From Rhynchobatus australiae (Eukaryota), in the NCBI GenBank assembly GCA_034780895.1, contig JAUZTB010000065.1:28853724-28917723 (forward strand): a stretch of 64,000 nucleotides of DNA. The letters run 5' to 3'. Made by a program: the position numbers and the translations under genes. Shown here piece after piece: positions 1 to 64,000 of this stretch; the stretch's first letter is position 1, and every line of letters begins with the position of its first letter. The notes under the pieces are model-generated. The model saw only the letters and a list, made by a program, of their open reading frames with translations. It was not told the DNA's origin and did no database searches.

Positions 1-734
1 ACCTTTTTAAACACAGATGATGATAAACAATTAACTACAGTTTCAATGGCTCTAATGACCTACTTAATTTTAACATTTTGAATGTAGACAGGTAACTTTG
101 CAGAATTACATATTTACAATGGTCGCACATCCCAACTTCCCAACTAGCATAACTCCTTTGAATATTTAATACTGGTGGCTGGTCCCAGAGCTTCTGAGCA
201 CAAACTCTAGACACCCAAAATATATCTCTTTTTTTACAGTATTGATGGCTCCCTGAATATACAACTAGCCAGAATGTTAAGTGACAAAAAAAACCTGTGT
301 GAACTGTGCATTAAGTGGCAGGAATATGCCTTCAACAATATGTTAATACAGGAGATGGCCATTTAATGCCTTCCCTGATCATCCTGAAGTTTTCAATTAG
401 CACCAATTAACATGAACATTCATCTGTCGCCTTCCCCTGCATAGTTTCAATGATACAGAATCAGAATGCTCCACACCAAATGATTGGTTACAGAAGCCTT
501 AAAACATCAATTGTGAACAGGATTTATTTCCTGAAGACTGGTTCTCATTTTAATTAATGTCTGCTATCCATAATTTCAGTGAGTCCATAAATCACTGGTT
601 GAAGCTCAGCCAGTAAATCAAAGTTTAGCATTTATTCTGCATTTATACTTGTAGTCAGGGATCCAATATACAGATTTTTATTTTGTCATGTCATTATCAG
701 AGTTGCATGTGTATTTCCTGGATTTAATATTGAG

Positions 735-1230
735 TTGCCACTCTTGGCAGGATCTTCCCTCTCAGTCAGAAGATTACCATTCTAAATGCCACTTGAGAAA
801 CGTGATATACATTACTGAGAGAATGCTTCACTAATGGAGATGCTGTTTGTTGTATCCAATGTTAACCTGGGGCTACATGCAAATTCCTGAATTGGTGCAA
901 ATGACCCCACCGTACTATTTCAAAATGAAACCTAGATAATATTTACTCCCTGTACAACATCTGCAAAGTGGGTTATCAGATGAATGTCAGATCACTGCTG
1001 CTATAGTTCTAACAAAAGGTCTGACCTGAAATGTTGACTCTATTTGTCTTCCCAAAGATGTGGCCTGACCTGAGTATTTCTGTTTTCTATTTTTTAGATT
1101 TCCAGCATCTGCAGCTTTTTTGATTTTCACTGCTCATTATTGTCTGTCATCTTTTTTGTCACAAAATTACAAATGCTTGGGAACAACCTGTAAGTGTCAT
1201 GAAAATGATACATATAGCTGCAACTCTTCC
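735..1230 (+). mobile_element. Old Deu-domain SINE (SacSINE1/AmnSINE1-like), interrupted by a Penelope-derived fragment
   Basis: Degenerate Deu-core words (actgagagaatgcttcact…gatgctgt…atgttaacctgggg…gtactatttcaa…aatatttactccc) and a tail resembling gctttgggacgtcctgaggtcgtgaaaggcgctatataaatgcaag. Confidence 0.55.
1000..1126 (+). mobile_element. Penelope-derived terminal fragment with decayed hammerhead motif
   Basis: agttctaacaaaaggtctgacctgaaatgttgact…gatgtggcctgacctgagtatttc…agatttccagcatctgcag. Possible TSD TCACTGCT at 992-999 and 1127-1134. Confidence 0.65.
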
Positions 1231-2334
1231 TATGATCAATTTATTTTCACATTTCTAAAATTATACTATTTGCTTCTGTACTACCACTAGTTTTTGTTCT
1301 TTCTGGAAGGAACCAGTTCATTCTTTTTCCTTGGACCTTATCCATCATGTGTAGCCTGCTCTCCCTCTCCTACCTCTCCTGATCCAATATGATCCTCTTG
1401 TCTGTTTACACCATTTCCAAGGTTTGTGTCTTCTGCATACTTCAAAATTGCCCTCCAGTACCAAAGTCCAGACCAATAATACCAAAAATCCTTGGAACAC
1501 AACTTTGTGCTTCCCTCCAGTCTGAAATGCAATTGTTCATTTCTACTGTTTTTTGTCTTGCAGTCCATTTTGTATCTTGCTGATGCTGTTCTTCTCGCTT
1601 GCTATTATAGAACACACTTCCAAACATAGTTTGGAGGTTTATTTAGTGACTGCAACCTATTTCAATATTTCATAGAAGAACAAAGTCAAAGATATTTGGC
1701 TTTGTTAAACCCATGTTCATTATAATTTTCCTAGGATATAGAAATTGATAGCACCCAGGAAACTACAATGTGCCAGCCTGCTGTGAAATTTTAGCAGTAC
1801 TGCTGATACAAGCTTTCCACATGCAGTACCGGTTAAAGACATATTGTGGGGCTATAGTACAAGAGTTTCACTTGTGGAGCTGTTTCATGGTTATAGTTGA
1901 CCAGTTTTTAAGGCAATAATAAAATGTGCTCATTGGAACAAAAAATCACTTCGGTTAGATTAATAGCTTTTTACTTGGCAATTAAAATATTGAATTTTAC
2001 CCATGTGAACTTGCCTAGTGACCTTGAATGATGATTTTTCAGTAAGTTGCTCTTAAAGTTTGATCACTTGAAGTTAATTCTGATTTCCCCACTGCAGTAA
2101 CTTNNNNNNNNNNCGATCTTGTACTGAATTAAATAAAATCTCATACTCTATCTTTGCTCTCATTTTGGACATGGTGTACATTACTCACAGCTAAATCTAT
2201 CAAAATTAATCAGATTATTTACAAATTTAAAGTGATGCTGCCAGACCTGTACAAGAGACTACAGACATCAGTAAAGAAATCTCCATACTGGACCTGACCT
2301 TGCCAGACAGCCACAAAACAATATCACACAAAAT

Positions 2335-2836
2335 CTCTAATGAGAAAACTTGGAGGAACTCAGTCATTCAATTAGTATCTGTGGAGGGATAAGGATGGTT
2401 GAAGTTTTGGGTTGAGACCCTTGATTCAAGACCCAGCATGTAGAGGGAAGATGGTCAGTATAAAGAAGTGAGAGGGAGGTGTGAGATGGGGAGTGATTGG
2501 TGATGGGTGGAGCCAGGTGAAGTGGGAGATGATGGGCGGGTGGGGAAGTGAGGGGGGGTTTGAGACAGAGGATGGTGGGCAGTAGGTGGAAACATAAGGA
2601 GAAAAAATGAGGGAGTGGAGCCAGATGAGGGGGAAGGTGGAGACGGGCTGGAAGGTGAGGTGGAACCTGATAAGGGAGTGATGATGTGCAGATGGAACCA
2701 GATGGGGAGGGTAACTATTCTAGGTAACAGGGGAAATGGAAAAAATGAACAAAGGAGGAGCGAATCTAGGTGGATCTAGGAGTAGGAAAGGAACACTAAG
2801 AGTTACGTGAAATTGGAAAATTCTATGTATGACCAT
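2335..2836 (-). mobile_element. Penelope-derived repeat (purine-rich 3' region and terminal motif)
   Basis: tggaggaactcagt…tctgtggaggga…ttttgggttgagaccctt followed by a G/A-rich tract; the reverse complement of the copies at 21400 and 33200. Confidence 0.65.
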
Positions 2837-3254
2837 TTAAATTTTTCGGTTTAGGGNNNNNNNNNNNNNNNNNNNNNNNNNNNNNNNNNNNNNNNNNNNN
2901 NNNNNNNNNNNNNNNNNNNNNNNNNNNNNNNNNNNNNNNNNNNNNNNNNNNNNNNNNNNNNNNNNNNNNNNNNNNNNNNNNNNNNNNNNNNNNNNNNNNN
3001 NNNNNNNNNNNNNNNNNNNNNNNNNNNNNNNNNNNNNNNNNNNNNNNNNNNNNNNNNNNNNNNNNNNNNNNNNNNNNNNNNNNNNNNNNNNNNNNNNNNN
3101 NNNNNNNNNNNNNNNNNNNNNNNNNNNNNNNNNNNNNNNNNNNNNNNNNNNNNNNNNNNNNNNNNNNNNNNNNNNNNNNNNNNNNNNNNNNNNNNNNNNN
3201 NNNNNNNNNNNNNNNNNNNNNNNNNNNNNNNNNNNNNNNNNNNNNNNNNNNNNN

Positions 3255-3865
3255 GACACCACCTGTGCTATCCAGTTCCTCCTACACCTAGCCCCCCATC
3301 AGCCTGTTTTATTCCTCTTTTCCACTCCATCTGTCCATCACCCACACACTCCTCCCACTGGGTGTTCTCCCCCTATGGTTACCATTTGTTCACTTTCCTA
3401 TCAGATTCCATCATCTGCATCCCTTTGCCTCCACTATCACCTCCCAGCTTCTTTTGCTGTTTCCACTGTTCCCATTTGTGCATTTTGCATCTTTTCATGT
3501 TCCTTTGTCGATATCATAGCTTGTATTATATCATAGCTTGTATTATATCATAGCTTTTTGTTCCACTTTTCTCTCTCCTTAATTTCCTCCATTAACCTGT
3601 CCACCAGGTGACCACTACAACTTATCCCAATGGCAACCTGAGCCTCTCCCTATAAGAACAATTTTTTTTGTCCTATCTATCCCTTCCCTACCTTCTCTAC
3701 AACCTGACCCTAAATTGTTTTCTCTTTCCTAGTTCTGATGGAGGGTCATTGACCTGAACCATTAATTCTTCCTCTTTCCACAGATCTGACTGACTTGCTG
3801 AGTGTTTCTTGTATTGTCAGTTTTATTTCAGATTTCTGGCATCTACATTTTTTTGATTTTCATGA
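3255..3865 (+). mobile_element. Penelope-derived repeat(s)
   Basis: Pyrimidine-rich body, agttctgatggagggtcattgacctgaacc, then ctgacttgctgagtgttt…ttcagatttctggcatctac. Confidence 0.65.
3511..3556. repeat. 17-bp tandem repeat (atatcatagcttgtatt) x2.7
   Basis: Read directly from the sequence. Confidence 0.9.
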
Positions 3866-5616
3866 CTGAGAAATGTTTCTCGTGGGAACTGCATGTAAGC
3901 ATATGGGCTGCCAGACATCATTAGATACCATTAACATATCAGTCAGGGACAATTTAAAAAAAACTTCTTAGTAGTTTGCTTTGAGACAAAAAATAATTTT
4001 CATTATTCTTGGATATCGGCTTGACTTGCTGGTAAGTACAAATCTAATGAAGTTGCCTGCATGTATACACTTAAGCAAAATTATTCTGGGATTTCTGCAC
4101 TTTGTATAATCAAATGCACAAGTCCTAAACTTATTGATGTATTTAGAATGCTGAATGTTTGCTCTGCAGCTGATTGCAGTGTGAATTTTAGGTGTACAGG
4201 CAGAACATTCTCTTTCATTAAGTATTTTGGTTTTGTTTAATATTTTCTTTAGTGTCTTTTTAAAAATGCAGAGAGACTTTTTAAAAATGCAGTTNNNNNN
4301 NNNNNTGGCTGATGATACTTGTAAAGGGACTTCATGGGTTGGTTTCTTCATTGTGCCTTTGGAAGCCCTCCCAGCACAAAGACCTGAAGTCCTTGGCATT
4401 CAGACAGCAAGATCTGTCTTGACTAGACAAATACAAGTATGGTGTGACTGCAGCAGTGATAGCAGGCTTGTGTCAGCAATATCATTACTTCAACATCAAT
4501 TCGTATGACTTGTTTGTTAATTTATTTGTCCTCAAGCTGATGCTTAGCATTGTGAATAATTTTATAAGTAGTGCTTGAGGTTCGATAGTGGTATCAGCAA
4601 GCTTTTGCCCATGATGGGTATTGTACTGAACCTAATTATGTTCTTGTCCCTTGTTCACACCACCTCCTCCTGATGGGATCAACATCTTGGCACAAGGGAT
4701 TGGTGAAACCAGAGGGAATGCTATTTAGAATAACCTAATGCAATCCTGATTAGTTTCCTCAACAGCGTAATAGATCTGAGTAAATTATTACCATGTATTA
4801 CCACTTAGTTGTGACATTGTGGTAAATGTTTGTGGCATCTTTAAAATAAGAATGGAGATTGGTGATTTTGGCCAGGAAAAGTTATTTGTGTGGTATATTT
4901 TGTTGCAACTGTATTGAGTCTAAGTTAATTTTTCCAATTCGGTGACATGAGCCTGGAATCAGCCCTTGTACGTACACTTTCTGTCTAAATGGGAGGTTGA
5001 ACAATTAAAACACTAAAAGTGTATGGAAACACTTAATATTTTGTGGTCTGGTGATAATATACCACATGATATGTAATAGGTTTGAGTACAGTGTAAATGA
5101 AGAAATGCATGATAGTATTTAATAATTTATAAAGTAATTCAAATTGAATCCATTTTCAAAAGTAATCTGCAAAGCAATTAAAGTTATTTCATATTCTGTT
5201 ACTCAAAATTTTATTGTACTTTTTTGGTATAAAAAGTAATAGTAACATAGTCCCCTTGTTCAATTAGTAGGGCTGAAGTGAAGTTTTTCCCATTCTCCAT
5301 GTTTCCTTTATCCCCCGAACATTTCTTTAAGTTGTATGACCAAAGGGCACAAATTCTAATTAAGTCAGTAACTTCAGTTTATTTTATTCCTTTGATTGTT
5401 TTTGCCCTTGTCAATACTTAATACTGCCAGCTTTTGATCATTAGTACCTTTTAAAAATCAGATATACATGCAATATATTATCTTTCACATGTCAATGTAC
5501 TTTTCAAATGCAGTCACTTGTAATGTCAAACTTTGCAGCAATGTGTAAACAATTGGATGATTAATTAAGGGGTAAATGTTGGTGAGAACAATGAGAAGGA
5601 ATATTGCCATAGGCTT

Positions 5617-5715
5617 CAACACATACAAAATGCTGGAGGAACTCGGCTGGTCAGGCAGCGTCGATGGAGAAAAATAAATAGTTGACATTTTGGGTCAAGA
5701 CCCTTCATCAGGACT
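5617..5715 (-). mobile_element. 99-bp Penelope-terminal mini-insertion with 10-bp TSD
   Basis: CCATAGGCTT at 5607-5616 and 5716-5725 flanks the insert. The minus strand starts AGTCCTGATGAAGGGTCTTGACCCAAAATGTCAACT. Confidence 0.8.
5680..5715 (-). ncRNA. Decayed minimal type I hammerhead ribozyme motif (best copy)
   Basis: AGTC-CUGAUGA-AGGGUC/GACCC-AAAA-UGUC-AACU. Reverting CpG transitions gives AGUC CUGAUGA stemII GAAA CGUC GACU. Confidence 0.6.
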
Positions 5716-7001
5716 CCATAGGCTTGTTTACTTTGTGTAAGAAGGCAGACAGAATCTCAGTTCAAAATTTTGTCTGAAAAGATGGTATCTCTGACAGTTC
5801 TGCACATCCTCAATCTAGATTTTTGTTCTCAGGTCTCTGGGTTGGGGATATTAACCCACCACATTTTAACCTGAATGAGAATGGTATCAGATGAACCATG
5901 GCTAGCATAATCTATCTTCAGTATCTCAAAAACATGACAGAAATCTGTAAGTAGCACAGCTGAGGATGAGCTGTTGCAAATATTGGCATTCTGTTATGAT
6001 ATAGCATGTTGGGTCTTTGAGAATTGTCACCTTAACCTACTACAGTTTCTAAATTTTTTGCCTTCCTGTTCTTGATAATCTATACTCTAGTTTCCCTTTC
6101 AATCTTATCAAATGATTTGGAGATCTAAATGAACTAAGATGATAGGCAAATAAAATGTTTGCGCTTTGTTCCTTTTGAACTGTTGAAATACAACAGTCCT
6201 GTGCAGTTTTTGTCCTGAATTTGGGGTGTCTGGAAAAGCATGCTTTTGTTAACTATAGGGGCATGGTCACTGGTCATGAACACAGTAGTGCTGCCTGTGG
6301 AAGTCATTGGATGCAAAATTAATAACACTTAAGTTCTCAGCCTTGCATCAAATCAGATAAGGCTGTAAAGGGGGGGGGTTCTTTCTGAATCAGGGTGAAC
6401 TAGTGTTAGTAATGGGTATTTGTTATGGATGAATATCATGAGGTGATTAAATTTGTTTCTTGATTTGAGAGCAGTTTATAACTGACAGCTTGCATTAANN
6501 NNNNNNNNNNNNNNNNNNNNNNNNNNNNNNNNNNNNNNNNNNNNNNNNNNNNNNNNNNNNNNNNNNNNNNNNNNNNNNNNNNNNNNNNNNNNNNNNNNNN
6601 NNNNNNNNNNNNNNNNNNNNNNNNNNNNNNNNNNNNNNNNNNNNNNNNNNNNNNNNNNNNNNNNNNNNNNNNNNNNNNNNNNNNNNNNNNNNNNNNNNNN
6701 NNNNNNNNNNNNNNNNNNNNNNNNNNNNNNNNNNNNNNNNNNNNNNNNNNNNNNNNNNNNNNNNNNNNNNNNNNNNNNNNNNNNNNNNNNNNNNNNNNNN
6801 NNNNNNNNNNNNNNNNNNNNNNNNNNNNNNNNNNNNNNNNNNNNNNNNNTTTCCTTAGTGCACCAGCCAAGACTGAGATGCAACTAAGTTATTTTTTAAT
6901 GCTGCATTTATTTCAGTGTATTGAATTAGAATTCCTTTTGTAGTCTGAAATATTTTTAATATACCAGCAAATCTTTTTCTCCACCTTTTTTGTCCCCCTA
7001 G

Positions 7002-7199
7002 GCACAGAGCAATGGCCTCCTGGTGTGTCCCTGAAATATGTAGGAGGGGACCAATTTGGGCATGTTAACATGGTGATGGTCCGGTCACTGGAGCCTCAGG
7101 AAGTTACCGATGTCAGTGTTCAGATGCGAAGTCCAACTACGCCAGCAATGTACCAGGGGCAGTGGCGCATGTGTACAGCTACAGGGCTTTACTTTGGAG
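7002..7199 (+). CDS. ILRUN: ILRUN (C6orf106) internal coding exon, NBR1-like/FW domain part; phase 1-1
   Basis: Pyrimidine tract and AG (…tgtcccccTAG, 6999-7001), donor G|gtaatg at 7200, 198 bp. Translates (G)TEQWPPGVSLKYVGGDQFGHVNMVMVRSLEPQEVTDVSVQMRSPTTPAMYQGQWRMCTATGLYFG, nearly identical to recalled human ILRUN GAEAWPPGVCLKYVGGDQFGHVNMVMVRSLEPQEIADVSVQM…MYQGQWRMCTATGLYYG. Upstream exons were not seen in the window. Confidence 0.96.
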
Positions 7200-7605
7200 G
7201 TAATGAGATATAATGAAATGGCTACCTACAAATGATGGTTCACTTTTCTCCCTAAGTGCATCCGGTCCCTAAATTTTGAGGCTTCCGAGAAGTCGGGGGT
7301 TATTGTAAATGGCCAAATGAATCTGAGATTATGAACAATTAATTGTATTATTTTGGTATTTATATTCTGTGAATAGAGGGTGATCTAACATTCCTTTTTT
7401 TTGCCGCTTCTGATTAGAATTTGCTCGTGTATCCTAAATGCTTTGTCTGGTATTGTTTAGAAAATGTTTATGTGAACTGGAATTTTATTTTAAATATAAA
7501 ATGTTCTGAATTCTGTGAAGTTAGACTCGTGTACAAAGAGAGCTTCAGCTGCAAAAATAACAATTGCCAACCTAATCATAATTCCATGTTTTGTGTCACT
7601 CTCAG

Positions 7606-7934
7606 ATGTGATTTGGGTGATTCTGAGTGTTGAAATCGGAGGCCTTTTAGGAGTTACACAGCAGCTTTCTTCATTTGAAACAGAATTTTCTTCACAACCC
7701 TGTCGCAAGATTGAAGGCAATTTTAACCCTTTCGCTTCACCGCAGAAAAACCGGCAATCTGAAGACAACAGTGTGAAGGACCCCGGGGGCCAAAGTACAA
7801 ATGTCATTAGTAAAAATGCATGGGGCCCAACTGAAGACCAAAATGAACAAGATCAAAATGGACTGTCGCAGAACTCTGTAAATATCTCCCCTAACAGTCA
7901 CTCTAGCAACTTATCAGTGGTGACTTACAGTCAG
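7606..7934 (+). CDS. ILRUN: ILRUN penultimate coding exon; phase 1-0
   Basis: Acceptor ctcag| at 7605, donor CAG|gtaaat at 7935, 329 bp, in frame with the previous exon (G|AT = Asp). Translates DVIWVILSVEIGGLLGVTQQLSSFETEFSSQPCRKIEGNFNPFASPQKNRQ…NLSVVTYSQ, matching recalled ILRUN. Confidence 0.96.
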
Positions 7935-9945
7935 GTAAATACAGAATGATTGATTTATTTTGTTTGCCCCATTTCTATTTTTATATGCATGTGTGAGTGA
8001 CTTAAGAAGTTGAGAAATGGTGTGAAGAGCGAACCTTTCCATTTTGTATCATGAAGAACCACTGTAGATCCCTGTCTTAAGTCATTCTGTAGGCAGGGTA
8101 TAACGGAAGCCTGGCTATCTTTTAACTCATGGTGAAAGTAAACTTAACTGCAGAAGCAATTGCTGGATTAGTGGGGTTGCATTCAAATTTGATAGCTTTT
8201 CTCATCTTGTATTGTAAACTCATTGCAACTGGATTTAAACTATTCAGAGTGTTCTCTCCACTTCTGAGAGTTAAAAATATCATCTCTTTTCTTGGACTGT
8301 AAGTATGCATTGTATCAGTAAGCTTTCTCAATCCTTCCCTCCACCACTCCATGCTCCCCCACATATTCCCCTGAACAACATGTTTAAAGTTTTTGTGACC
8401 TGAAATTTGAAAGGATCCTTTGGGTACAGCTTTCTTGATAGTCAGAGGTGAACTATTCATTGCTACAGAGAGTGTTTGAATGCTTACCAGAGGCTGAAGA
8501 ACACATGTATGTTAATAGTGTTCTTTGAATAAAATAAAACAAAATCTGAACTCTGTTTTATAACTTAAGCTTCAATATTTTAATTCTTAATTGTCTTTTT
8601 CTGGTTTTGTATCTTGTCTATTTTCTTTCTTGTGCTACCCACTTCCATTGTGCTGAATCCTCTTTCTCTGATTCACTATCAAGCAATCCACCCATGGTCA
8701 AGCCTTTTCCTTTATTTGAGGTAGATCAGAATTAGCGTAAGAGAATTAACTTAGATTGCCTGTGATCTATCAGCTGCAATTCCAATTGATGACTGCACAA
8801 AAATGTTCTGGAACTCTTTTTTTTCAAGTGGAAAAGTGTGGCGAACCTATAAAACCCTGAAATGCTGCCTTCACAAATTATAAATGCTGATATTTAGCTT
8901 ATTCACCATTGAACATAGTAAATATTGGGAAGATTCATGTGGAATACTTGAGAGGTAGTTTTCCCTCTTGTAATCCTTCATGCCTTGAAGCAAAAAAAAC
9001 ATTTCAAACAATTAGAGGCTCTCAAATATCTGTTCAACACCTTTGGTTTCAGCTGTGTCAATATTAGTTTGAGGAGATGGTACCAGTAGCTTTTTCTCTT
9101 GATGTAAATGAAGAAAACAAAAATTCTTGGAATTCCTGTTCCTAAGCATGATCTAGTCACTGTGTTGCAAGGAGGTGAACAAGAGCTGGGGTCATTCTAT
9201 GAATTGTCTTTCAGATTAATAGGGTTGCAAGTGAATAAAACTGCTGATTGAGGTACAAGAGGACATCTGATGGCCATGAGCCATATCCCATTGTAAATTA
9301 TTGCTAGTTAAAATGATTGTGTTAAGAGGAGGGAGGGTGAGATCAAGAAGCAAGCTGTTGACTAAAGTTTTTTTTAAATAATTGGAATAAGAAAGCAAAA
9401 CATTTTTTGTCTTTTACATCTTTCTCCCAGAATTATTGAATTTGAAGCTTGAATCTGTAATTGAGGATATTTGGCAGAAATGAGACTTGAGCATCAGCTG
9501 ACATGTACCTGCACAAGTAAAACAAAGATTATTTGGGTTAGTCTTACATCGGTTCTTCATTCAGATATATTGTAACAACACTGTTAAAGTTTGTTAGTTA
9601 AATTAGCTAATAGTATTAGCAGGAGCAAAATGACCCATCTGTAACATTTCTGTGAAAGTTAGGAAACGCTGAAGGCAAAACTGAAATCAGCAATTTCCAA
9701 GAGGCCATTTGGCCCATCTTGTTATTTCCTAGTTTGAGGGTATTCTTAATAAAGCTGTTGTTTGAATTGCCAGCAAAAATCTTTGTGTCACATTGTAATT
9801 ACAATTTCCATCAGATGCTCCAAATCAAGTCCACTCAACAGCTGTNNNNNNNNNNNNNNNNNNNNNNNNNNNNNNNNNNNNNNNNNNNNNNNNNNNNNNN
9901 NNNNNNNNNNNNNNNNNNNNNNNNNNNNNNNNNNNNNNNNNNNNN

Positions 9946-10247
9946 AATTCATGCAAAAAATCAGAAATTTCTAAAATGGATAAACAAAAACAATAAATAT
10001 ATAATATACTAGTTTGTATCATATTATTATTTTAAAAATAATCAATCTGTGTCTCCTCTCCCAGGATGAAGACGATCCTGCTACTCCTCATCCTCACCTC
10101 ATGTCTCTGTGGTCAGTTTGGACCTTCAGGTTCAGTCCAGAACATTCAGTTCTTGTTGTAGATGCAGTTTCAAGCCTCCCATGTTCCAGTTGTCAGTGTG
10201 TCTGCTCCTCTCTGTCTCCTCAGCAGCAACATCTGTAGTGAAAGTGA
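9946..10247 (+). other. Foreign-looking gene fragment: signal-peptide exon, short intron and start of next exon, resembling teleost V-set Ig-domain genes
   Basis: Acceptor ctctcccag|G, ATG at 10066, MKTILLLLILTSCLC, G|gtcag donor at 10112, acceptor tctcctcag| at 10223, then AATSVVKV before the frame runs to a stop. Starts immediately after a 100-N gap. Confidence 0.6.
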
Positions 10248-13200
10248 TACCTTTGGGTTTTTGATAAATTTATTTTCTATTTAACAACATGAAAAACCTG
10301 CCTCTATGATAGCAGGACTAAATCCTGTTAGAGGCTGGGTTTAACATACTTGGAGGTTGTAAGAATGCATAATTGAACATGGTCCTGTTGATAATAAAAA
10401 GATAGTCTTATTAAGGCAAGATATTCTCCATGAATGACTTGTTACATCAGTGTGTGACAAAAGGGGTTTTAGAAATGATTGCAGGCAGAGAAGAAGAAAT
10501 GAAGAATCAGCTTAATATTTTAAGTTTCAACACTGAAATTGGTAGTAACCTTTTTAAAGCTCTTTGTCTTAAATTTTTTTGCCTGCATTCTTATTCTCTA
10601 TTCAGGAATATTTGAGTGCTGGGCCACTTCCATAAATTTAAGAACCAAACTTTAAATGGCTTAATTATTGAACAATTAATGAAGAGGCCAGTGAAATACC
10701 AAACAAGTTGTACATGAAGAATTGCATTAATTCACCAAAAACAATTGTGCATTTTAATTCAAAGAAATTAAGCACAATTTTGATTTGAGTTTAGAATTCC
10801 AGTGTGCCATTGCAAGTGGTGTTATAGGTAGGTGATATGGTCTATTGATTTTTTTTGTTGTGCCTAAGTGTAACAATGGGAAAAGTTGTGCCTATCATCC
10901 AGATTTACTAGTTTCTCAGTCATAGTTTGGAAAGATTAAGTATATAGGAAGGGAAGGTGGAATGTATTTAAATACTTGGGATTTTGGGATTGAGTGGTGA
11001 TTGAATCAAAGATGAGTAGGCCATTCAAAGTTTTGATAAAGTTTTTGAGAATAAAGTTCCTCGTACCTTCTCTACATGGTTCCATGAAGAACTGACCTGA
11101 GGCCAAATATCCTCTGAGAGGGCCATCACGACATCAGGAGTGAAGACATTTAGTGGTGCCTGATTAAAATGATGATTTTAAAAGCTCCTAATTGCTGTGC
11201 CCATGGGAATTTTAGCTACTTCTCAGATCTAAATCTATTGTTCCATTTTCTGTTTACTTCTCCCCCCGCCCCTTTTTTTCCCTAGGCTTGTCTCGTCTGT
11301 CTTCCAGCCCTCTTGAACTGACTCATACCACATTTCATTTTTCCCTAATCGGACATTATCTTTATACCCACGATTCGCACCAAACTATTAATGGTCTGTA
11401 AGTGTTTTTTTTCCCCAGGCTATAGGCCACCTGGATAAGTCTTCAACTCCGTCCCTCTATTCTCCAAGCAGCCTATTGAGAGATTTATCACTGTTTCCCT
11501 AAGAGCAGTGATTTCAATTTGCACATCTTTCTGGGATGTAATTTTGCTAATCTCCTTGAATCATTTCATCCACCAGTAACTCTATGAACCATACCATGCT
11601 GTGACCATCCATCCCTTTTATTCATCATTCTCCAAAACTTTTGTTGCTTGCCAAACAATCTTTTTGCAGATGATTATAATTGATGATAATTTGACTCATG
11701 GGTACGTGCTCTTTTCCTATCCACAGAGTCTGCCTATTACCACCAAATCTACCCAAACTGCCATAGTGATGATATAGTATGTCATTTACTTTTGCCTTGG
11801 TCTCTTCATTCAAACACTTCCCACCCATTTACTCTCCTGCCAACCTGAGTTTCTCATTATGGGATCCTGACTCTCAGCTTCATTGCTGAGTACCTCCTTA
11901 TCCTTGATTCCAACCTCCATCTCAACTTTGACTCTCTTCTTTGGAGTTCACTAATAATTTTCCTCTTAATATTTCTCTACATATAGAGCTTTTTTTTTAT
12001 TTTTGGTCATGGGTTTATTGCTAACCATTCAACTGCCCTTCCTGGCTCCAACAGTAGTTGAGGATGGGAATTGTATCTTCTCTGAGCATTATTGTCCATG
12101 TTTTAAAAAAATAAATCAACCCCATGACCACCTTTTTTTTTGAAAACTGGTGCTTTGTTGTCAAGCTTGCATTCCTCTCTGAAGTCCTTGAGTATGTTAT
12201 TTTGGGCAAACTTGGGGTCAGATCTTGAATTGTAGGTTTCTACCCATACCACAACACTGAAACATTTAACTGATTGTGAAACACTTTTTTTCCTTGTATA
12301 ATTTGACCACCCTCTAGCCTTGGTGATTCACCACATCTTTTTCCTGTTGTGCAGTGAAATGACTTCTGTCACCTGCTTCCAACATATCTTTTCAAATGTA
12401 GCCAGAAGAGATCATGTAGTGTTTTATGCAAGCCCTTTTGATTTCTGATCTACCTGCGACCTCTCAACAGCATCATCTGAAGATATGATGTCACGTTCCA
12501 CAAACTGTATCTATTAAAAACGGATTCTATTTCACCACTACATTTCTTGACTTTTCCTCCACCTTTGTGTTGACTGAAAGTCCTGGATGAGAGAGAATTT
12601 CCCACCATGAAATAAAAACTCTGCTTGACTCACCCAACTGAGCCAAAAGTGAAAAATGAGAATCATTGATGCTTGTTTTAAAAACTGCTACTTTCATAAA
12701 GCTTTTGTCTCCTAAATATTTATTCCTATGCTTTTGATACTGTTTCTGTTGATTCTTCTCTGAAATCCAGTTGGGCAGATAAAAGGTAATAGTGCTTTAC
12801 AAATGTAAATTGTTCAATTTAAGGAGTGTACCACATGCAGATATTGTTGAACAGGATTTTTTAAAATTTCTATGCTCTTTGCTGTGGGGAAAACTTTGTA
12901 GCCTAAATTTGTAATTGAGATTTTTTTTGAACTAAGCTTGGGTATCAGTAATTAGTGATAATCAAAGACCTCAAAGTTGACAACAGCAGGAGAATAGAGC
13001 AGTTGACTTTGGTGTTCAATATAGTGCAGGAATTCTCTTCTGTGTTTTAAGGTAAAGTACATTATTGGTTAAACTCAATCAATATTGTTCCCCACATCTG
13101 CAAGTGTGAGTTCATGATGATGCAGTGAAGGAATTAAAACTTCTGGGATCTGAATGAATGGGCAGCTATGTTTTTTCTCGTATCAAAGGATTCAGAAATC

Positions 13201-14129
13201 AGCTGAAATAATACAAAGAATTAGAGTATGTGAATTTGGTTTCAAATTAATAATGTAAAGAAAGTAGTGAGGGAAAACAAGTTGGGATTGAGCGAAGAAA
13301 GCCTGAGTATTCTTCATTTTTAACNNNNNNNNNNNNNNNNNNNNNNNNNNAGAAATTAGATTTCACATTTCTCATGCTTTTCTGTGAGAAATGTTTATTG
13401 ACAATTAGTAACAATTACCATGTTGGGAATATTCCAGCTTGAAATAATATCTTAATTTTGTTTGCGTTCACTTCATACACAGCACAATAACATAACACTT
13501 AGTGCAATGTAATCATGAAGCAGACAGCATTGCAATTTTTATGAAACTATTGACACAGCAGCACAGTGCTGCTTCAATATTTTATGATTACATGTACTCT
13601 ATAGATATTAGAGACCTATACATAAAGTTGAAAAAAATAAGATCAATAATTTTTAAAGGAAGTTAACTATTAAATACATTCCTTTACTTTTTTTTATTGA
13701 ATTGGTCAATTATAACCTTTAATGAACAGCATACTTTAATGCAGAATAAGCCTGGTGCTTTATGCTTTTTCATAGTTATTTCCAACTCAAGCCATAATTT
13801 TATTAATTACATCAACTGACATGTTTACTTCTAAACTGGCTGCACAGGATCATCAGGTAATGTTTATTAAATCAGTGATGATTTACTGCATCACCAGTGA
13901 TGCAGTGAAATATGCGTGTAGAAGAAATTATTGCTATCCTTCTAGTTTTATAATTTTACTCTAAACAGCATTGAGAAATTCTATCTTCCACCACACTTGT
14001 CAAGATTTTCAAAAATTTGGAGTTGCTTCTGACAATATATTTTAGTGTCCTGTAAGGCTATATCTGGGATTAGCAATTCGTAAACATAGCTCCAAGACTG
14101 ACTGCAAACTTGATCTATAGAAGCTGTAG

Positions 14130-14202
14130 TAATTTTTATATCTTTGCACTGTACTGCTGCTGCAAAACAAATTTCACTTAAGTGATAATAAATCTGATTC
14201 TG
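14130..14202 (+). mobile_element. Rex1/Babar-type LINE 3' tail fragment
   Basis: ctgtactgctgctgcaaaacaaatttca…gtgataataaatctgattctg resembles the tails of the minus-strand copies at 49640 and 54890. Confidence 0.45.
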
Positions 14203-17200
14203 TTGTGTACTATATTCAGATTTATTCCTTTCTTGTCTTTTAAAATTTTCTGCACATGCCCCTTTCCCTCTTCTGCCATTCTGAATAATCTGAACTAGTT
14301 TCTGCTTTCAAATGGTTTCTCAGCTTTTTGCCAAAATTTTCTTGAGTTTTACTGCTCCTGTGCTGCAATTTTGCAGATGCCTGTTGTTTTTTTTGTACTT
14401 CACCCATGTGATCATTCCTCTGGGTAAATGCATTATTGATGGCAAGCTATTGACATTGGAGTTCAACCAAACTACAATGTTCATGTGGTCTTAGTGGATA
14501 TGAGGATAGGAGTTCCTTTCCAAAAAAAGTTCTACTATTGCATCCTGCTGACATCTAGACTAAGATTGGCACTCTCTGTGTGCATCAGGAATCGAAATTC
14601 TGATTTTGTGTCTCTGAGTTGGCCNNNNNNNNNNTACCTCAATCAATTGAAGGGACTTTTGAGTAAAAAGAACAAACATATTACTTTTGCATTGAACTTA
14701 AAATCTCTGCTAAATGAACAATCTGTACCACTAACATGAGAAACTATGTACATAGTTTTTTTTGTCTAGATAATAGCAAACTTGTTGCTCCATAGAAAGT
14801 TGATTTGGATCAATGGTGCACACTTTAAGGTGACTGAGTTGTTTGGCAGTTTCTAAATGATTTTGGTTAAGAACCCAGCATTGAGAAGTAGTGAGGATGT
14901 CATTTCCATGTATACTGGGAACCATAGGAAATGCAACATTTCCAGGAATGATGTGACAAAGCTGAAATTGTTTGAAATCGACTTAGTTACTTGGCTATTA
15001 GTTACACACTTGGCTATCTTTTTAAAAGTCTGCATGCATTAGCAGAAGCATGACACTTGATATTTTGAATTATTCTAATAAGTGTAGCAAAATGTCAACA
15101 GTGTAAGAAAAATACAAATTTTGACAATATTATTTATTATCCCTCTTTATCCCCCACATGATTGTAAGACGTAACATCCATACTATTTTGTTCGTATACT
15201 ATACTAATAATGTGCTTGCCATATCCTGTGCATGATGGCAGTTTAATACTGCTGCTTTTCCTTTTGTTTTAAATTCAAAATATGATAAGAGGCAGCTGTA
15301 TTCTTGAGGAAACTTAGTCCTCCAAGGAGAACTTTGGTTGAGATGGGAGCCCAGTTTTGAGGAAACTTTCAGGCAGTAAATATATACCAAATGTTTTGCA
15401 CATATGCTTGCAAGGATTAACTTTTTAGTCTTTCTCCACTCCATTATTTAAAACTTGGTACAAAATACCTATGCTCTCTAATTAAAAAAAAATCTTATTA
15501 ATAGATACACTGCTGATCTCCAAAAAGATGACAGTTCTGTTTGGATGAATATTATACATGTTAGGAACAAGATTAATTTGGATGGATAAGTGCACTGTAG
15601 GAGTTGTCAATACAACTAAATAGAGTAGGAATTTGAGGCTCAAGTGTAAAGTAAAATCTTTGATATCTGGTGGTTGGGATTGTGAAACTTCTAGCCCAGC
15701 ACTCATTTCTGTGCATTTTGAGGTGACTTTTTATTTGAATTTTTGTTTGTAACTTTGAACCACCATTTTGTGTGCTTAACTTTACAGAATGTCAGAGAAA
15801 TGTTGATTACACGTATGCCACCACATCCAAATAGGAAGTTGGAATGGCCTCAGTTCTGTGGGGTGATGGATGACTGGCAACGAGATACAAGGCAGAAATC
15901 AAATGGAGTGTTTCTAATATCATAAGTGAGTGAAGCTTCAGCCATTTTCAGAGTAATTCGTATATTGCCAGCCATATTTTCTTTATGGTTTTAAAGTATC
16001 TTTTAGCAGAGGAATCTGCTTTTCAGTGCTAGCTGATGAGTTAACTGTTTGGTCATTGAGCAGATAAGGTTGTAAAGAACACATTGAGAGAGAGATGTAT
16101 ATGACAGTGACTTTGGACCAGACTAATCAAAGTCATTGTGCTAGTATAGAATTGATTCTTATTTTGCTGGTTCAGGACAGATGCTTGTGTGTTCTAAAAC
16201 AGAATATACACTAGATCATTAATTACGTGTGCCCTGTTTCACCGCCACCACCAACTTTTGCACCTCTGCCCTGCCCAGCCTCCTTTGTTTTTCTTGAGGT
16301 TCTCCTGTGGTATGTGGAGGATAGACTAGAAATTCCCTGGCCTTTGTTAGTCTTGATTTATAGTTGTTTACTAGATTACGTGCTAGAGTGGCACAAAGCA
16401 CCTGACTGAATTTTTTGGCACCTCTTTGAGGAAGTATTTTAGCCTCCATCTGTCATGGAGAATAGAACAGTTGAGAGTAGAACTTCATTCTGTGGCAGAA
16501 GGATTCTGGTCTGCATTGCTTTGGAGCTCCCAGTGTGACATTCAGCTACAACCATTTTAATATATATTTGCATTCAGCTGAGGAGGCTTTTCTAACTTCC
16601 TGTTGTGATGATGGGGGAAAACAAAATGTTAATAGACTGTTGTTATTTTATCTGAATCTTATTTGTTAGACACTAGGTGAATAATTTGGGAAGTTGCGTG
16701 GATATTTGATAACTGTCCAAGGCTAGAGCAGTAACGAAGCCCTCTTTTATGACAGTTCTGAGCATTTCCTTTGCATGAATAATTATTATTTTGACTGATT
16801 TTGAATAATACATTGATTTAATGGAGCAATTCTCAGTATCTTTTTAAGCATGTGACTAAACCTGTGAAAATCTAAAATAAGTGAGCTCACTTGAATCAGG
16901 GACGAAAAATTAAATATCTTAAATCACGGTTCAGTATTGTTTCAGCTGGATCGTTGTCAAATTTTCAAGTTTCTTCATTTTTTTCTGTTGGACTNNNNNN
17001 NNNNNNNNNNNNNNNNNNNNNNNNNNNNNNNNNNNNNNNNNNNNNNNNNNNNNNNNNNNNNNNNNNNNNNNNNNNNNNNNNNNNNNNNNNNNNNNNNNNN
17101 NNNNNNNNNACAGCCCTACTTTAAACTGGATATTGATACTAACACACTACTCCCCATGCAATTCTGTTCCTGTTGCTAAGAAAAACATTTTCACTCTTTT

Positions 17201-17215
17201 TTTTCTTCTTTTCAG

Positions 17216-17251
17216 GGTTTCCATGGCCCTTATCCTTTTGGTCAGTCTTAA
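17216..17251 (+). CDS. ILRUN: ILRUN terminal coding exon (GFHGPYPFGQS*)
   Basis: Strong pyrimidine tract ttttttttcttcttttcag|, then GGT TTC CAT GGC CCT TAT CCT TTT GGT CAG TCT TAA. Phase 0 fits the upstream donor, and the peptide matches the recalled human C-terminus GLHGPYPFGQS. Confidence 0.95.
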   Translation, partial: GFHGPYPFGQS

Positions 17252-20200
17252 AACGGGTATTGCCATTATCCAGCAGCCTCTGGGGTCTTGGTGTCACTCT
17301 GCAATTTTGCTATGGCCCCATTTCCCTCCTTTGACACAACACTGAAAAATGATGGCTGTTTGTTTCAAAACAATGTATGCATGTGTGAATGCTAAATTAA
17401 AGAGTGCTGTAATTGTTTAAGAAAACACAATGGATTTTTTTAGATGACATTGTCAGAATAATTATGTAGTTAAACACAAAGCCATGTTCAAATTATTTTG
17501 CCTACTGAGCGACTGTAGTTTAAGCAAAAGATAAAAAAAATTATTTTGTATTCGTTTGTTCAAAGCATCTTAACTGTTGGAATTTTTCCTGTGCGAGTGA
17601 GTTTGTTCTGTAACCTGCGGAGTATCAAATGGAGAGGGCATGAGTGGAGTAGGATTGTGTGAAAAGGTGAGTGTAACTCACTGTAGAATGGGAGCAGTCT
17701 ATGACAGCACAATCAATTGGAGACTTTTCCATACTGTACAAATGAAGTTTATTAAATTAACACTGAAAAGTCTCTAATCAAACTTGCGTCTAATTTGAGA
17801 AGTCACATTCTCTATGACAGTTGATGCCAGCAAAAGACAAACTTCCAACTTGTTGGGAATGTTTTATTCCAGGCATCAGCTGATTTCATATATATTAATG
17901 TGCACTGATGAGTTTCGCTATGCGTGGATGATACGTTAAATAGGATAACTTCGGGTTCTCAAAAATCCAAAATCACATGTCTGCTACTCATTTGTTGTGC
18001 TGAAGCAACTGAGCTCCTACATCCTGTTTGATTTGTTAATTACCATTTTACGTTCTTTAATTTGAAAAATATGTTCTCATACATTTTCTTGTAAAGTTGG
18101 CATTTGTTTTAACTATTCACAGCAAATGTTTTGTTCCTTATACAAGCAATACTGGAGCCCTAATAGCGTACTATTTAGGAACAAGTTTTTGTCATTGGAT
18201 TGACTGTACAATGACATTCACCTGCAATTGGTACTTAGACAATAGTGGTATTATGTAGATTTTACACCTGCAGATGCCAGTTCATAAGAATTCATTAAGT
18301 GAGCGTTTTAATTGGTGCTTCCTGCCCGAAGAGCGGCAGGTCATTTTTGTGCCTGGATTTTACTAGTTTGCATAACCTGTTCCTTTTCAGAATATTAAAG
18401 ATGTAAAGTGAATCTAAGGGCTACTCCACAAAGAGTAAGAAAACTAGATACTCGTATGCTGCAGATGACAGCAAAATTGCTGAGATGGAAAAGTAAGTCA
18501 CCTATCCAGCCTTGCTGTGGTTGAAGGAGAGTGTTCATGAGCTGAAAATTTGTGTGAAAATTATGAGGGAGTGACAAAATCTTGGATGTTTTACATAAAC
18601 ATAGTACTCGTGAGATTCCAAAAGTCCTCCATTTGCCTTCTAAAATTTGTAAGATATTCAATACTATTGTTACTAAAGTTGAAAATATAGTAAATAGCTC
18701 TTCCATACTTGCCATAGGCATTACCTTCTGGAGCCAAGTAAGTTCTTGTACAATATGCTGAACGCTTAAATACCTGTATATTTGAGTTAGTTAGCATGGA
18801 GTAATGAACATGGGAGTTGCAGCTGCTGCAGTAAGAACAGGAGTGATGTGTCTAAGACAACAGCACTGAACTCATTGAAAAGAGGTTGGAATCTAAATAT
18901 AAAGTAAAAGTGATTTTTTTTTTGCAGCGGACTAACTACTGCTCCTGGGATTATTTTTATTTGGATTCTTGCCAGTGTTGGTGCATGTGATTGGGACTTG
19001 GCTCCTACTTCATAAAGTTATCACTATGAGCACTGTACTGGGGAACATAAGTTAAAGAAATCACTAGTGCTATTTTTTCTAATTGATACTGGAAAGGTTC
19101 ATCAAATTGCTTTCTATGTGGTGAATGTTTCTTGGGCCATTTGAGGGCAGATTTTAATGAAGATGTTGTTGCCAAGTACATCTTTAAGACTTGTGTGCTA
19201 ATGTGGACTCTATCCCTTTTAGGAGTAAAGCCATGAAACTGTCCAAAATACTCGATTGTTGAATTGGTGGTGATTTAGATGGGTACTTAAGGGGGATAAA
19301 GAAAGAATTTAAGTGCTAGATGTTAGTTGAAAGTGATGAGAGGTGGAGGTCTCTGCTTTTGCATATTTGAAGAGACTGTATTAAAATGATAGTTCTGACA
19401 TGGATTTGTAAATGGTGATAAGTAACACAGTAATATTTTTACCAGTTATTAAATGCAGTAGCTTTTGCTTCTCTTCATATTTTGCTTAGCTTTCATGCAG
19501 TCCTCTTATTTTAGGGAAATTTACAAATTGGCTCAGCATTTAATATTTTCCATGTGAGAGTTTTAGTAGAAAATGGCAACAGTCAGATTAATGAATACTT
19601 CACAGTATTGACCATTGTACTCTTACAATTCAGTCATCCAGTTTTGAAGGACTTAAGCAGACCTCCAAATGTTGTTTTAAGACAATGTTGGAAATGAATA
19701 ATACATTGCAAATTTAGTCTTCCTATCCCTTGATCTATAGTTGAACAAGATGCTGCATACCTGAAGATGAACATCAGACTTGTAAAAACAGCACAATATC
19801 GCTAGTAAATGTCAAAAATGGTATGGAATTTATATTTGAATACATGGTGATGTGCTTTCTGTTGATGCCTAGTTTTAATATCTATGCATCCTCTAGCTGC
19901 TTGATATTAATTCTTGGTTGTTATCAAAAGGAACATGTGTAACTCTTTGAATTTGTATGTATTGCTGGACTTTTTTTAAAAAAAATGTTTGACAGTGGAA
20001 GTATGTATGTACATGGCTAACTGCTGCACTGAACTGATTCAAACAAAACACTTTGGGAATGGTTGAAATTAAAGATATGTCAATTTATAATTTGTGTGAA
20101 TAATTTTACATACTACTCGGTTGTTTACAGATGCAAGATGTTTTAATTTTTTTTAGTATTGTAATGTCAAGATGCTAATTTTTATAAAAAGTAATTGAAT

Positions 20201-20340
20201 GTTATATGGTCTGAACAAGTTTTGTGTGCGAATTTCAAGGTTGGGCCATTGTCATTCAATTGCAATGTACAATTGTACAGAAGCCTCTTCAATACAGAAG
20301 TTAATTTTTTTTGTATTAAATCATTATCTATGATTGATCA
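17252..20340 (+). other. Probable long ILRUN 3' UTR
   Basis: Follows the stop codon. About 3.1 kb, U-rich, with no recognisable TE fragments or gaps. It ends near ATTAAA (20315-20320), which is preceded by TGTA motifs (tgtacaattgtacag). The end point is inferred. Confidence 0.55.
20315..20320 (+). terminator. Candidate polyadenylation signal ATTAAA (distal); a proximal ATTAAA lies at 17751-17756
   Basis: Variant hexamer with upstream UGUA elements and a U-rich context. Repeats and gaps resume shortly downstream. Confidence 0.4.
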
Positions 20341-21076
20341 CGAGCTCTTTGTGAATCTAGATGTTCCAGCTTTATGTATTCCCTTCCAATTATTAATAGG
20401 ACTTCCATATGCATTGCTGTTTTTAAAAAAGTGGTGTTACTTGAGCAATTCTCAACCAAATCGCTATGAGATATTTGCCTCTGTGGAACATTTCGGAAGA
20501 CTCAAAATATTGAAGTATATACTTGGCAGTCTTGTTACTTATAGTTCAGTGAACCAAACATGAAAACTATACATATAAATCCATGACCACGTGTATCGGC
20601 TAGCAAGGAAATGGAATTGCAGAAAAACATTTGTTTTTTCTTAAGATATGTTTTATTTTAATTTTTAAAATATTTTCCATCTTGCATCTGCACATTCTGA
20701 TGCACGGTAACTTTAAGACTGTGAAATGAAAGAAGTTTCGAACACACGAAGGAGCCATTGGATATTCTCGGGGGAAAATGCAGTGGTGTTTGTCTCAACC
20801 ATTGAATATGCCAAAGCCTTCTACACTAATANNNNNNNNNNNNNNNNNNNNNNNNNNNNNNNNNNNNNNNNNNNNNNNNNNNNNNNNNNNNNNNNNNNNN
20901 NNNNNNNNNNNNNNNNNNNNNNNNNNNNNNNNNNNNNNNNNNNNNNNNNNNNNNNNNNNNNNNNNNNNNNNNNNNNNNNNNNNNNNNNNNNNNNNNNNNN
21001 NNNNNNNNNNNNNNNNNNNNNNNNNNNNNNNNNNNNNNNNNNNNNNNNNNNNNNNNNNNNNNNNNNNNNNNNNNNN

Positions 21077-21300
21077 CGGGTGCTGTCTGTGTGGAGTTTT
21101 CACATTCTCCCCCATGACCATACAGTTTTCTCTCCCAAAGGCCTGCTGTTAGGTTAATTAGCTGTTATAATTTATTCCTTGGCTTGCTAAGTAGTGAAAA
21201 AATCAATGGCAGGGTTGATGAGCATGTGAAAGAAATGAGGGGAGAATGAGAGTGATGGGGCTCTTCTGTTGAGAGCTGGTACGATTCCATAGGCTGCATG
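21077..21300 (+). mobile_element. V-SINE fragment
   Basis: ctgtctgtgtggagttttcacattctcccccatgacc matches the V-domain core. Confidence 0.6.
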
Positions 21301-21399
21301 GTCTCCTATGTCCTAATAAGTAACAATGCTATTTATAGCAACATAGCACTGAAACAAAAAAAATTAAAACCAGTCTCTGCAGAACTTAATGAACATAGA

Positions 21400-21840
21400 T
21401 TTCTCTAACTTCTAGTAACCACTCCCTTCTGACTTTTCTCCCCCCTCCTTTTTTCCTTATCCCACCGGCCCCATCACCCTTTCACTTTCCCCTCTCCACC
21501 CTCTCAATCTACCCATCACCCATACATTCCACTCTTCAGTTCCCCTCCTCACTTTCGTCCACTCTCCTATTGGATTCCATCTTCTTCAGCCTTTTTGTAA
21601 GTTTTGCCTATCACCTCACAGCTTGCATCATTTCCACTCCCCCTCCCTCAGCTGTCTATCATCCCCCCTCACCTGGATCCACCAGCTCTTGCTCCATCCC
21701 CTTGCCCAACCTGTTTATACTGGCCATCTCCCCTCTTTCCATTCCTGATGAAGGGCCTCGACCCAAAATGTTGACTGTCCATTTCCCTCCATGGATGCTG
21801 CCTGACCCACTGAGTTCCTCCAACTTGTGTGTTTCTGCAA
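21400..21840 (+). mobile_element. Penelope-derived repeat with hammerhead motif at 21740-21777
   Basis: C/T-rich body, cattcctgatgaagggcctcgacccaaaatgttgactg, then gatgctgcctgacccactgagttcctcc. Confidence 0.7.
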
Positions 21841-23189
21841 AACTTCAAATCCATTCTGTACAACTGTGCAGGATTAGTATGTGCTAATTTTTGTTGACAA
21901 TTTTAATGTTTTACCACTTGTGACTAATTTGAGGAGCTACATTTAAGCTTAGTTCATCTCACTAGTTCCTCCAGTAGTGAATTTCTTTTTCAATACAAAG
22001 GGAACCCTGACAGCCATGATAGAATTAACTGCTTGGGTAAGAAATGGAATATTTACATGAAGTGGTTAGCAGTCTTTTCCAAATTATTTGAATTTTCATC
22101 CCTTTTATAGTTCTTGTATCTTATATGAAACAGAAATTGCCCTTCTATCATGGACAGGCAACCACTTTCCTCCCTTCGGCCCATATTGGATATCATTTTT
22201 AGACTAAATATTTCAGTAAAACAGGTGGATTTGCCTTTTTGTATTTGACTGCATGCTCGTAATATTTTGTTATGTGCTCAATTGTTATCCTGGTTAACAA
22301 TTTTTTTTCTTGATGTGGGCTGAAGATTCAGAGCAATCTGGTTTTGGGGTAGGGTGCTTGTTGCTGGGACTGGAATAGCTGGATTATTGACATTATGTCC
22401 ATTTAACTTCATCTTGCAGTGTGGACTTGAGGTTTTAAAAAAGTCCTAATTGTACTTGCACAGAACTTCAATTATCCCAATATTTCTATTACTTTTTGGT
22501 CTTGGCATGATTTAACTTTTTGTGGACTCATCATGTTTCTCCTGACAGCAGTTCCTTCAGCATGACATAAAATACCTTCGCAATTCAAGCTTGATTCAGT
22601 TGAATGTTCCTTGCATTGCATTTGTTCTTGTTTTGTTTTCCTCTCAAGGAGAAGACCAATATGTAGAAACATCTGGTTATTAGACAATCTTAATTTTCTA
22701 TTGGGAAGGGTTGGACAGTTTTGAAAAGTGCCCAGAAAATGGAACAGAAGAAATCTCTGGATTCTGCTGGATAATAGACGTTCTCCTGCAATTTCAATTT
22801 TAAGGAATCCTTTTATGAAGGTCCATTGTACAAACTATGGTAAGTTACTGAGAGCAAACTTTTATAATGCTGCTTTTTATGGCTGTAGTAGCTGGATTTG
22901 AATGTTATCTTTTTATTTTATGTTGATGTATCTCAAATTTGGATTTAGAGCTTTGTTACCCTATTCAAATGCATTAAGTATTTTCTCATTTTTAACCCCT
23001 CTCTCTGTGTTGCAGGGGTGTGGGATAGGCTAACACTTCCTACACATACTTTAATTCATGAGTCAATAATATTTCAATACATGTTTGGATTTGTGCTGCC
23101 AACCTTGTTTGTTCTCCCAGCTACCTCTTTCTTTCATTGTATGTGAAAATTTAATAATGCAATCCACTAAATTTGTTTTTTGGTAAAAC

Positions 23190-23305
23190 AAAAAAAACAC
23201 TACAGATGTTGGAAATCTGAAATATAAACAGAAAATACTGGAGACGCTCAAGACCAGGTAGGATCTGTGGAGAGAGAAAAACAGTTAACATTTCAGATCG
23301 ATGGT
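23190..23305 (-). mobile_element. Penelope-derived terminal fragment (similar fragment at about 30740-30840)
   Basis: cagatgttggaaatctgaaat…gctcaagaccaggtaggatctgtggagag…acagttaacatttcagatcg. Confidence 0.6.
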
Positions 23306-23589
23306 GGACATATTGTACCAACTTCTTTTGAGTTTACCACTTAACACCAAATTTTATGTAATGGTATCAAATTCTGCAAGTTGCATCAGCTTTGGGTTTG
23401 TTCAATTTTTCTTACTGTGTTTTCTGAATTGCTCACTATTTTAATTATAACTATGTATCTGACATTTATTGTTATAATTTGAATCTTCTCGTGGTTCCTT
23501 GTATTTAAATGGTTTGGTTTCCTGTTAATTTTTTTAACTGATGTTACCACCCACTGGCCTGTATTGTATTAGAACCAAGGAGTACAACA

Positions 23590-23720
23590 ATGTGATTGTA
23601 TTTGTCCCATTTGTTCTTAATCACTCTGCTGCATTTGACATAATTGACTACACCATTCTCCTCCAAAGCCATGAGATTGCTGTTCAACTTGGTGGGGCCT
23701 TTAGCTGGCAAATCACTTGC
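23590..23720 (+). mobile_element. L2-type LINE RT relic
   Basis: VLNHSAAFDIIDYTILLQ resembles the L2 RT motif LLDLSAAFDTIDHTILLQRL. Confidence 0.55.
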
Positions 23721-25004
23721 AATGGTTTCTTTCCATTGACAGTTGGTGTTTGGAATTGGTCTGTAATCCAAATGTTAAAGTATGCAAGGTGTCTTGCTCA
23801 TTTATTCTAGTCTGTTTCCAGAACACTGGTTCAGACTTGATGGGATATGAGCCACAGGATGAAAATGACCATATGGCTAATTAAGCTTTTACTTTCATCA
23901 AATCATGTCAAACTGATTTTACAGTAAACTTCACCTCCAATATTTTACTGACCAGTGTCAATCAAGTATCACCGTTAATCTGCTGAACCCATCCCAGGTT
24001 ATTTCACAAAAGTAAGAACTATATTATAAATGTAATCTAAGTGTAATCTTAAATGTAATATATTTAAAAATATCATCTAAAGTGGCATTAACCCAGATAA
24101 GAGGTAGTGTCTTGTGGAAAAGCTTGGGGAGAAAGTTCTCTCCAGTGGATCTTTTCCATGACACAACTCCCATCACCTCCTTAGGCAAACCCCTCCACAA
24201 ATACCCACAACCACTTGTGTCTTACCCTATCCCTCACCCCATTATAAGGTGGATCCGTTCTTGTCCTCCAACTTCCCATGTTCTCTGTGAAGCATGCTGG
24301 AATGTTTCTCAAATGGGAGTTATCGTCAACAAAAAGCTTTATGGAAAGATTATAGAGTCTGTTAAAGGGGTATAAAATATATTCCAAAGGATGACCTGTT
24401 TAAATTGAATGGAGGGCTGGCAGTGTTTATTTATATTTGTGGTTTGCTATAGTTTTCAAAGTAAATAATTCATTTAGGGTGATATTTTAGCATGCTAATT
24501 ATAGCAATCCTATTAGGAAGGCAGTAAGAAGTCAAACTTTTCAGCACTACTTCTGGCTTTATCAATAAGAAGGGAAAGATATTTATTGGCATTGACAATA
24601 AATGCAGTTAAAAGCAATAGCAGTGACATAACCAAGTGTATCATCTCTGAAGATATTTCTTTGTTCAATTGAAGCTGGATTTTTAAGCCAAGAAAGCTAG
24701 TTCTGTTATATTGTTGTCTTGCTAAACTTGCGTCCTTAGAACCTGGAGGCTAGAGCTTGGAGAAAAGCAGAAGTTGCACATCTCAAAGGTTATGTTATGA
24801 AACAATGAGACACATTTTCATATTGAACAAAATTCTTCTTATAGTATCTGTTGGAATTGCTGCATAAGGAGTTGGCCTAACAGTGAGTATTCTATCCAGA
24901 CTAAGAGATTAATCCATTTTCCTCGAGCCGATACCTCATTTATTGATGTATGCGATGTGCAAGTATGGAATCTTAATTATAACAGAAACGTCAAACTTAT
25001 TTCA

Positions 25005-26357
25005 TAGAAAGGAGGACATGGAGGATAGTGAGATCAGTGTGGAGTATGCTAATAATCTAGGGCATGTTGAGATCAAGAAGGAGGTGGTGTTGGGTATATT
25101 GAAGAACATTAAGGTGGATTAGTCCCAAGGAAATGAAGGGATCTATCCAGATTGAAATAGGCCCCAAAAATCTGGGACCTCGACAAAGATCTTTGTATTC
25201 TCTTGCTGGCAAGGTGTCCAGAGGATGTTCCATTCTTTTTTTAAAGAAGGGCAAAAGGGATAATCCAGGAAATTATAGGACGGTTAGCCTCTTCGGTGGT
25301 AGGGAAGCTGGAGAAGAGGATTCTCAGGGATAGGTTTGCTCACATTTGGAAAAGCATAGGCTTATTAGGGATAGTCAGCATCACTTTGAGTGGGACAGGT
25401 CATACATTACAAACCTGATTGTTTATTTTGAGGAGTTGATGAAGTTGATTGACTCAAAAAATGATTAGTGGTGGAGGGATTTTATTCTGACTTGAAGTTT
25501 GTGACCAGTGGTGTTCTGCAGGGATCAGTACTGGGACCTCTCTTTGTGATATTAAATGATAAAATTGCAGATGGGCTGATTAGTAACTTTGCAGATGACA
25601 AAAATTGGAGTTGTAGATAGTGAAGAAGGCTGTCAAAGGATACAGCAGGATATAGATAAGCTAAAGACATGGGTGGAGAAATGGGAGATGTACACTTTGG
25701 GAGGTCAAATGTAAGAGAGTACAAAGTAAGTGGAGAACATTAATGTACTCAGGGATCTTTGGGTCCAGGTCCATAGCTCCCTGAAAGTGGCCACACAAGT
25801 AAATAGTGCTTATGGCATGCTTCCCTTCGTTGGTTGGGGCATTGAGTACAAGAGTCATTTTGCAGCTATATAAAACTTTGGTTTGGCCATATTTGGACTA
25901 TTGTGTGCAATTCTGGTTGCCTCCTTACAGGAAGGATGTGGAAGCTTTTGAAGTTCACCAGGATGAAGGAGAGGTCGAACTCAGATTGTTTTCTCTAGAA
26001 TGTAAGAGGCCTTGTAGTGGTTTATAAAACGAGAGGCAAAGATATAGTAGATAGTCCTTTCCCCAGGATAGAAATGTCAAATACCAGAGGGCATTGCCTT
26101 AAGGTGAGAGAGGGAAAGTTTAAAGATGATGTGTGGGGTAAGTTTTGTTTTACACAGTGATAGCTGCCCTGAACACACTGCCAGGGGTGATGGTGGGATC
26201 AAACATGATAGTGGAGTTTAAGAGGCATTTGGGCAAGCATATGAACATGCAGGGAATGGAAGGAATTTGATCATGTGCAGGCAGATAAGTTTTGTTTAAT
26301 GTGGCATCGTGTTCAGCACAGACATTGCGAGCTGAAGGGTCTGTTCTTGTTCTGTGT
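25005..26357 (+). mobile_element. CR1 (HER1-like) LINE, degenerate RT region to 3' tail
   Basis: LFLKKGKRDNPGNYRTVSL; VTSGVLQGSVLGPL; FADD (tttgcagatgac); LQLYKTLVWPYLDYCVQFWLPPYRKDV; typical 3' tail. Multiple frameshifts and deletions. Confidence 0.9.
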
Positions 26358-26439
26358 AAGCTGACTAAGTTTGAAATAGAAAGATGGTTAACTTCAGACA
26401 AACTGAGCACAAAAGTAATCATTTGCTTCAGAGCTGTTT

Positions 26440-27650
26440 CTGCAATTGCTTAACAGCATTTAACATTAATTAAAGCTTGTGTAGCTGTTGTGTTTTTACA
26501 TTCTAGATTGCTTGATCATACCCTGGAGTTTATCCACCTTTCAGTATACCTCCTTGATATATACTGATACCTCCTCTGTTGTAATGTGGATATGTTCCAA
26601 TACGTCACTATTCATTTCCTTTAATTCCTTAGCTTCCATGACCTTCTCCATGGCAAGTAGCGATGAGAACTACTCATTTCGCAGCTTGCCCATCTCCTGT
26701 GGCATCATACATGGATAGCCACTTTGATCCTTCGGGGANNNNNNNNNNNNNNNNNNNNCCCCTTTTGCTCTTTCTACTTGTAACATGTCTTAGGATTTTC
26801 CATTACCTTATCTGTGAAGGTGGTCTTGTGTTCTCTTTTTGCTCTCCTGCTTTCTTTCTCAAGTATACTCCTACATCTGTATTTCTCATGGGATTCACTT
26901 GATCCCAGCTGCCTATACCTGACATGCGCCACATCCTTTCTACTGACCAATCCCTCAACATCCCTTGTGAACCAGGGATCCCTAATTCTGCCACTTTTGT
27001 CCTTCACTCTAACAGGGATATACTCTCCCTGATCTTCCTTTATCTCATTGTAACAGCATCTGACTAGAGAGAAGTTCCTTTCTCTGCAAACAGCCTCCCC
27101 TAATCAACCTTTGAAAATTCCTGTCTAATGCCTTCAAAATCTGCCTTGCTCCAATTTAAGATTTTAATTTGTGGGCCAGTCCTACCTTTTTCCATAACTG
27201 CTTTAAATCTAATACATTCATGGTCACTAGTCCCAGAGTGCTTCTCCACTGGCGTTTCTGTTACTTGGCCAGCCTCATTTACCACAGGAGGTCGAGTATT
27301 GCCCCTCTTTAGTAGGGCCACCTTCATACTGTTTGAGAAAATTTTTCAGAACACATTTAACAAAATCTGTCCCATTGAAGCCCTTTGCATGATGGGAGTC
27401 CCAGTCAATATGAGGGAAATCAAAATCACCAACTGTTACAACTCAATTATTCTTGTGGTTTTCTGCAGTGACCCTACATATTTGTTCCTCCTAATTCTTG
27501 CTGACCACTGGGGGGTGGATGTGGTGTTCTTTAACACAATCCCATCAAAGTAATCATGCCCTTATTTCTAAGTTGCACCCATACAGTCTTACTGGACGCC
27601 CCATCAAGAATGTTCTCTATAAGTACTGAGGTGGTGTTTCCCCTAATCGA
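26440..27650 (-). mobile_element. CR1 LINE fragment (endonuclease C-terminus and linker)
   Basis: Minus-strand ORFs GQVTE…GTSDHECIRFK…ILNWSKADFEGIRQE, DPWFTRDVEGLV and KESRRAKREH…ENPK. Confidence 0.85.
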
Positions 27651-29199
27651 AAATACAACTTCCTTTCCTCTTGCCTCCACCTGTAGCATCTCTACCCTTT
27701 GAAAGTGTGCTGTGTACCAGAACCAAAAGGAATCACACTGATAGGCAGCAATAAGAGCACTGATGGAGTGACAGTGTTGGGAATACGAAGACTGCCTTTA
27801 GAAAAGATTGTCCTCTATAGAGTCATAGCTACTTCCTTGGGCCCACCTCAGCAGCACTAGTAATCTGTTTGATTGCAGGTTGCTAATGTATCCTTGTGCT
27901 TGTTCTCCCCCTCTGATCTAACCTCTCCTGCATGGAGGAACTACAAGTTGTGATACCTCACAATCCCCTTTACACACTGTGATTTACATTTATGACAGGA
28001 ATTAGAGATTTCATTCCAGCAAACCAAACAACTTTAGCACTGTTGTTAAGTGGCTGCTGCTTGTGCTGCAATAGAAGTCCTGACATTGGCAGTCAGTTGC
28101 TTTTATTATGGTTGGGTCCATATATCTGAATAGAGTTGGTTACCACTTTAAGATTGGAAAGGATGATCCCCTGGGTTCTGCACCAATTTCTGTGCCAACT
28201 TGTAGGTGAGAATCAAGCACGAGGATAGTAGTTTCTGCTCCATTATGGCATGCACTACCAGTTTGGCAATGGTGGCCAGTACCACCTTCATGGGGTTAGG
28301 ACATGCTGGCAAGCCTGTTACCTCTCGCCTCTGAATTGTGCATCACTTTGTCCAGCAAAGAGGGAAATATATTGATTAATATCATGTAATATATTTGAAT
28401 GATGTGGATTTTGTAGTTGCATAGTTGGTATGGTTCACAGATTTGGTTTAAGGCTACATCTGAAGTGAAGCATGTGATTGATAGGTACTTCCTAATTGAC
28501 ACAGGTTGTTGGTTGACAGGCATGTGGTGAAGTAAGCTATTTAGGATAGTTTTGCAGTTAAATAAACAACATTGAGATTCATATTGCTGGCCTCAAACAC
28601 ATGGATGAGATTAATGAACTCCTTGCAGCTCTGTATCCTTAGCTGGAACTACGGCCAAGTTGTCTCCTTGTTCTCTGCTGCTACTGCCTTCTGAGCTTGT
28701 GTTCTATGGATACGAGACATCTCCACACCACCTTTTATCAAAACCTGCAGGACCATACACAAATACCTTGAATCTCCTTTCAAGCAGTGGAGGTTAGTTT
28801 TACCTACTTGCACAGTTTTGGCTCATTGCTGGCAACAAGCCAGTGAATAGCAGTGTACCTGTAGAATGATGTCTTTGCATAGGTGCAGATGTGTTACACA
28901 ATTCCCGAACACATTTTCAGGAGCTCTTGAATTTAACCATATCTGGGTATGTTCTCCCATTCCTTTATATCTTCAAACACTTCTGTCAAATTTCTCCATA
29001 GCTTCATCTATCAAGGAGTTTTAATTTGATTTTAATGTTTTTTTTTCTCAGAAGTATATTTGGTCATGTGTTCTGGTCCCTCTCCATTGCTTCAAAATCC
29101 TGGATTCTGGAGTATCTGGAGATGCAGTACTTCAAATGCTGTTTTGCGGTTTTCCACATAATAGCCCCACTCAACCTTTGTCTACATAGTAACCGATGT

Positions 29200-29296
29200 A
29201 AAGGCTGTCCCCGGGTTAGAAGTGCCCGACTTGTGAACATCAGTAGATATGAGCTCCCATAATCTTATTAAATTCATAAGTCTGACCTGCGTACAT
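29200..29296 (+). mobile_element. Possible pogo/Tigger-like DNA transposon end
   Basis: aggctgtccccgggttagaagtgcccgacttg resembles Tigger-type TIRs (CAGGTAGTCCCCGAGTTACG-like). No partner TIR was found. Confidence 0.35.
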
Positions 29297-32229
29297 CAAT
29301 TCATTCCTATGAACAACAGAATTAATTTCTTCTCTCTCTCCGCTTTTAGTAATTCTTTCTTATCAGTCTTGTGTGTTTTTTGATGCCATTCAATATGATA
29401 TTGTGGAGGTGTGGTTACCCTATTGGGAGATTTTATGGATATAATTGATTTAAGGACATATGTAAAAACTAAACCTGTTCATTACCCAGGCTGTAGAATT
29501 AAATGTTATGGTTTTGTCCACTTTTTATTTATTTATTTTTTTGTGACCTTGTATCAATTCACTGTGAACTTGCATGAAGGTGAGGGAGTTAAGAAACACC
29601 ATTTAAACGTAATGCATTTGCAATAAAAACAACCTGTATACATTTGGCGCTATTAACACAGTAATAAAACATTTTGTTGCCAAGTTAGAAGACAATTGAA
29701 CAGTACTTCAAATTAATGACATGTTTTTATCTAAATTTAGATGTAGAACAACATGACCTACATCTTGCATTTTCATAGATTGCTACAATTTACATTTTCA
29801 TTGAGTTTTATTTGTTAAGTAAATATCCCCCCCCCCCCCCCAAATTTTCTCCTTCATATGCACATTGTACTTGGATGCACAGCTTCTTAACTCCTATACT
29901 TTAGAAATCTGGTTTTGAATTAACAGTGTATGTAACTTAATTGAAATATTCAATGAAGAACCATTGTATTTAAATATGAGATTTAAAAAAGAGCTAAAAC
30001 AAAAGTTTGGCTAAAAAGTAGGTAAACCCTACCTGGCAGTAGCTATGAAATTTATTAATATATAACTTATTAACAATAAAACAATTGATGGGTTTTGTTG
30101 CTTTCTGATCTAACAGTGAAGTCTTGTAAGATTCTTCACAAAATTCAAATTGGCAGTTCTCCCATTTGAACACGAGGAAAACAGTTGCTATTCTAAGTAT
30201 ACTGAATAAATTTGATCTATCAGTGTGCAACTGTAGAGCTTTCCAAGAATGCAGAAGCTTGCTTGGATGTTATGTAAAATGTATGTAATAGTTGTCTCAT
30301 TGAAAGTTTCTTCCTCAATTTTCCTTATTTTCTGTGGTAAACTTTCAATTCCATATCATGTGATTTTAGCATAAATCAACCTCAAAAGAATAACATTGTG
30401 AGGACCAAAATTTGCAGGTAATGAAATGCACCAAAAGAGCAGCAGCTCCAGTCTAAGCATCTTAGTGATATGAGCACCAGCCATCATCTTCTATGATTGC
30501 CATAACACCATGATTCCTGGTGCAATTATATTTCCAATAACCTACCCTGCCTGTTACAGATGTATCTCAAAATATTTTCCGTCTTTTTCTCTTGCACCCT
30601 GCTGTCAAATATGAGGAGCCAAATGCTTTCACAGTGGTAAGTGTTTATGGGACTGGCAACAGTTACTTTTTAATCACTCTTTATGCAGTTGCAATAGACA
30701 TAGGCAAGACAGATTCTAACTAGATGCAGAATTATAAAGCAAAATACCACAGATGCTTAAAAATATGAAATAAAGATCTGCTGAGCATCTCCAGCATTTC
30801 AGGTAGGATCTGTGGAGAAACCTTTAGGGTGGGTGACCTTTGAATAACATCACTTTGCTCTTCCTTAAACTCATTGGTATTCACCTGCACTTTCATGTGT
30901 GGTTGCAAGTTCTATGTTACAGCCACACTTTGAGTGAAGAAGTTTCCCTTGAGTTTCTTATTGGATTTATTGGTGACTATCTTGTATTTCAGACTTCTGT
31001 TGAATGCTTTACAAATGTCATCATGTATGCTGTCAAACCCCTTCAACATTTTAAAGACCTCTGTGAAGTCACTTCTTTTAGAAGAAAGAGCGCTGGCTTC
31101 CCTGATTTTTTTTAATTAACCTCTTTTGGTTGTTTCCTTGTAAGTTTTGTTTTAGACCATTGCTATTACCTCTGTCCTTTTCAAAATATGAAGGACAGAA
31201 CCAAGCAAGATCTCCAAGCCCAGTCTAATCAAGACTCTTTCACGTGAAAGGCTCGTAATGGGTGCTGTGCTTTACAAGACTTTATCATCTTCTCAGATGT
31301 GCTCGACAGTTTTCATGAGTTATGGAACTATTGTGAAATCAGCATTAAAGTTTACATCATCATTCTCTGCAACCAAACCACTCTAAATTTTGTTCTAAGT
31401 TACTACATCTGATGTGTATTTACTGGGTGTTTGTGTACATTTTGGGAGTTTTGGGCACCACATAAACCAACAGAAAAAAAGCTGGCAGAAATTGTGCTAT
31501 TTTATTCATTGTTTTAGAGGTAAAAGAAAACTCCATTGAGACAGGTAAGCATGGCACAGCTCACTAATTTATAAATGTCAAGCTAACAGTGTATGATACA
31601 ATGCTAAACTTGCACTGCTTGTAGTTAAGCAAATTTTAGTGGTCCATGGGTGGTTATGGATGTTTATTTTTCATTTGGTGGAGTTAAGCGAATCACATTG
31701 AAGGAGTTTGGGATCTAAAATGTCATGACTTCTTAAGAACATAACCTCAAATATTTACTCTGCCTTTCTGTTTCCAACTACAAAGCATTACATACAATTT
31801 TTTTGTGTACTTGCCATTTAAGTTATGGGTACAATGGAATAGTTAACTGGGTACAAGCTTTATTCAAAAAGTTATAATTTATTTAAGTGTTTAGCAGTTT
31901 CTCAATTTGACAGTTTCTTGAAACCAAACTCTTCCCAAGTTCCATACAAAGATTCTTCACATCTAATTGATTTCTGTTAATGCCAGATCATTCACAATTA
32001 AACCTTACTGACTTACTGTGCTTAGATATTTTCCAGTTGCATTTTGTCTTGAGAGCATATTTTATTAAACTTGATATTTTTGGTGTAGGCAGTAGAGAAT
32101 CTGATCAGTGATTATAAATATTAAATGGAAGAATGAGCAAAAAATCAGGTCCATAAACTCGGATGTTTTTGTGTTTTGGTTAGAATTCATTCTTGTGTTG
32201 GATTTCTGGGGTAAAGGATTTGTCTATGA

Positions 32230-32720
32230 GGAGATATTAACCCATAGGCCTGTACTCTCAATTTTTGAAGAATGTACACTGTTAAAGGAGCTTAACAGTA
32301 GATTCAGAGTTGATATTTCCTCTGGTTAAGGTGACTAGAATCAGGGATTGGCCATTAAGGATAGAGATAAGAGAAGTTTCTTCATTCAGATGATGGCAAA
32401 TCTTTGCAATCCACTACCTAAGAAGTCTGTGGAGGCTCAGATAAGTATATTCAAGACAAATTGGTAGANNNNNNNNNNNNNNNNNNNNNNNNNNNNNNNN
32501 NNNNNNNNNNNNNNNNNNNNNNNNNNNNNNNNNNNNNNNNNNNNNNNNNNNNNNNNNNNNNNNNNNNNAAGACAAATTGGTAGATTTTAGTTATGAAGGG
32601 AATCTAAGGATATGTGCAAGAAAGTGGCATTGAAGTAAAAGATTAGCCATGATCTAGTAAAATGGCAGATCTAGCATGAGGAGACAAATTATTTATTCCT
32701 GCAACTTTTTCTAAGGTTCT
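32230..32720 (+). mobile_element. Old CR1 3' end
   Basis: gtctatgaggagatatt…actagaatcaggg…gagataagagaagtttcttcattcag…gattagccatgatct tail. Confidence 0.7.
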
Positions 32721-33199
32721 CATTCTGTTTCCACATCAAAATGGGGAGGGGGGGGGAATATTTAGCTTGAGGAAATGCTTCTAGTTTGATCTAAAGTCGG
32801 CATGATTTTATTTTTAGGACTGAGGACTTGCAGAATAAGGTTTACTTTGCTATGTCATCTAATAGGTGAAATTCTAACTGTGTTCCATGAATTTGATGAT
32901 GGTGCACATTGAGTAATTTTGTGAATTTGTAAATGTTAGACAACACAAGGAGAGCTATTGTTTATTGTAAAAAAAAATCCTCGTGGCAGAGAGGGAGATG
33001 TATTTTTTTTATCCTTGAATTGGACTTCTGCTTCAGAGATGAAGGGTCCCTTTTCCTAATTTTCATTTACAACGTCTATTGAACTAAATCATTTCCATAA
33101 ATTTTTTTGATCACTTTTAATAATAGTTTATCTTGAGTGCATTGTCTCAGCATGTACTCAGAAATCTATCATACTGTTGTTATATTTATCCAATAATTA

Positions 33200-33620
33200 C
33201 AAAAAACACTATTTTCCCCCTCCACCCACTCCATATGCCCATCACCCACACGCTCTTTCCACTAATTCTCCTCACACTGTTCCCATCTGCCCACACCTCC
33301 CTTATTATATTCCATGCTCCTCATTCCACCATCTGCAACCTTTTGCCTCCACCTATCACCTCCCTGCCTCTTGCTATTTCCACTCTTCCCTCCCTCATCT
33401 GTCTATCACTCCTCCTCATCAGTATCCACCAATCGCTAGCTAACTCTTGCTCCACACCTTTTCACCTTTTTATACTGGCTCTCTCCCCTTTATCTTTCAG
33501 TTCAGATGAAGTGCGTCGACCTGAAACATTGACCGTCCATTTCCCTTCACCAATGCTACCTGACCTGAGTTCCTACAGAATCTTGTTCGTTGCTCCAGAT
33601 TTCAGTACCTTGTGTCTATT
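33200..33620 (+). mobile_element. Penelope-derived repeat with decayed hammerhead motif (33498-33535)
   Basis: Same body and terminal motif as 21400-21840. Confidence 0.7.
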
Positions 33621-35379
33621 ATTTATGGAACCTCAACTTTGATAATGTGCAGTCAAAACTATTTTATAACTAGATCCTTGGTTTTGTCACCTCCTGGCTC
33701 AATTATTCCAACGTGCTTCTGGTTGGCACTATTCCTGTACTTCATCAGCTAAGCATTGCACACCATGAACTCATCCAAAACTCAATTGCCTATATCCCAT
33801 TCTGCAGCAAGGGCACCCATTTATCATTCTTGCTTGTTGATCTGTATTGGCTCCAAATCCTCCAGTACCTTGTCTAAAGTTCTCATTCCTGTTTTCCAGA
33901 ACCTTCATGAGCTTGCCCCTCTCGATCTCTTCACATCTACAACTATTGGAGATTCCCACTATTGTGCTTCCCCTATCTCTCGCCATTTGTGTTAATGGAA
34001 ATCTTCAATCATCTCTCCCAATTTCATCAGCAGCTCGGTATTAATTTTTCTGTTAATATAATAATGTGCAGCACTTTAGAAATGTAGAGGAGATGCATAA
34101 ATGTTTAGGTGGAAATAAGTTGGGGCACTGAATACAAGTCCATGAATATTGCCATATATTCATTTTGATGGAGGTACCTTTTCAGTATTGCAAAACTAAC
34201 CCTTTTTAAAGTTAGAATATAAAATGGTTCAGGAATCCTCCAATAGAAGTGCCCTGCCACTTGTAACAATTGTGTCACTTAAACTTGTATTGAATCTCAA
34301 AGATGGAGAACTAACATGCTGTAGACTTTAGANNNNNNNNNNNNNNNNNNNNNNNNNNNNNNNNNNNNNNNNNNNNNNNNNNNNNNNNNNNNNNNNNNNN
34401 NNNNNNNNNNNNNNNNNNNNNNNNNNNNNNNNNNNNNNNNNNNNNNNNNNNNNNNNNNNNNNNNNNNNNNNNNNNNNNNNNNNNNNNNNNNNNNNNNNNN
34501 NNNNNNNNNNNNNNNNNNNNNNNNNNNNNNNNNNNNNNNNNNNNNNNNNNNNNNNNNNNNNNNNNNNNNNNNNNNNNNNNNNNNNNNNNNNNNNNNNNNN
34601 NNNNNNNNNNNNNNNNNNNNNNNNNNNNNNNNNNNNNNNNNNNNNNNNNNNNNNNNNNNNNNNNNNNNNNNNNNNNNNNNNNNNNNNNNNNNNNNNNNNN
34701 NNNNNNNNNNNNNNNNNNNNNNNNNNNNNNNNNNNNNNNNNNNNNNNNNNNNNNNNNNNNNNNNNNNNNNNNNNNNNNNNNNNNNNNNNNNNNNNNNNNN
34801 NNNNNNNNNNNNNNNNNNNNNNNNNNNNNNNNNNNNNNNNNNNNNNNNNNNNNNNNNNNNNNNNNNNNNNNNNNNNNNNNNNNNNNNNNNNNNNNNNNNN
34901 NNNNNNNNNNNNNNNNNNNNNNNNNNNNNNNNNNNNNNNNNNNNNNNNNNNNNNNNNNNNNNNNNNNNNNNNNNNNNNNNNNNNNNNNNNNNNNNNNNNN
35001 NNNNNNNNNNNNNNNNNNNNNNNNNNNNNNNNNNNNNNNNNNNNNNNNNNNNNNNNNNNNNNNNNNNNNNNNNNNNNNNNNNNNNNNNNNNNNNNNNNNN
35101 NNNNNNNNNNNNNNNNNNNNNNNNNNNNNNNAGGAAGAAGTAGAATAAGAGAGTAGTGGATAACAGAAGGATAAACAAATGAAGATGGGGAGTGCACTGA
35201 AATGAATGATGTAAAAGATGACAAGGAATTCAATGACTTCAGTAGAATGAATTTGGAAGGCAGTGTACAACAAACCAATGTTATTTTAGTATCACTGCCT
35301 GGGTAATGAATTTCTAGGCATATGTTCCACTGAAGTTGTTTCTCATCTGAAGTCCAAATATTGACTTAATGCATTCTCA

Positions 35380-37450
35380 ATTGATAGAACAATTCCCCTC
35401 TCTGCAGTCAGTCCAGTGAACCTTCGCACATCATCTAAATGAAGAATATATTGCCTTAAGTAAACAAACTACAACTGCACAGTATTCTAGGTGTGGTGTC
35501 TCCATGATCCTATATAATTGCTGTAAAATTTGTGCCCCAATCATATTATAATAAAGATTAAGATATCTCCTTTCTTAATTGTTTGCCATTCTTGTTAACT
35601 TTGTGATATTTGAATAGGCATTTTATGTCCCTATAAATAACAACATTTGACAGTTGATTTAAAAAGTTTTTCTATTTTCCTAAGGAAATAACCTCTCACT
35701 TTTTCACATTCCCTCTGCCATATCCTTGACCCACATACCTTCCTTAGTCATGTTGCATCCTCATCNNNNNNNNNNNNNNNNNNNNNNNNNNNNNNNNNNN
35801 NNNNNNNNNNNNNNNNCCCTCATCTCATCTGTTGATATAGATGGAAAGTACTGAGGTATGAGCACTGTTCATTGCACTGTGTCACTAGTTGTAGTCTGCC
35901 AATTCCAAAATGGCATGATAATTCATATTTTCTCTTTGATAACTATTAATCCTTGCTGTGATATTTCCCACAATACTCAGCCACTTACAATTTCAAACTC
36001 AACTTGTCAAACAAGATTTTTCACTTAATAAATCAGTGTTTACTTTGCCCAAAATATTGTGGTTTCTTTGTGCTTTGTTAGCATATCCCCATTGATAGCG
36101 TATTCTTCACACTGGCCGAACTAACTAGCTCGTATGTTTGTGGTTTTCTCCTCCACAGGTACAGACAAACAATGTTATTTTTGGAAAATAACAAGCCTTT
36201 TCCTCTAACCTTATAAAATACAAATGCAGGGGTAGGTCAGTCAGCTCCTCAAACTTTCTCTGCTATTCATGTTTGATCCAACTTTGGCTTCAACATCACT
36301 TTCCCACTCTCCCCAGAACTCTTCATTCCATTGTAGTTTAAGTATACATTGATATATATTTCTTGAATATCTCAGATGACTCTGCTTCCACAGCTATGGG
36401 GTAGAAAGTTCCAAAGATTCACAATTTTCTAAGAGGAAAAAAATCATCACTGTCTGAAATTATGTCCCCTTGTTTTAGATAGCCCCACTAGGGGGAAAAC
36501 ATCCTTTCAGCATCCACCCTGTATTCCCACTCAAAAACCATGTTTCAATAAATCCAGTTCTCATTCTTCTGCACTCCAATATAGGCCCAACCTATTCGAT
36601 CTTTCTTCATACACCAGCCCCTTCATTCTGGGAATCAACTGAGTGAATCTCTGCACTTCCCCCAGTACGTACTACAGGTGTAGTTTCATCAGTACCCTGT
36701 AAAATTGCATCAAAATGTCCCTATTTTTGTATTCCATATCACTTGCCATATATGCTTTCCTAATTTTTTACTGTATTTCCATGTTAATTTTGTGCTTCTT
36801 GTATGAGGATCCTGAGATCCCTTTGCACCTTGACATCTTATAGTTTTAATCCATTTGAATAATTTACTTTTCCATTTTTTTTTCCAAAGATTTTCTGCAT
36901 TTCATTGTAGCCAACAACCTCTTTCCCAGACATTTAACCTACTAATGTCACTCTGCAGACTCTTTCTGTCCTTGTATCATTGTGAATATTGGAGATACCC
37001 AGCACTGATCCGTAAGACATCATTCCAGTTATTAATTCCCAATCCAAAAATGGCCCATTCATCAGTTTTCTGTTAGCTGCTCCTATCTATGTCAATATAC
37101 TACGTACTATCTCCTTTGGTTCTTGTGCAGTAAACTTTCATGTGGTGCACTATTGAATTGGCACTTCTAGAAATCCAAAAAACACTAGATTTTCTTGTTG
37201 CCCTTTATCTATCCTGTTAGTTACATTCTCATTAAAAAAAACTCCTAACAAGTTTGTCAAAAGCAATTTCCCCTTCATAAAGCAATATTGATCCTGCTTG
37301 TGTCTTATGATTTTCTAAATATCCTGCTATTGCCTCCTTTCAGTATGGATTTCAGTATTTCTCAGTAACAGATGTTAGCTGACCTGGCCTATAGTTTGTT
37401 ACCATCTGTCTCTCCTGTCTTGAAATGTGGAGTTACACTTGCTAGTCTTG
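35380..37450 (-). mobile_element. Nested old CR1 fragments
   Basis: Reverse CR1 words: aactgcacagtattctaggtgtggt, ggggaaaacatcc, ctagaaatccaaa, gacctggcctatagtt. A second 3' tail starts near 36215. Confidence 0.7.
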
Positions 37451-39675
37451 TCCGTAAAGTTGACTGCTTTTCCTATCTTTTCAGTTAATTCCTTCATTTT
37501 CAAATAATTCAATCCCTTTTGATATTTTAAAGACACTGCCTTTAAATTTCCCATTCCACCTTAGCTATTTACATAGTTTGTATTTCACTCACCTTCAGGC
37601 TGGCTAAATTACTCTCAAATTTAATCTAAAATTGTGCTTTGATCATTTTTCCCCATAAGCTCCTTTTCCATAAAATTGTTAAGTAACCTTTCTCATTACA
37701 TGTTTGATGTAAAATCACCTGTTCCCTAGTTTGTAATCCTACAAACTGATCAAGAAATCTAACTTGAAGCCTCCACATTCATTCTGTAAATTTAGTTTTC
37801 TAGTCCACATGAAAATTAATTCCCACATAATGACTGCCTTCTCATGATACAGTTCCCTCTCATTACCTGATTTATACCAGGTTACATGGTGTAGGGCAAT
37901 AATGTACTTTCACCACCAGTGTTTTCTACTTGCTTCTTGATTCCATCCAACCTGATTCCATATCTTTCTTTCAAGCTAAAATCCTCCTCTTTACTATTTA
38001 TCTCCTCATTTATTAGAGATGCCTGCTAACATTTCCCACCTTTTTTGTCTCTTCTAAAAGTCGAGCATCCTGGAATACATGGTTCTTAAATATGCAATTG
38101 AGTTGGAGCAAAATCATTTATTTATAACTTTGCTATTCAATTTTGTTGCAAATTGGATATGGCTTATTTATTTTAACTTTGTTGTGTCTCACTTAAGACC
38201 GTAATGTTCCCTATTAACTTTGTCTCTTCTTGAGGCACACAACTAATGTTTATTCAAATTATCACTCTGCTCTACAACCTTTTGTCATTTACCTTAACTA
38301 TTCCTGAATTTACACTTCTCCAAATTCCTCTCATCATCCTTCATTCTACAGATTTAAGTTCTTATCCAGCATTATAGATTTCAATTAACCAAGACTGGTG
38401 CCAGCCAATGGAGTCCAACATAATGGTGGAACTCCCCAGTACTCTGTCACTGTATGAGTTAAACTCCCAGTCTTCCATGCCACTCCTTCGATCATGCATT
38501 TTGTCTTGTAATCTATTTGTCTCTACACTAATGTATGCCTGGTTCAGACTGCAATCTAGCTGTAAGATTTTGTGTTTTTAATTTGGACACTAGTTCCTTC
38601 ACCTCTCCTAGCAGAACCTTTCCTTAGTTCTGGAACTGTTCATTCCTACATGGACAATGACAATTGGATCCCTCCCCTCAATGTATTTTTTTCTAACCAT
38701 GGAGATATGTTAACCCTAATCTGGACAAGTCGCCTTCAAAACTCTCGGTTGTGAATGCAATAAATTCTGTACAACCCATTAAGATTTTGTCCTCTATCAC
38801 AAATATATTTCATTTTACTTCCTCCAGTTGAACAGCCTGTAGCCCTGTCACCATCCTTATAGATTTTTGTTCCAATCCACACAGATTGAGAATTTTGTGT
38901 TTGGGAATTGAATATGCTGAGGCTCCTCCAGAAAATTACCTGGAATCTCCTTACTTGCCTGATTTGCAGTTACACCTTCCATGACCTGATCACTATCTAA
39001 CCCAGGAGCTGTGGCTTGATCCTGTATCAGATTTTCCAGCACTCCCTAATACAGCATGTAGTCTGCGTCTCAGACCCCAGCTCAATGACAGAAGTTCCTT
39101 GAAATTCAGATATTCCATTGTAGGTGCTCTCCACAAGCTCCCAATTGCTGTTTTTTTAGCAGATTGCTTCCACAGCCATAATTCTCAACCCCCATAATTT
39201 TTAAAGTTCATATAAAAATCATCTTTTCTTTAAATNNNNNNNNNNNNNNNNNNNNNNNNNNNNNNNNNNNNNNNNNNNNNNNNNNNNNNNNNNNNNNNNN
39301 NNNNNNNNNNNNNNNNNNNNNNNNNNNNNNNNNNNTTGTTTTAAAACCTTGTACAAGATATTATAAATTAAACAGAGTACTATGTTCAGTTTACAATTAA
39401 AATATATCTCAGGGTTAAAAAGAAATCAGTTATGTGTTAAATGCATGAAAGTTTGAGCAGTAAAATATAAACAGAGTTTATAAACAGGTAAATCTTAACC
39501 CAAATGAACAAACACAAATTTCATAAATTAAATGCTGCACTACTACTGTTTTACAATCTAGTAAACTGAAGGATTATTAAAGCTTGTTGGTCAATGTTAT
39601 AATAATGGAAAAGCTTAATATAAACTTTCAATTTTACTTTAATGCAAACAGTTCCAATAAGTTAAATGCTCTTAC

Positions 39676-39834
39676 TATTATCACTGTGGGATGTGGAATG
39701 GAAGACACCATCGGGAGAGGTTGCAATGTATTCAATGGAGTCACCAAGACGAGGCAGGAAGTCTCTCTTCGATTCAGATCCAAACCACCACCGAACTAAT
39801 ACAGCCTCTATTCCACCACTCAGCAAAATGGTAC
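39676..39834 (-). CDS. WDR75: Isolated WDR75 (UTP17)-like coding exon, 159 bp, phase 1-1; function here uncertain
   Basis: Minus strand reads ttttgcag|GT ACC … GAT AAT A|gtaag. Peptide GTILLSGGIEAVLVRWWFGSESKRDFLPRLGDSIEYIATSPDGVFHSTSHSDN is colinear and gap-free against recalled human WDR75 GTSLLSGGRESVLVEWRDATEKNKEFLPRLGATIEHISVSPAGDLFCTSHSDN. Confidence 0.8.
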
Positions 39835-40270
39835 CTGCAAAACGTAAATGCAACAAGAAAACTGATTGTTGAAGAACAACTTGTTCAAGCCTTTTGCAAG
39901 TAACTACCATGTAAAGATCACATGGCAACAAAACATCCCAACAAACTGTACACCAGGAAAATAAAAGATCCAAGACTCATTTCACATTTCCTGCAGCTTC
40001 CTCTTCTATTCATAATTCAAAGTAAGGAGATTGCCTCCTAAGAATATCATTGGGCTATAATATATTTACCTAAGGACCAACTGATCAACGGGAGTACCAG
40101 CGACATCTTCCAGTTCGTGGGTCAGCTCATTTCTGACTTCCATGCCTGCATGCTGAAACAAAGAGCTTGGAGATGACCTGAAGGCCAGGTGACAGTGCAT
40201 CTGACCTCCTGCCCTGCCACTGGATTCACAGCTGATGTGCCAACCTGAGGGACCATGTGCACTATGATGC

Positions 40271-40322
40271 AATTCTACAGCTTTCCACCAGCCTTAAATT
40301 CTACAGCTTTCCACCAGCCTTA
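40271..40322. repeat. Perfect 26-bp tandem duplication aattctacagctttccaccagcctta x2
   Basis: Read directly from the sequence. Confidence 0.92.
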
Positions 40323-41214
40323 TGTGACCTGCATGGTACGACTCTACTCATGGGAATGGAGTCAACGTCCAATTAGAAATGCAAGCCCAGAGGATGGGTT
40401 TATTTTTCATTATTATGCTTTTAATTTATAATAGATTATAGTATTAAGTACATTGCTTTTCAAACTTTAAAAAAAAGTTATTATTTATATCTATTTGAAC
40501 TAATTATAAATATCTCAAATTATAAGCAGCAAGTTATTAAAATGTCAGTTGTTCCAGGCTAGGGTCTGATCAATCTGCTTTGCAGTTTGGCTGTACTACC
40601 CAGGCCTCCAGACTGAATGATCCTGCAGAGCTTTCCAAGATGAGTGCACCCATCTGGAAAAATGTGCGGTGGTTGGGATGCAAGTGCGCAGTGGGGTAGC
40701 AGTTACTCGAAGCCTTCCTCACACATGAACTCAGTAACAACGTCCAACAGCAGCTCAGATGGCAGCACTCATGCAATTCAGAAAGTTAATATTTGTAACT
40801 CTGCTCCTGAGATAAGCAGAGAAATCTAGGCTAATTTTTCACTGCATTTCTGCAAGTGACAGGATGCACTTAAACTTAGAAATGACAAAAAAGTTTTAAA
40901 CTCAGGTAGACTGCTGGCCTGGTCCCATTCCAATTTACCAATTCATTGCCAGAGAATCCCCTACAACTTCCATTCTTTACCTCTGGAATCACAGAACCTC
41001 ATGTCAAGCTGTGGCATTGCTTGTTCCTTTTTCTCCCAAGCCATGCAAATTATTTCTGCTCAAGAAAGCAATTAAGTCTGTGACAATAGGATCTTGATAC
41101 CTGTTCTAGGCATACCAGTGAATTGCTGTTTGACTTGTTTAACAGGGCCACAACTGCTAAATGAGTCAAAAAAATTATAGACAAAGACAGTATTCTCCAT
41201 TTTAATCTTAAATA

Positions 41215-41712
41215 TAGAATAATACAGCATTTGAAAAGACCCTTTGGACCACAATATTGTATCAAATTAAGGTAATCCCTTCTGCCTGCAAAGGGTCCAT
41301 ATCCCTCCATTCTCTGCAATATCTATGTGCCTAAGAGCTTCTTAAGAGACTATCATATCTGCCTCCACATTCCAGGCACCCACCGCTTTTTGATTTAAAA
41401 AAAACCCTGCCCTGAACATCTCCTTCGAACTTGTCCCCCTTCTACCTTAAATGCATGCCTTCTAGTATTAGACATTTTGACCCTGGCTCTATGCCTCTCA
41501 TAATTTTCTAAATTTCAATCAGGTCTCCACTCAGTCTCTGCCGCTCAAGAGAAAAGCAAGATGAGTGTGTCAGACCCCTCCATATTGGTTCTAATCAGCA
41601 TCCTGGTAAGCCTCTTCCACACCCTCTCTATAGCCTCCACATCCTTCCCATAATGGGGTAACAAGAATTGAATGCAATACTGCAGATGCCACCTAACTGG
41701 AGTTTTGTATCC
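41215..41712 (-). mobile_element. CR1 3' end
   Basis: YKTPVRWHLQYCIQFLLPHYGKDVEAIERVWKRLTRML on the minus strand, plus tail. Confidence 0.85.
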
Positions 41713-42189
41713 TGCTGGAGGGAATACTTGTCTGGCATATAGAACATTACAGCACAGCACAGTTCCCTCGGCCCATGATGTTGCGCTGACATTTTGTCCT
41801 GCTCTAATATGTTTCCTACATGCCAAAGGTACATTTTTATTAGAAGCATGGTTCTATCTGGAAACAGAAATTATCAATTTTCTAATATTTGATTAGCAAA
41901 TAACAGTCTTCAATGCACTCCACAGCTGCACAGTCTTCTGTACAGAACAAATTCCACTTTTCATCCATAATCTATTTGGTTAATCTTGTATTTGTGAACT
42001 CTTGTTCACTTAGTCACTGGAATTATTGGAAATTGTGCCTATCTGATGCCTTTATAATTTTAACCACTGCTATCAAATTATTCACAAGAACACAAAATTC
42101 AGCTGCTTTGGATTCAGAATTATTAACCCGAGGTTACCGTTCCTGTGGAAAGATTGCCGGTGAAATTTTCCCTATGGATCAACTGTGAC

Positions 42190-43315
42190 AAAGGAGCTGA
42201 GCAGAAGTAATCCACCTGGCCCCTTGTACCTGCAATACCATTCAATTTGGTCACAGCTGATATGCCCTGGGCCTCAATTCCTCTTGTGTTTCAGTTTCCT
42301 TTAGCTTGCAATTTCCTGATCTTTCAAACATTAATCTGCCTCCTCTTTATGTACCTCCAGTGATCTCTGAAACACCACCCACCAGCCCAGCAGAGAGTTC
42401 CAGAAATTCACCACCCTCTGTGAGAAGAAATTTTTCTGCACCTTTGTTTTAAATGACTGCCCCCCTGTAGTTACATTCCCTCATTCAAGACTCTTCCACT
42501 TGGGGAAACATCTCAACATTTACCTTGTCGTGCCCCCTTAGGATCTTGCACGTTTCAATATGATCACCCCTTGTTTTTCTAAACCTCAAAGAGTACAGAT
42601 CCACGCTCTTTAGTTGTTCATGATAGGACAGCCCTCTCATCCCTATTGAATCTCTTCAGGGCTGCCTCCAATGTTAGTACATCCTTAAATAAAGGGATCA
42701 AAACTGTACATAGTACTCCAGGTGCAGTCTCACCAGTACCCAATACTTTTCTATTTCTAAACTCCTCTACCCTTGCAATAAAGGGCAATATCCCATTTGC
42801 CTTCCTATCTACTTGTTGCTAACTTTTTGTGTTTCATGCACAAGAACACCTAGGTCCCTCTGAAGTCCACTTATTTGCAATTTCTCTTCATTTAGATCAT
42901 GATCTGTCTTTTATTCCTCTACCTATGTGTAGAACCTCATACTGTCCTTGCCACATTTCCCCCCACTCACTCAAACTAACTATAACCTGTTGCAGAGTCC
43001 AAGTATCCTTGTTGCAACATGACCTCCCATCCATTTTCATATCATCACCTTATACACTGGCCACTCCTCCAAGTCATTCATGTTGGTAATAAAGAAGCAA
43101 GAGTCAAGAACTGATTCTTCAGACGCTCTGCTAGTTATGTCTTCCGACATGAAAAAGATTCATTTATTCCAACTATCTATGATAATCAGTCATTAATCCA
43201 CGTTAGCACATTTTGCTCAGTACCCTGACCTTTCATCTTGTACACCTACCTTTTTATGACACCTGGATCTCCAAATACAATCTGGAGATCCATATACATG
43301 ACTTCTACAGATTCT
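42190..43315 (-). mobile_element. Old CR1 3' portion
   Basis: Reverse CR1 words: aactgtacatagtactccaggtgcagtctcacc, ttcaccaccctctgtgagaagaaatt, ggggaaacatc. Confidence 0.8.
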
Positions 43316-44892
43316 CCTCTGTGTAATTTGGAGGGGCCTCTTAAATATGTTCACCCACTTCCTTCAGGAGTCATGAATATATTGCATGAGTAGGTCATGA
43401 TATTTTGTCTGTTAATTTCTCCAATATATTTATTTATTACAATATTACCATTTTAACCAGAGAAAATTCTTCTCTCAGCACTGAAGCAACACACTTGTTA
43501 CATTTAATCTTGCGCTCTATTAACGTACTGCTCTCCACTTTCAGGTGGCAGCACACTTCTCTTACTAAAATATTGTGGAGTATTTAAACTTAGGAGTTCA
43601 ATGGCATAACTTTTTTCAGAATAATGCAATTGAAAATTGATTTTTCCTGAAACATGATAATGACTATTTCCAGGATGTTTCTCAGAAAGTTAACTGGGCG
43701 TTTCCCCTGAATGAGCCATTTCTGGCACTGGACATCAATCTCCACGTAATATCCTTTTTTCAGCGTTGCTGGTGTAAGTCTGTACTGCTTGTTGCTGACT
43801 ACATGCAAACCAAACAGATTTCCATTACATTGCAGCTGCACAATGTGAGGGATGACACAATCTCTCTTAAAAAATACAGTGCAACATTCTGAAGGTTGCC
43901 TGGTTATTCTAAAGGTAATCACCAATTTTTTTACTAACCTTGATAACTCCCCACAATGGGTGCATTTGTGGTGCTCCCATTGGTTTTGCTGGAAGACTTG
44001 GAACTGAACTACTAGCATCTCCTACTTTGTCAACATCTGCTGCTTAAAGTCCAATCTAGTAAACAGGTGAGCAGAGCCGTTGCCTGAAGGTCTTCAGCAA
44101 AAAGAGGAGGAAGGCGAAGAGAAAGACCGATGTGGATCCTCATTAATAGTACCCACATTATGCACCGTGAAAGAACTGAATGGCAGACAGAGTGGTTAGC
44201 TAGACCGTGGCCCAATTCACCATAGCGGCACGAGGCTTTGAATGGCATTGATGCAGAGACCAAGATCACCATGCTGCCAAAGTGTCAACAGGGGCTGGTA
44301 AAGAACTGTGTTTCACCTCAAGGGTAGGGGTTCTCCTAACTCCTCAGTGCCTCCTGGGAGAAATGAGAGAGTAATTCCCTCATATTCTTGGATACCTTGC
44401 GCATTGTATTTACAGGCTGGACAATGCGCCAATTTTTACTATGAATGGCCACGAGCCTCCTGAATAGTCCTCTCTTAGGGCCCTCACCAGTGGGGGAGTG
44501 AGAGCTGTTCCTGAGTGACCAGAACATTGCGGGCCAAGGCAGTACATATCAATTCTAAGCCTAGGGTGTAGAGGTCTCGCCTTCAAGAATCCTATGAGGT
44601 CATGACCCTTTTTCCCGTACTATTCCAAGTTTCCTGAATGTTGCTTCTATAGGTCAGCCTCCCCACTGCTTCCTGCCAGCCCTGACGGCCCTTGCCCTAA
44701 TTGGCATCCTGGCTCCTCCTGCACAGAGAACTCCACCCACCTGTCCTACTGCTGTTTTTCAGCTGATTGCAAAATATCGCCCATTGCTGCGATGCAATTA
44801 CATGTAAGTAACCCAATTTATTCTCCGTATATTGAATATTGCAATGCTTGAATATTATTATTTGTATTCCTTTAGTTCAAATTAGCACTTTG

Positions 44893-45123
44893 TTGTCCAT
44901 GGGGATGGTACCGGAGAATTGGAGGGTGGCGAATGTTGTCCCCTTGTTCAAAAAAGGTAGTAGGGATAGTCCAGGGAATTACAGACCAACGGGTCTCATG
45001 TCTGTGGTGGGCAAGCTGTTAGAAAGGATTCCGAGGGATAGGATCCATGAGCATTTAGAGAATCATGGACTGATTAGGGACAGCCAGCATGGCTTTGTGA
45101 AGGGAAGATCTTGCCTCACAAGC
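44893..45123 (+). mobile_element. Relatively young CR1 RT fragment, truncated by a gap
   Basis: Open frame VPENWRVANVVPLFKKGSRDSPGNYRPTGLMSVVGKLLERIPRDRIHEHLENHGLIRDSQHGFVKGRSCLT. Confidence 0.92.
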
Positions 45124-45579
45124 NNNNNNNNNNNNNNNNNNNNNNNNNNNNNNNNNNNNNNNNNNNNNNNNNNNNNNNNNNNNNNNNNNNNNNNNNNNNN
45201 NNNNNNNNNNNNNNNNNNNNNNNNNNNNNNNNNNNNNNNNNNNNNNNNNNNNNNNNNNNNNNNNNNNNNNNNNNNNNNNNNNNNNNNNNNNNNNNNNNNN
45301 NNNNNNNNNNNNNNNNNNNNNNNNNNNNNNNNNNNNNNNNNNNNNNNNNNNNNNNNNNNNNNNNNNNNNNNNNNNNNNNNNNNNNNNNNNNNNNNNNNNN
45401 NNNNNNNNNNNNNNNNNNNNNNNNNNNNNNNNNNNNNNNNNNNNNNNNNNNNNNNNNNNNNNNNNNNNNNNNNNNNNNNNNNNNNNNNNNNNNNNNNNNN
45501 NNNNNNNNNNNNNNNNNNNNNNNNNNNNNNNNNNNNNNNNNNNNNNNNNNNNNNNNNNNNNNNNNNNNNNNNNNNNNNT

Positions 45580-45705
45580 AGATTGTGAGGTCAAGAGTCC
45601 ATCTCATCGTACAAGGGAACCGTTCAATAGTCTTATCACCGTGGGATAGAAGCTGCCCTTGAGCCTGGTGGTGTGTGCCCTCAGGCTCCTGTATCTTTTG
45701 CCTGG
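45580..45705 (-). mobile_element. Rex1/Babar-type 3' fragment
   Basis: Nearly identical to 55096-55215 (gattgtgaggtcaagagtccatctcat…gagcctggtgg). Confidence 0.7.
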
Positions 45706-45924
45706 TTGTGTGGTGAATGTTCCCTCCACTGCAGGCTGTAATTGGAGCCTCTGGATGAAATCTAGAACCAAAAGATATCATGCTGTCATATCAATGTCTT
45801 GTCCATGGCATTTTCCAGGCTGACTTTTCAATACCAAGCATTAGATCTGCCTGAACTGATCAATGTATTTTTATAAAGATCAATGCTGATCTACAATGCT
45901 GTGACAACTGGCCACAGGTCCATT

Positions 45925-46200
45925 AATCCCAGCTGTTCACATCATTCCCCCCATTCCCCCACCTACCTATCTTCCCCCTCTCACCTGGATTCACCTATCA
46001 CCTGCCAGCTCATGCTCCTCCCCCTCCCCCCACCCTTTTATTCGGGCTTCTGTCCCCTTTCTCTCCAGTCCTGATGGAAGGTCTTGGCCTGAAATATCCA
46101 CTGTTCATTTCCCTCCATAGCTTCTGCCTGACCCATTGAGTTCCTCCAGTGCTTTGTGTGTTGCTCCAGATTTCCAGCATCTACAGTCTCTTGTGTCTCC
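45925..46200 (+). mobile_element. Penelope-derived repeat with hammerhead motif (46066-46103)
   Basis: cagtcctgatggaaggtcttggcctgaaatatccactg followed by the family terminal sequence. Confidence 0.7.
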
Positions 46201-46877
46201 ATTACTTCACATTTTCCTTTTAAGAGTTAATGCTTAATACAAACATACTGGTTATTCTTTCTTCATACGTTCATGTTCAAAAATACCAAAATCTAATGAG
46301 TGTCCTCAACAGACCATTTTAGTTTGAACTTTGGAGCGTGGTGTACCTGTAGATTTGTCTCCTCAGCCCATAATTAACTTTCATTTTTGAAGTACTCAGC
46401 AGGTCAAAAACATTACAAAGATCTATATCAAATTCTAAGAATGAAAAATGTAGCTACAANNNNNNNNNNNNNNNNNNNNNNAACAGCCAATAGATTCTGC
46501 ACACAGCAAAACAAAATCTAACGATAAAATACTTGAACATTATCTAATCTTCATTCAATGTATTTTTAATGGACAATAAACGTTGCTGTTTACTCAGGCC
46601 CATTTCCTCAATTATACCAGCAGCTGCAACTTTAACACTGACGTCAAGTGGAAATGCATTTACCAATATGCACACATATTGCAACACAACAGCAAACAGT
46701 CCTGTTCATTCATTACGATTCTCCAATTCAATAATACCTATTAATCATATGGCAGACTGACATGGGTAGATATGGAGCAGACCCATATCTGTAATCGTTC
46801 CTTGGTTATGATTCTGGCAATGTACTTGTTATTAGTAAACATTATTTCTACTGCATTTTCCCTTACTTGTCAATGGA

Positions 46878-47104
46878 AACATAGAAAATAGAAACAGGCG
46901 TAGGCCATTTGACTCTTCAAGCCTCCTCCACCATTCAACACAATCATGTTTGATCCTCTATTTCAATACTACATTCTATTCTCTCTCCATATCCCTTGAT
47001 GCATTTATGTCTAGAAATCTACCTCAGTCTTAAATACATTCACTGACTTGGCATCCACTGTCTTCTGTGGTAGAGATTTCCACAGGTTCACCACACTCTG
47101 GATG
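46878..47104 (-). mobile_element. CR1 3' tail
   Basis: IQSVVNLWKSLPQKTVDAKSVNVFKTEVD on the minus strand, plus tail. Confidence 0.85.
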
Positions 47105-49639
47105 NNNNNNNNNNNNNNNNNNNNNNNNNNNNNNNNNNNNNNNNNNNNNNNNNNNNNNNNNNNNNNNNNNNNNNNNNNNNNNNNNNNNNNNNNNNNNNNN
47201 NNNNNNNNNNNNNNNNNNNNNNNNNNNNNNNNNNNNNNNNNNNNNNNNNNNNNNNNNNNNNNNNNNNNNNNNNNNNNNNNNNNNNNNNNNNNNNNNNNNN
47301 NNNNNNNNNNNNNNNNNNNNNNNNNNNNNNNNNNNNNNNNNNNNNNNNNNNNNNNNNNNNNNNNNNNNNNNNNNNNNNNNNNNNNNNNNNNNNNNNNNNN
47401 NNNNNNNNNNNNNNNNNNNNNNNNNNNNNNNNNNNNNNNNNNNNTGCTTTCCCAAATGCTTATAAATGCCACATGTTTACTTGCAGAACCTCAAGGAGCA
47501 TCAAGTTGAGATCCCTCCCCTCTACCAGTACTTACTGTTTAAAGCTACTCTTTTCCTATGTTTCTTCATATTTCCCCACATTATTTGCTATAGTCTGCCA
47601 TTTTCCCCAACTCACTTAACCTTACTAGATCTCTTTGTATTTTAGCAATTTCTGTTTTTATACCAAATTTTCTTTAAAGTGCCTGAGATAACGAGTACTG
47701 GCGATTCACTACAAATTCCAGGGCACATTGGTGGGCCAACATCTGGTACAAACATGGGCATATTACCTACTGACCAAAGAGGGTGGCTTTTCACCACCCT
47801 ACAATTTTTAGGACCTAGAGTGAACTCCTCTGGGATGGTCCTCTCAGAGTGGAAATCAAGATTAACATTGGATAATTTATTCCTGGGTTTTTGTTTCCTT
47901 TTCCATTGGATAATGAGGAAGCATTAAAGTTTTCTCATCAATTTTCTGAAAACCTTCTGATGCAAATTACCTTCTGATTTGTTGTACAGTAATTCTTGTC
48001 TTTTATAGGAAATGTTATGTATGCAGTTCTATAATATTTACAATCTTATTATGTTGACATAGTGTAATTAGCTGAATTGGTCTGTTTTAGGCACCTGCTG
48101 CTCTACTGCTGTGACTATTAACATTTTAACCATTTATGACTGCCTTTCAGGTGGTGCTGCAATATTTCGCATGAGATATGCAGTTCACTAGTCTGAATCC
48201 ACAATGGGTAAGTCCACGTGTTATATAATTATGTTGCTTTTGAAGAAACGTTCAAATATAATAAAGCAAGAAGCTTACTGGTAGAGGTAGGCACTCAGGG
48301 TTTGTCAAAAGACTGTGTAACTTGAGTAATATGATGGTGAGTTCAGAATTCCTCTGGTTACACAGTATAGCAACATTGTAAATATTGTGATAATATCTTC
48401 TGTTTGCCATGTATAAGGAAGCAAAGACAAGAGCATAATTTGGTCTTTTTTTCACCTTGTTTCACTCTCCACACATCTTGCCTCAGCAATATTTCCAGCA
48501 TTCTATTTTTATTTCAAGAATATAACTATTTTACTATGAATCTTGGACAGGCAATTTCTTCTCAAAAGCTTTTAAGATATTGTCCAAAAAGCCACAGAAG
48601 GAAATATTATTAGGCCAGAACTTGGAATTATCAGCAGTGCTGAATGTATACCCCCTACAATTTTCTGGAGGTTCAGGATTTCTGGACAGATGTAGAAATC
48701 TCAAACTTCCAAGTGGAGCTCTGCCAGTTATTTCCAAGTTACCCACTGACATTGGATTCCACGTGGAGCCCAGAGGTGGGGGATGGACTCTGTGATTTCC
48801 CCAGCAGTTATGTGTTCAATCTGTCCACTGAACCTGTGCCAGGTTAGACTGAAAACAAGAATGGTAATCCCATTCTTTTTGGTCTATTTGACATTGTGGT
48901 CAAGTAAGTGCTATGATGGAGGTGAGATAGGCCGTGAGACTGTTGTAAATGAGAACTAGAGTTGTATTTACTGATGAATGAAGTGAGATGGCCTGAATTG
49001 GGCTCTATATGTAGCTTCTCCCTTCCCTTTTCTCCTAGCTCTATCCCTCTTGCTCCTTAAAGACTGATCACATGGCTGGTCTGAGGACATGTCCTCATGT
49101 TGGTGTGGTTGTGCAGTGTACTACAGACTCGTCCCAATATTGACTGAGAGATTTTACAAAAATCTCTAACTCCATCTTGGAAGGAATTGGACACATAGTC
49201 TCAGTGACTTTTCTGAAGCGCACAAGAACACAAGAAAATGGGAGCGGGAATAGGCCACGTGGCCCACAAGCCTGCCCTGTCATTCAATGTGTTTGTGGCT
49301 GATTTACCCCAGGCCTCAACTCTTCCTCTGTACCAGATACACATAGCCTTCAATCCCCTGAGCTGGGAGTCCACTGAGGTTGCAATAATGGCCAGAGCAG
49401 GTGATAGGTTTCAGAAAAGCCACTTGCCCTGGTCAAGGCTGAGATTCAGGTAGGACAGTTGCTCCCTGATATTTATTATTCTATATTATTTATTGCCTAA
49501 TTAAGCAATATTGCTTCCTGCTGAAAATCACACCTCTTTATATCATGCCTCAACTTCTCCAACAATAGGAACAATTTGCATTTGCTCAGCACCTCCATAG
49601 TAGTAAACATTACTGGTGTGTTAGCAAATGAGGTAAATG

Positions 49640-50240
49640 TCAAAGTTGAGTTTATTGTCATATACACAAGTACAATGTATGCACAGGTACAATGAAAAAC
49701 TTACCTGCCGCAGCATCACAGACACATAGCATCATATAAGCAGTATTCAAAAGAAAAACATAAACATANNNNNNNNNNNNNNNNNNNNNNNNNNNNNNNN
49801 NNNNNNNNNNNNNNNNNNNNNNNNNNNNNNNNNNNNNNNNNNNNNNNNNNNNNNNNNNNNNNNNNNNNNNNNNNNNNNNNNNNNNNNNNNNNNNNNNNNN
49901 NNNNNNNNNNNNNNNNNNNNNNNNNNNNNNAGGAGCTGTTCTTTAAGCTGGTGGTGTGGGACTTCATACTTCTGAAAATGGTATTGGAGCTGTGCTTAGC
50001 CATGCAGTCATGTGTGTGTAGAGAGTGGAACAGTGGGATAAGTGCACAGCCTTGAGGTGCACCTATGTTGATGATCAGTGAGGAGGAGGTGTTGTTACCA
50101 ATTCTCACTGATTGAGATCTGCCGATGAGGATGTCAAGGATCCAGTTGCAGAGGGAGGTACAAAGGGCCAGGTCTTGAAGCTTGATGATGAGTTTGGATC
50201 AGATGAACGTGTTGATGAACAGCAGCCTGATGTATGAGTT
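49640..50240 (-). mobile_element. Rex1/Babar LINE, internally deleted
   Basis: [44 protein letters not shown] (Rex1-type RT) is joined directly to the C-terminal [13 protein letters not shown] and the 3' tail. Confidence 0.8.
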
Positions 50241-50354
50241 CCTGTTGTTCAGATGGTCCAGAGCAAACTTGACAGAGTGCCACATAAGGAAATATTAAGA
50301 AAGAAAACTTGAGGGGAGTCTTTGGATCTTGGAACTGTGGGAAGGAGGGAGGTA

Positions 50355-50870
50355 AAGGAAAGATATCATTAAGCTGGAAAGAATGCAATGAAGATTTACG
50401 AGAATATTGTCAGGACTCAAGGGCCTGAGTTATAGGGAGAGGTTGAACAAGCTAGGACTTTATTCATTGGAGTGTGGGAGACTGAGGGGTGACCTCATAG
50501 AGGTGTATATAATCATGAGAGGCAAAGATAGGGTGAATGCACACAGTCTTTTTCCCAAGGAAAAGGGAATCAAAAACTGGAGGGAATAGGTTTAAGGTGA
50601 GAAGGGAAAGATTTAAAAGGGACCTGAGGGGCAACTTCTTCATGCAGAGGGTGGTGCGTTTATGGAATGAGCTGCCAGTGGAGGTGGTTGAGGCAGGTGC
50701 AGTAACAACATTTAAAAGACACTTGGACAGGTACATGAACAGGGAAGGTTTAGAAGGATTTAGGTCAATGTGGGCAAATGGCACTGGCTGAGATGGGCAT
50801 CATGGTCAGCATAGACGAGTTGGGCCGAAGGGCCTGTTTCCATGCTGTATTACTCTTATGGCTCTATGAC
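50355..50870 (+). mobile_element. CR1 3' end, well preserved, 5'-truncated
   Basis: LSYRERLNKLGLYSLECGRLRGDLIEVY…FFMQRVVRLWNELP…FKRHLDRYMN, then tail tactcttatggctctatgac. Confidence 0.93.
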
Positions 50871-52299
50871 CAAAACTTGATTAAAGAGGCCAGCTTAAGA
50901 AGAGTCACAAAGGCTGAATGAAGGAATCCGAGATGGAGGAGATTGCAAAGCTTAGGGCCTGGTCAACTGAAGGCAGTCAATCTGGTCCCTGATGTGGCAC
51001 AAACAATGCAATTTTGGAGCTCAATGCTCCAGCTAACTGTTCTGTCTCTACTTAATCCCACACAGCAAAATAGGCATTCAGCAACAAGTGGACAACCTAT
51101 TGAAATGAGAGGTGCTCAGGAAACTGAGTAGAGGCAGGGAGCTGATGTCTCAGGNNNNNNNNNNGGAGCAGAGTTTGTGAGATGAGGACCAAAGATAGTG
51201 GGTTCAGTCTCCCCAGTGTTTAATTTGGGGTAATTTTCCCCCTGCTGAGTAAACAGATAATTGAGAGACAGTGGAGGGGCTAGGAGAGGTGGTGTTGACA
51301 GTGGCATGTTGTCACCATACACTTGGAAACTGTCACTTGCTAAAGAACAGCACATTGAGATAGAATAAGTGGCGGCCAAGGCTGGATCCTTGGAGGTTAC
51401 CAGGGGTAAGAGCAGGAGTGTGAAGAGAGGCCATTGCAGTTACTAATGCACTTGTGTCTGTGGAGCATTTGGTTTATGCAGAAGCCTTGAGATCAAGACA
51501 AAATCCTTCACCGCCTGCCACACCAATCCCTCTCGATTTTTGTGCTGCAAATACAATTAGTTTATATTTGACCGTCATCCATTACATAACTTATTACAAC
51601 ATAATTTGAAACATTTCATTGAAGTTTCCTTGTATTTTATTGCAGTGAACTATTTAAAAATCTCACTTTACAGAATTTTATTATGAAAGTCTTGTGCTGT
51701 TTGCTGTTCTTTATCCCAATTCCAATCATTGTCTTGCTTCAATAACTGACATAAGGGCATCAGTTGCAAGATCTGGCTAGGATCCAGCTCAGTGCTACAC
51801 CATGCCCAGGAATGACCTATGCTCAGCACTGTTCTCAGTTTTATTTGTCTTCTCAAGTATTTTCACTTTGACTGATTGCAATCCATTTGCATCTGTTTTA
51901 AGCTCAATATAAACTACTTCTTCCTGCAGAAATACACACTTCCGTCCTTACAGCTTTGCACTGAGTAGCTGCCTGAATACTTCTGCTGGTATCCAGCAAC
52001 TTTTCTTCTTTGGTCTTTTGACTGTTAGGAGGTTATCCTGATTGCACCAACAATGATTTGTACCCAGTTGTATCTTCTCCATGGTAGTATGAAAGGTATT
52101 TAGTGATGATTTCACACTATAAAATTCATAAAGTTGTACACCACAGATATAGACCCTTTGGTCTAATGGCTGACCATTGACCACATTTTGCGTAAATCCT
52201 ATTTTATTCCTCCCACATTCCCATCAGCTCCTCCCCCCCACCCCCCACCCCCCAGATTCTACCACTCACCTAATACACCAGGGATAATTTACAGTAAAT

Positions 52300-52445
52300 T
52301 TACAGATAATTTACCTCCCAATCTGCATTCCTTGGGATGTGGGAGGAAACCAGAGCACCCAGGAGAATGTGCAATCTCCATACAGGCCGCACTGGATATC
52401 AAGATTGAACCCGCTTACTGGAGTTGTGAGGCAGCATTTCTCTCT
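52300..52445 (-). mobile_element. V-SINE fragment
   Basis: ttgggatgtgggaggaaaccagagcacccagga is the reverse V-domain; attgaaccc is a reverse B-box-like word. Confidence 0.65.
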
Positions 52446-52564
52446 GTCCACAGTTTTGCCAGTGATCCATGAATACAGATGCTTGTGTGTATTAGTTGTC
52501 AAATACTACTGACTCTCCTCTTCCACATCCAAATGAGGATATGTATATGGTTGATAAATGAAAG

Positions 52565-52770
52565 TCAAACAAAAAACTGCAGCTGCTGGAAATCTGAAAT
52601 AGAAAATTGCTGGGAAACTCAGCAGGTCAGGCAATATCTACAACAATAGAACAATTTAATACTTGAGGTCAAAGACCCTTCTTTAGGACTGAGGAAGAGA
52701 GAAACAAGTTAGTCTAGGTTGCAGAAAAGTTTGGGGAGGGTAATAGGTGGAGAATTTCTGATAGAGTGAA
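52565..52770 (-). mobile_element. Penelope-derived terminal repeat
   Basis: ctgctggaaatctgaaat…actcagcaggtcaggca…aggtcaaagacccttctttaggactga. Confidence 0.65.
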
Positions 52771-53959
52771 ATAATGTGGACGTTAAGGAACAGTTAAGCT
52801 CTTTTGTCAGTGTGACATGCTGCCAGTATAGTAAAGTCTGTGTAATGTTGTTCAATCTGGCTTGCTGGGCATGTCCCCTCTATGAAGAAATTATTCCATG
52901 GGAGTTGCTTTGTTTTACTTCCTTGGCTTTAGACTTAAATGCTGAGAAACTTGAGTTGATATTCCCATGATCACAAACATCGACAACAATTAGTGCCATT
53001 CTCACCCACATAGTTTGGATTCTGCTTTGCAACTCTAAACTCTCTGGCTGCTCTATTGACTGCAAAGTGTAGTTGTATTTGTACCTTGCATTGGACAAGA
53101 TTCTTTAGCTTTCCAATATGCCATCTCCTAAAAGTCACAGNNNNNNNNNNNNNNNNNNNNNNNNNNNNNNNNNNNNNNNNNNNNNNNNNNNNNNNNNNNN
53201 NNNNNNNNNNNNNNNNNNNNNNNNNNNNNNNNNNNNNNNNGTCACAGGTTGCATGAATTAAGGTTAAAAATAATAATCCCACAAGAGTAATTAGCAGTAA
53301 AAAAAATTATAGAATAGGATATCTTGAGCACTTTAATATCTTTTGTTTTGACCATCTAAAATTGAAGCTTAACCCTTCTTGAATCATATTAGATATGTTT
53401 CACACATGAAAAGTATACCTATTCTCTGTAGATGGTGCTTTCTGAACTTGCAATAATTACAAAACCTCAGAATTGCTTTTGAATAACTTTAACATTGGTG
53501 ATTAAATTTCATTTCATTGAAGGTTCGTACTGAAGTGTTGAGATTCGACAACCAAATTAACATTATGCATTTTGGTTTCACCTGACCCCAGTGTTTACCA
53601 AAGGAGAGTTCAGCAGAGGATTTTTCCATTTACACTTTTCCAAATAATGTATCAAAATTATCCACTGTATTGTATCACAGTGGAATTTGGCAAAGTTGTG
53701 TGGGAAATGAAAGGATGATTGTTATCGCCTGATAATTATACAGACACACATGCACAAGCGTGAACTGACTTAAAGGTACAGGCAATATAGATGCAAGCAC
53801 AAATATGTGGATTCACAGATATATAGTTAATGCAAGTATACACAGAAACACAGCCATGTTCAACTGCACAGACACTTTTATAGCATCATGGATGAATAAA
53901 GAGATAAGGATAAAACTGAAATGAAATAAAAAGGCAGAAACTAAGTGAGGGGATGATGA

Positions 53960-54152
53960 ATCACCCAGACAGCAGTGAATCTTTGAAATTTTTCATCCAA
54001 GATGCCTGTGGAAGCTCAGCCATTCAGGATAGCGACTGATAGGTTTTTAGATACCAGGGAATCAGGAACTATGTAGTTAATGCAGGAAAGAGCCTCTAAA
54101 GTTAAAAATCAACCATGATCTTATTGAATGCTGGAGCAAACATGAGAGGCTG
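53960..54152 (+). mobile_element. Old CR1 3' tail
   Basis: gtgaatctttgaaatt…ctgtggaagctcag…aaccatgatcttattgaatgctggagca. Confidence 0.65.
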
Positions 54153-54159
54153 AGTGCCA

Positions 54160-54845
54160 AACAAAGAACTTGCAGATGCAGGAAATCTGAAATAAAAATG
54201 GAAAATGCTGGATACAATCAGCAGGTCAGGCAGCATCTGTAGAGAAAGAAACAGTTAATGTTTCAGGTGCAGGGCCCCTCGTTAGTACTGGGAAATAGAG
54301 GAACAAATTAGTATAGGTAGCAGAGTAGGTTGATAAGGGGGATGGGTGAAACAAAGGAAATTACTCTGCTAGGATGACTTAATGTGGCAGTCAAGGTAGA
54401 GTTAAAATCAGATTAAGCTTCTTTGTCTGTGTAATGCGTTGTTCATGTGGTAAGGCTGTGGGACTTGCCCAGCAGGTCAGATAATATATAAAAAAAGAAA
54501 AAAAAAGGATAAAGCTGGACCAAGAGGATGGCAGACAGAAATGGCCAGTTCTGATACAAAGAATTTGATATTGAGTCCTGCAGGTTGAAATTGTACTCAG
54601 ATAGAAATAAGGTGTTGCTCCCCAAGCCTGTGTTAGTCCTTTTTGAAACAGTGCAGGAGGCTACGGACAAAAAGGCCAGAGTGGGAGTCGGATGATGAAC
54701 TAAAATGGCAGGCAGCTGGAAGCTCAGGTTTGCTCCTGCAAACTGAGCATTGGGGCTCTGCAGAGCACTCACTAGGTCATCATTTGGTTCATCAGTGTAG
54801 AGGAGGCCACATTGTGAATGCCCAATATAGTACACTAGATTTGGA
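54160..54845 (-). mobile_element. Penelope-like element 3' fragment: GIY-YIG endonuclease relic plus terminal repeat with hammerhead motif
   Basis: Minus strand NLVYYIGHSQCGLLYTDEP… resembles the PLE motif NLVYCIRCSRCGLLYIGET, and is followed by gagcttccagctgcctgccatttt (ELPxACHF). Terminal motif at 54252-54290. Confidence 0.8.
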
Positions 54846-54889
54846 TAAACAGTCTTCTCAATATTTTGATGTCAGATTTCTTGAATTCG

Positions 54890-55260
54890 TAGTATTAGTA
54901 TTGGTTTATTATTGTCACTTGTACAAAGGTACACAGTGAAAAACTTGTTTTGCATACAGTTTGTACATATCAATTCATTACACAGTGCATTGAGGTAGTA
55001 CGGAGTAAAAACAATAACAGAATACAGAGTAAAGTGTCCCAGCTACAGGGAAGTGCATTGCAGTTAGACAATAAGGTGCAAGGTCAAATAAGGTAGATTG
55101 TGAGGTCAAGAGTCCATCTCATTGTATAACGGAACTGTTCAATAGTCTTATCACCAAAGGATAGAAGCTGTCCTTGAGCCTGGTGGTATGTGCCCTCAGG
55201 TTCCTGTATCTTCTGCCCGATGGGAGACAAGAGGAGAGAGAATGTCCCGGGTGGGTGGGG
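54890..55260 (-). mobile_element. Rex1/Babar-type 3' end
   Basis: Short tandem tail (gtattagtatt), gtgaaaaacttgttttgcatac, and a body shared with 45580-45705. Confidence 0.7.
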
Positions 55261-57354
55261 TATGGTAATTTCAGATAATGACATGCAGCTCCTCCAGACT
55301 CAACTTTTGATTCTTTATTCCTCCATTACCACGCTCTTTCCCCTTACACATTTAATCTCTCCTCTCCTTTCTATCAGACCTTCTTCTTTTCCCATTATCT
55401 GCATCTTAAAACTTGTTCATCTCTAATTTTCCCAATTCTGACAATGGGGCAGAATGTGTGATAGAGCTTGTGTGGAAGGACATTTAACTTCAGTTGTAAC
55501 AGGACAGTTAATAAAGGAGCGGACACAGTTCAGAGGAAGGAAATTACTTCTCAAATGACTTGAAATGAATCTGACACATGGTCACGCATCCTGGAAAAAT
55601 ATGACACCAGGTCTAAGGCTGAAACAAGCTGCTGTGAAAGGAATGGAGTAGCTCCTTAAGGGTTTTACTTGAGACAAGAAAGTACCTTCCCCAAGGTTCC
55701 ACATCCAATTATACACTGGAAGCCATCAAGGCTGTTGAATTGAAGGGACAGGTTGACTCAAGGGTGTTGTTGCTGCAGGGGACGGCATTTGTACAGCTCA
55801 GTGCATCGTAGGAACCTTTCTGGTNNNNNNNNNNNNNNNNNNNNNNNNNNNNNNNNNNNNNNNNNNNNNNNNNNNNNNNNNNNNNNNNNNNNNNNNNNNN
55901 NNNNNNNNNNNNNNNNNNNNNNNNNNNNNNNNNNNNNNNNNNNNNNNNNNNNNNNNNNNNNNNNNNNNNNNNNNNNNNNNNNNNNNNNNNNNNNNNNNNN
56001 NNNNNNNNNNNNNNNNNNNNNNNNNNNNNNNNNNNNNNNNNNNNNNNNNNNNNNNNNNNNNNNNNNNNNNNNNNNNNNNNNNNNNNNNNNNNNNNNNNNN
56101 NNNNNNNNNNNNNNNNNNNNNNNNNNNNNNNNNNNNNNNNNNNNNNNCCATCAGTCAAGTATCAGGAGTTGATCTATTTGGGCATTGTCAAGACTTTGAA
56201 CGTGAGTCTCATTGATGGAGGGACTTGTTGGCAAGGCTGGAAGGCAATGGCATCACCACTGCCATCGGCATTCTTCCACATGCTGCTATCGATTCAGTGA
56301 CTCAGTTCCTGGTCGACGATATCCCTTGATTATAATGGAGCATCAGAATTCCTGGCAAGTGCACGTTAGCTGTGCAGCTGTGTAGATGCTCATTGCCTGA
56401 GACTGGTGTGTTCCATGTTACCTTTCCTCTGGAAATTCAGGAGCCATGTGATGGGAAAGTTCACCATCATTGGCTGAAATTTGTCTCTCTGTTTGGAAGT
56501 GGAATGGGATCCTCAGGAGAAGCTCTCTGCCATGAGACTTGCTCTGACAGTACGTTTGGAGACAGCATCTCCTTTGTTATTCATCATCCACTTACTCTGC
56601 CTCCTCTGTCTCCTACTGACTGCCCTGTTACACGCTGTGCCTTCATTGTTAGTTTGTGGAGCATGTCGCAAGCAACATTGAAATGTGAGACCCGTTTTGG
56701 CAAATATTGCAACACCCTCTGTCCCCCCTCCCCATTCATTGAACACAAAACATACAGAACACAGTACAGCCCAGGAACAGGACTTTTGGCCCACGATTGT
56801 GTGCTGAACTACTTAAACTAATGATCCCTTCTGCCTGCACATGGTCCATATCGCTCCATTCTCTGGATATTCTTGTGCTGATCTAAGAGCCTATTCAATC
56901 CAGGAACTGGAATCTCACCTTGAGGCATAGTGCAGTGGACACAGGAGGCTTGGGTAGGGTTAGCAAGGGCTTGTGATCATTTGTAATATTCCTAATGCGG
57001 TGGCATGTTGCAAAGTAGGAGGAACAATTTGCACCAACACCTGGAATAATCCGGGGCTGAAATATTTAAGAAGACAGTGACCTCCACCTCTACTGGAAGA
57101 GCAGTCCAAGCGTGGTGTGCTGCTAATGACAGGCCTGTTGTAATTGCCTGAACAAATCTTATTCTCTGGATATCTCTGGAGGCAGAAGGTAGGAATATGG
57201 CTCCTTGAGGAAAGGCTCTGATGGCAAGAGCACTATCTCATGCTCCTCTGCTAGTCCGAATTGCCTTTAGGTCCTGTCCTATACATTTCACTTATGGAAC
57301 ACCTAAAAGGTAAGCACCAGGTTATTGAATCTCTCAGTCAACATTTAATCCTCA

Positions 57355-57585
57355 GTCATAGAGTCAAAGGGTAATACAGTATGGAAACAGGCCGACCAAG
57401 ATGCCCATCTAAGCTAGTCCCATNNNNNNNNNNCTCTTTAAGCCTTTCCTATACATGTACCTGTACAAGTGTCTTTTAAATGTTGTTAATGTACCTTCCT
57501 CAACCACTTGCTCTGGCAGCTCATTCCATATGTATGCACCACCCTCTGCATGAAAAATTTTGCCCCACAGGTCCCTTTTAATCAG
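57355..57585 (-). mobile_element. CR1 3' tail
   Basis: IWNELPEQVVEEGTLTTFKRHLYRYM on the minus strand. Confidence 0.85.
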
Positions 57586-57814
57586 AAACATATTATCTGA
57601 TTATTTATCTTAGTGCTGTTTGTGGGATTTTGTTTAGGGTAACAGATACATTAAATGTTAGGAGATCTCAGCCAGTCAAGCAGCATCTGTGGAAAGAGGG
57701 GGAGGAGTGATACAGAGTAGTACCGCACAGAAACAGTTCTTTGGCCCAACTCGTCCATGCTGACAAAGATGCCAATCTAAATTAGTCCCATTTCTTTGTG
57801 TTTGGCCCATATCA

Positions 57815-58105
57815 GGCATGGTAGTGTAGTGGTTAGCGTGACGCTATTACAGTGCCAGTGACCTGGGTTCAATTCTGGCCACTTTCTGTAAGGAGTTTGT
57901 ATGTTCTCCCCGTGTCTGCGTGGGTTTCTTCCGGGTGCTCCGGTTTCCTCGCACATTCCAAAGACGTCCAGGTTAGGAAGTTGTGGGCGTGCTATGTTGA
58001 CGCCGGGAGCGTGGAGACACTTGTGGGCTGCACCCAGAACACTCTACGAAAAAATGCATTTCACTGTGTGTTTCCATGTACATATGACTAATAAAGATAT
58101 CTATC
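57815..58105 (+). mobile_element. Near-full-length tRNA-derived V-SINE nested in a CR1 tail
   Basis: A-box-like tagtgtagtgg, B-box-like ggttcaattc, V-domain gagtttgtatgttctccccgtgtctgcgtgggtttcttccgggtgctccggtttcc, and tail aataaagatatct. The host tail ttggcccatatc…taaacctttcctatcc is split around it. Confidence 0.9.
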
Positions 58106-58311
58106 TTAAACCTTTCCTATCCGTGTACCAGTCCAAGTGACAAATGAGGTGTAAGACAACAAACTATATGGAGATAGGTTAAGGCAGATCAAGTGATAAG
58201 AAGCACATGTACTGACCATTGGCAAGGTTTTTAAAAGAAATAGTGTGAGAAAGACACACAAACATGATAATAGCTGGAAAATATGGAAGGTGCAATAATA
58301 AGTGCATGTTT

Positions 58312-58389
58312 ATAAGATAAGATATCTTCATTAGTCACATGTACATCGAAACACACAGTGAAATGCATCTTTTGCGTAGAGTGTTCTGG
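58312..58389 (-). mobile_element. 3' end of a second copy of the same SINE, inverted and truncated by a gap
   Basis: Reverse complement of 58035-58105 (ccagaacactctacg…aatgcatttcactgtgtgtttc…gtacat). Confidence 0.88.
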
Positions 58390-61300
58390 NNNNNNNNNNN
58401 NNNNNNNNNNNNNNNNNNNNNNNNNNNNNNNNNNNNNNNNNNNNNNNNNNNNNNNNNNNNNNNNNNNNNNNNNNNNNNNNNNNNNNNNNNNNNNNNNNNN
58501 NNNNNNNNNNNNNNNNNNNNNNNNNNNNNNNNNNNNNNNNNNNNNNNNNNNNNNNNNNNNNNNNNNNNNNNNNNNNNNNNNNNNNNNNNNNNNNNNNNNN
58601 NNNNNNNNNNNNNNNNNNNNNNNNNNNNNNNNNNNNNNNNNNNNNNNNNNNNNNNNNNNNNNNNNNNNNNNNNNNNNNNNNNNNNNNNNNNNNNNNNNNN
58701 NNNNNNNNNNNNNNNNNNNNNNNNNNNNNNNNNNNNNNNNNNNNNNNNNNNNNNNNNNNNNNNNNNNNNNNNNNNNNNNNNNNNNNNNNNNNNNNNNNNN
58801 NNNNNNNNNNNNNNNNNNNNNNNNNNNNNNNNNNNNNNNNNNNNNNNNNNNNNNNNNNNNNNNNNNNNNNNNNNNNNNNNNNNNNNNNNNNNNNNNNNNN
58901 NNNNNNNNNNNNNNNNNNNNNNNNNNNNNNNNNNNNNNNNNNNNNNNNNNNNNNNNNNNNNNNNNNNNNNNNNNNNNNNNNNNNNNNNNNNNNNNNNNNN
59001 NNNNNNNNNNNNNNNNNNNNNNNNNNNNNNNNNNNNNNTCTTGAGCACACAATTTTGTAGTCCCCTTTTAAGTGGATGATTTGTAATTGGCAGTCTTTCC
59101 TTCACTACACAAATACTAATGTATTTGTTCATCTTTGACAGTGTGTAATGTAAATATTAGACTGAGCTCATACCTGTCATGTTATTATAATCACAAACAG
59201 AATTTCACAACATTTTTTCATGCGTTTCATTATTTTACAAGGTATTTGCTTTCCTTCTATTTTCCCTTCCCTACCCACAATGCTGACTTTCCCAGAAGAG
59301 TTGCACCTCTTTTACTAAGCTCTGATAATTTAATTGAGGAGTAGAACATTGTCAGGGATCCTAAACTTTGAGTGTCATGGGGTCATTCAATCAGTCCTTT
59401 TCAGCATGATACTGAAACACAATCAGAGGAAGGAACCCATCAACTCCTTTAGTGAAAACAGAAAATACTGATGATATTCAGCATTCAAGGAGCATATACA
59501 GAGTGCAAGACAGAGTATCTACAGCAGCATTTTCTGTTTTTTTCATATTTACCAGTGTCTACACTGTTTTACTTTCTCATTGCCTTCTTTCCCTGTCTGT
59601 CAGTCTACTGAGAGCCCCTTTTTGAGATCAGCTTATTGCACACAGATTTGAAATCAACCTGCAAAGCAATAACATGCAAATATATTAAGGGGAACAGCCT
59701 ATTCATGTCTCATTTGGACAATNNNNNNNNNNTGTCCTAACTACATGTTTTAATCTCCTTTATTATATTTTGCATACTTTTTGGTTATTTGCCTTATTGA
59801 AACAAACAGAATTGAATTCTGAGTCCAATAAAGTGCATATTCAATCCACCGAATGAAGAGATGGGATCACACAGCAATAGTCCAGTACAATGTAAAGGTT
59901 TTTTTGTTAAAACATCTCAGCCACCTATCCAGACTCTGTGCACCCAAATTTAACTCTGAATGATAATGGAGCTGGGGTCAGCATATGGAATTGGTCATTG
60001 TGCTGCCAGCAAGGAAGAATCGGACACTGAGATCCCCAAAGTAACTTCAGACCCAAATGAGTTATGATATGAAAAAGAAAATGGACCCCAAATATATCAA
60101 TAGCTGCACCAGAAGAAGATAAGAAATAATTATTTACACCTGTTCTCTGCTACATATTCTTCCTTCACCCATGCTCCATACCACCATTACATTGTTATTA
60201 CTCCATGAGAGTTTACCGAACTTCATTAAATCAAGTTAATCACACTATTCTCACTGTGCTATCTTTGAATGTCGCATGTTCCCAAAGTATCAATTAAATT
60301 AATCATCTGCTCTTTACAAGATGCATCGCATGCCCACAGCTCCTAACCCATACCTCTTTGGAAAGTGGGAGCAATCATCCGCTCTTACTTGTTGGCGATT
60401 CCTTATGGGTTGTATTCCAAGTTTTCCTTTACCAGTGTGAAGTTTACTTGTCTAGTTTTACTTGTCTAGGTTTTCAAGTCAACAACCAAACATTGGAAAA
60501 CCTGCAGAAACTTCAGNNNNNNNNNNNNNNNNNNNNNNNNNNNNNNNNNNNNNNNNNNNNNNNNNNNNNNNNNNNNNNNNNNNNNNNNNNNNNNNNNNNN
60601 NNNNNNNNNNNNNNNNNNNNNNNNNNNNNNNNNNNNNNNNNNCATCAGGGACAAATGTGATGACTTCATTCCCCATTCAGTGCTCCTTTTGGCAAGTACT
60701 GCAACAGCCTCCGTCACCCCTCCCTATTCATAAGTAAAACATCTACCTAAATCTTTGGCACACACCTTCTCCCTATTAAAAAATTATTCCCAACACCCCT
60801 GATCTCCTGCACACGTCCCCCATCTTTGCTCCCCTACTCCATCAATATGCCGGCCTCCGACCCCAATCCTCTTTCCACAATATGGCTTCCTTGTTCCCAA
60901 CTCTACTTCGTGTTGAGTGTCAACACCCACCCCAGAGCACATGAATGGGGCTGATCTTTTCCTCCTCTACTGAAGCCTCACAACCCCAATACCATAAGTG
61001 CAGGAAGACTAGGAGAGTACTGCCAAATCCCTGATAAAAGCACCCCTAACTCCTCCCCTCCCAAAACAACACGGCTATGAACAGGCCTGCGGCTGATCTC
61101 CTGAACCTGCCCTTGGGAGTAGAGCACTGATAGTACCTTTCAAAAGTGAAAATGTGCAATGTCTTGCCTCTTGTGACCATGGCCTTCTACCTTGGCACAG
61201 CTGAATTTTGATGCAATGACCAAAACTATCATTGTTCCACCCCATCTACACCATTCCAGCACAACCTATAGTGTGCACTGGAGGTTCTTGACATGAATGT

Positions 61301-62384
61301 TTCCAGTTCTGAACTGGAGTCACGGAGTTATACAGCACAGAATCAGGCCCTTTGGCCCAACTCATCCTTCTGTCCAAGGTGTCTTCCTGAGCTGGTCCCA
61401 TTTGCCTGCAAACCATGATTGTCACTGTCTTTATCCCAGGGTAGGGGCATCTAAAACTCGAGGGCATAGTTTTAAGGTGAGAGGGGAAATGTTTAACGCT
61501 CCACACGTAGACCACCCCATAGATCCCTAAGGTGCACTACTCTTTCCCTGGCTACCTTCTTACTCCTCATGTACTTATAGGATGTCTTGGGAATTCTCCC
61601 TAATCTTGCCAAGAATATTTCATGGCACCTTTTTGCTCTCCTATTGACATCAGCTTTCTTCCAATTCAAGACCTTAATCTGAGGACCAAATCTTATCCAG
61701 TTCCTTGAAACTTACAGNNNNNNNNNNNNNNNNNNNNNNNNNNNNNNNNNNNNNNNNNNNNNNNNNNNNNNNNNNNNNNNNNNNNNNNNNNNNNNNNNNN
61801 NNNNNNNNNNNNNNNNNNNNNNNNNNACTAAAGCAACATCATCAGGCCTAAACATTCACTACTTCTCTATCCAAGGATGCTGCCTGACCCAATGAGCATT
61901 TTTCATACTGTTTTTAGGTTTCCAGCATCTACAGTATGTTAATTTTTCACTGCCTTTCTAAACAGGATTTACATTTTGCTGTTTTCCAGTTCTATAACCT
62001 AGAACTACCTACTCTCCGTCCATGACAAATTTGTACCAATTTTCTGATATACTTTTGCCTGGTCTAATGTATCACGATGTTATAATTATGCAACATTTAA
62101 AAAAATAAACAATTTAAGCAAAGCTTGGTGTTCTAGAAGCACATAAGCAGAATTTGAAGCTGTTCTATCCCAGAACTCTCCTGAATTAAATGGATCACTA
62201 TCCTTGCTTGTCTATTGTAGCTACCACAGCATTTGGTGCTACAAAATTTAAAAAAAAACATGTTTTGCATTGCAATATAATGTTGGTTGTTTGGATTAAC
62301 CTTTATTTGATTTTGAAATGTCATACAATAAGCTTGTAATAACAACTGTTATATATTGTATGTAAATTTACCANNNNNNNNNNA

Positions 62385-63958
62385 GAGTCATGGAGCTGTA
62401 CAGCACAGAAACAGGCCAATCTGCCCACCACTTTGATGCTGACATTTTTGCCCATCTACATTATTCCCAGTTGCCCATATTGGGTCCATATCCTTCTATA
62501 CCTTGGATATTTGTCCCTGTCTAAATGCCTCTTAAACCGAGTGAATGTGTCTGATCTTGTCACCTTCTCTGGTAGCAACTGCTCTCTACTTAAAATTTCT
62601 TTACCCTCAGATCCCCTTTAAAACTCCATCCTCTCACCTGAAACCCAAGGCCTCTTGTTTTTGATACACCTACTATGGGGAAATGATTCTGACTACCTAT
62701 CCTATTTATACCTCTCTTAATTTTTATATATTGCTTTCAGATTACCCCTCAGCTTTCCTTGCTCCAGGGAAAACAAACCCAGCTTATTCAATCTATCCTC
62801 ATAACTAAAGTTCTCCTGTCCTGGCAACCTCCTGGTGAAACTCTTTTGCACTCTCTCCAGCACAACCACATCCTTCCTATAGTGTGGCGACCAGAACTGC
62901 AGCCTATGCTCCAAGTGCTGCCTAACTAGGGATTTATAAAGTTGCATCATAAAGTCCCAACTTTTATATTCTATGCACTGCCCCTTGAAGACAGGCCAGT
63001 CATATGCCTTTGTTACCACCCTAACTACTCATGTTGCCACTCTCAGAGAACTATGGACTTGAACCCCAGGTTCAACATTCCTTAGCCCCCTACCATTTAC
63101 TGCATTTGTCTGATCCCTATTTGACTTTCCAAAATGCATTATGTCACACTTGTCACGATTAAATTCCATCTGCCAATGCAAGTCCAACTTTCCATCTGGC
63201 CTTAGACAACTTTCCTTGTTAACCACAATACCACCAACTTCTATGTCATCTACAAACATACTAATCATTCCTCCTACATTCTCATCCAAGTCGTTAATAT
63301 ATATCACAAACAACAAGCATTCCAGCACTGACCCCTGCAGTACACCACTGGTCACAGACTTCTGAATGGAGAAACATCCTTTCACCACCACCCCATGCCC
63401 CCTGTTATGAAGCCAATTTTGGATCCATTTAGAAGTTTGGATCCCATGTCCCTTATCCTTCTGCACTTGCTTACTGTGTGGAACCTTGCCAAATGTCTTA
63501 GTAAAGTCCATATAGATAATGTTTGCTGCCCTGCCTTCATCAATCTTCTCATTTACCTCCTAAAAAAAACTCAGCCAAATTAGAGTGGCAGGATTTCCCC
63601 CCACAAAGCCATGCTGACTATCCCTGATTAGTCCCTGACTTTCCAAATGTACATAAATCTTATCCCTTAGGATTTTAGGTTATTTCCATACTACTGACAT
63701 AAGGCTCACTGGCCTGTAGTTACCTGGCTTTCTGTATCCCTACTGCTCTTCTTAAATTAAGGAATGATATGAGCTATCCACCAGTCTTCTGGGACTTCAC
63801 CTGTGGCTAATGAAGATACAAGAATCTCTGATGGGACCCGAGCTATTTCTCCTTTTGTTTCCCATAGCAACCTTGGATAAATCTCAGCCAACCCTGGTGA
63901 TTTATCAACCATTATTTGTCCCATGACATCTAGCATCTCTTCCTTCTTAATACTGACC
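62385..63958 (-). mobile_element. CR1 LINE RT region to 3' tail, degenerate
   Basis: DFTKTFGKVPH…WIQNWL…VTSGVLQGSVLECLLFVIYINDLDENVGGMISMFVDD…WQMEFNRDKC; LYKSLVRQHLEH…QFWSPHYRKDV. Confidence 0.92.
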
Positions 63959-64000
63959 NNNNNNNNNNNNNNNNNNNNNNNCTCCCTGGACTCACCATCT

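Follow-up and report, generated by a model that had tools for sequence, protein, structure and literature searches.

Minimal type I hammerhead ribozymes (min-HHRs) are an established constituent of the ends of metazoan Penelope-like elements (PLEs), and the portion of the principal survey drawn on here gives ~4,000 motifs for the coelacanth and ~9,000 for Xenopus (Cervera and De la Pena, 2014; PMC4209133). Small PLE hammerheads with a short stem III are reported to cleave in a dimer-dependent manner (Lunse, Weinberg and Breaker, 2017, as excerpted from the review PMC6765202). For PAc, an element of the anole, the relevant sections of the published account place the start of reverse transcription in vitro behind the cut site on uncleaved RNA; they also report that the ribozyme requires protein, that ribozyme mutants insert nonetheless, and that no RNA-seq end coincides with the position of cleavage (Frangieh et al., 2024; PMC11167929).

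The repeat family described here is a further case of this published kind, namely minimal hammerheads in PLE ends. What it adds to the known picture concerns the copy starts, many of which lie at the front edge of the motif and not at the predicted cut site. We consider it very probable that the repeats are the 5'-truncated, neutrally decaying 3' ends (pseudo-LTRs, pLTRs) of a PLE, likely a Neptune element, carrying a known minimal type I hammerhead that is weakly cleaving by prediction and likely unneeded for spread.

Repeat copies in the window and across the genome

An earlier note on the window, i.e. the whole 64-kb stretch of DNA that was analyzed, had listed nine copies of the motif, and all nine were located at those places and on those strands (Table 1). 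The copies could be aligned over ~200 nt, far past the 37-nt motif. A profile search added four partial copies (E <= 2e-5); since the profile was derived from the nine copies, the scores of the nine themselves are circular. As the note had observed, no copy in the window has both CUGAUGA and GAAA: the core is intact in 0/9, each copy having a core substitution, and C15.2 or G16.2 is additionally lost in all nine. The best-preserved motif is that at 21740-21777 and the most decayed core that at 52655-52691. U4A in the 33498 copy was likely inherited, because the whole lineage has this change. For the copy at 1005, one reference prolongs the alignment ~40 nt further upstream. An Rfam scan of the window (E <= 5), which is uninformative for minimal motifs, returned no hammerhead family.

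Table 1. PLE-derived features of the 64-kb window
Feature	Position	Strand	Remarks
PLE end, subfamily B	1005..1130	+	motif 1005-1039 (G5A, G8A); tail present; apparent start at stem I edge
PLE end, A2-like	2310..2678	-	motif 2397-2430 (C3U, G8C, G12A); upstream UTR ~230 nt
PLE end, subfamily B	3682..3861	+	motif 3731-3767 (A9G, A15.1C); tail present
Short PLE end, subfamily A	5617..5716	-	motif 5680-5715 (G12A, C15.2U); begins at stem I edge, preceding G; without tail
PLE end, A2/A	21372..21836	+	motif 21740-21777 (G12A, C15.2U, both CpG-type); long pyrimidine-rich UTR
Partial copy, subfamily B	23182..23301 (profile match 23190-23301)	-	begins within stem II
Old partial copy	30736..30828	-	downstream block alone
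PLE end, A2	33276..33604	+	motif 33498-33535, U4A
PLE end, subfamily A	45954..46203	+	motif 46066-46103 (A9G); tail present; shares 78% identity with the intact L019 copy (225 nt)
PLE end, subfamily B	52557..52729	-	motif 52655-52691 (G5A, G12C, A15.1G)
PLE end, subfamily B	54163..54381	-	motif 54252-54290 (G5A); tail present
GIY-YIG endonuclease C-terminus, broken PLE remnant	54560..54807	-	upstream of 54252 copy, same strand
Short partial copy	57641..57699 (profile match 57645-57699)	-	downstream block alone
Partial copy, subfamily B	61842..61954 (profile match 61848-61954)	+	begins in stem II

A total of 203 matches were obtained in 118 sampled 10-kb stretches of the genome (0.98 Mb readable) against none in the same stretches reversed, and an exact 25-mer pattern matched 548 times genome-wide against none for the reversed pattern; because both reversed controls yielded 0, the motif family is not due to chance. 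Extrapolation from the sampled stretches puts the genome copy number at ~4 x 10^5. At least four subfamilies are present, and the consensus drawn by eye in the note agrees with two of them, A and B. The nine window copies derive from at least two (B and A/A2). The term "fossil" suits the window and fails for the genome, which contains 316 exact intact copies of subfamily A and 70 of subfamily B; in a sample of 101 copies the core was retained by 22.

Mismatches amounted to 123/1052 in the core vs 271/2348 in the flank (P 0.91). Core and flank decay equally, and inserted copies therefore look neutral; selection on the core of inserted copies was rejected on the same ground. G12 was replaced by A in 31 of 106 cases and by other letters in 3, which matches the prediction for CpG decay. 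In the same sequence context, exact copies numbered 184 for the canonical core, 118 for U4A and 88 for A9C, the last change being carried by 27 of the 29 sampled D copies. Both are core changes which we take to have an impact on catalysis. As the subfamilies bearing U4A or A9C amplified well, catalytic cleavage is likely dispensable for the spread of the element.

The motif and the element that carries it

The motif consists, in order, of stem I, CUGANGA, one extra nucleotide, a stem II of 4-5 bp, GAAA, a palindromic ACGU (15.1-16.1) and H17, with no loop III; in intact copies the core CUGANGA ... GAAA ... UH is present in type I order. This anatomy equals the minimal type I hammerhead descriptor set out in the part of PMC4209133 considered, and the topology assigned in the note is hence the right one. 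Judged by its sequence, the Penelope-type repeat carries a minimal type I hammerhead motif. Folding of the isolated subfamily A motif gave pair probabilities of 0.9-1.0. Helix II was paired in 96.6%; for the structure as a whole, slid controls did not exceed 46%, in a test that is partly circular. Helix I is merely 3-4 bp long in B, C and D, and the closing pair of helix II in subfamily B is G-U or A-U. Neither helix I nor helix II showed covariation beyond that of shuffled alignments (99, 233 and 108 of 500 shuffles attained the observed values), and the compensated changes between subfamilies comprise two pairs, 2.1-1.1 and 10.1-11.1, with one event each (B vs the rest). A mispaired duplex, at -33.7 kcal/mol, was favoured over the double-hammerhead dimer fold, at -19.9, which is therefore not the lowest-energy structure; when 100 nt of downstream sequence was included, stem I was kept (P > 0.5) in one of seven copies. 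The motif is predicted to cleave weakly.

A CX4CxxC linker and a GIY-YIG motif were found upstream of an intact hammerhead, on the same strand, at locus L019, and the linker was also seen in L075, L077 and L110. Locus L100 covers residues 110-818 of the 820-aa RT-EN protein P0003 in pieces, after which the motif follows, and L093 covers residues 106-809; the coding sequence of both is interrupted by frameshifts and stops. In L019, L100, L099, L095, L101 and others the motif is on the same strand as EN, ~250-500 nt past its end, and EN remnants occur upstream of A-, B-, C- and D-type copies. In the window, the remnant at 54560..54807 shares 61% DNA identity with L019 over 249 nt and 44% over 62 codons (tblastn E 3e-4). 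Among eight homologues, PF00078 or PF01541 was present in seven and PF26215 in all; the atlas match showed GIY-YIG and PF26215. Pfam searches gave no match at cut-off for the broken PLE proteins (10/10 locus pieces; best GIY-YIG E 0.079, nothing notable in the other nine) or for the window ORF 54446-54871, and a PDB sequence search gave none. Among the loci fetched, no intact ORF, full pLTR-ORF-pLTR unit or element 5' end was recovered.

From these coding remnants, the element is an EN+ Penelope-like element with RT, zinc-finger linker, GIY-YIG and the motif near its 3' end. The Penelope origin inferred in the note is thus borne out, since stretches coding for RT, linker and GIY-YIG precede the motif on its upstream side. 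Its inference that a self-cleaving RNA spread through the genome needs a correction: the RNA did not do so on its own but rode on a protein-coding retroelement, and core-substituted lineages amplified too. The clade is likely Neptune rather than Nematis, because of the linker and because vertebrate PLEs are reported from Neptune and Poseidon only in the literature consulted.

Copy ends and the RNA template

The 3' ends form two groups, at +80..+104 and +125..+139, ~35 nt apart, corresponding to the PLE tail. With 5'-end positions counted from C3 = 0, ends at -9..+1 were found in 14/28 copies picked by downstream sequence alone and in 41/104 of a fixed-position sample; simulated uniform truncation placed 12-15 of 172-186 in this front-edge window. 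In the cut-site window, the same two samples had 3 and 5 ends vs 2.3 and 8.5 expected, and with no excess there the 5' ends were rejected as marks of the predicted cut site. An alignment artefact was likewise rejected by simulation, and the upstream 25 nt were < 72% pyrimidine in 14/14 and 41/41 hotspot copies. The pile-up was seen in subfamilies B (17/44) and C (5/11); D, with 2/5, was not significant. Apart from the front edge, the 5' ends grade without break into UTR, EN and RT. A G at -5 was present in 10/27 copies without a pyrimidine tract vs 1/111 tract-bearing copies, in a post hoc test of 27 copies in which inverted arms account for 2 of the 10. Target-site duplications of at least 7 nt flank 7/21 plain stubs vs 3.6% of control pairs, three of them right at the junction. 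The repeat occurs in RNA reads in both orientations (5851-12881 reads per run; three raw runs from related or the same species), and no pile-up of molecule ends was found anywhere in these reads, in which thousands of copies blur start or cut sites.

The front-edge pile-up likely marks the start of the element RNA and is best read, from the copies themselves, as run-off of reverse transcriptase at a capped RNA start, although the front edge doubles as a good 3' splice site, which counts against this reading. The element protein would nick DNA, and reverse transcription would begin at one of two points, ~70 or 105 nt past the position of predicted cleavage, with uncleaved RNA as template. On read-through or tandem RNA, copying would continue into UTR and ORF and stop at random. 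On RNA beginning at the A of stem I, within an initiator-like YCAGTY, it would run off at the capped end, leaving stubs of 100-135 nt, frequently with an extra G. In an active element the ribozyme might trim a leader of ~32 nt, as a dimer or with the element protein.

Two other accounts of the pile-up were weighed. Reverse transcriptase or new cDNA might stall after copying stem I, the CAGTC/GACTG complement permitting fold-back or template switch, with no RNA start at that point. An inverted arm is indeed present in 14/35 hotspot copies, and the arms of L339 and L351 are joined through the stem I complement; however, the pile-up is present in B and C although stem I is just 3-4 bp outside A, and the G at -5 is left unexplained, so that we regard a pause as possible but doubtful. 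Splicing appears unlikely. Here the pyrimidine tract and CAG before stem I would be the acceptor of a PLE 5' intron, and the stubs would go back to RNAs in which this acceptor was joined to various donors upstream. Tract and CAG are retained in all subfamilies (C at -5 in 125/133, A at -4 in 122/133 and G at -3 in 120/133 tract-bearing copies), in some stubs the duplication and the element are separated by 7-26 additional letters, and, as far as the passages on it go, the 5' end of helix I is where the D. virilis intron terminates (PMC4209133; intron in PMC2377424). Against this, the 21 plain stubs have no upstream sequence in common save one locus fetched twice, and they yielded no shared first exon; the duplications, with three directly at the junction, also speak against splicing, and no GT..AG joint is among those listed from RNA reads. 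Exon ends favour C or A, unlike the -5 letter after AG, which was G in 10, C in 13, A in 3 and T in 1 (n=27).

It is very improbable that the repeats constitute a non-autonomous family of their own (retrozyme or SINE-like) spreading via ribozyme cleavage and circular RNA. Coding sequence is absent from most copies, the members of a few same-strand pairs are separated by 76-406 nt, and the section consulted of a recent preprint describes tandem retrozymes from one chondrichthyan (bioRxiv 10.64898/2026.07.22.740005). Yet the ends are not located at the cut site, the 5' ends away from the front edge grade into UTR, EN and RT, and EN remnants precede copies of types A to D; same-strand neighbours within 500 nt number only 8 among 142 motif-spanning matches and the window copies are single, and a tandem retrozyme as the main form was rejected. 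Least credible, and to our mind close to dismissible, is that dispersed copies are retained as functional self-cleaving elements in host transcripts: the repeat is found in RNA reads and some cores are intact, but the core decays at the rate of the flank, none of the nine window copies is intact, and minimal motifs showed no monomer cleavage in vitro in the experiments cited from PMC4209133.

Returning to run-off at a capped start, the value of the family lies in its scale and in the record kept in its copy ends, which bears on the role of PLE hammerheads and on the RNA copied by PLEs, as raised in parts of PMC8557442 and PMC11167929. Hundreds of thousands of natural products (extrapolated) would point to an uncleaved template, an RNA start fixed at stem I and amplified altered-core lineages. 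A joint reading, which we advance tentatively and with doubt slightly outweighing belief, is that the 5' strand of stem I also serves a Neptune element as its transcription initiator, and that ~10^5 stubs are strong-stop cDNAs, made from uncleaved RNA, recording both the capped RNA start (the extra G) and internal RT start sites. The U4A and A9C subfamilies would then show in vivo that catalysis is dispensable for PLE amplification, or else the C-before-A register shift would be a new active core.

Comparison with described elements

A literature search, conducted without Repbase, Dfam and subscription papers, found no publication that deals with this family, with the pile-up at the front edge or with A9C/U4A. 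The min-HHRs of metazoan PLE pLTRs, as described in the sections used of PMC4209133, share with this family the type I topology, a helix I of 4-5 bp, the extra nucleotide between 9 and 10.1, G10.1-C11.1, the palindromic 15.2-16.2 and the absence of loop III, together with motifs that mostly stand alone and come from truncated PLEs, the presence of several consensus families in one genome, and close opposite-strand pairs. Helix II is 4-5 bp here vs 7-8 bp in Schistosoma. The ~4 x 10^5 repeat copies of this genome (extrapolated), with an intact core in ~1/5 of the motif-spanning ones, stand against the motif counts of that survey, although counting rules differ; the accessible text and supplement contain no shark or skate term. 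Dimer-dependent cleavage is predicted for the present short-stem-III motif as well.

The Neptune EN+ PLEs characterized in the relevant part of Craig et al. (2021; PMC8557442) likewise have RT with a DKG motif, a CX2-5CxxC linker and, at the C-terminus, a GIY-YIG with CCHH, as well as a 3' hammerhead, an inverted 5'-truncated arm and an optional tail of 30-40 bp; the ORFs recovered here are all broken. PAc, an Anolis Poseidon element and thus of another clade, without the linker, also has two 3' ends defining a tail and a hammerhead located immediately upstream of where RT starts, and the portion of its account considered does not indicate cleaved RNA as template; that portion describes neither an accumulation of 5' ends at the stem I front edge nor core-variant subfamilies (PMC11167929). 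The non-LTR retrozymes of Li, Clavereau and Pollet (2026; bioRxiv 10.64898/2026.07.22.740005), reported for one chondrichthyan, are PLE-derived with a type I hammerhead too; in the excerpt used they are defined as tandem arrays, whereas the copies described here are dispersed, single or inverted stubs.

Abundance and structure of the hammerhead repeat

All nine copies that had been placed between positions 1005 and 54290 in the earlier note were found where it put them. They form part of a longer repeat, which extends over at least about 200 nt, and four further partial copies of this repeat occur in the window, which spans G000:C65:28853724-28917723. The statement that no copy retains both CUGAUGA and GAAA intact also held, as each of the nine carries a substitution in CUGANGA or GAAA and has lost C15.2 or G16.2. 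An Rfam scan of the window gave no match to the motif. Genome-wide abundance was estimated from 118 stretches of 10 kb on large contigs, placed at fixed round coordinates; of the 1.18 Mb that they comprise, 0.2 Mb is N. These stretches yielded 203 repeat matches, compared with none in the same stretches reversed, indicating that the repeat is far above chance. The density of 207 copies per readable Mb extrapolates to 3.8-4.6 x 10^5 copies in the 2.23 Gb genome if it holds genome-wide; having 13 copies in 59 kb, the window does not stand out from this.

In intact copies, the order of elements is stem I, CUGANGA, one extra A, a 4-bp stem II, GAAA, CG, UC and stem I. This arrangement agrees with the minimal hammerhead descriptor of PMC4209133, down to the additional nucleotide, the G10.1-C11.1 pair and the palindrome at 15.2-16.2. 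Exact intact matches in the genome numbered 316 for subfamily A and 70 for subfamily B (controls, 0), and a looser pattern gave 1817 matches (control, 0). The earlier reading of these copies as minimal type I hammerheads in the ends of Penelope-like elements (PLEs) was correct, with cleavage being a prediction. In silico folding of the isolated A motif predicted stems I and II at probabilities of 0.9-1.0 and a core that pairs to give an inactive extension, in keeping with a monomer lacking helix III. The double-hammerhead dimer was not the predicted energy minimum (-19.9 vs -33.7), and with downstream context included, stem I was predicted to hold in one of seven copies. Covariation across 29 rows (20 pattern-selected, nine from the window) was no better than in shuffles.

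Subfamilies and decay of the core

The motif was spanned by 106 of the 203 matches (A, 25; B, 41; C, 11; D, 29). The 11 core letters and H17 were kept in 22 of 101 gap-free copies, with stems not required. Mismatch to the subfamily majority was 11.7% in the core and 11.5% in the flank (P 0.91); this similar decay means that no selection on inserted copies is visible. Decay at G12, C15.2 and G16.2 proceeds through CpG-type changes. Two core changes are inherited: A9C is carried by 27 of the 29 D copies, and U4A by 11 of the 25 A copies. Both positions are conserved in the hammerhead core, and their alteration is expected to harm catalysis. Exact copies in the same sequence context numbered 184 (canonical), 118 (U4A) and 88 (A9C) genome-wide. 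Literature searches on the U4 and A9 changes found nothing useful. Alternatively, the C of subfamily D may bulge out, leaving the A that follows it to act as A9. Under either reading, the amplified U4A and A9C lineages fit with the report in PMC11167929 that ribozyme mutants of PAc, the Poseidon PLE of Anolis, still insert in vitro.

Subfamily C is distinguished by A at position 7, U17 and a 3-bp stem I. It accounts for approximately 55 of the 100 near-perfect copies at the head of the listing, as opposed to only 11 of the 106 sampled copies, and is therefore likely to be the youngest burst. Two intact C motifs on the same strand, 76 nt apart (G000:C1:2828230 and 2828306; L294 and L295), constitute a mini-tandem with the potential to fold into a double hammerhead. 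In further close same-strand motif pairs, the spacing is 153, 371 and 406 nt.

The carrier element and other features of the window

In L019, a repeat locus elsewhere in the genome, an intact motif is preceded by sequence encoding a CX4CxxC linker and a GIY-YIG domain; a genome search with this piece raised 53961 candidates, with 152 scored matches among them. Longer loci add a reverse transcriptase (RT) with a DKG motif. A homologue search identified eight proteins, with PF00078 in six, PF01541 in one and PF26215 in all eight, and another locus, L100, aligns piecewise to residues 110-818 of one of them, with the motif downstream. Broken PLE protein pieces from the loci were not recognised by Pfam. 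Since the RT-linker-GIY-YIG layout is that of Neptune or Nematis elements (PMC8557442), and vertebrates are reported to have Neptune and Poseidon PLEs (bioRxiv 2026.07.22.740005), the carrier is likely a Neptune element, as assigned by layout and reported vertebrate clades rather than by an RT tree.

Hallmarks of PLEs were observed: (i) 3' ends fall into two groups about 35 nt apart, (ii) inverted arms occur in 14 of 35 hotspot copies, i.e., those beginning at the front edge of stem I, and (iii) duplications of at least 7 nt are found in 7 of 21 hotspot copies vs 3.6% of control pairs. In a subfamily C locus (L312:1050-1503), the endonuclease end abuts the tract, the pyrimidine-rich stretch before stem I, an internal 3' UTR deletion. 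Elsewhere, two intact motifs in direct orientation lie 2234 nt apart (G000:C42:42405487 and 42407721), which by their spacing make a candidate pLTR-ORF-pLTR unit (pLTR, pseudo-LTR).

Features of the window besides the hammerhead motifs
Feature	Position	Strand	Remarks
Endonuclease remnant	54560-54807		Kept by the copy at 54252
Reverse transcriptase fragment, another retroelement	44836-45123	+	Pfam RVT_1, E 6.9e-6, below cut-off; presumably CR1/L2-like
Reverse transcriptase fragment, another retroelement	63032-63559	-	Pfam RVT_1, E 6.9e-10, above cut-off; presumably CR1/L2-like
43-nt dispersed repeat family	41209-62427		Six copies
124-nt repeat pair	45579-45702 / 55094-55217		91% identity
Inverted 54-nt pair	58049-58102 / 58320-58373		93% complementary, 217 nt apart; other short repeat family
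Stop-free frame	7500-7946	+	149 codons; no Pfam or atlas match; possibly an exon or chance

Copies beginning at the front edge of stem I

Positions are numbered with C3 of CUGAUGA as 0, which puts the predicted cut between +27 and +28. Of the 40 best matches to the 62 nt 3' of the motif, 38 were used; after three with N at the junction and seven extending past -100 were set aside, 28 remained. Among these, 14 begin at -9 to +1 and three at +23 to +33, against an expectation of 2.3 per interval. For the fixed-position sample, starts were measured in 182 matches, of which 128 were left after removal of N and weak scores and 104 were within range; this set, which under-counts short copies, has 41 beginning at -9 to +1 and five at +23 to +33 (8.5 expected). 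The front-edge peak is present in A, A2, B and C, and simulated uniform truncation produced no peak. The repeat also occurs, in both orientations, in RNA reads of organism A (three runs from one study; the species may differ from that of this genome). Two of the three runs show the same junction as loose ends at -5, with 355 and 367 such reads, and no pile-up of molecule ends was found in these reads.

The sequence YCAGTY at the front of stem I is initiator-like, and a G added without template is a mark of cap copying. At -5, G is present in 10 of 27 tract-less copies with AGT at -4 to -2 vs 1 of 111 copies with the tract, a post hoc comparison in which two of the 10 G copies derive from inverted arms. 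RT run-off at a capped RNA start has, in our judgment, about an even chance of being the cause of the peak: the enzyme would start internally, as in PAc, and then run off the capped end, which would leave stubs of 100-135 nt. A pause of the enzyme at stem I appears a doubtful source of the peak, and a splice acceptor at CAG/U an unlikely one. The PLE intron in D. virilis ends at the site corresponding to this acceptor (PMC4209133; PMC2377424); among the joints listed for the organism A reads, there was no splice joint.

Literature searches, with Repbase and Dfam outside their range, returned no paper on this repeat family or on the front-edge peak. The motif, the carrier element and the single truncated copies are each of a published kind.
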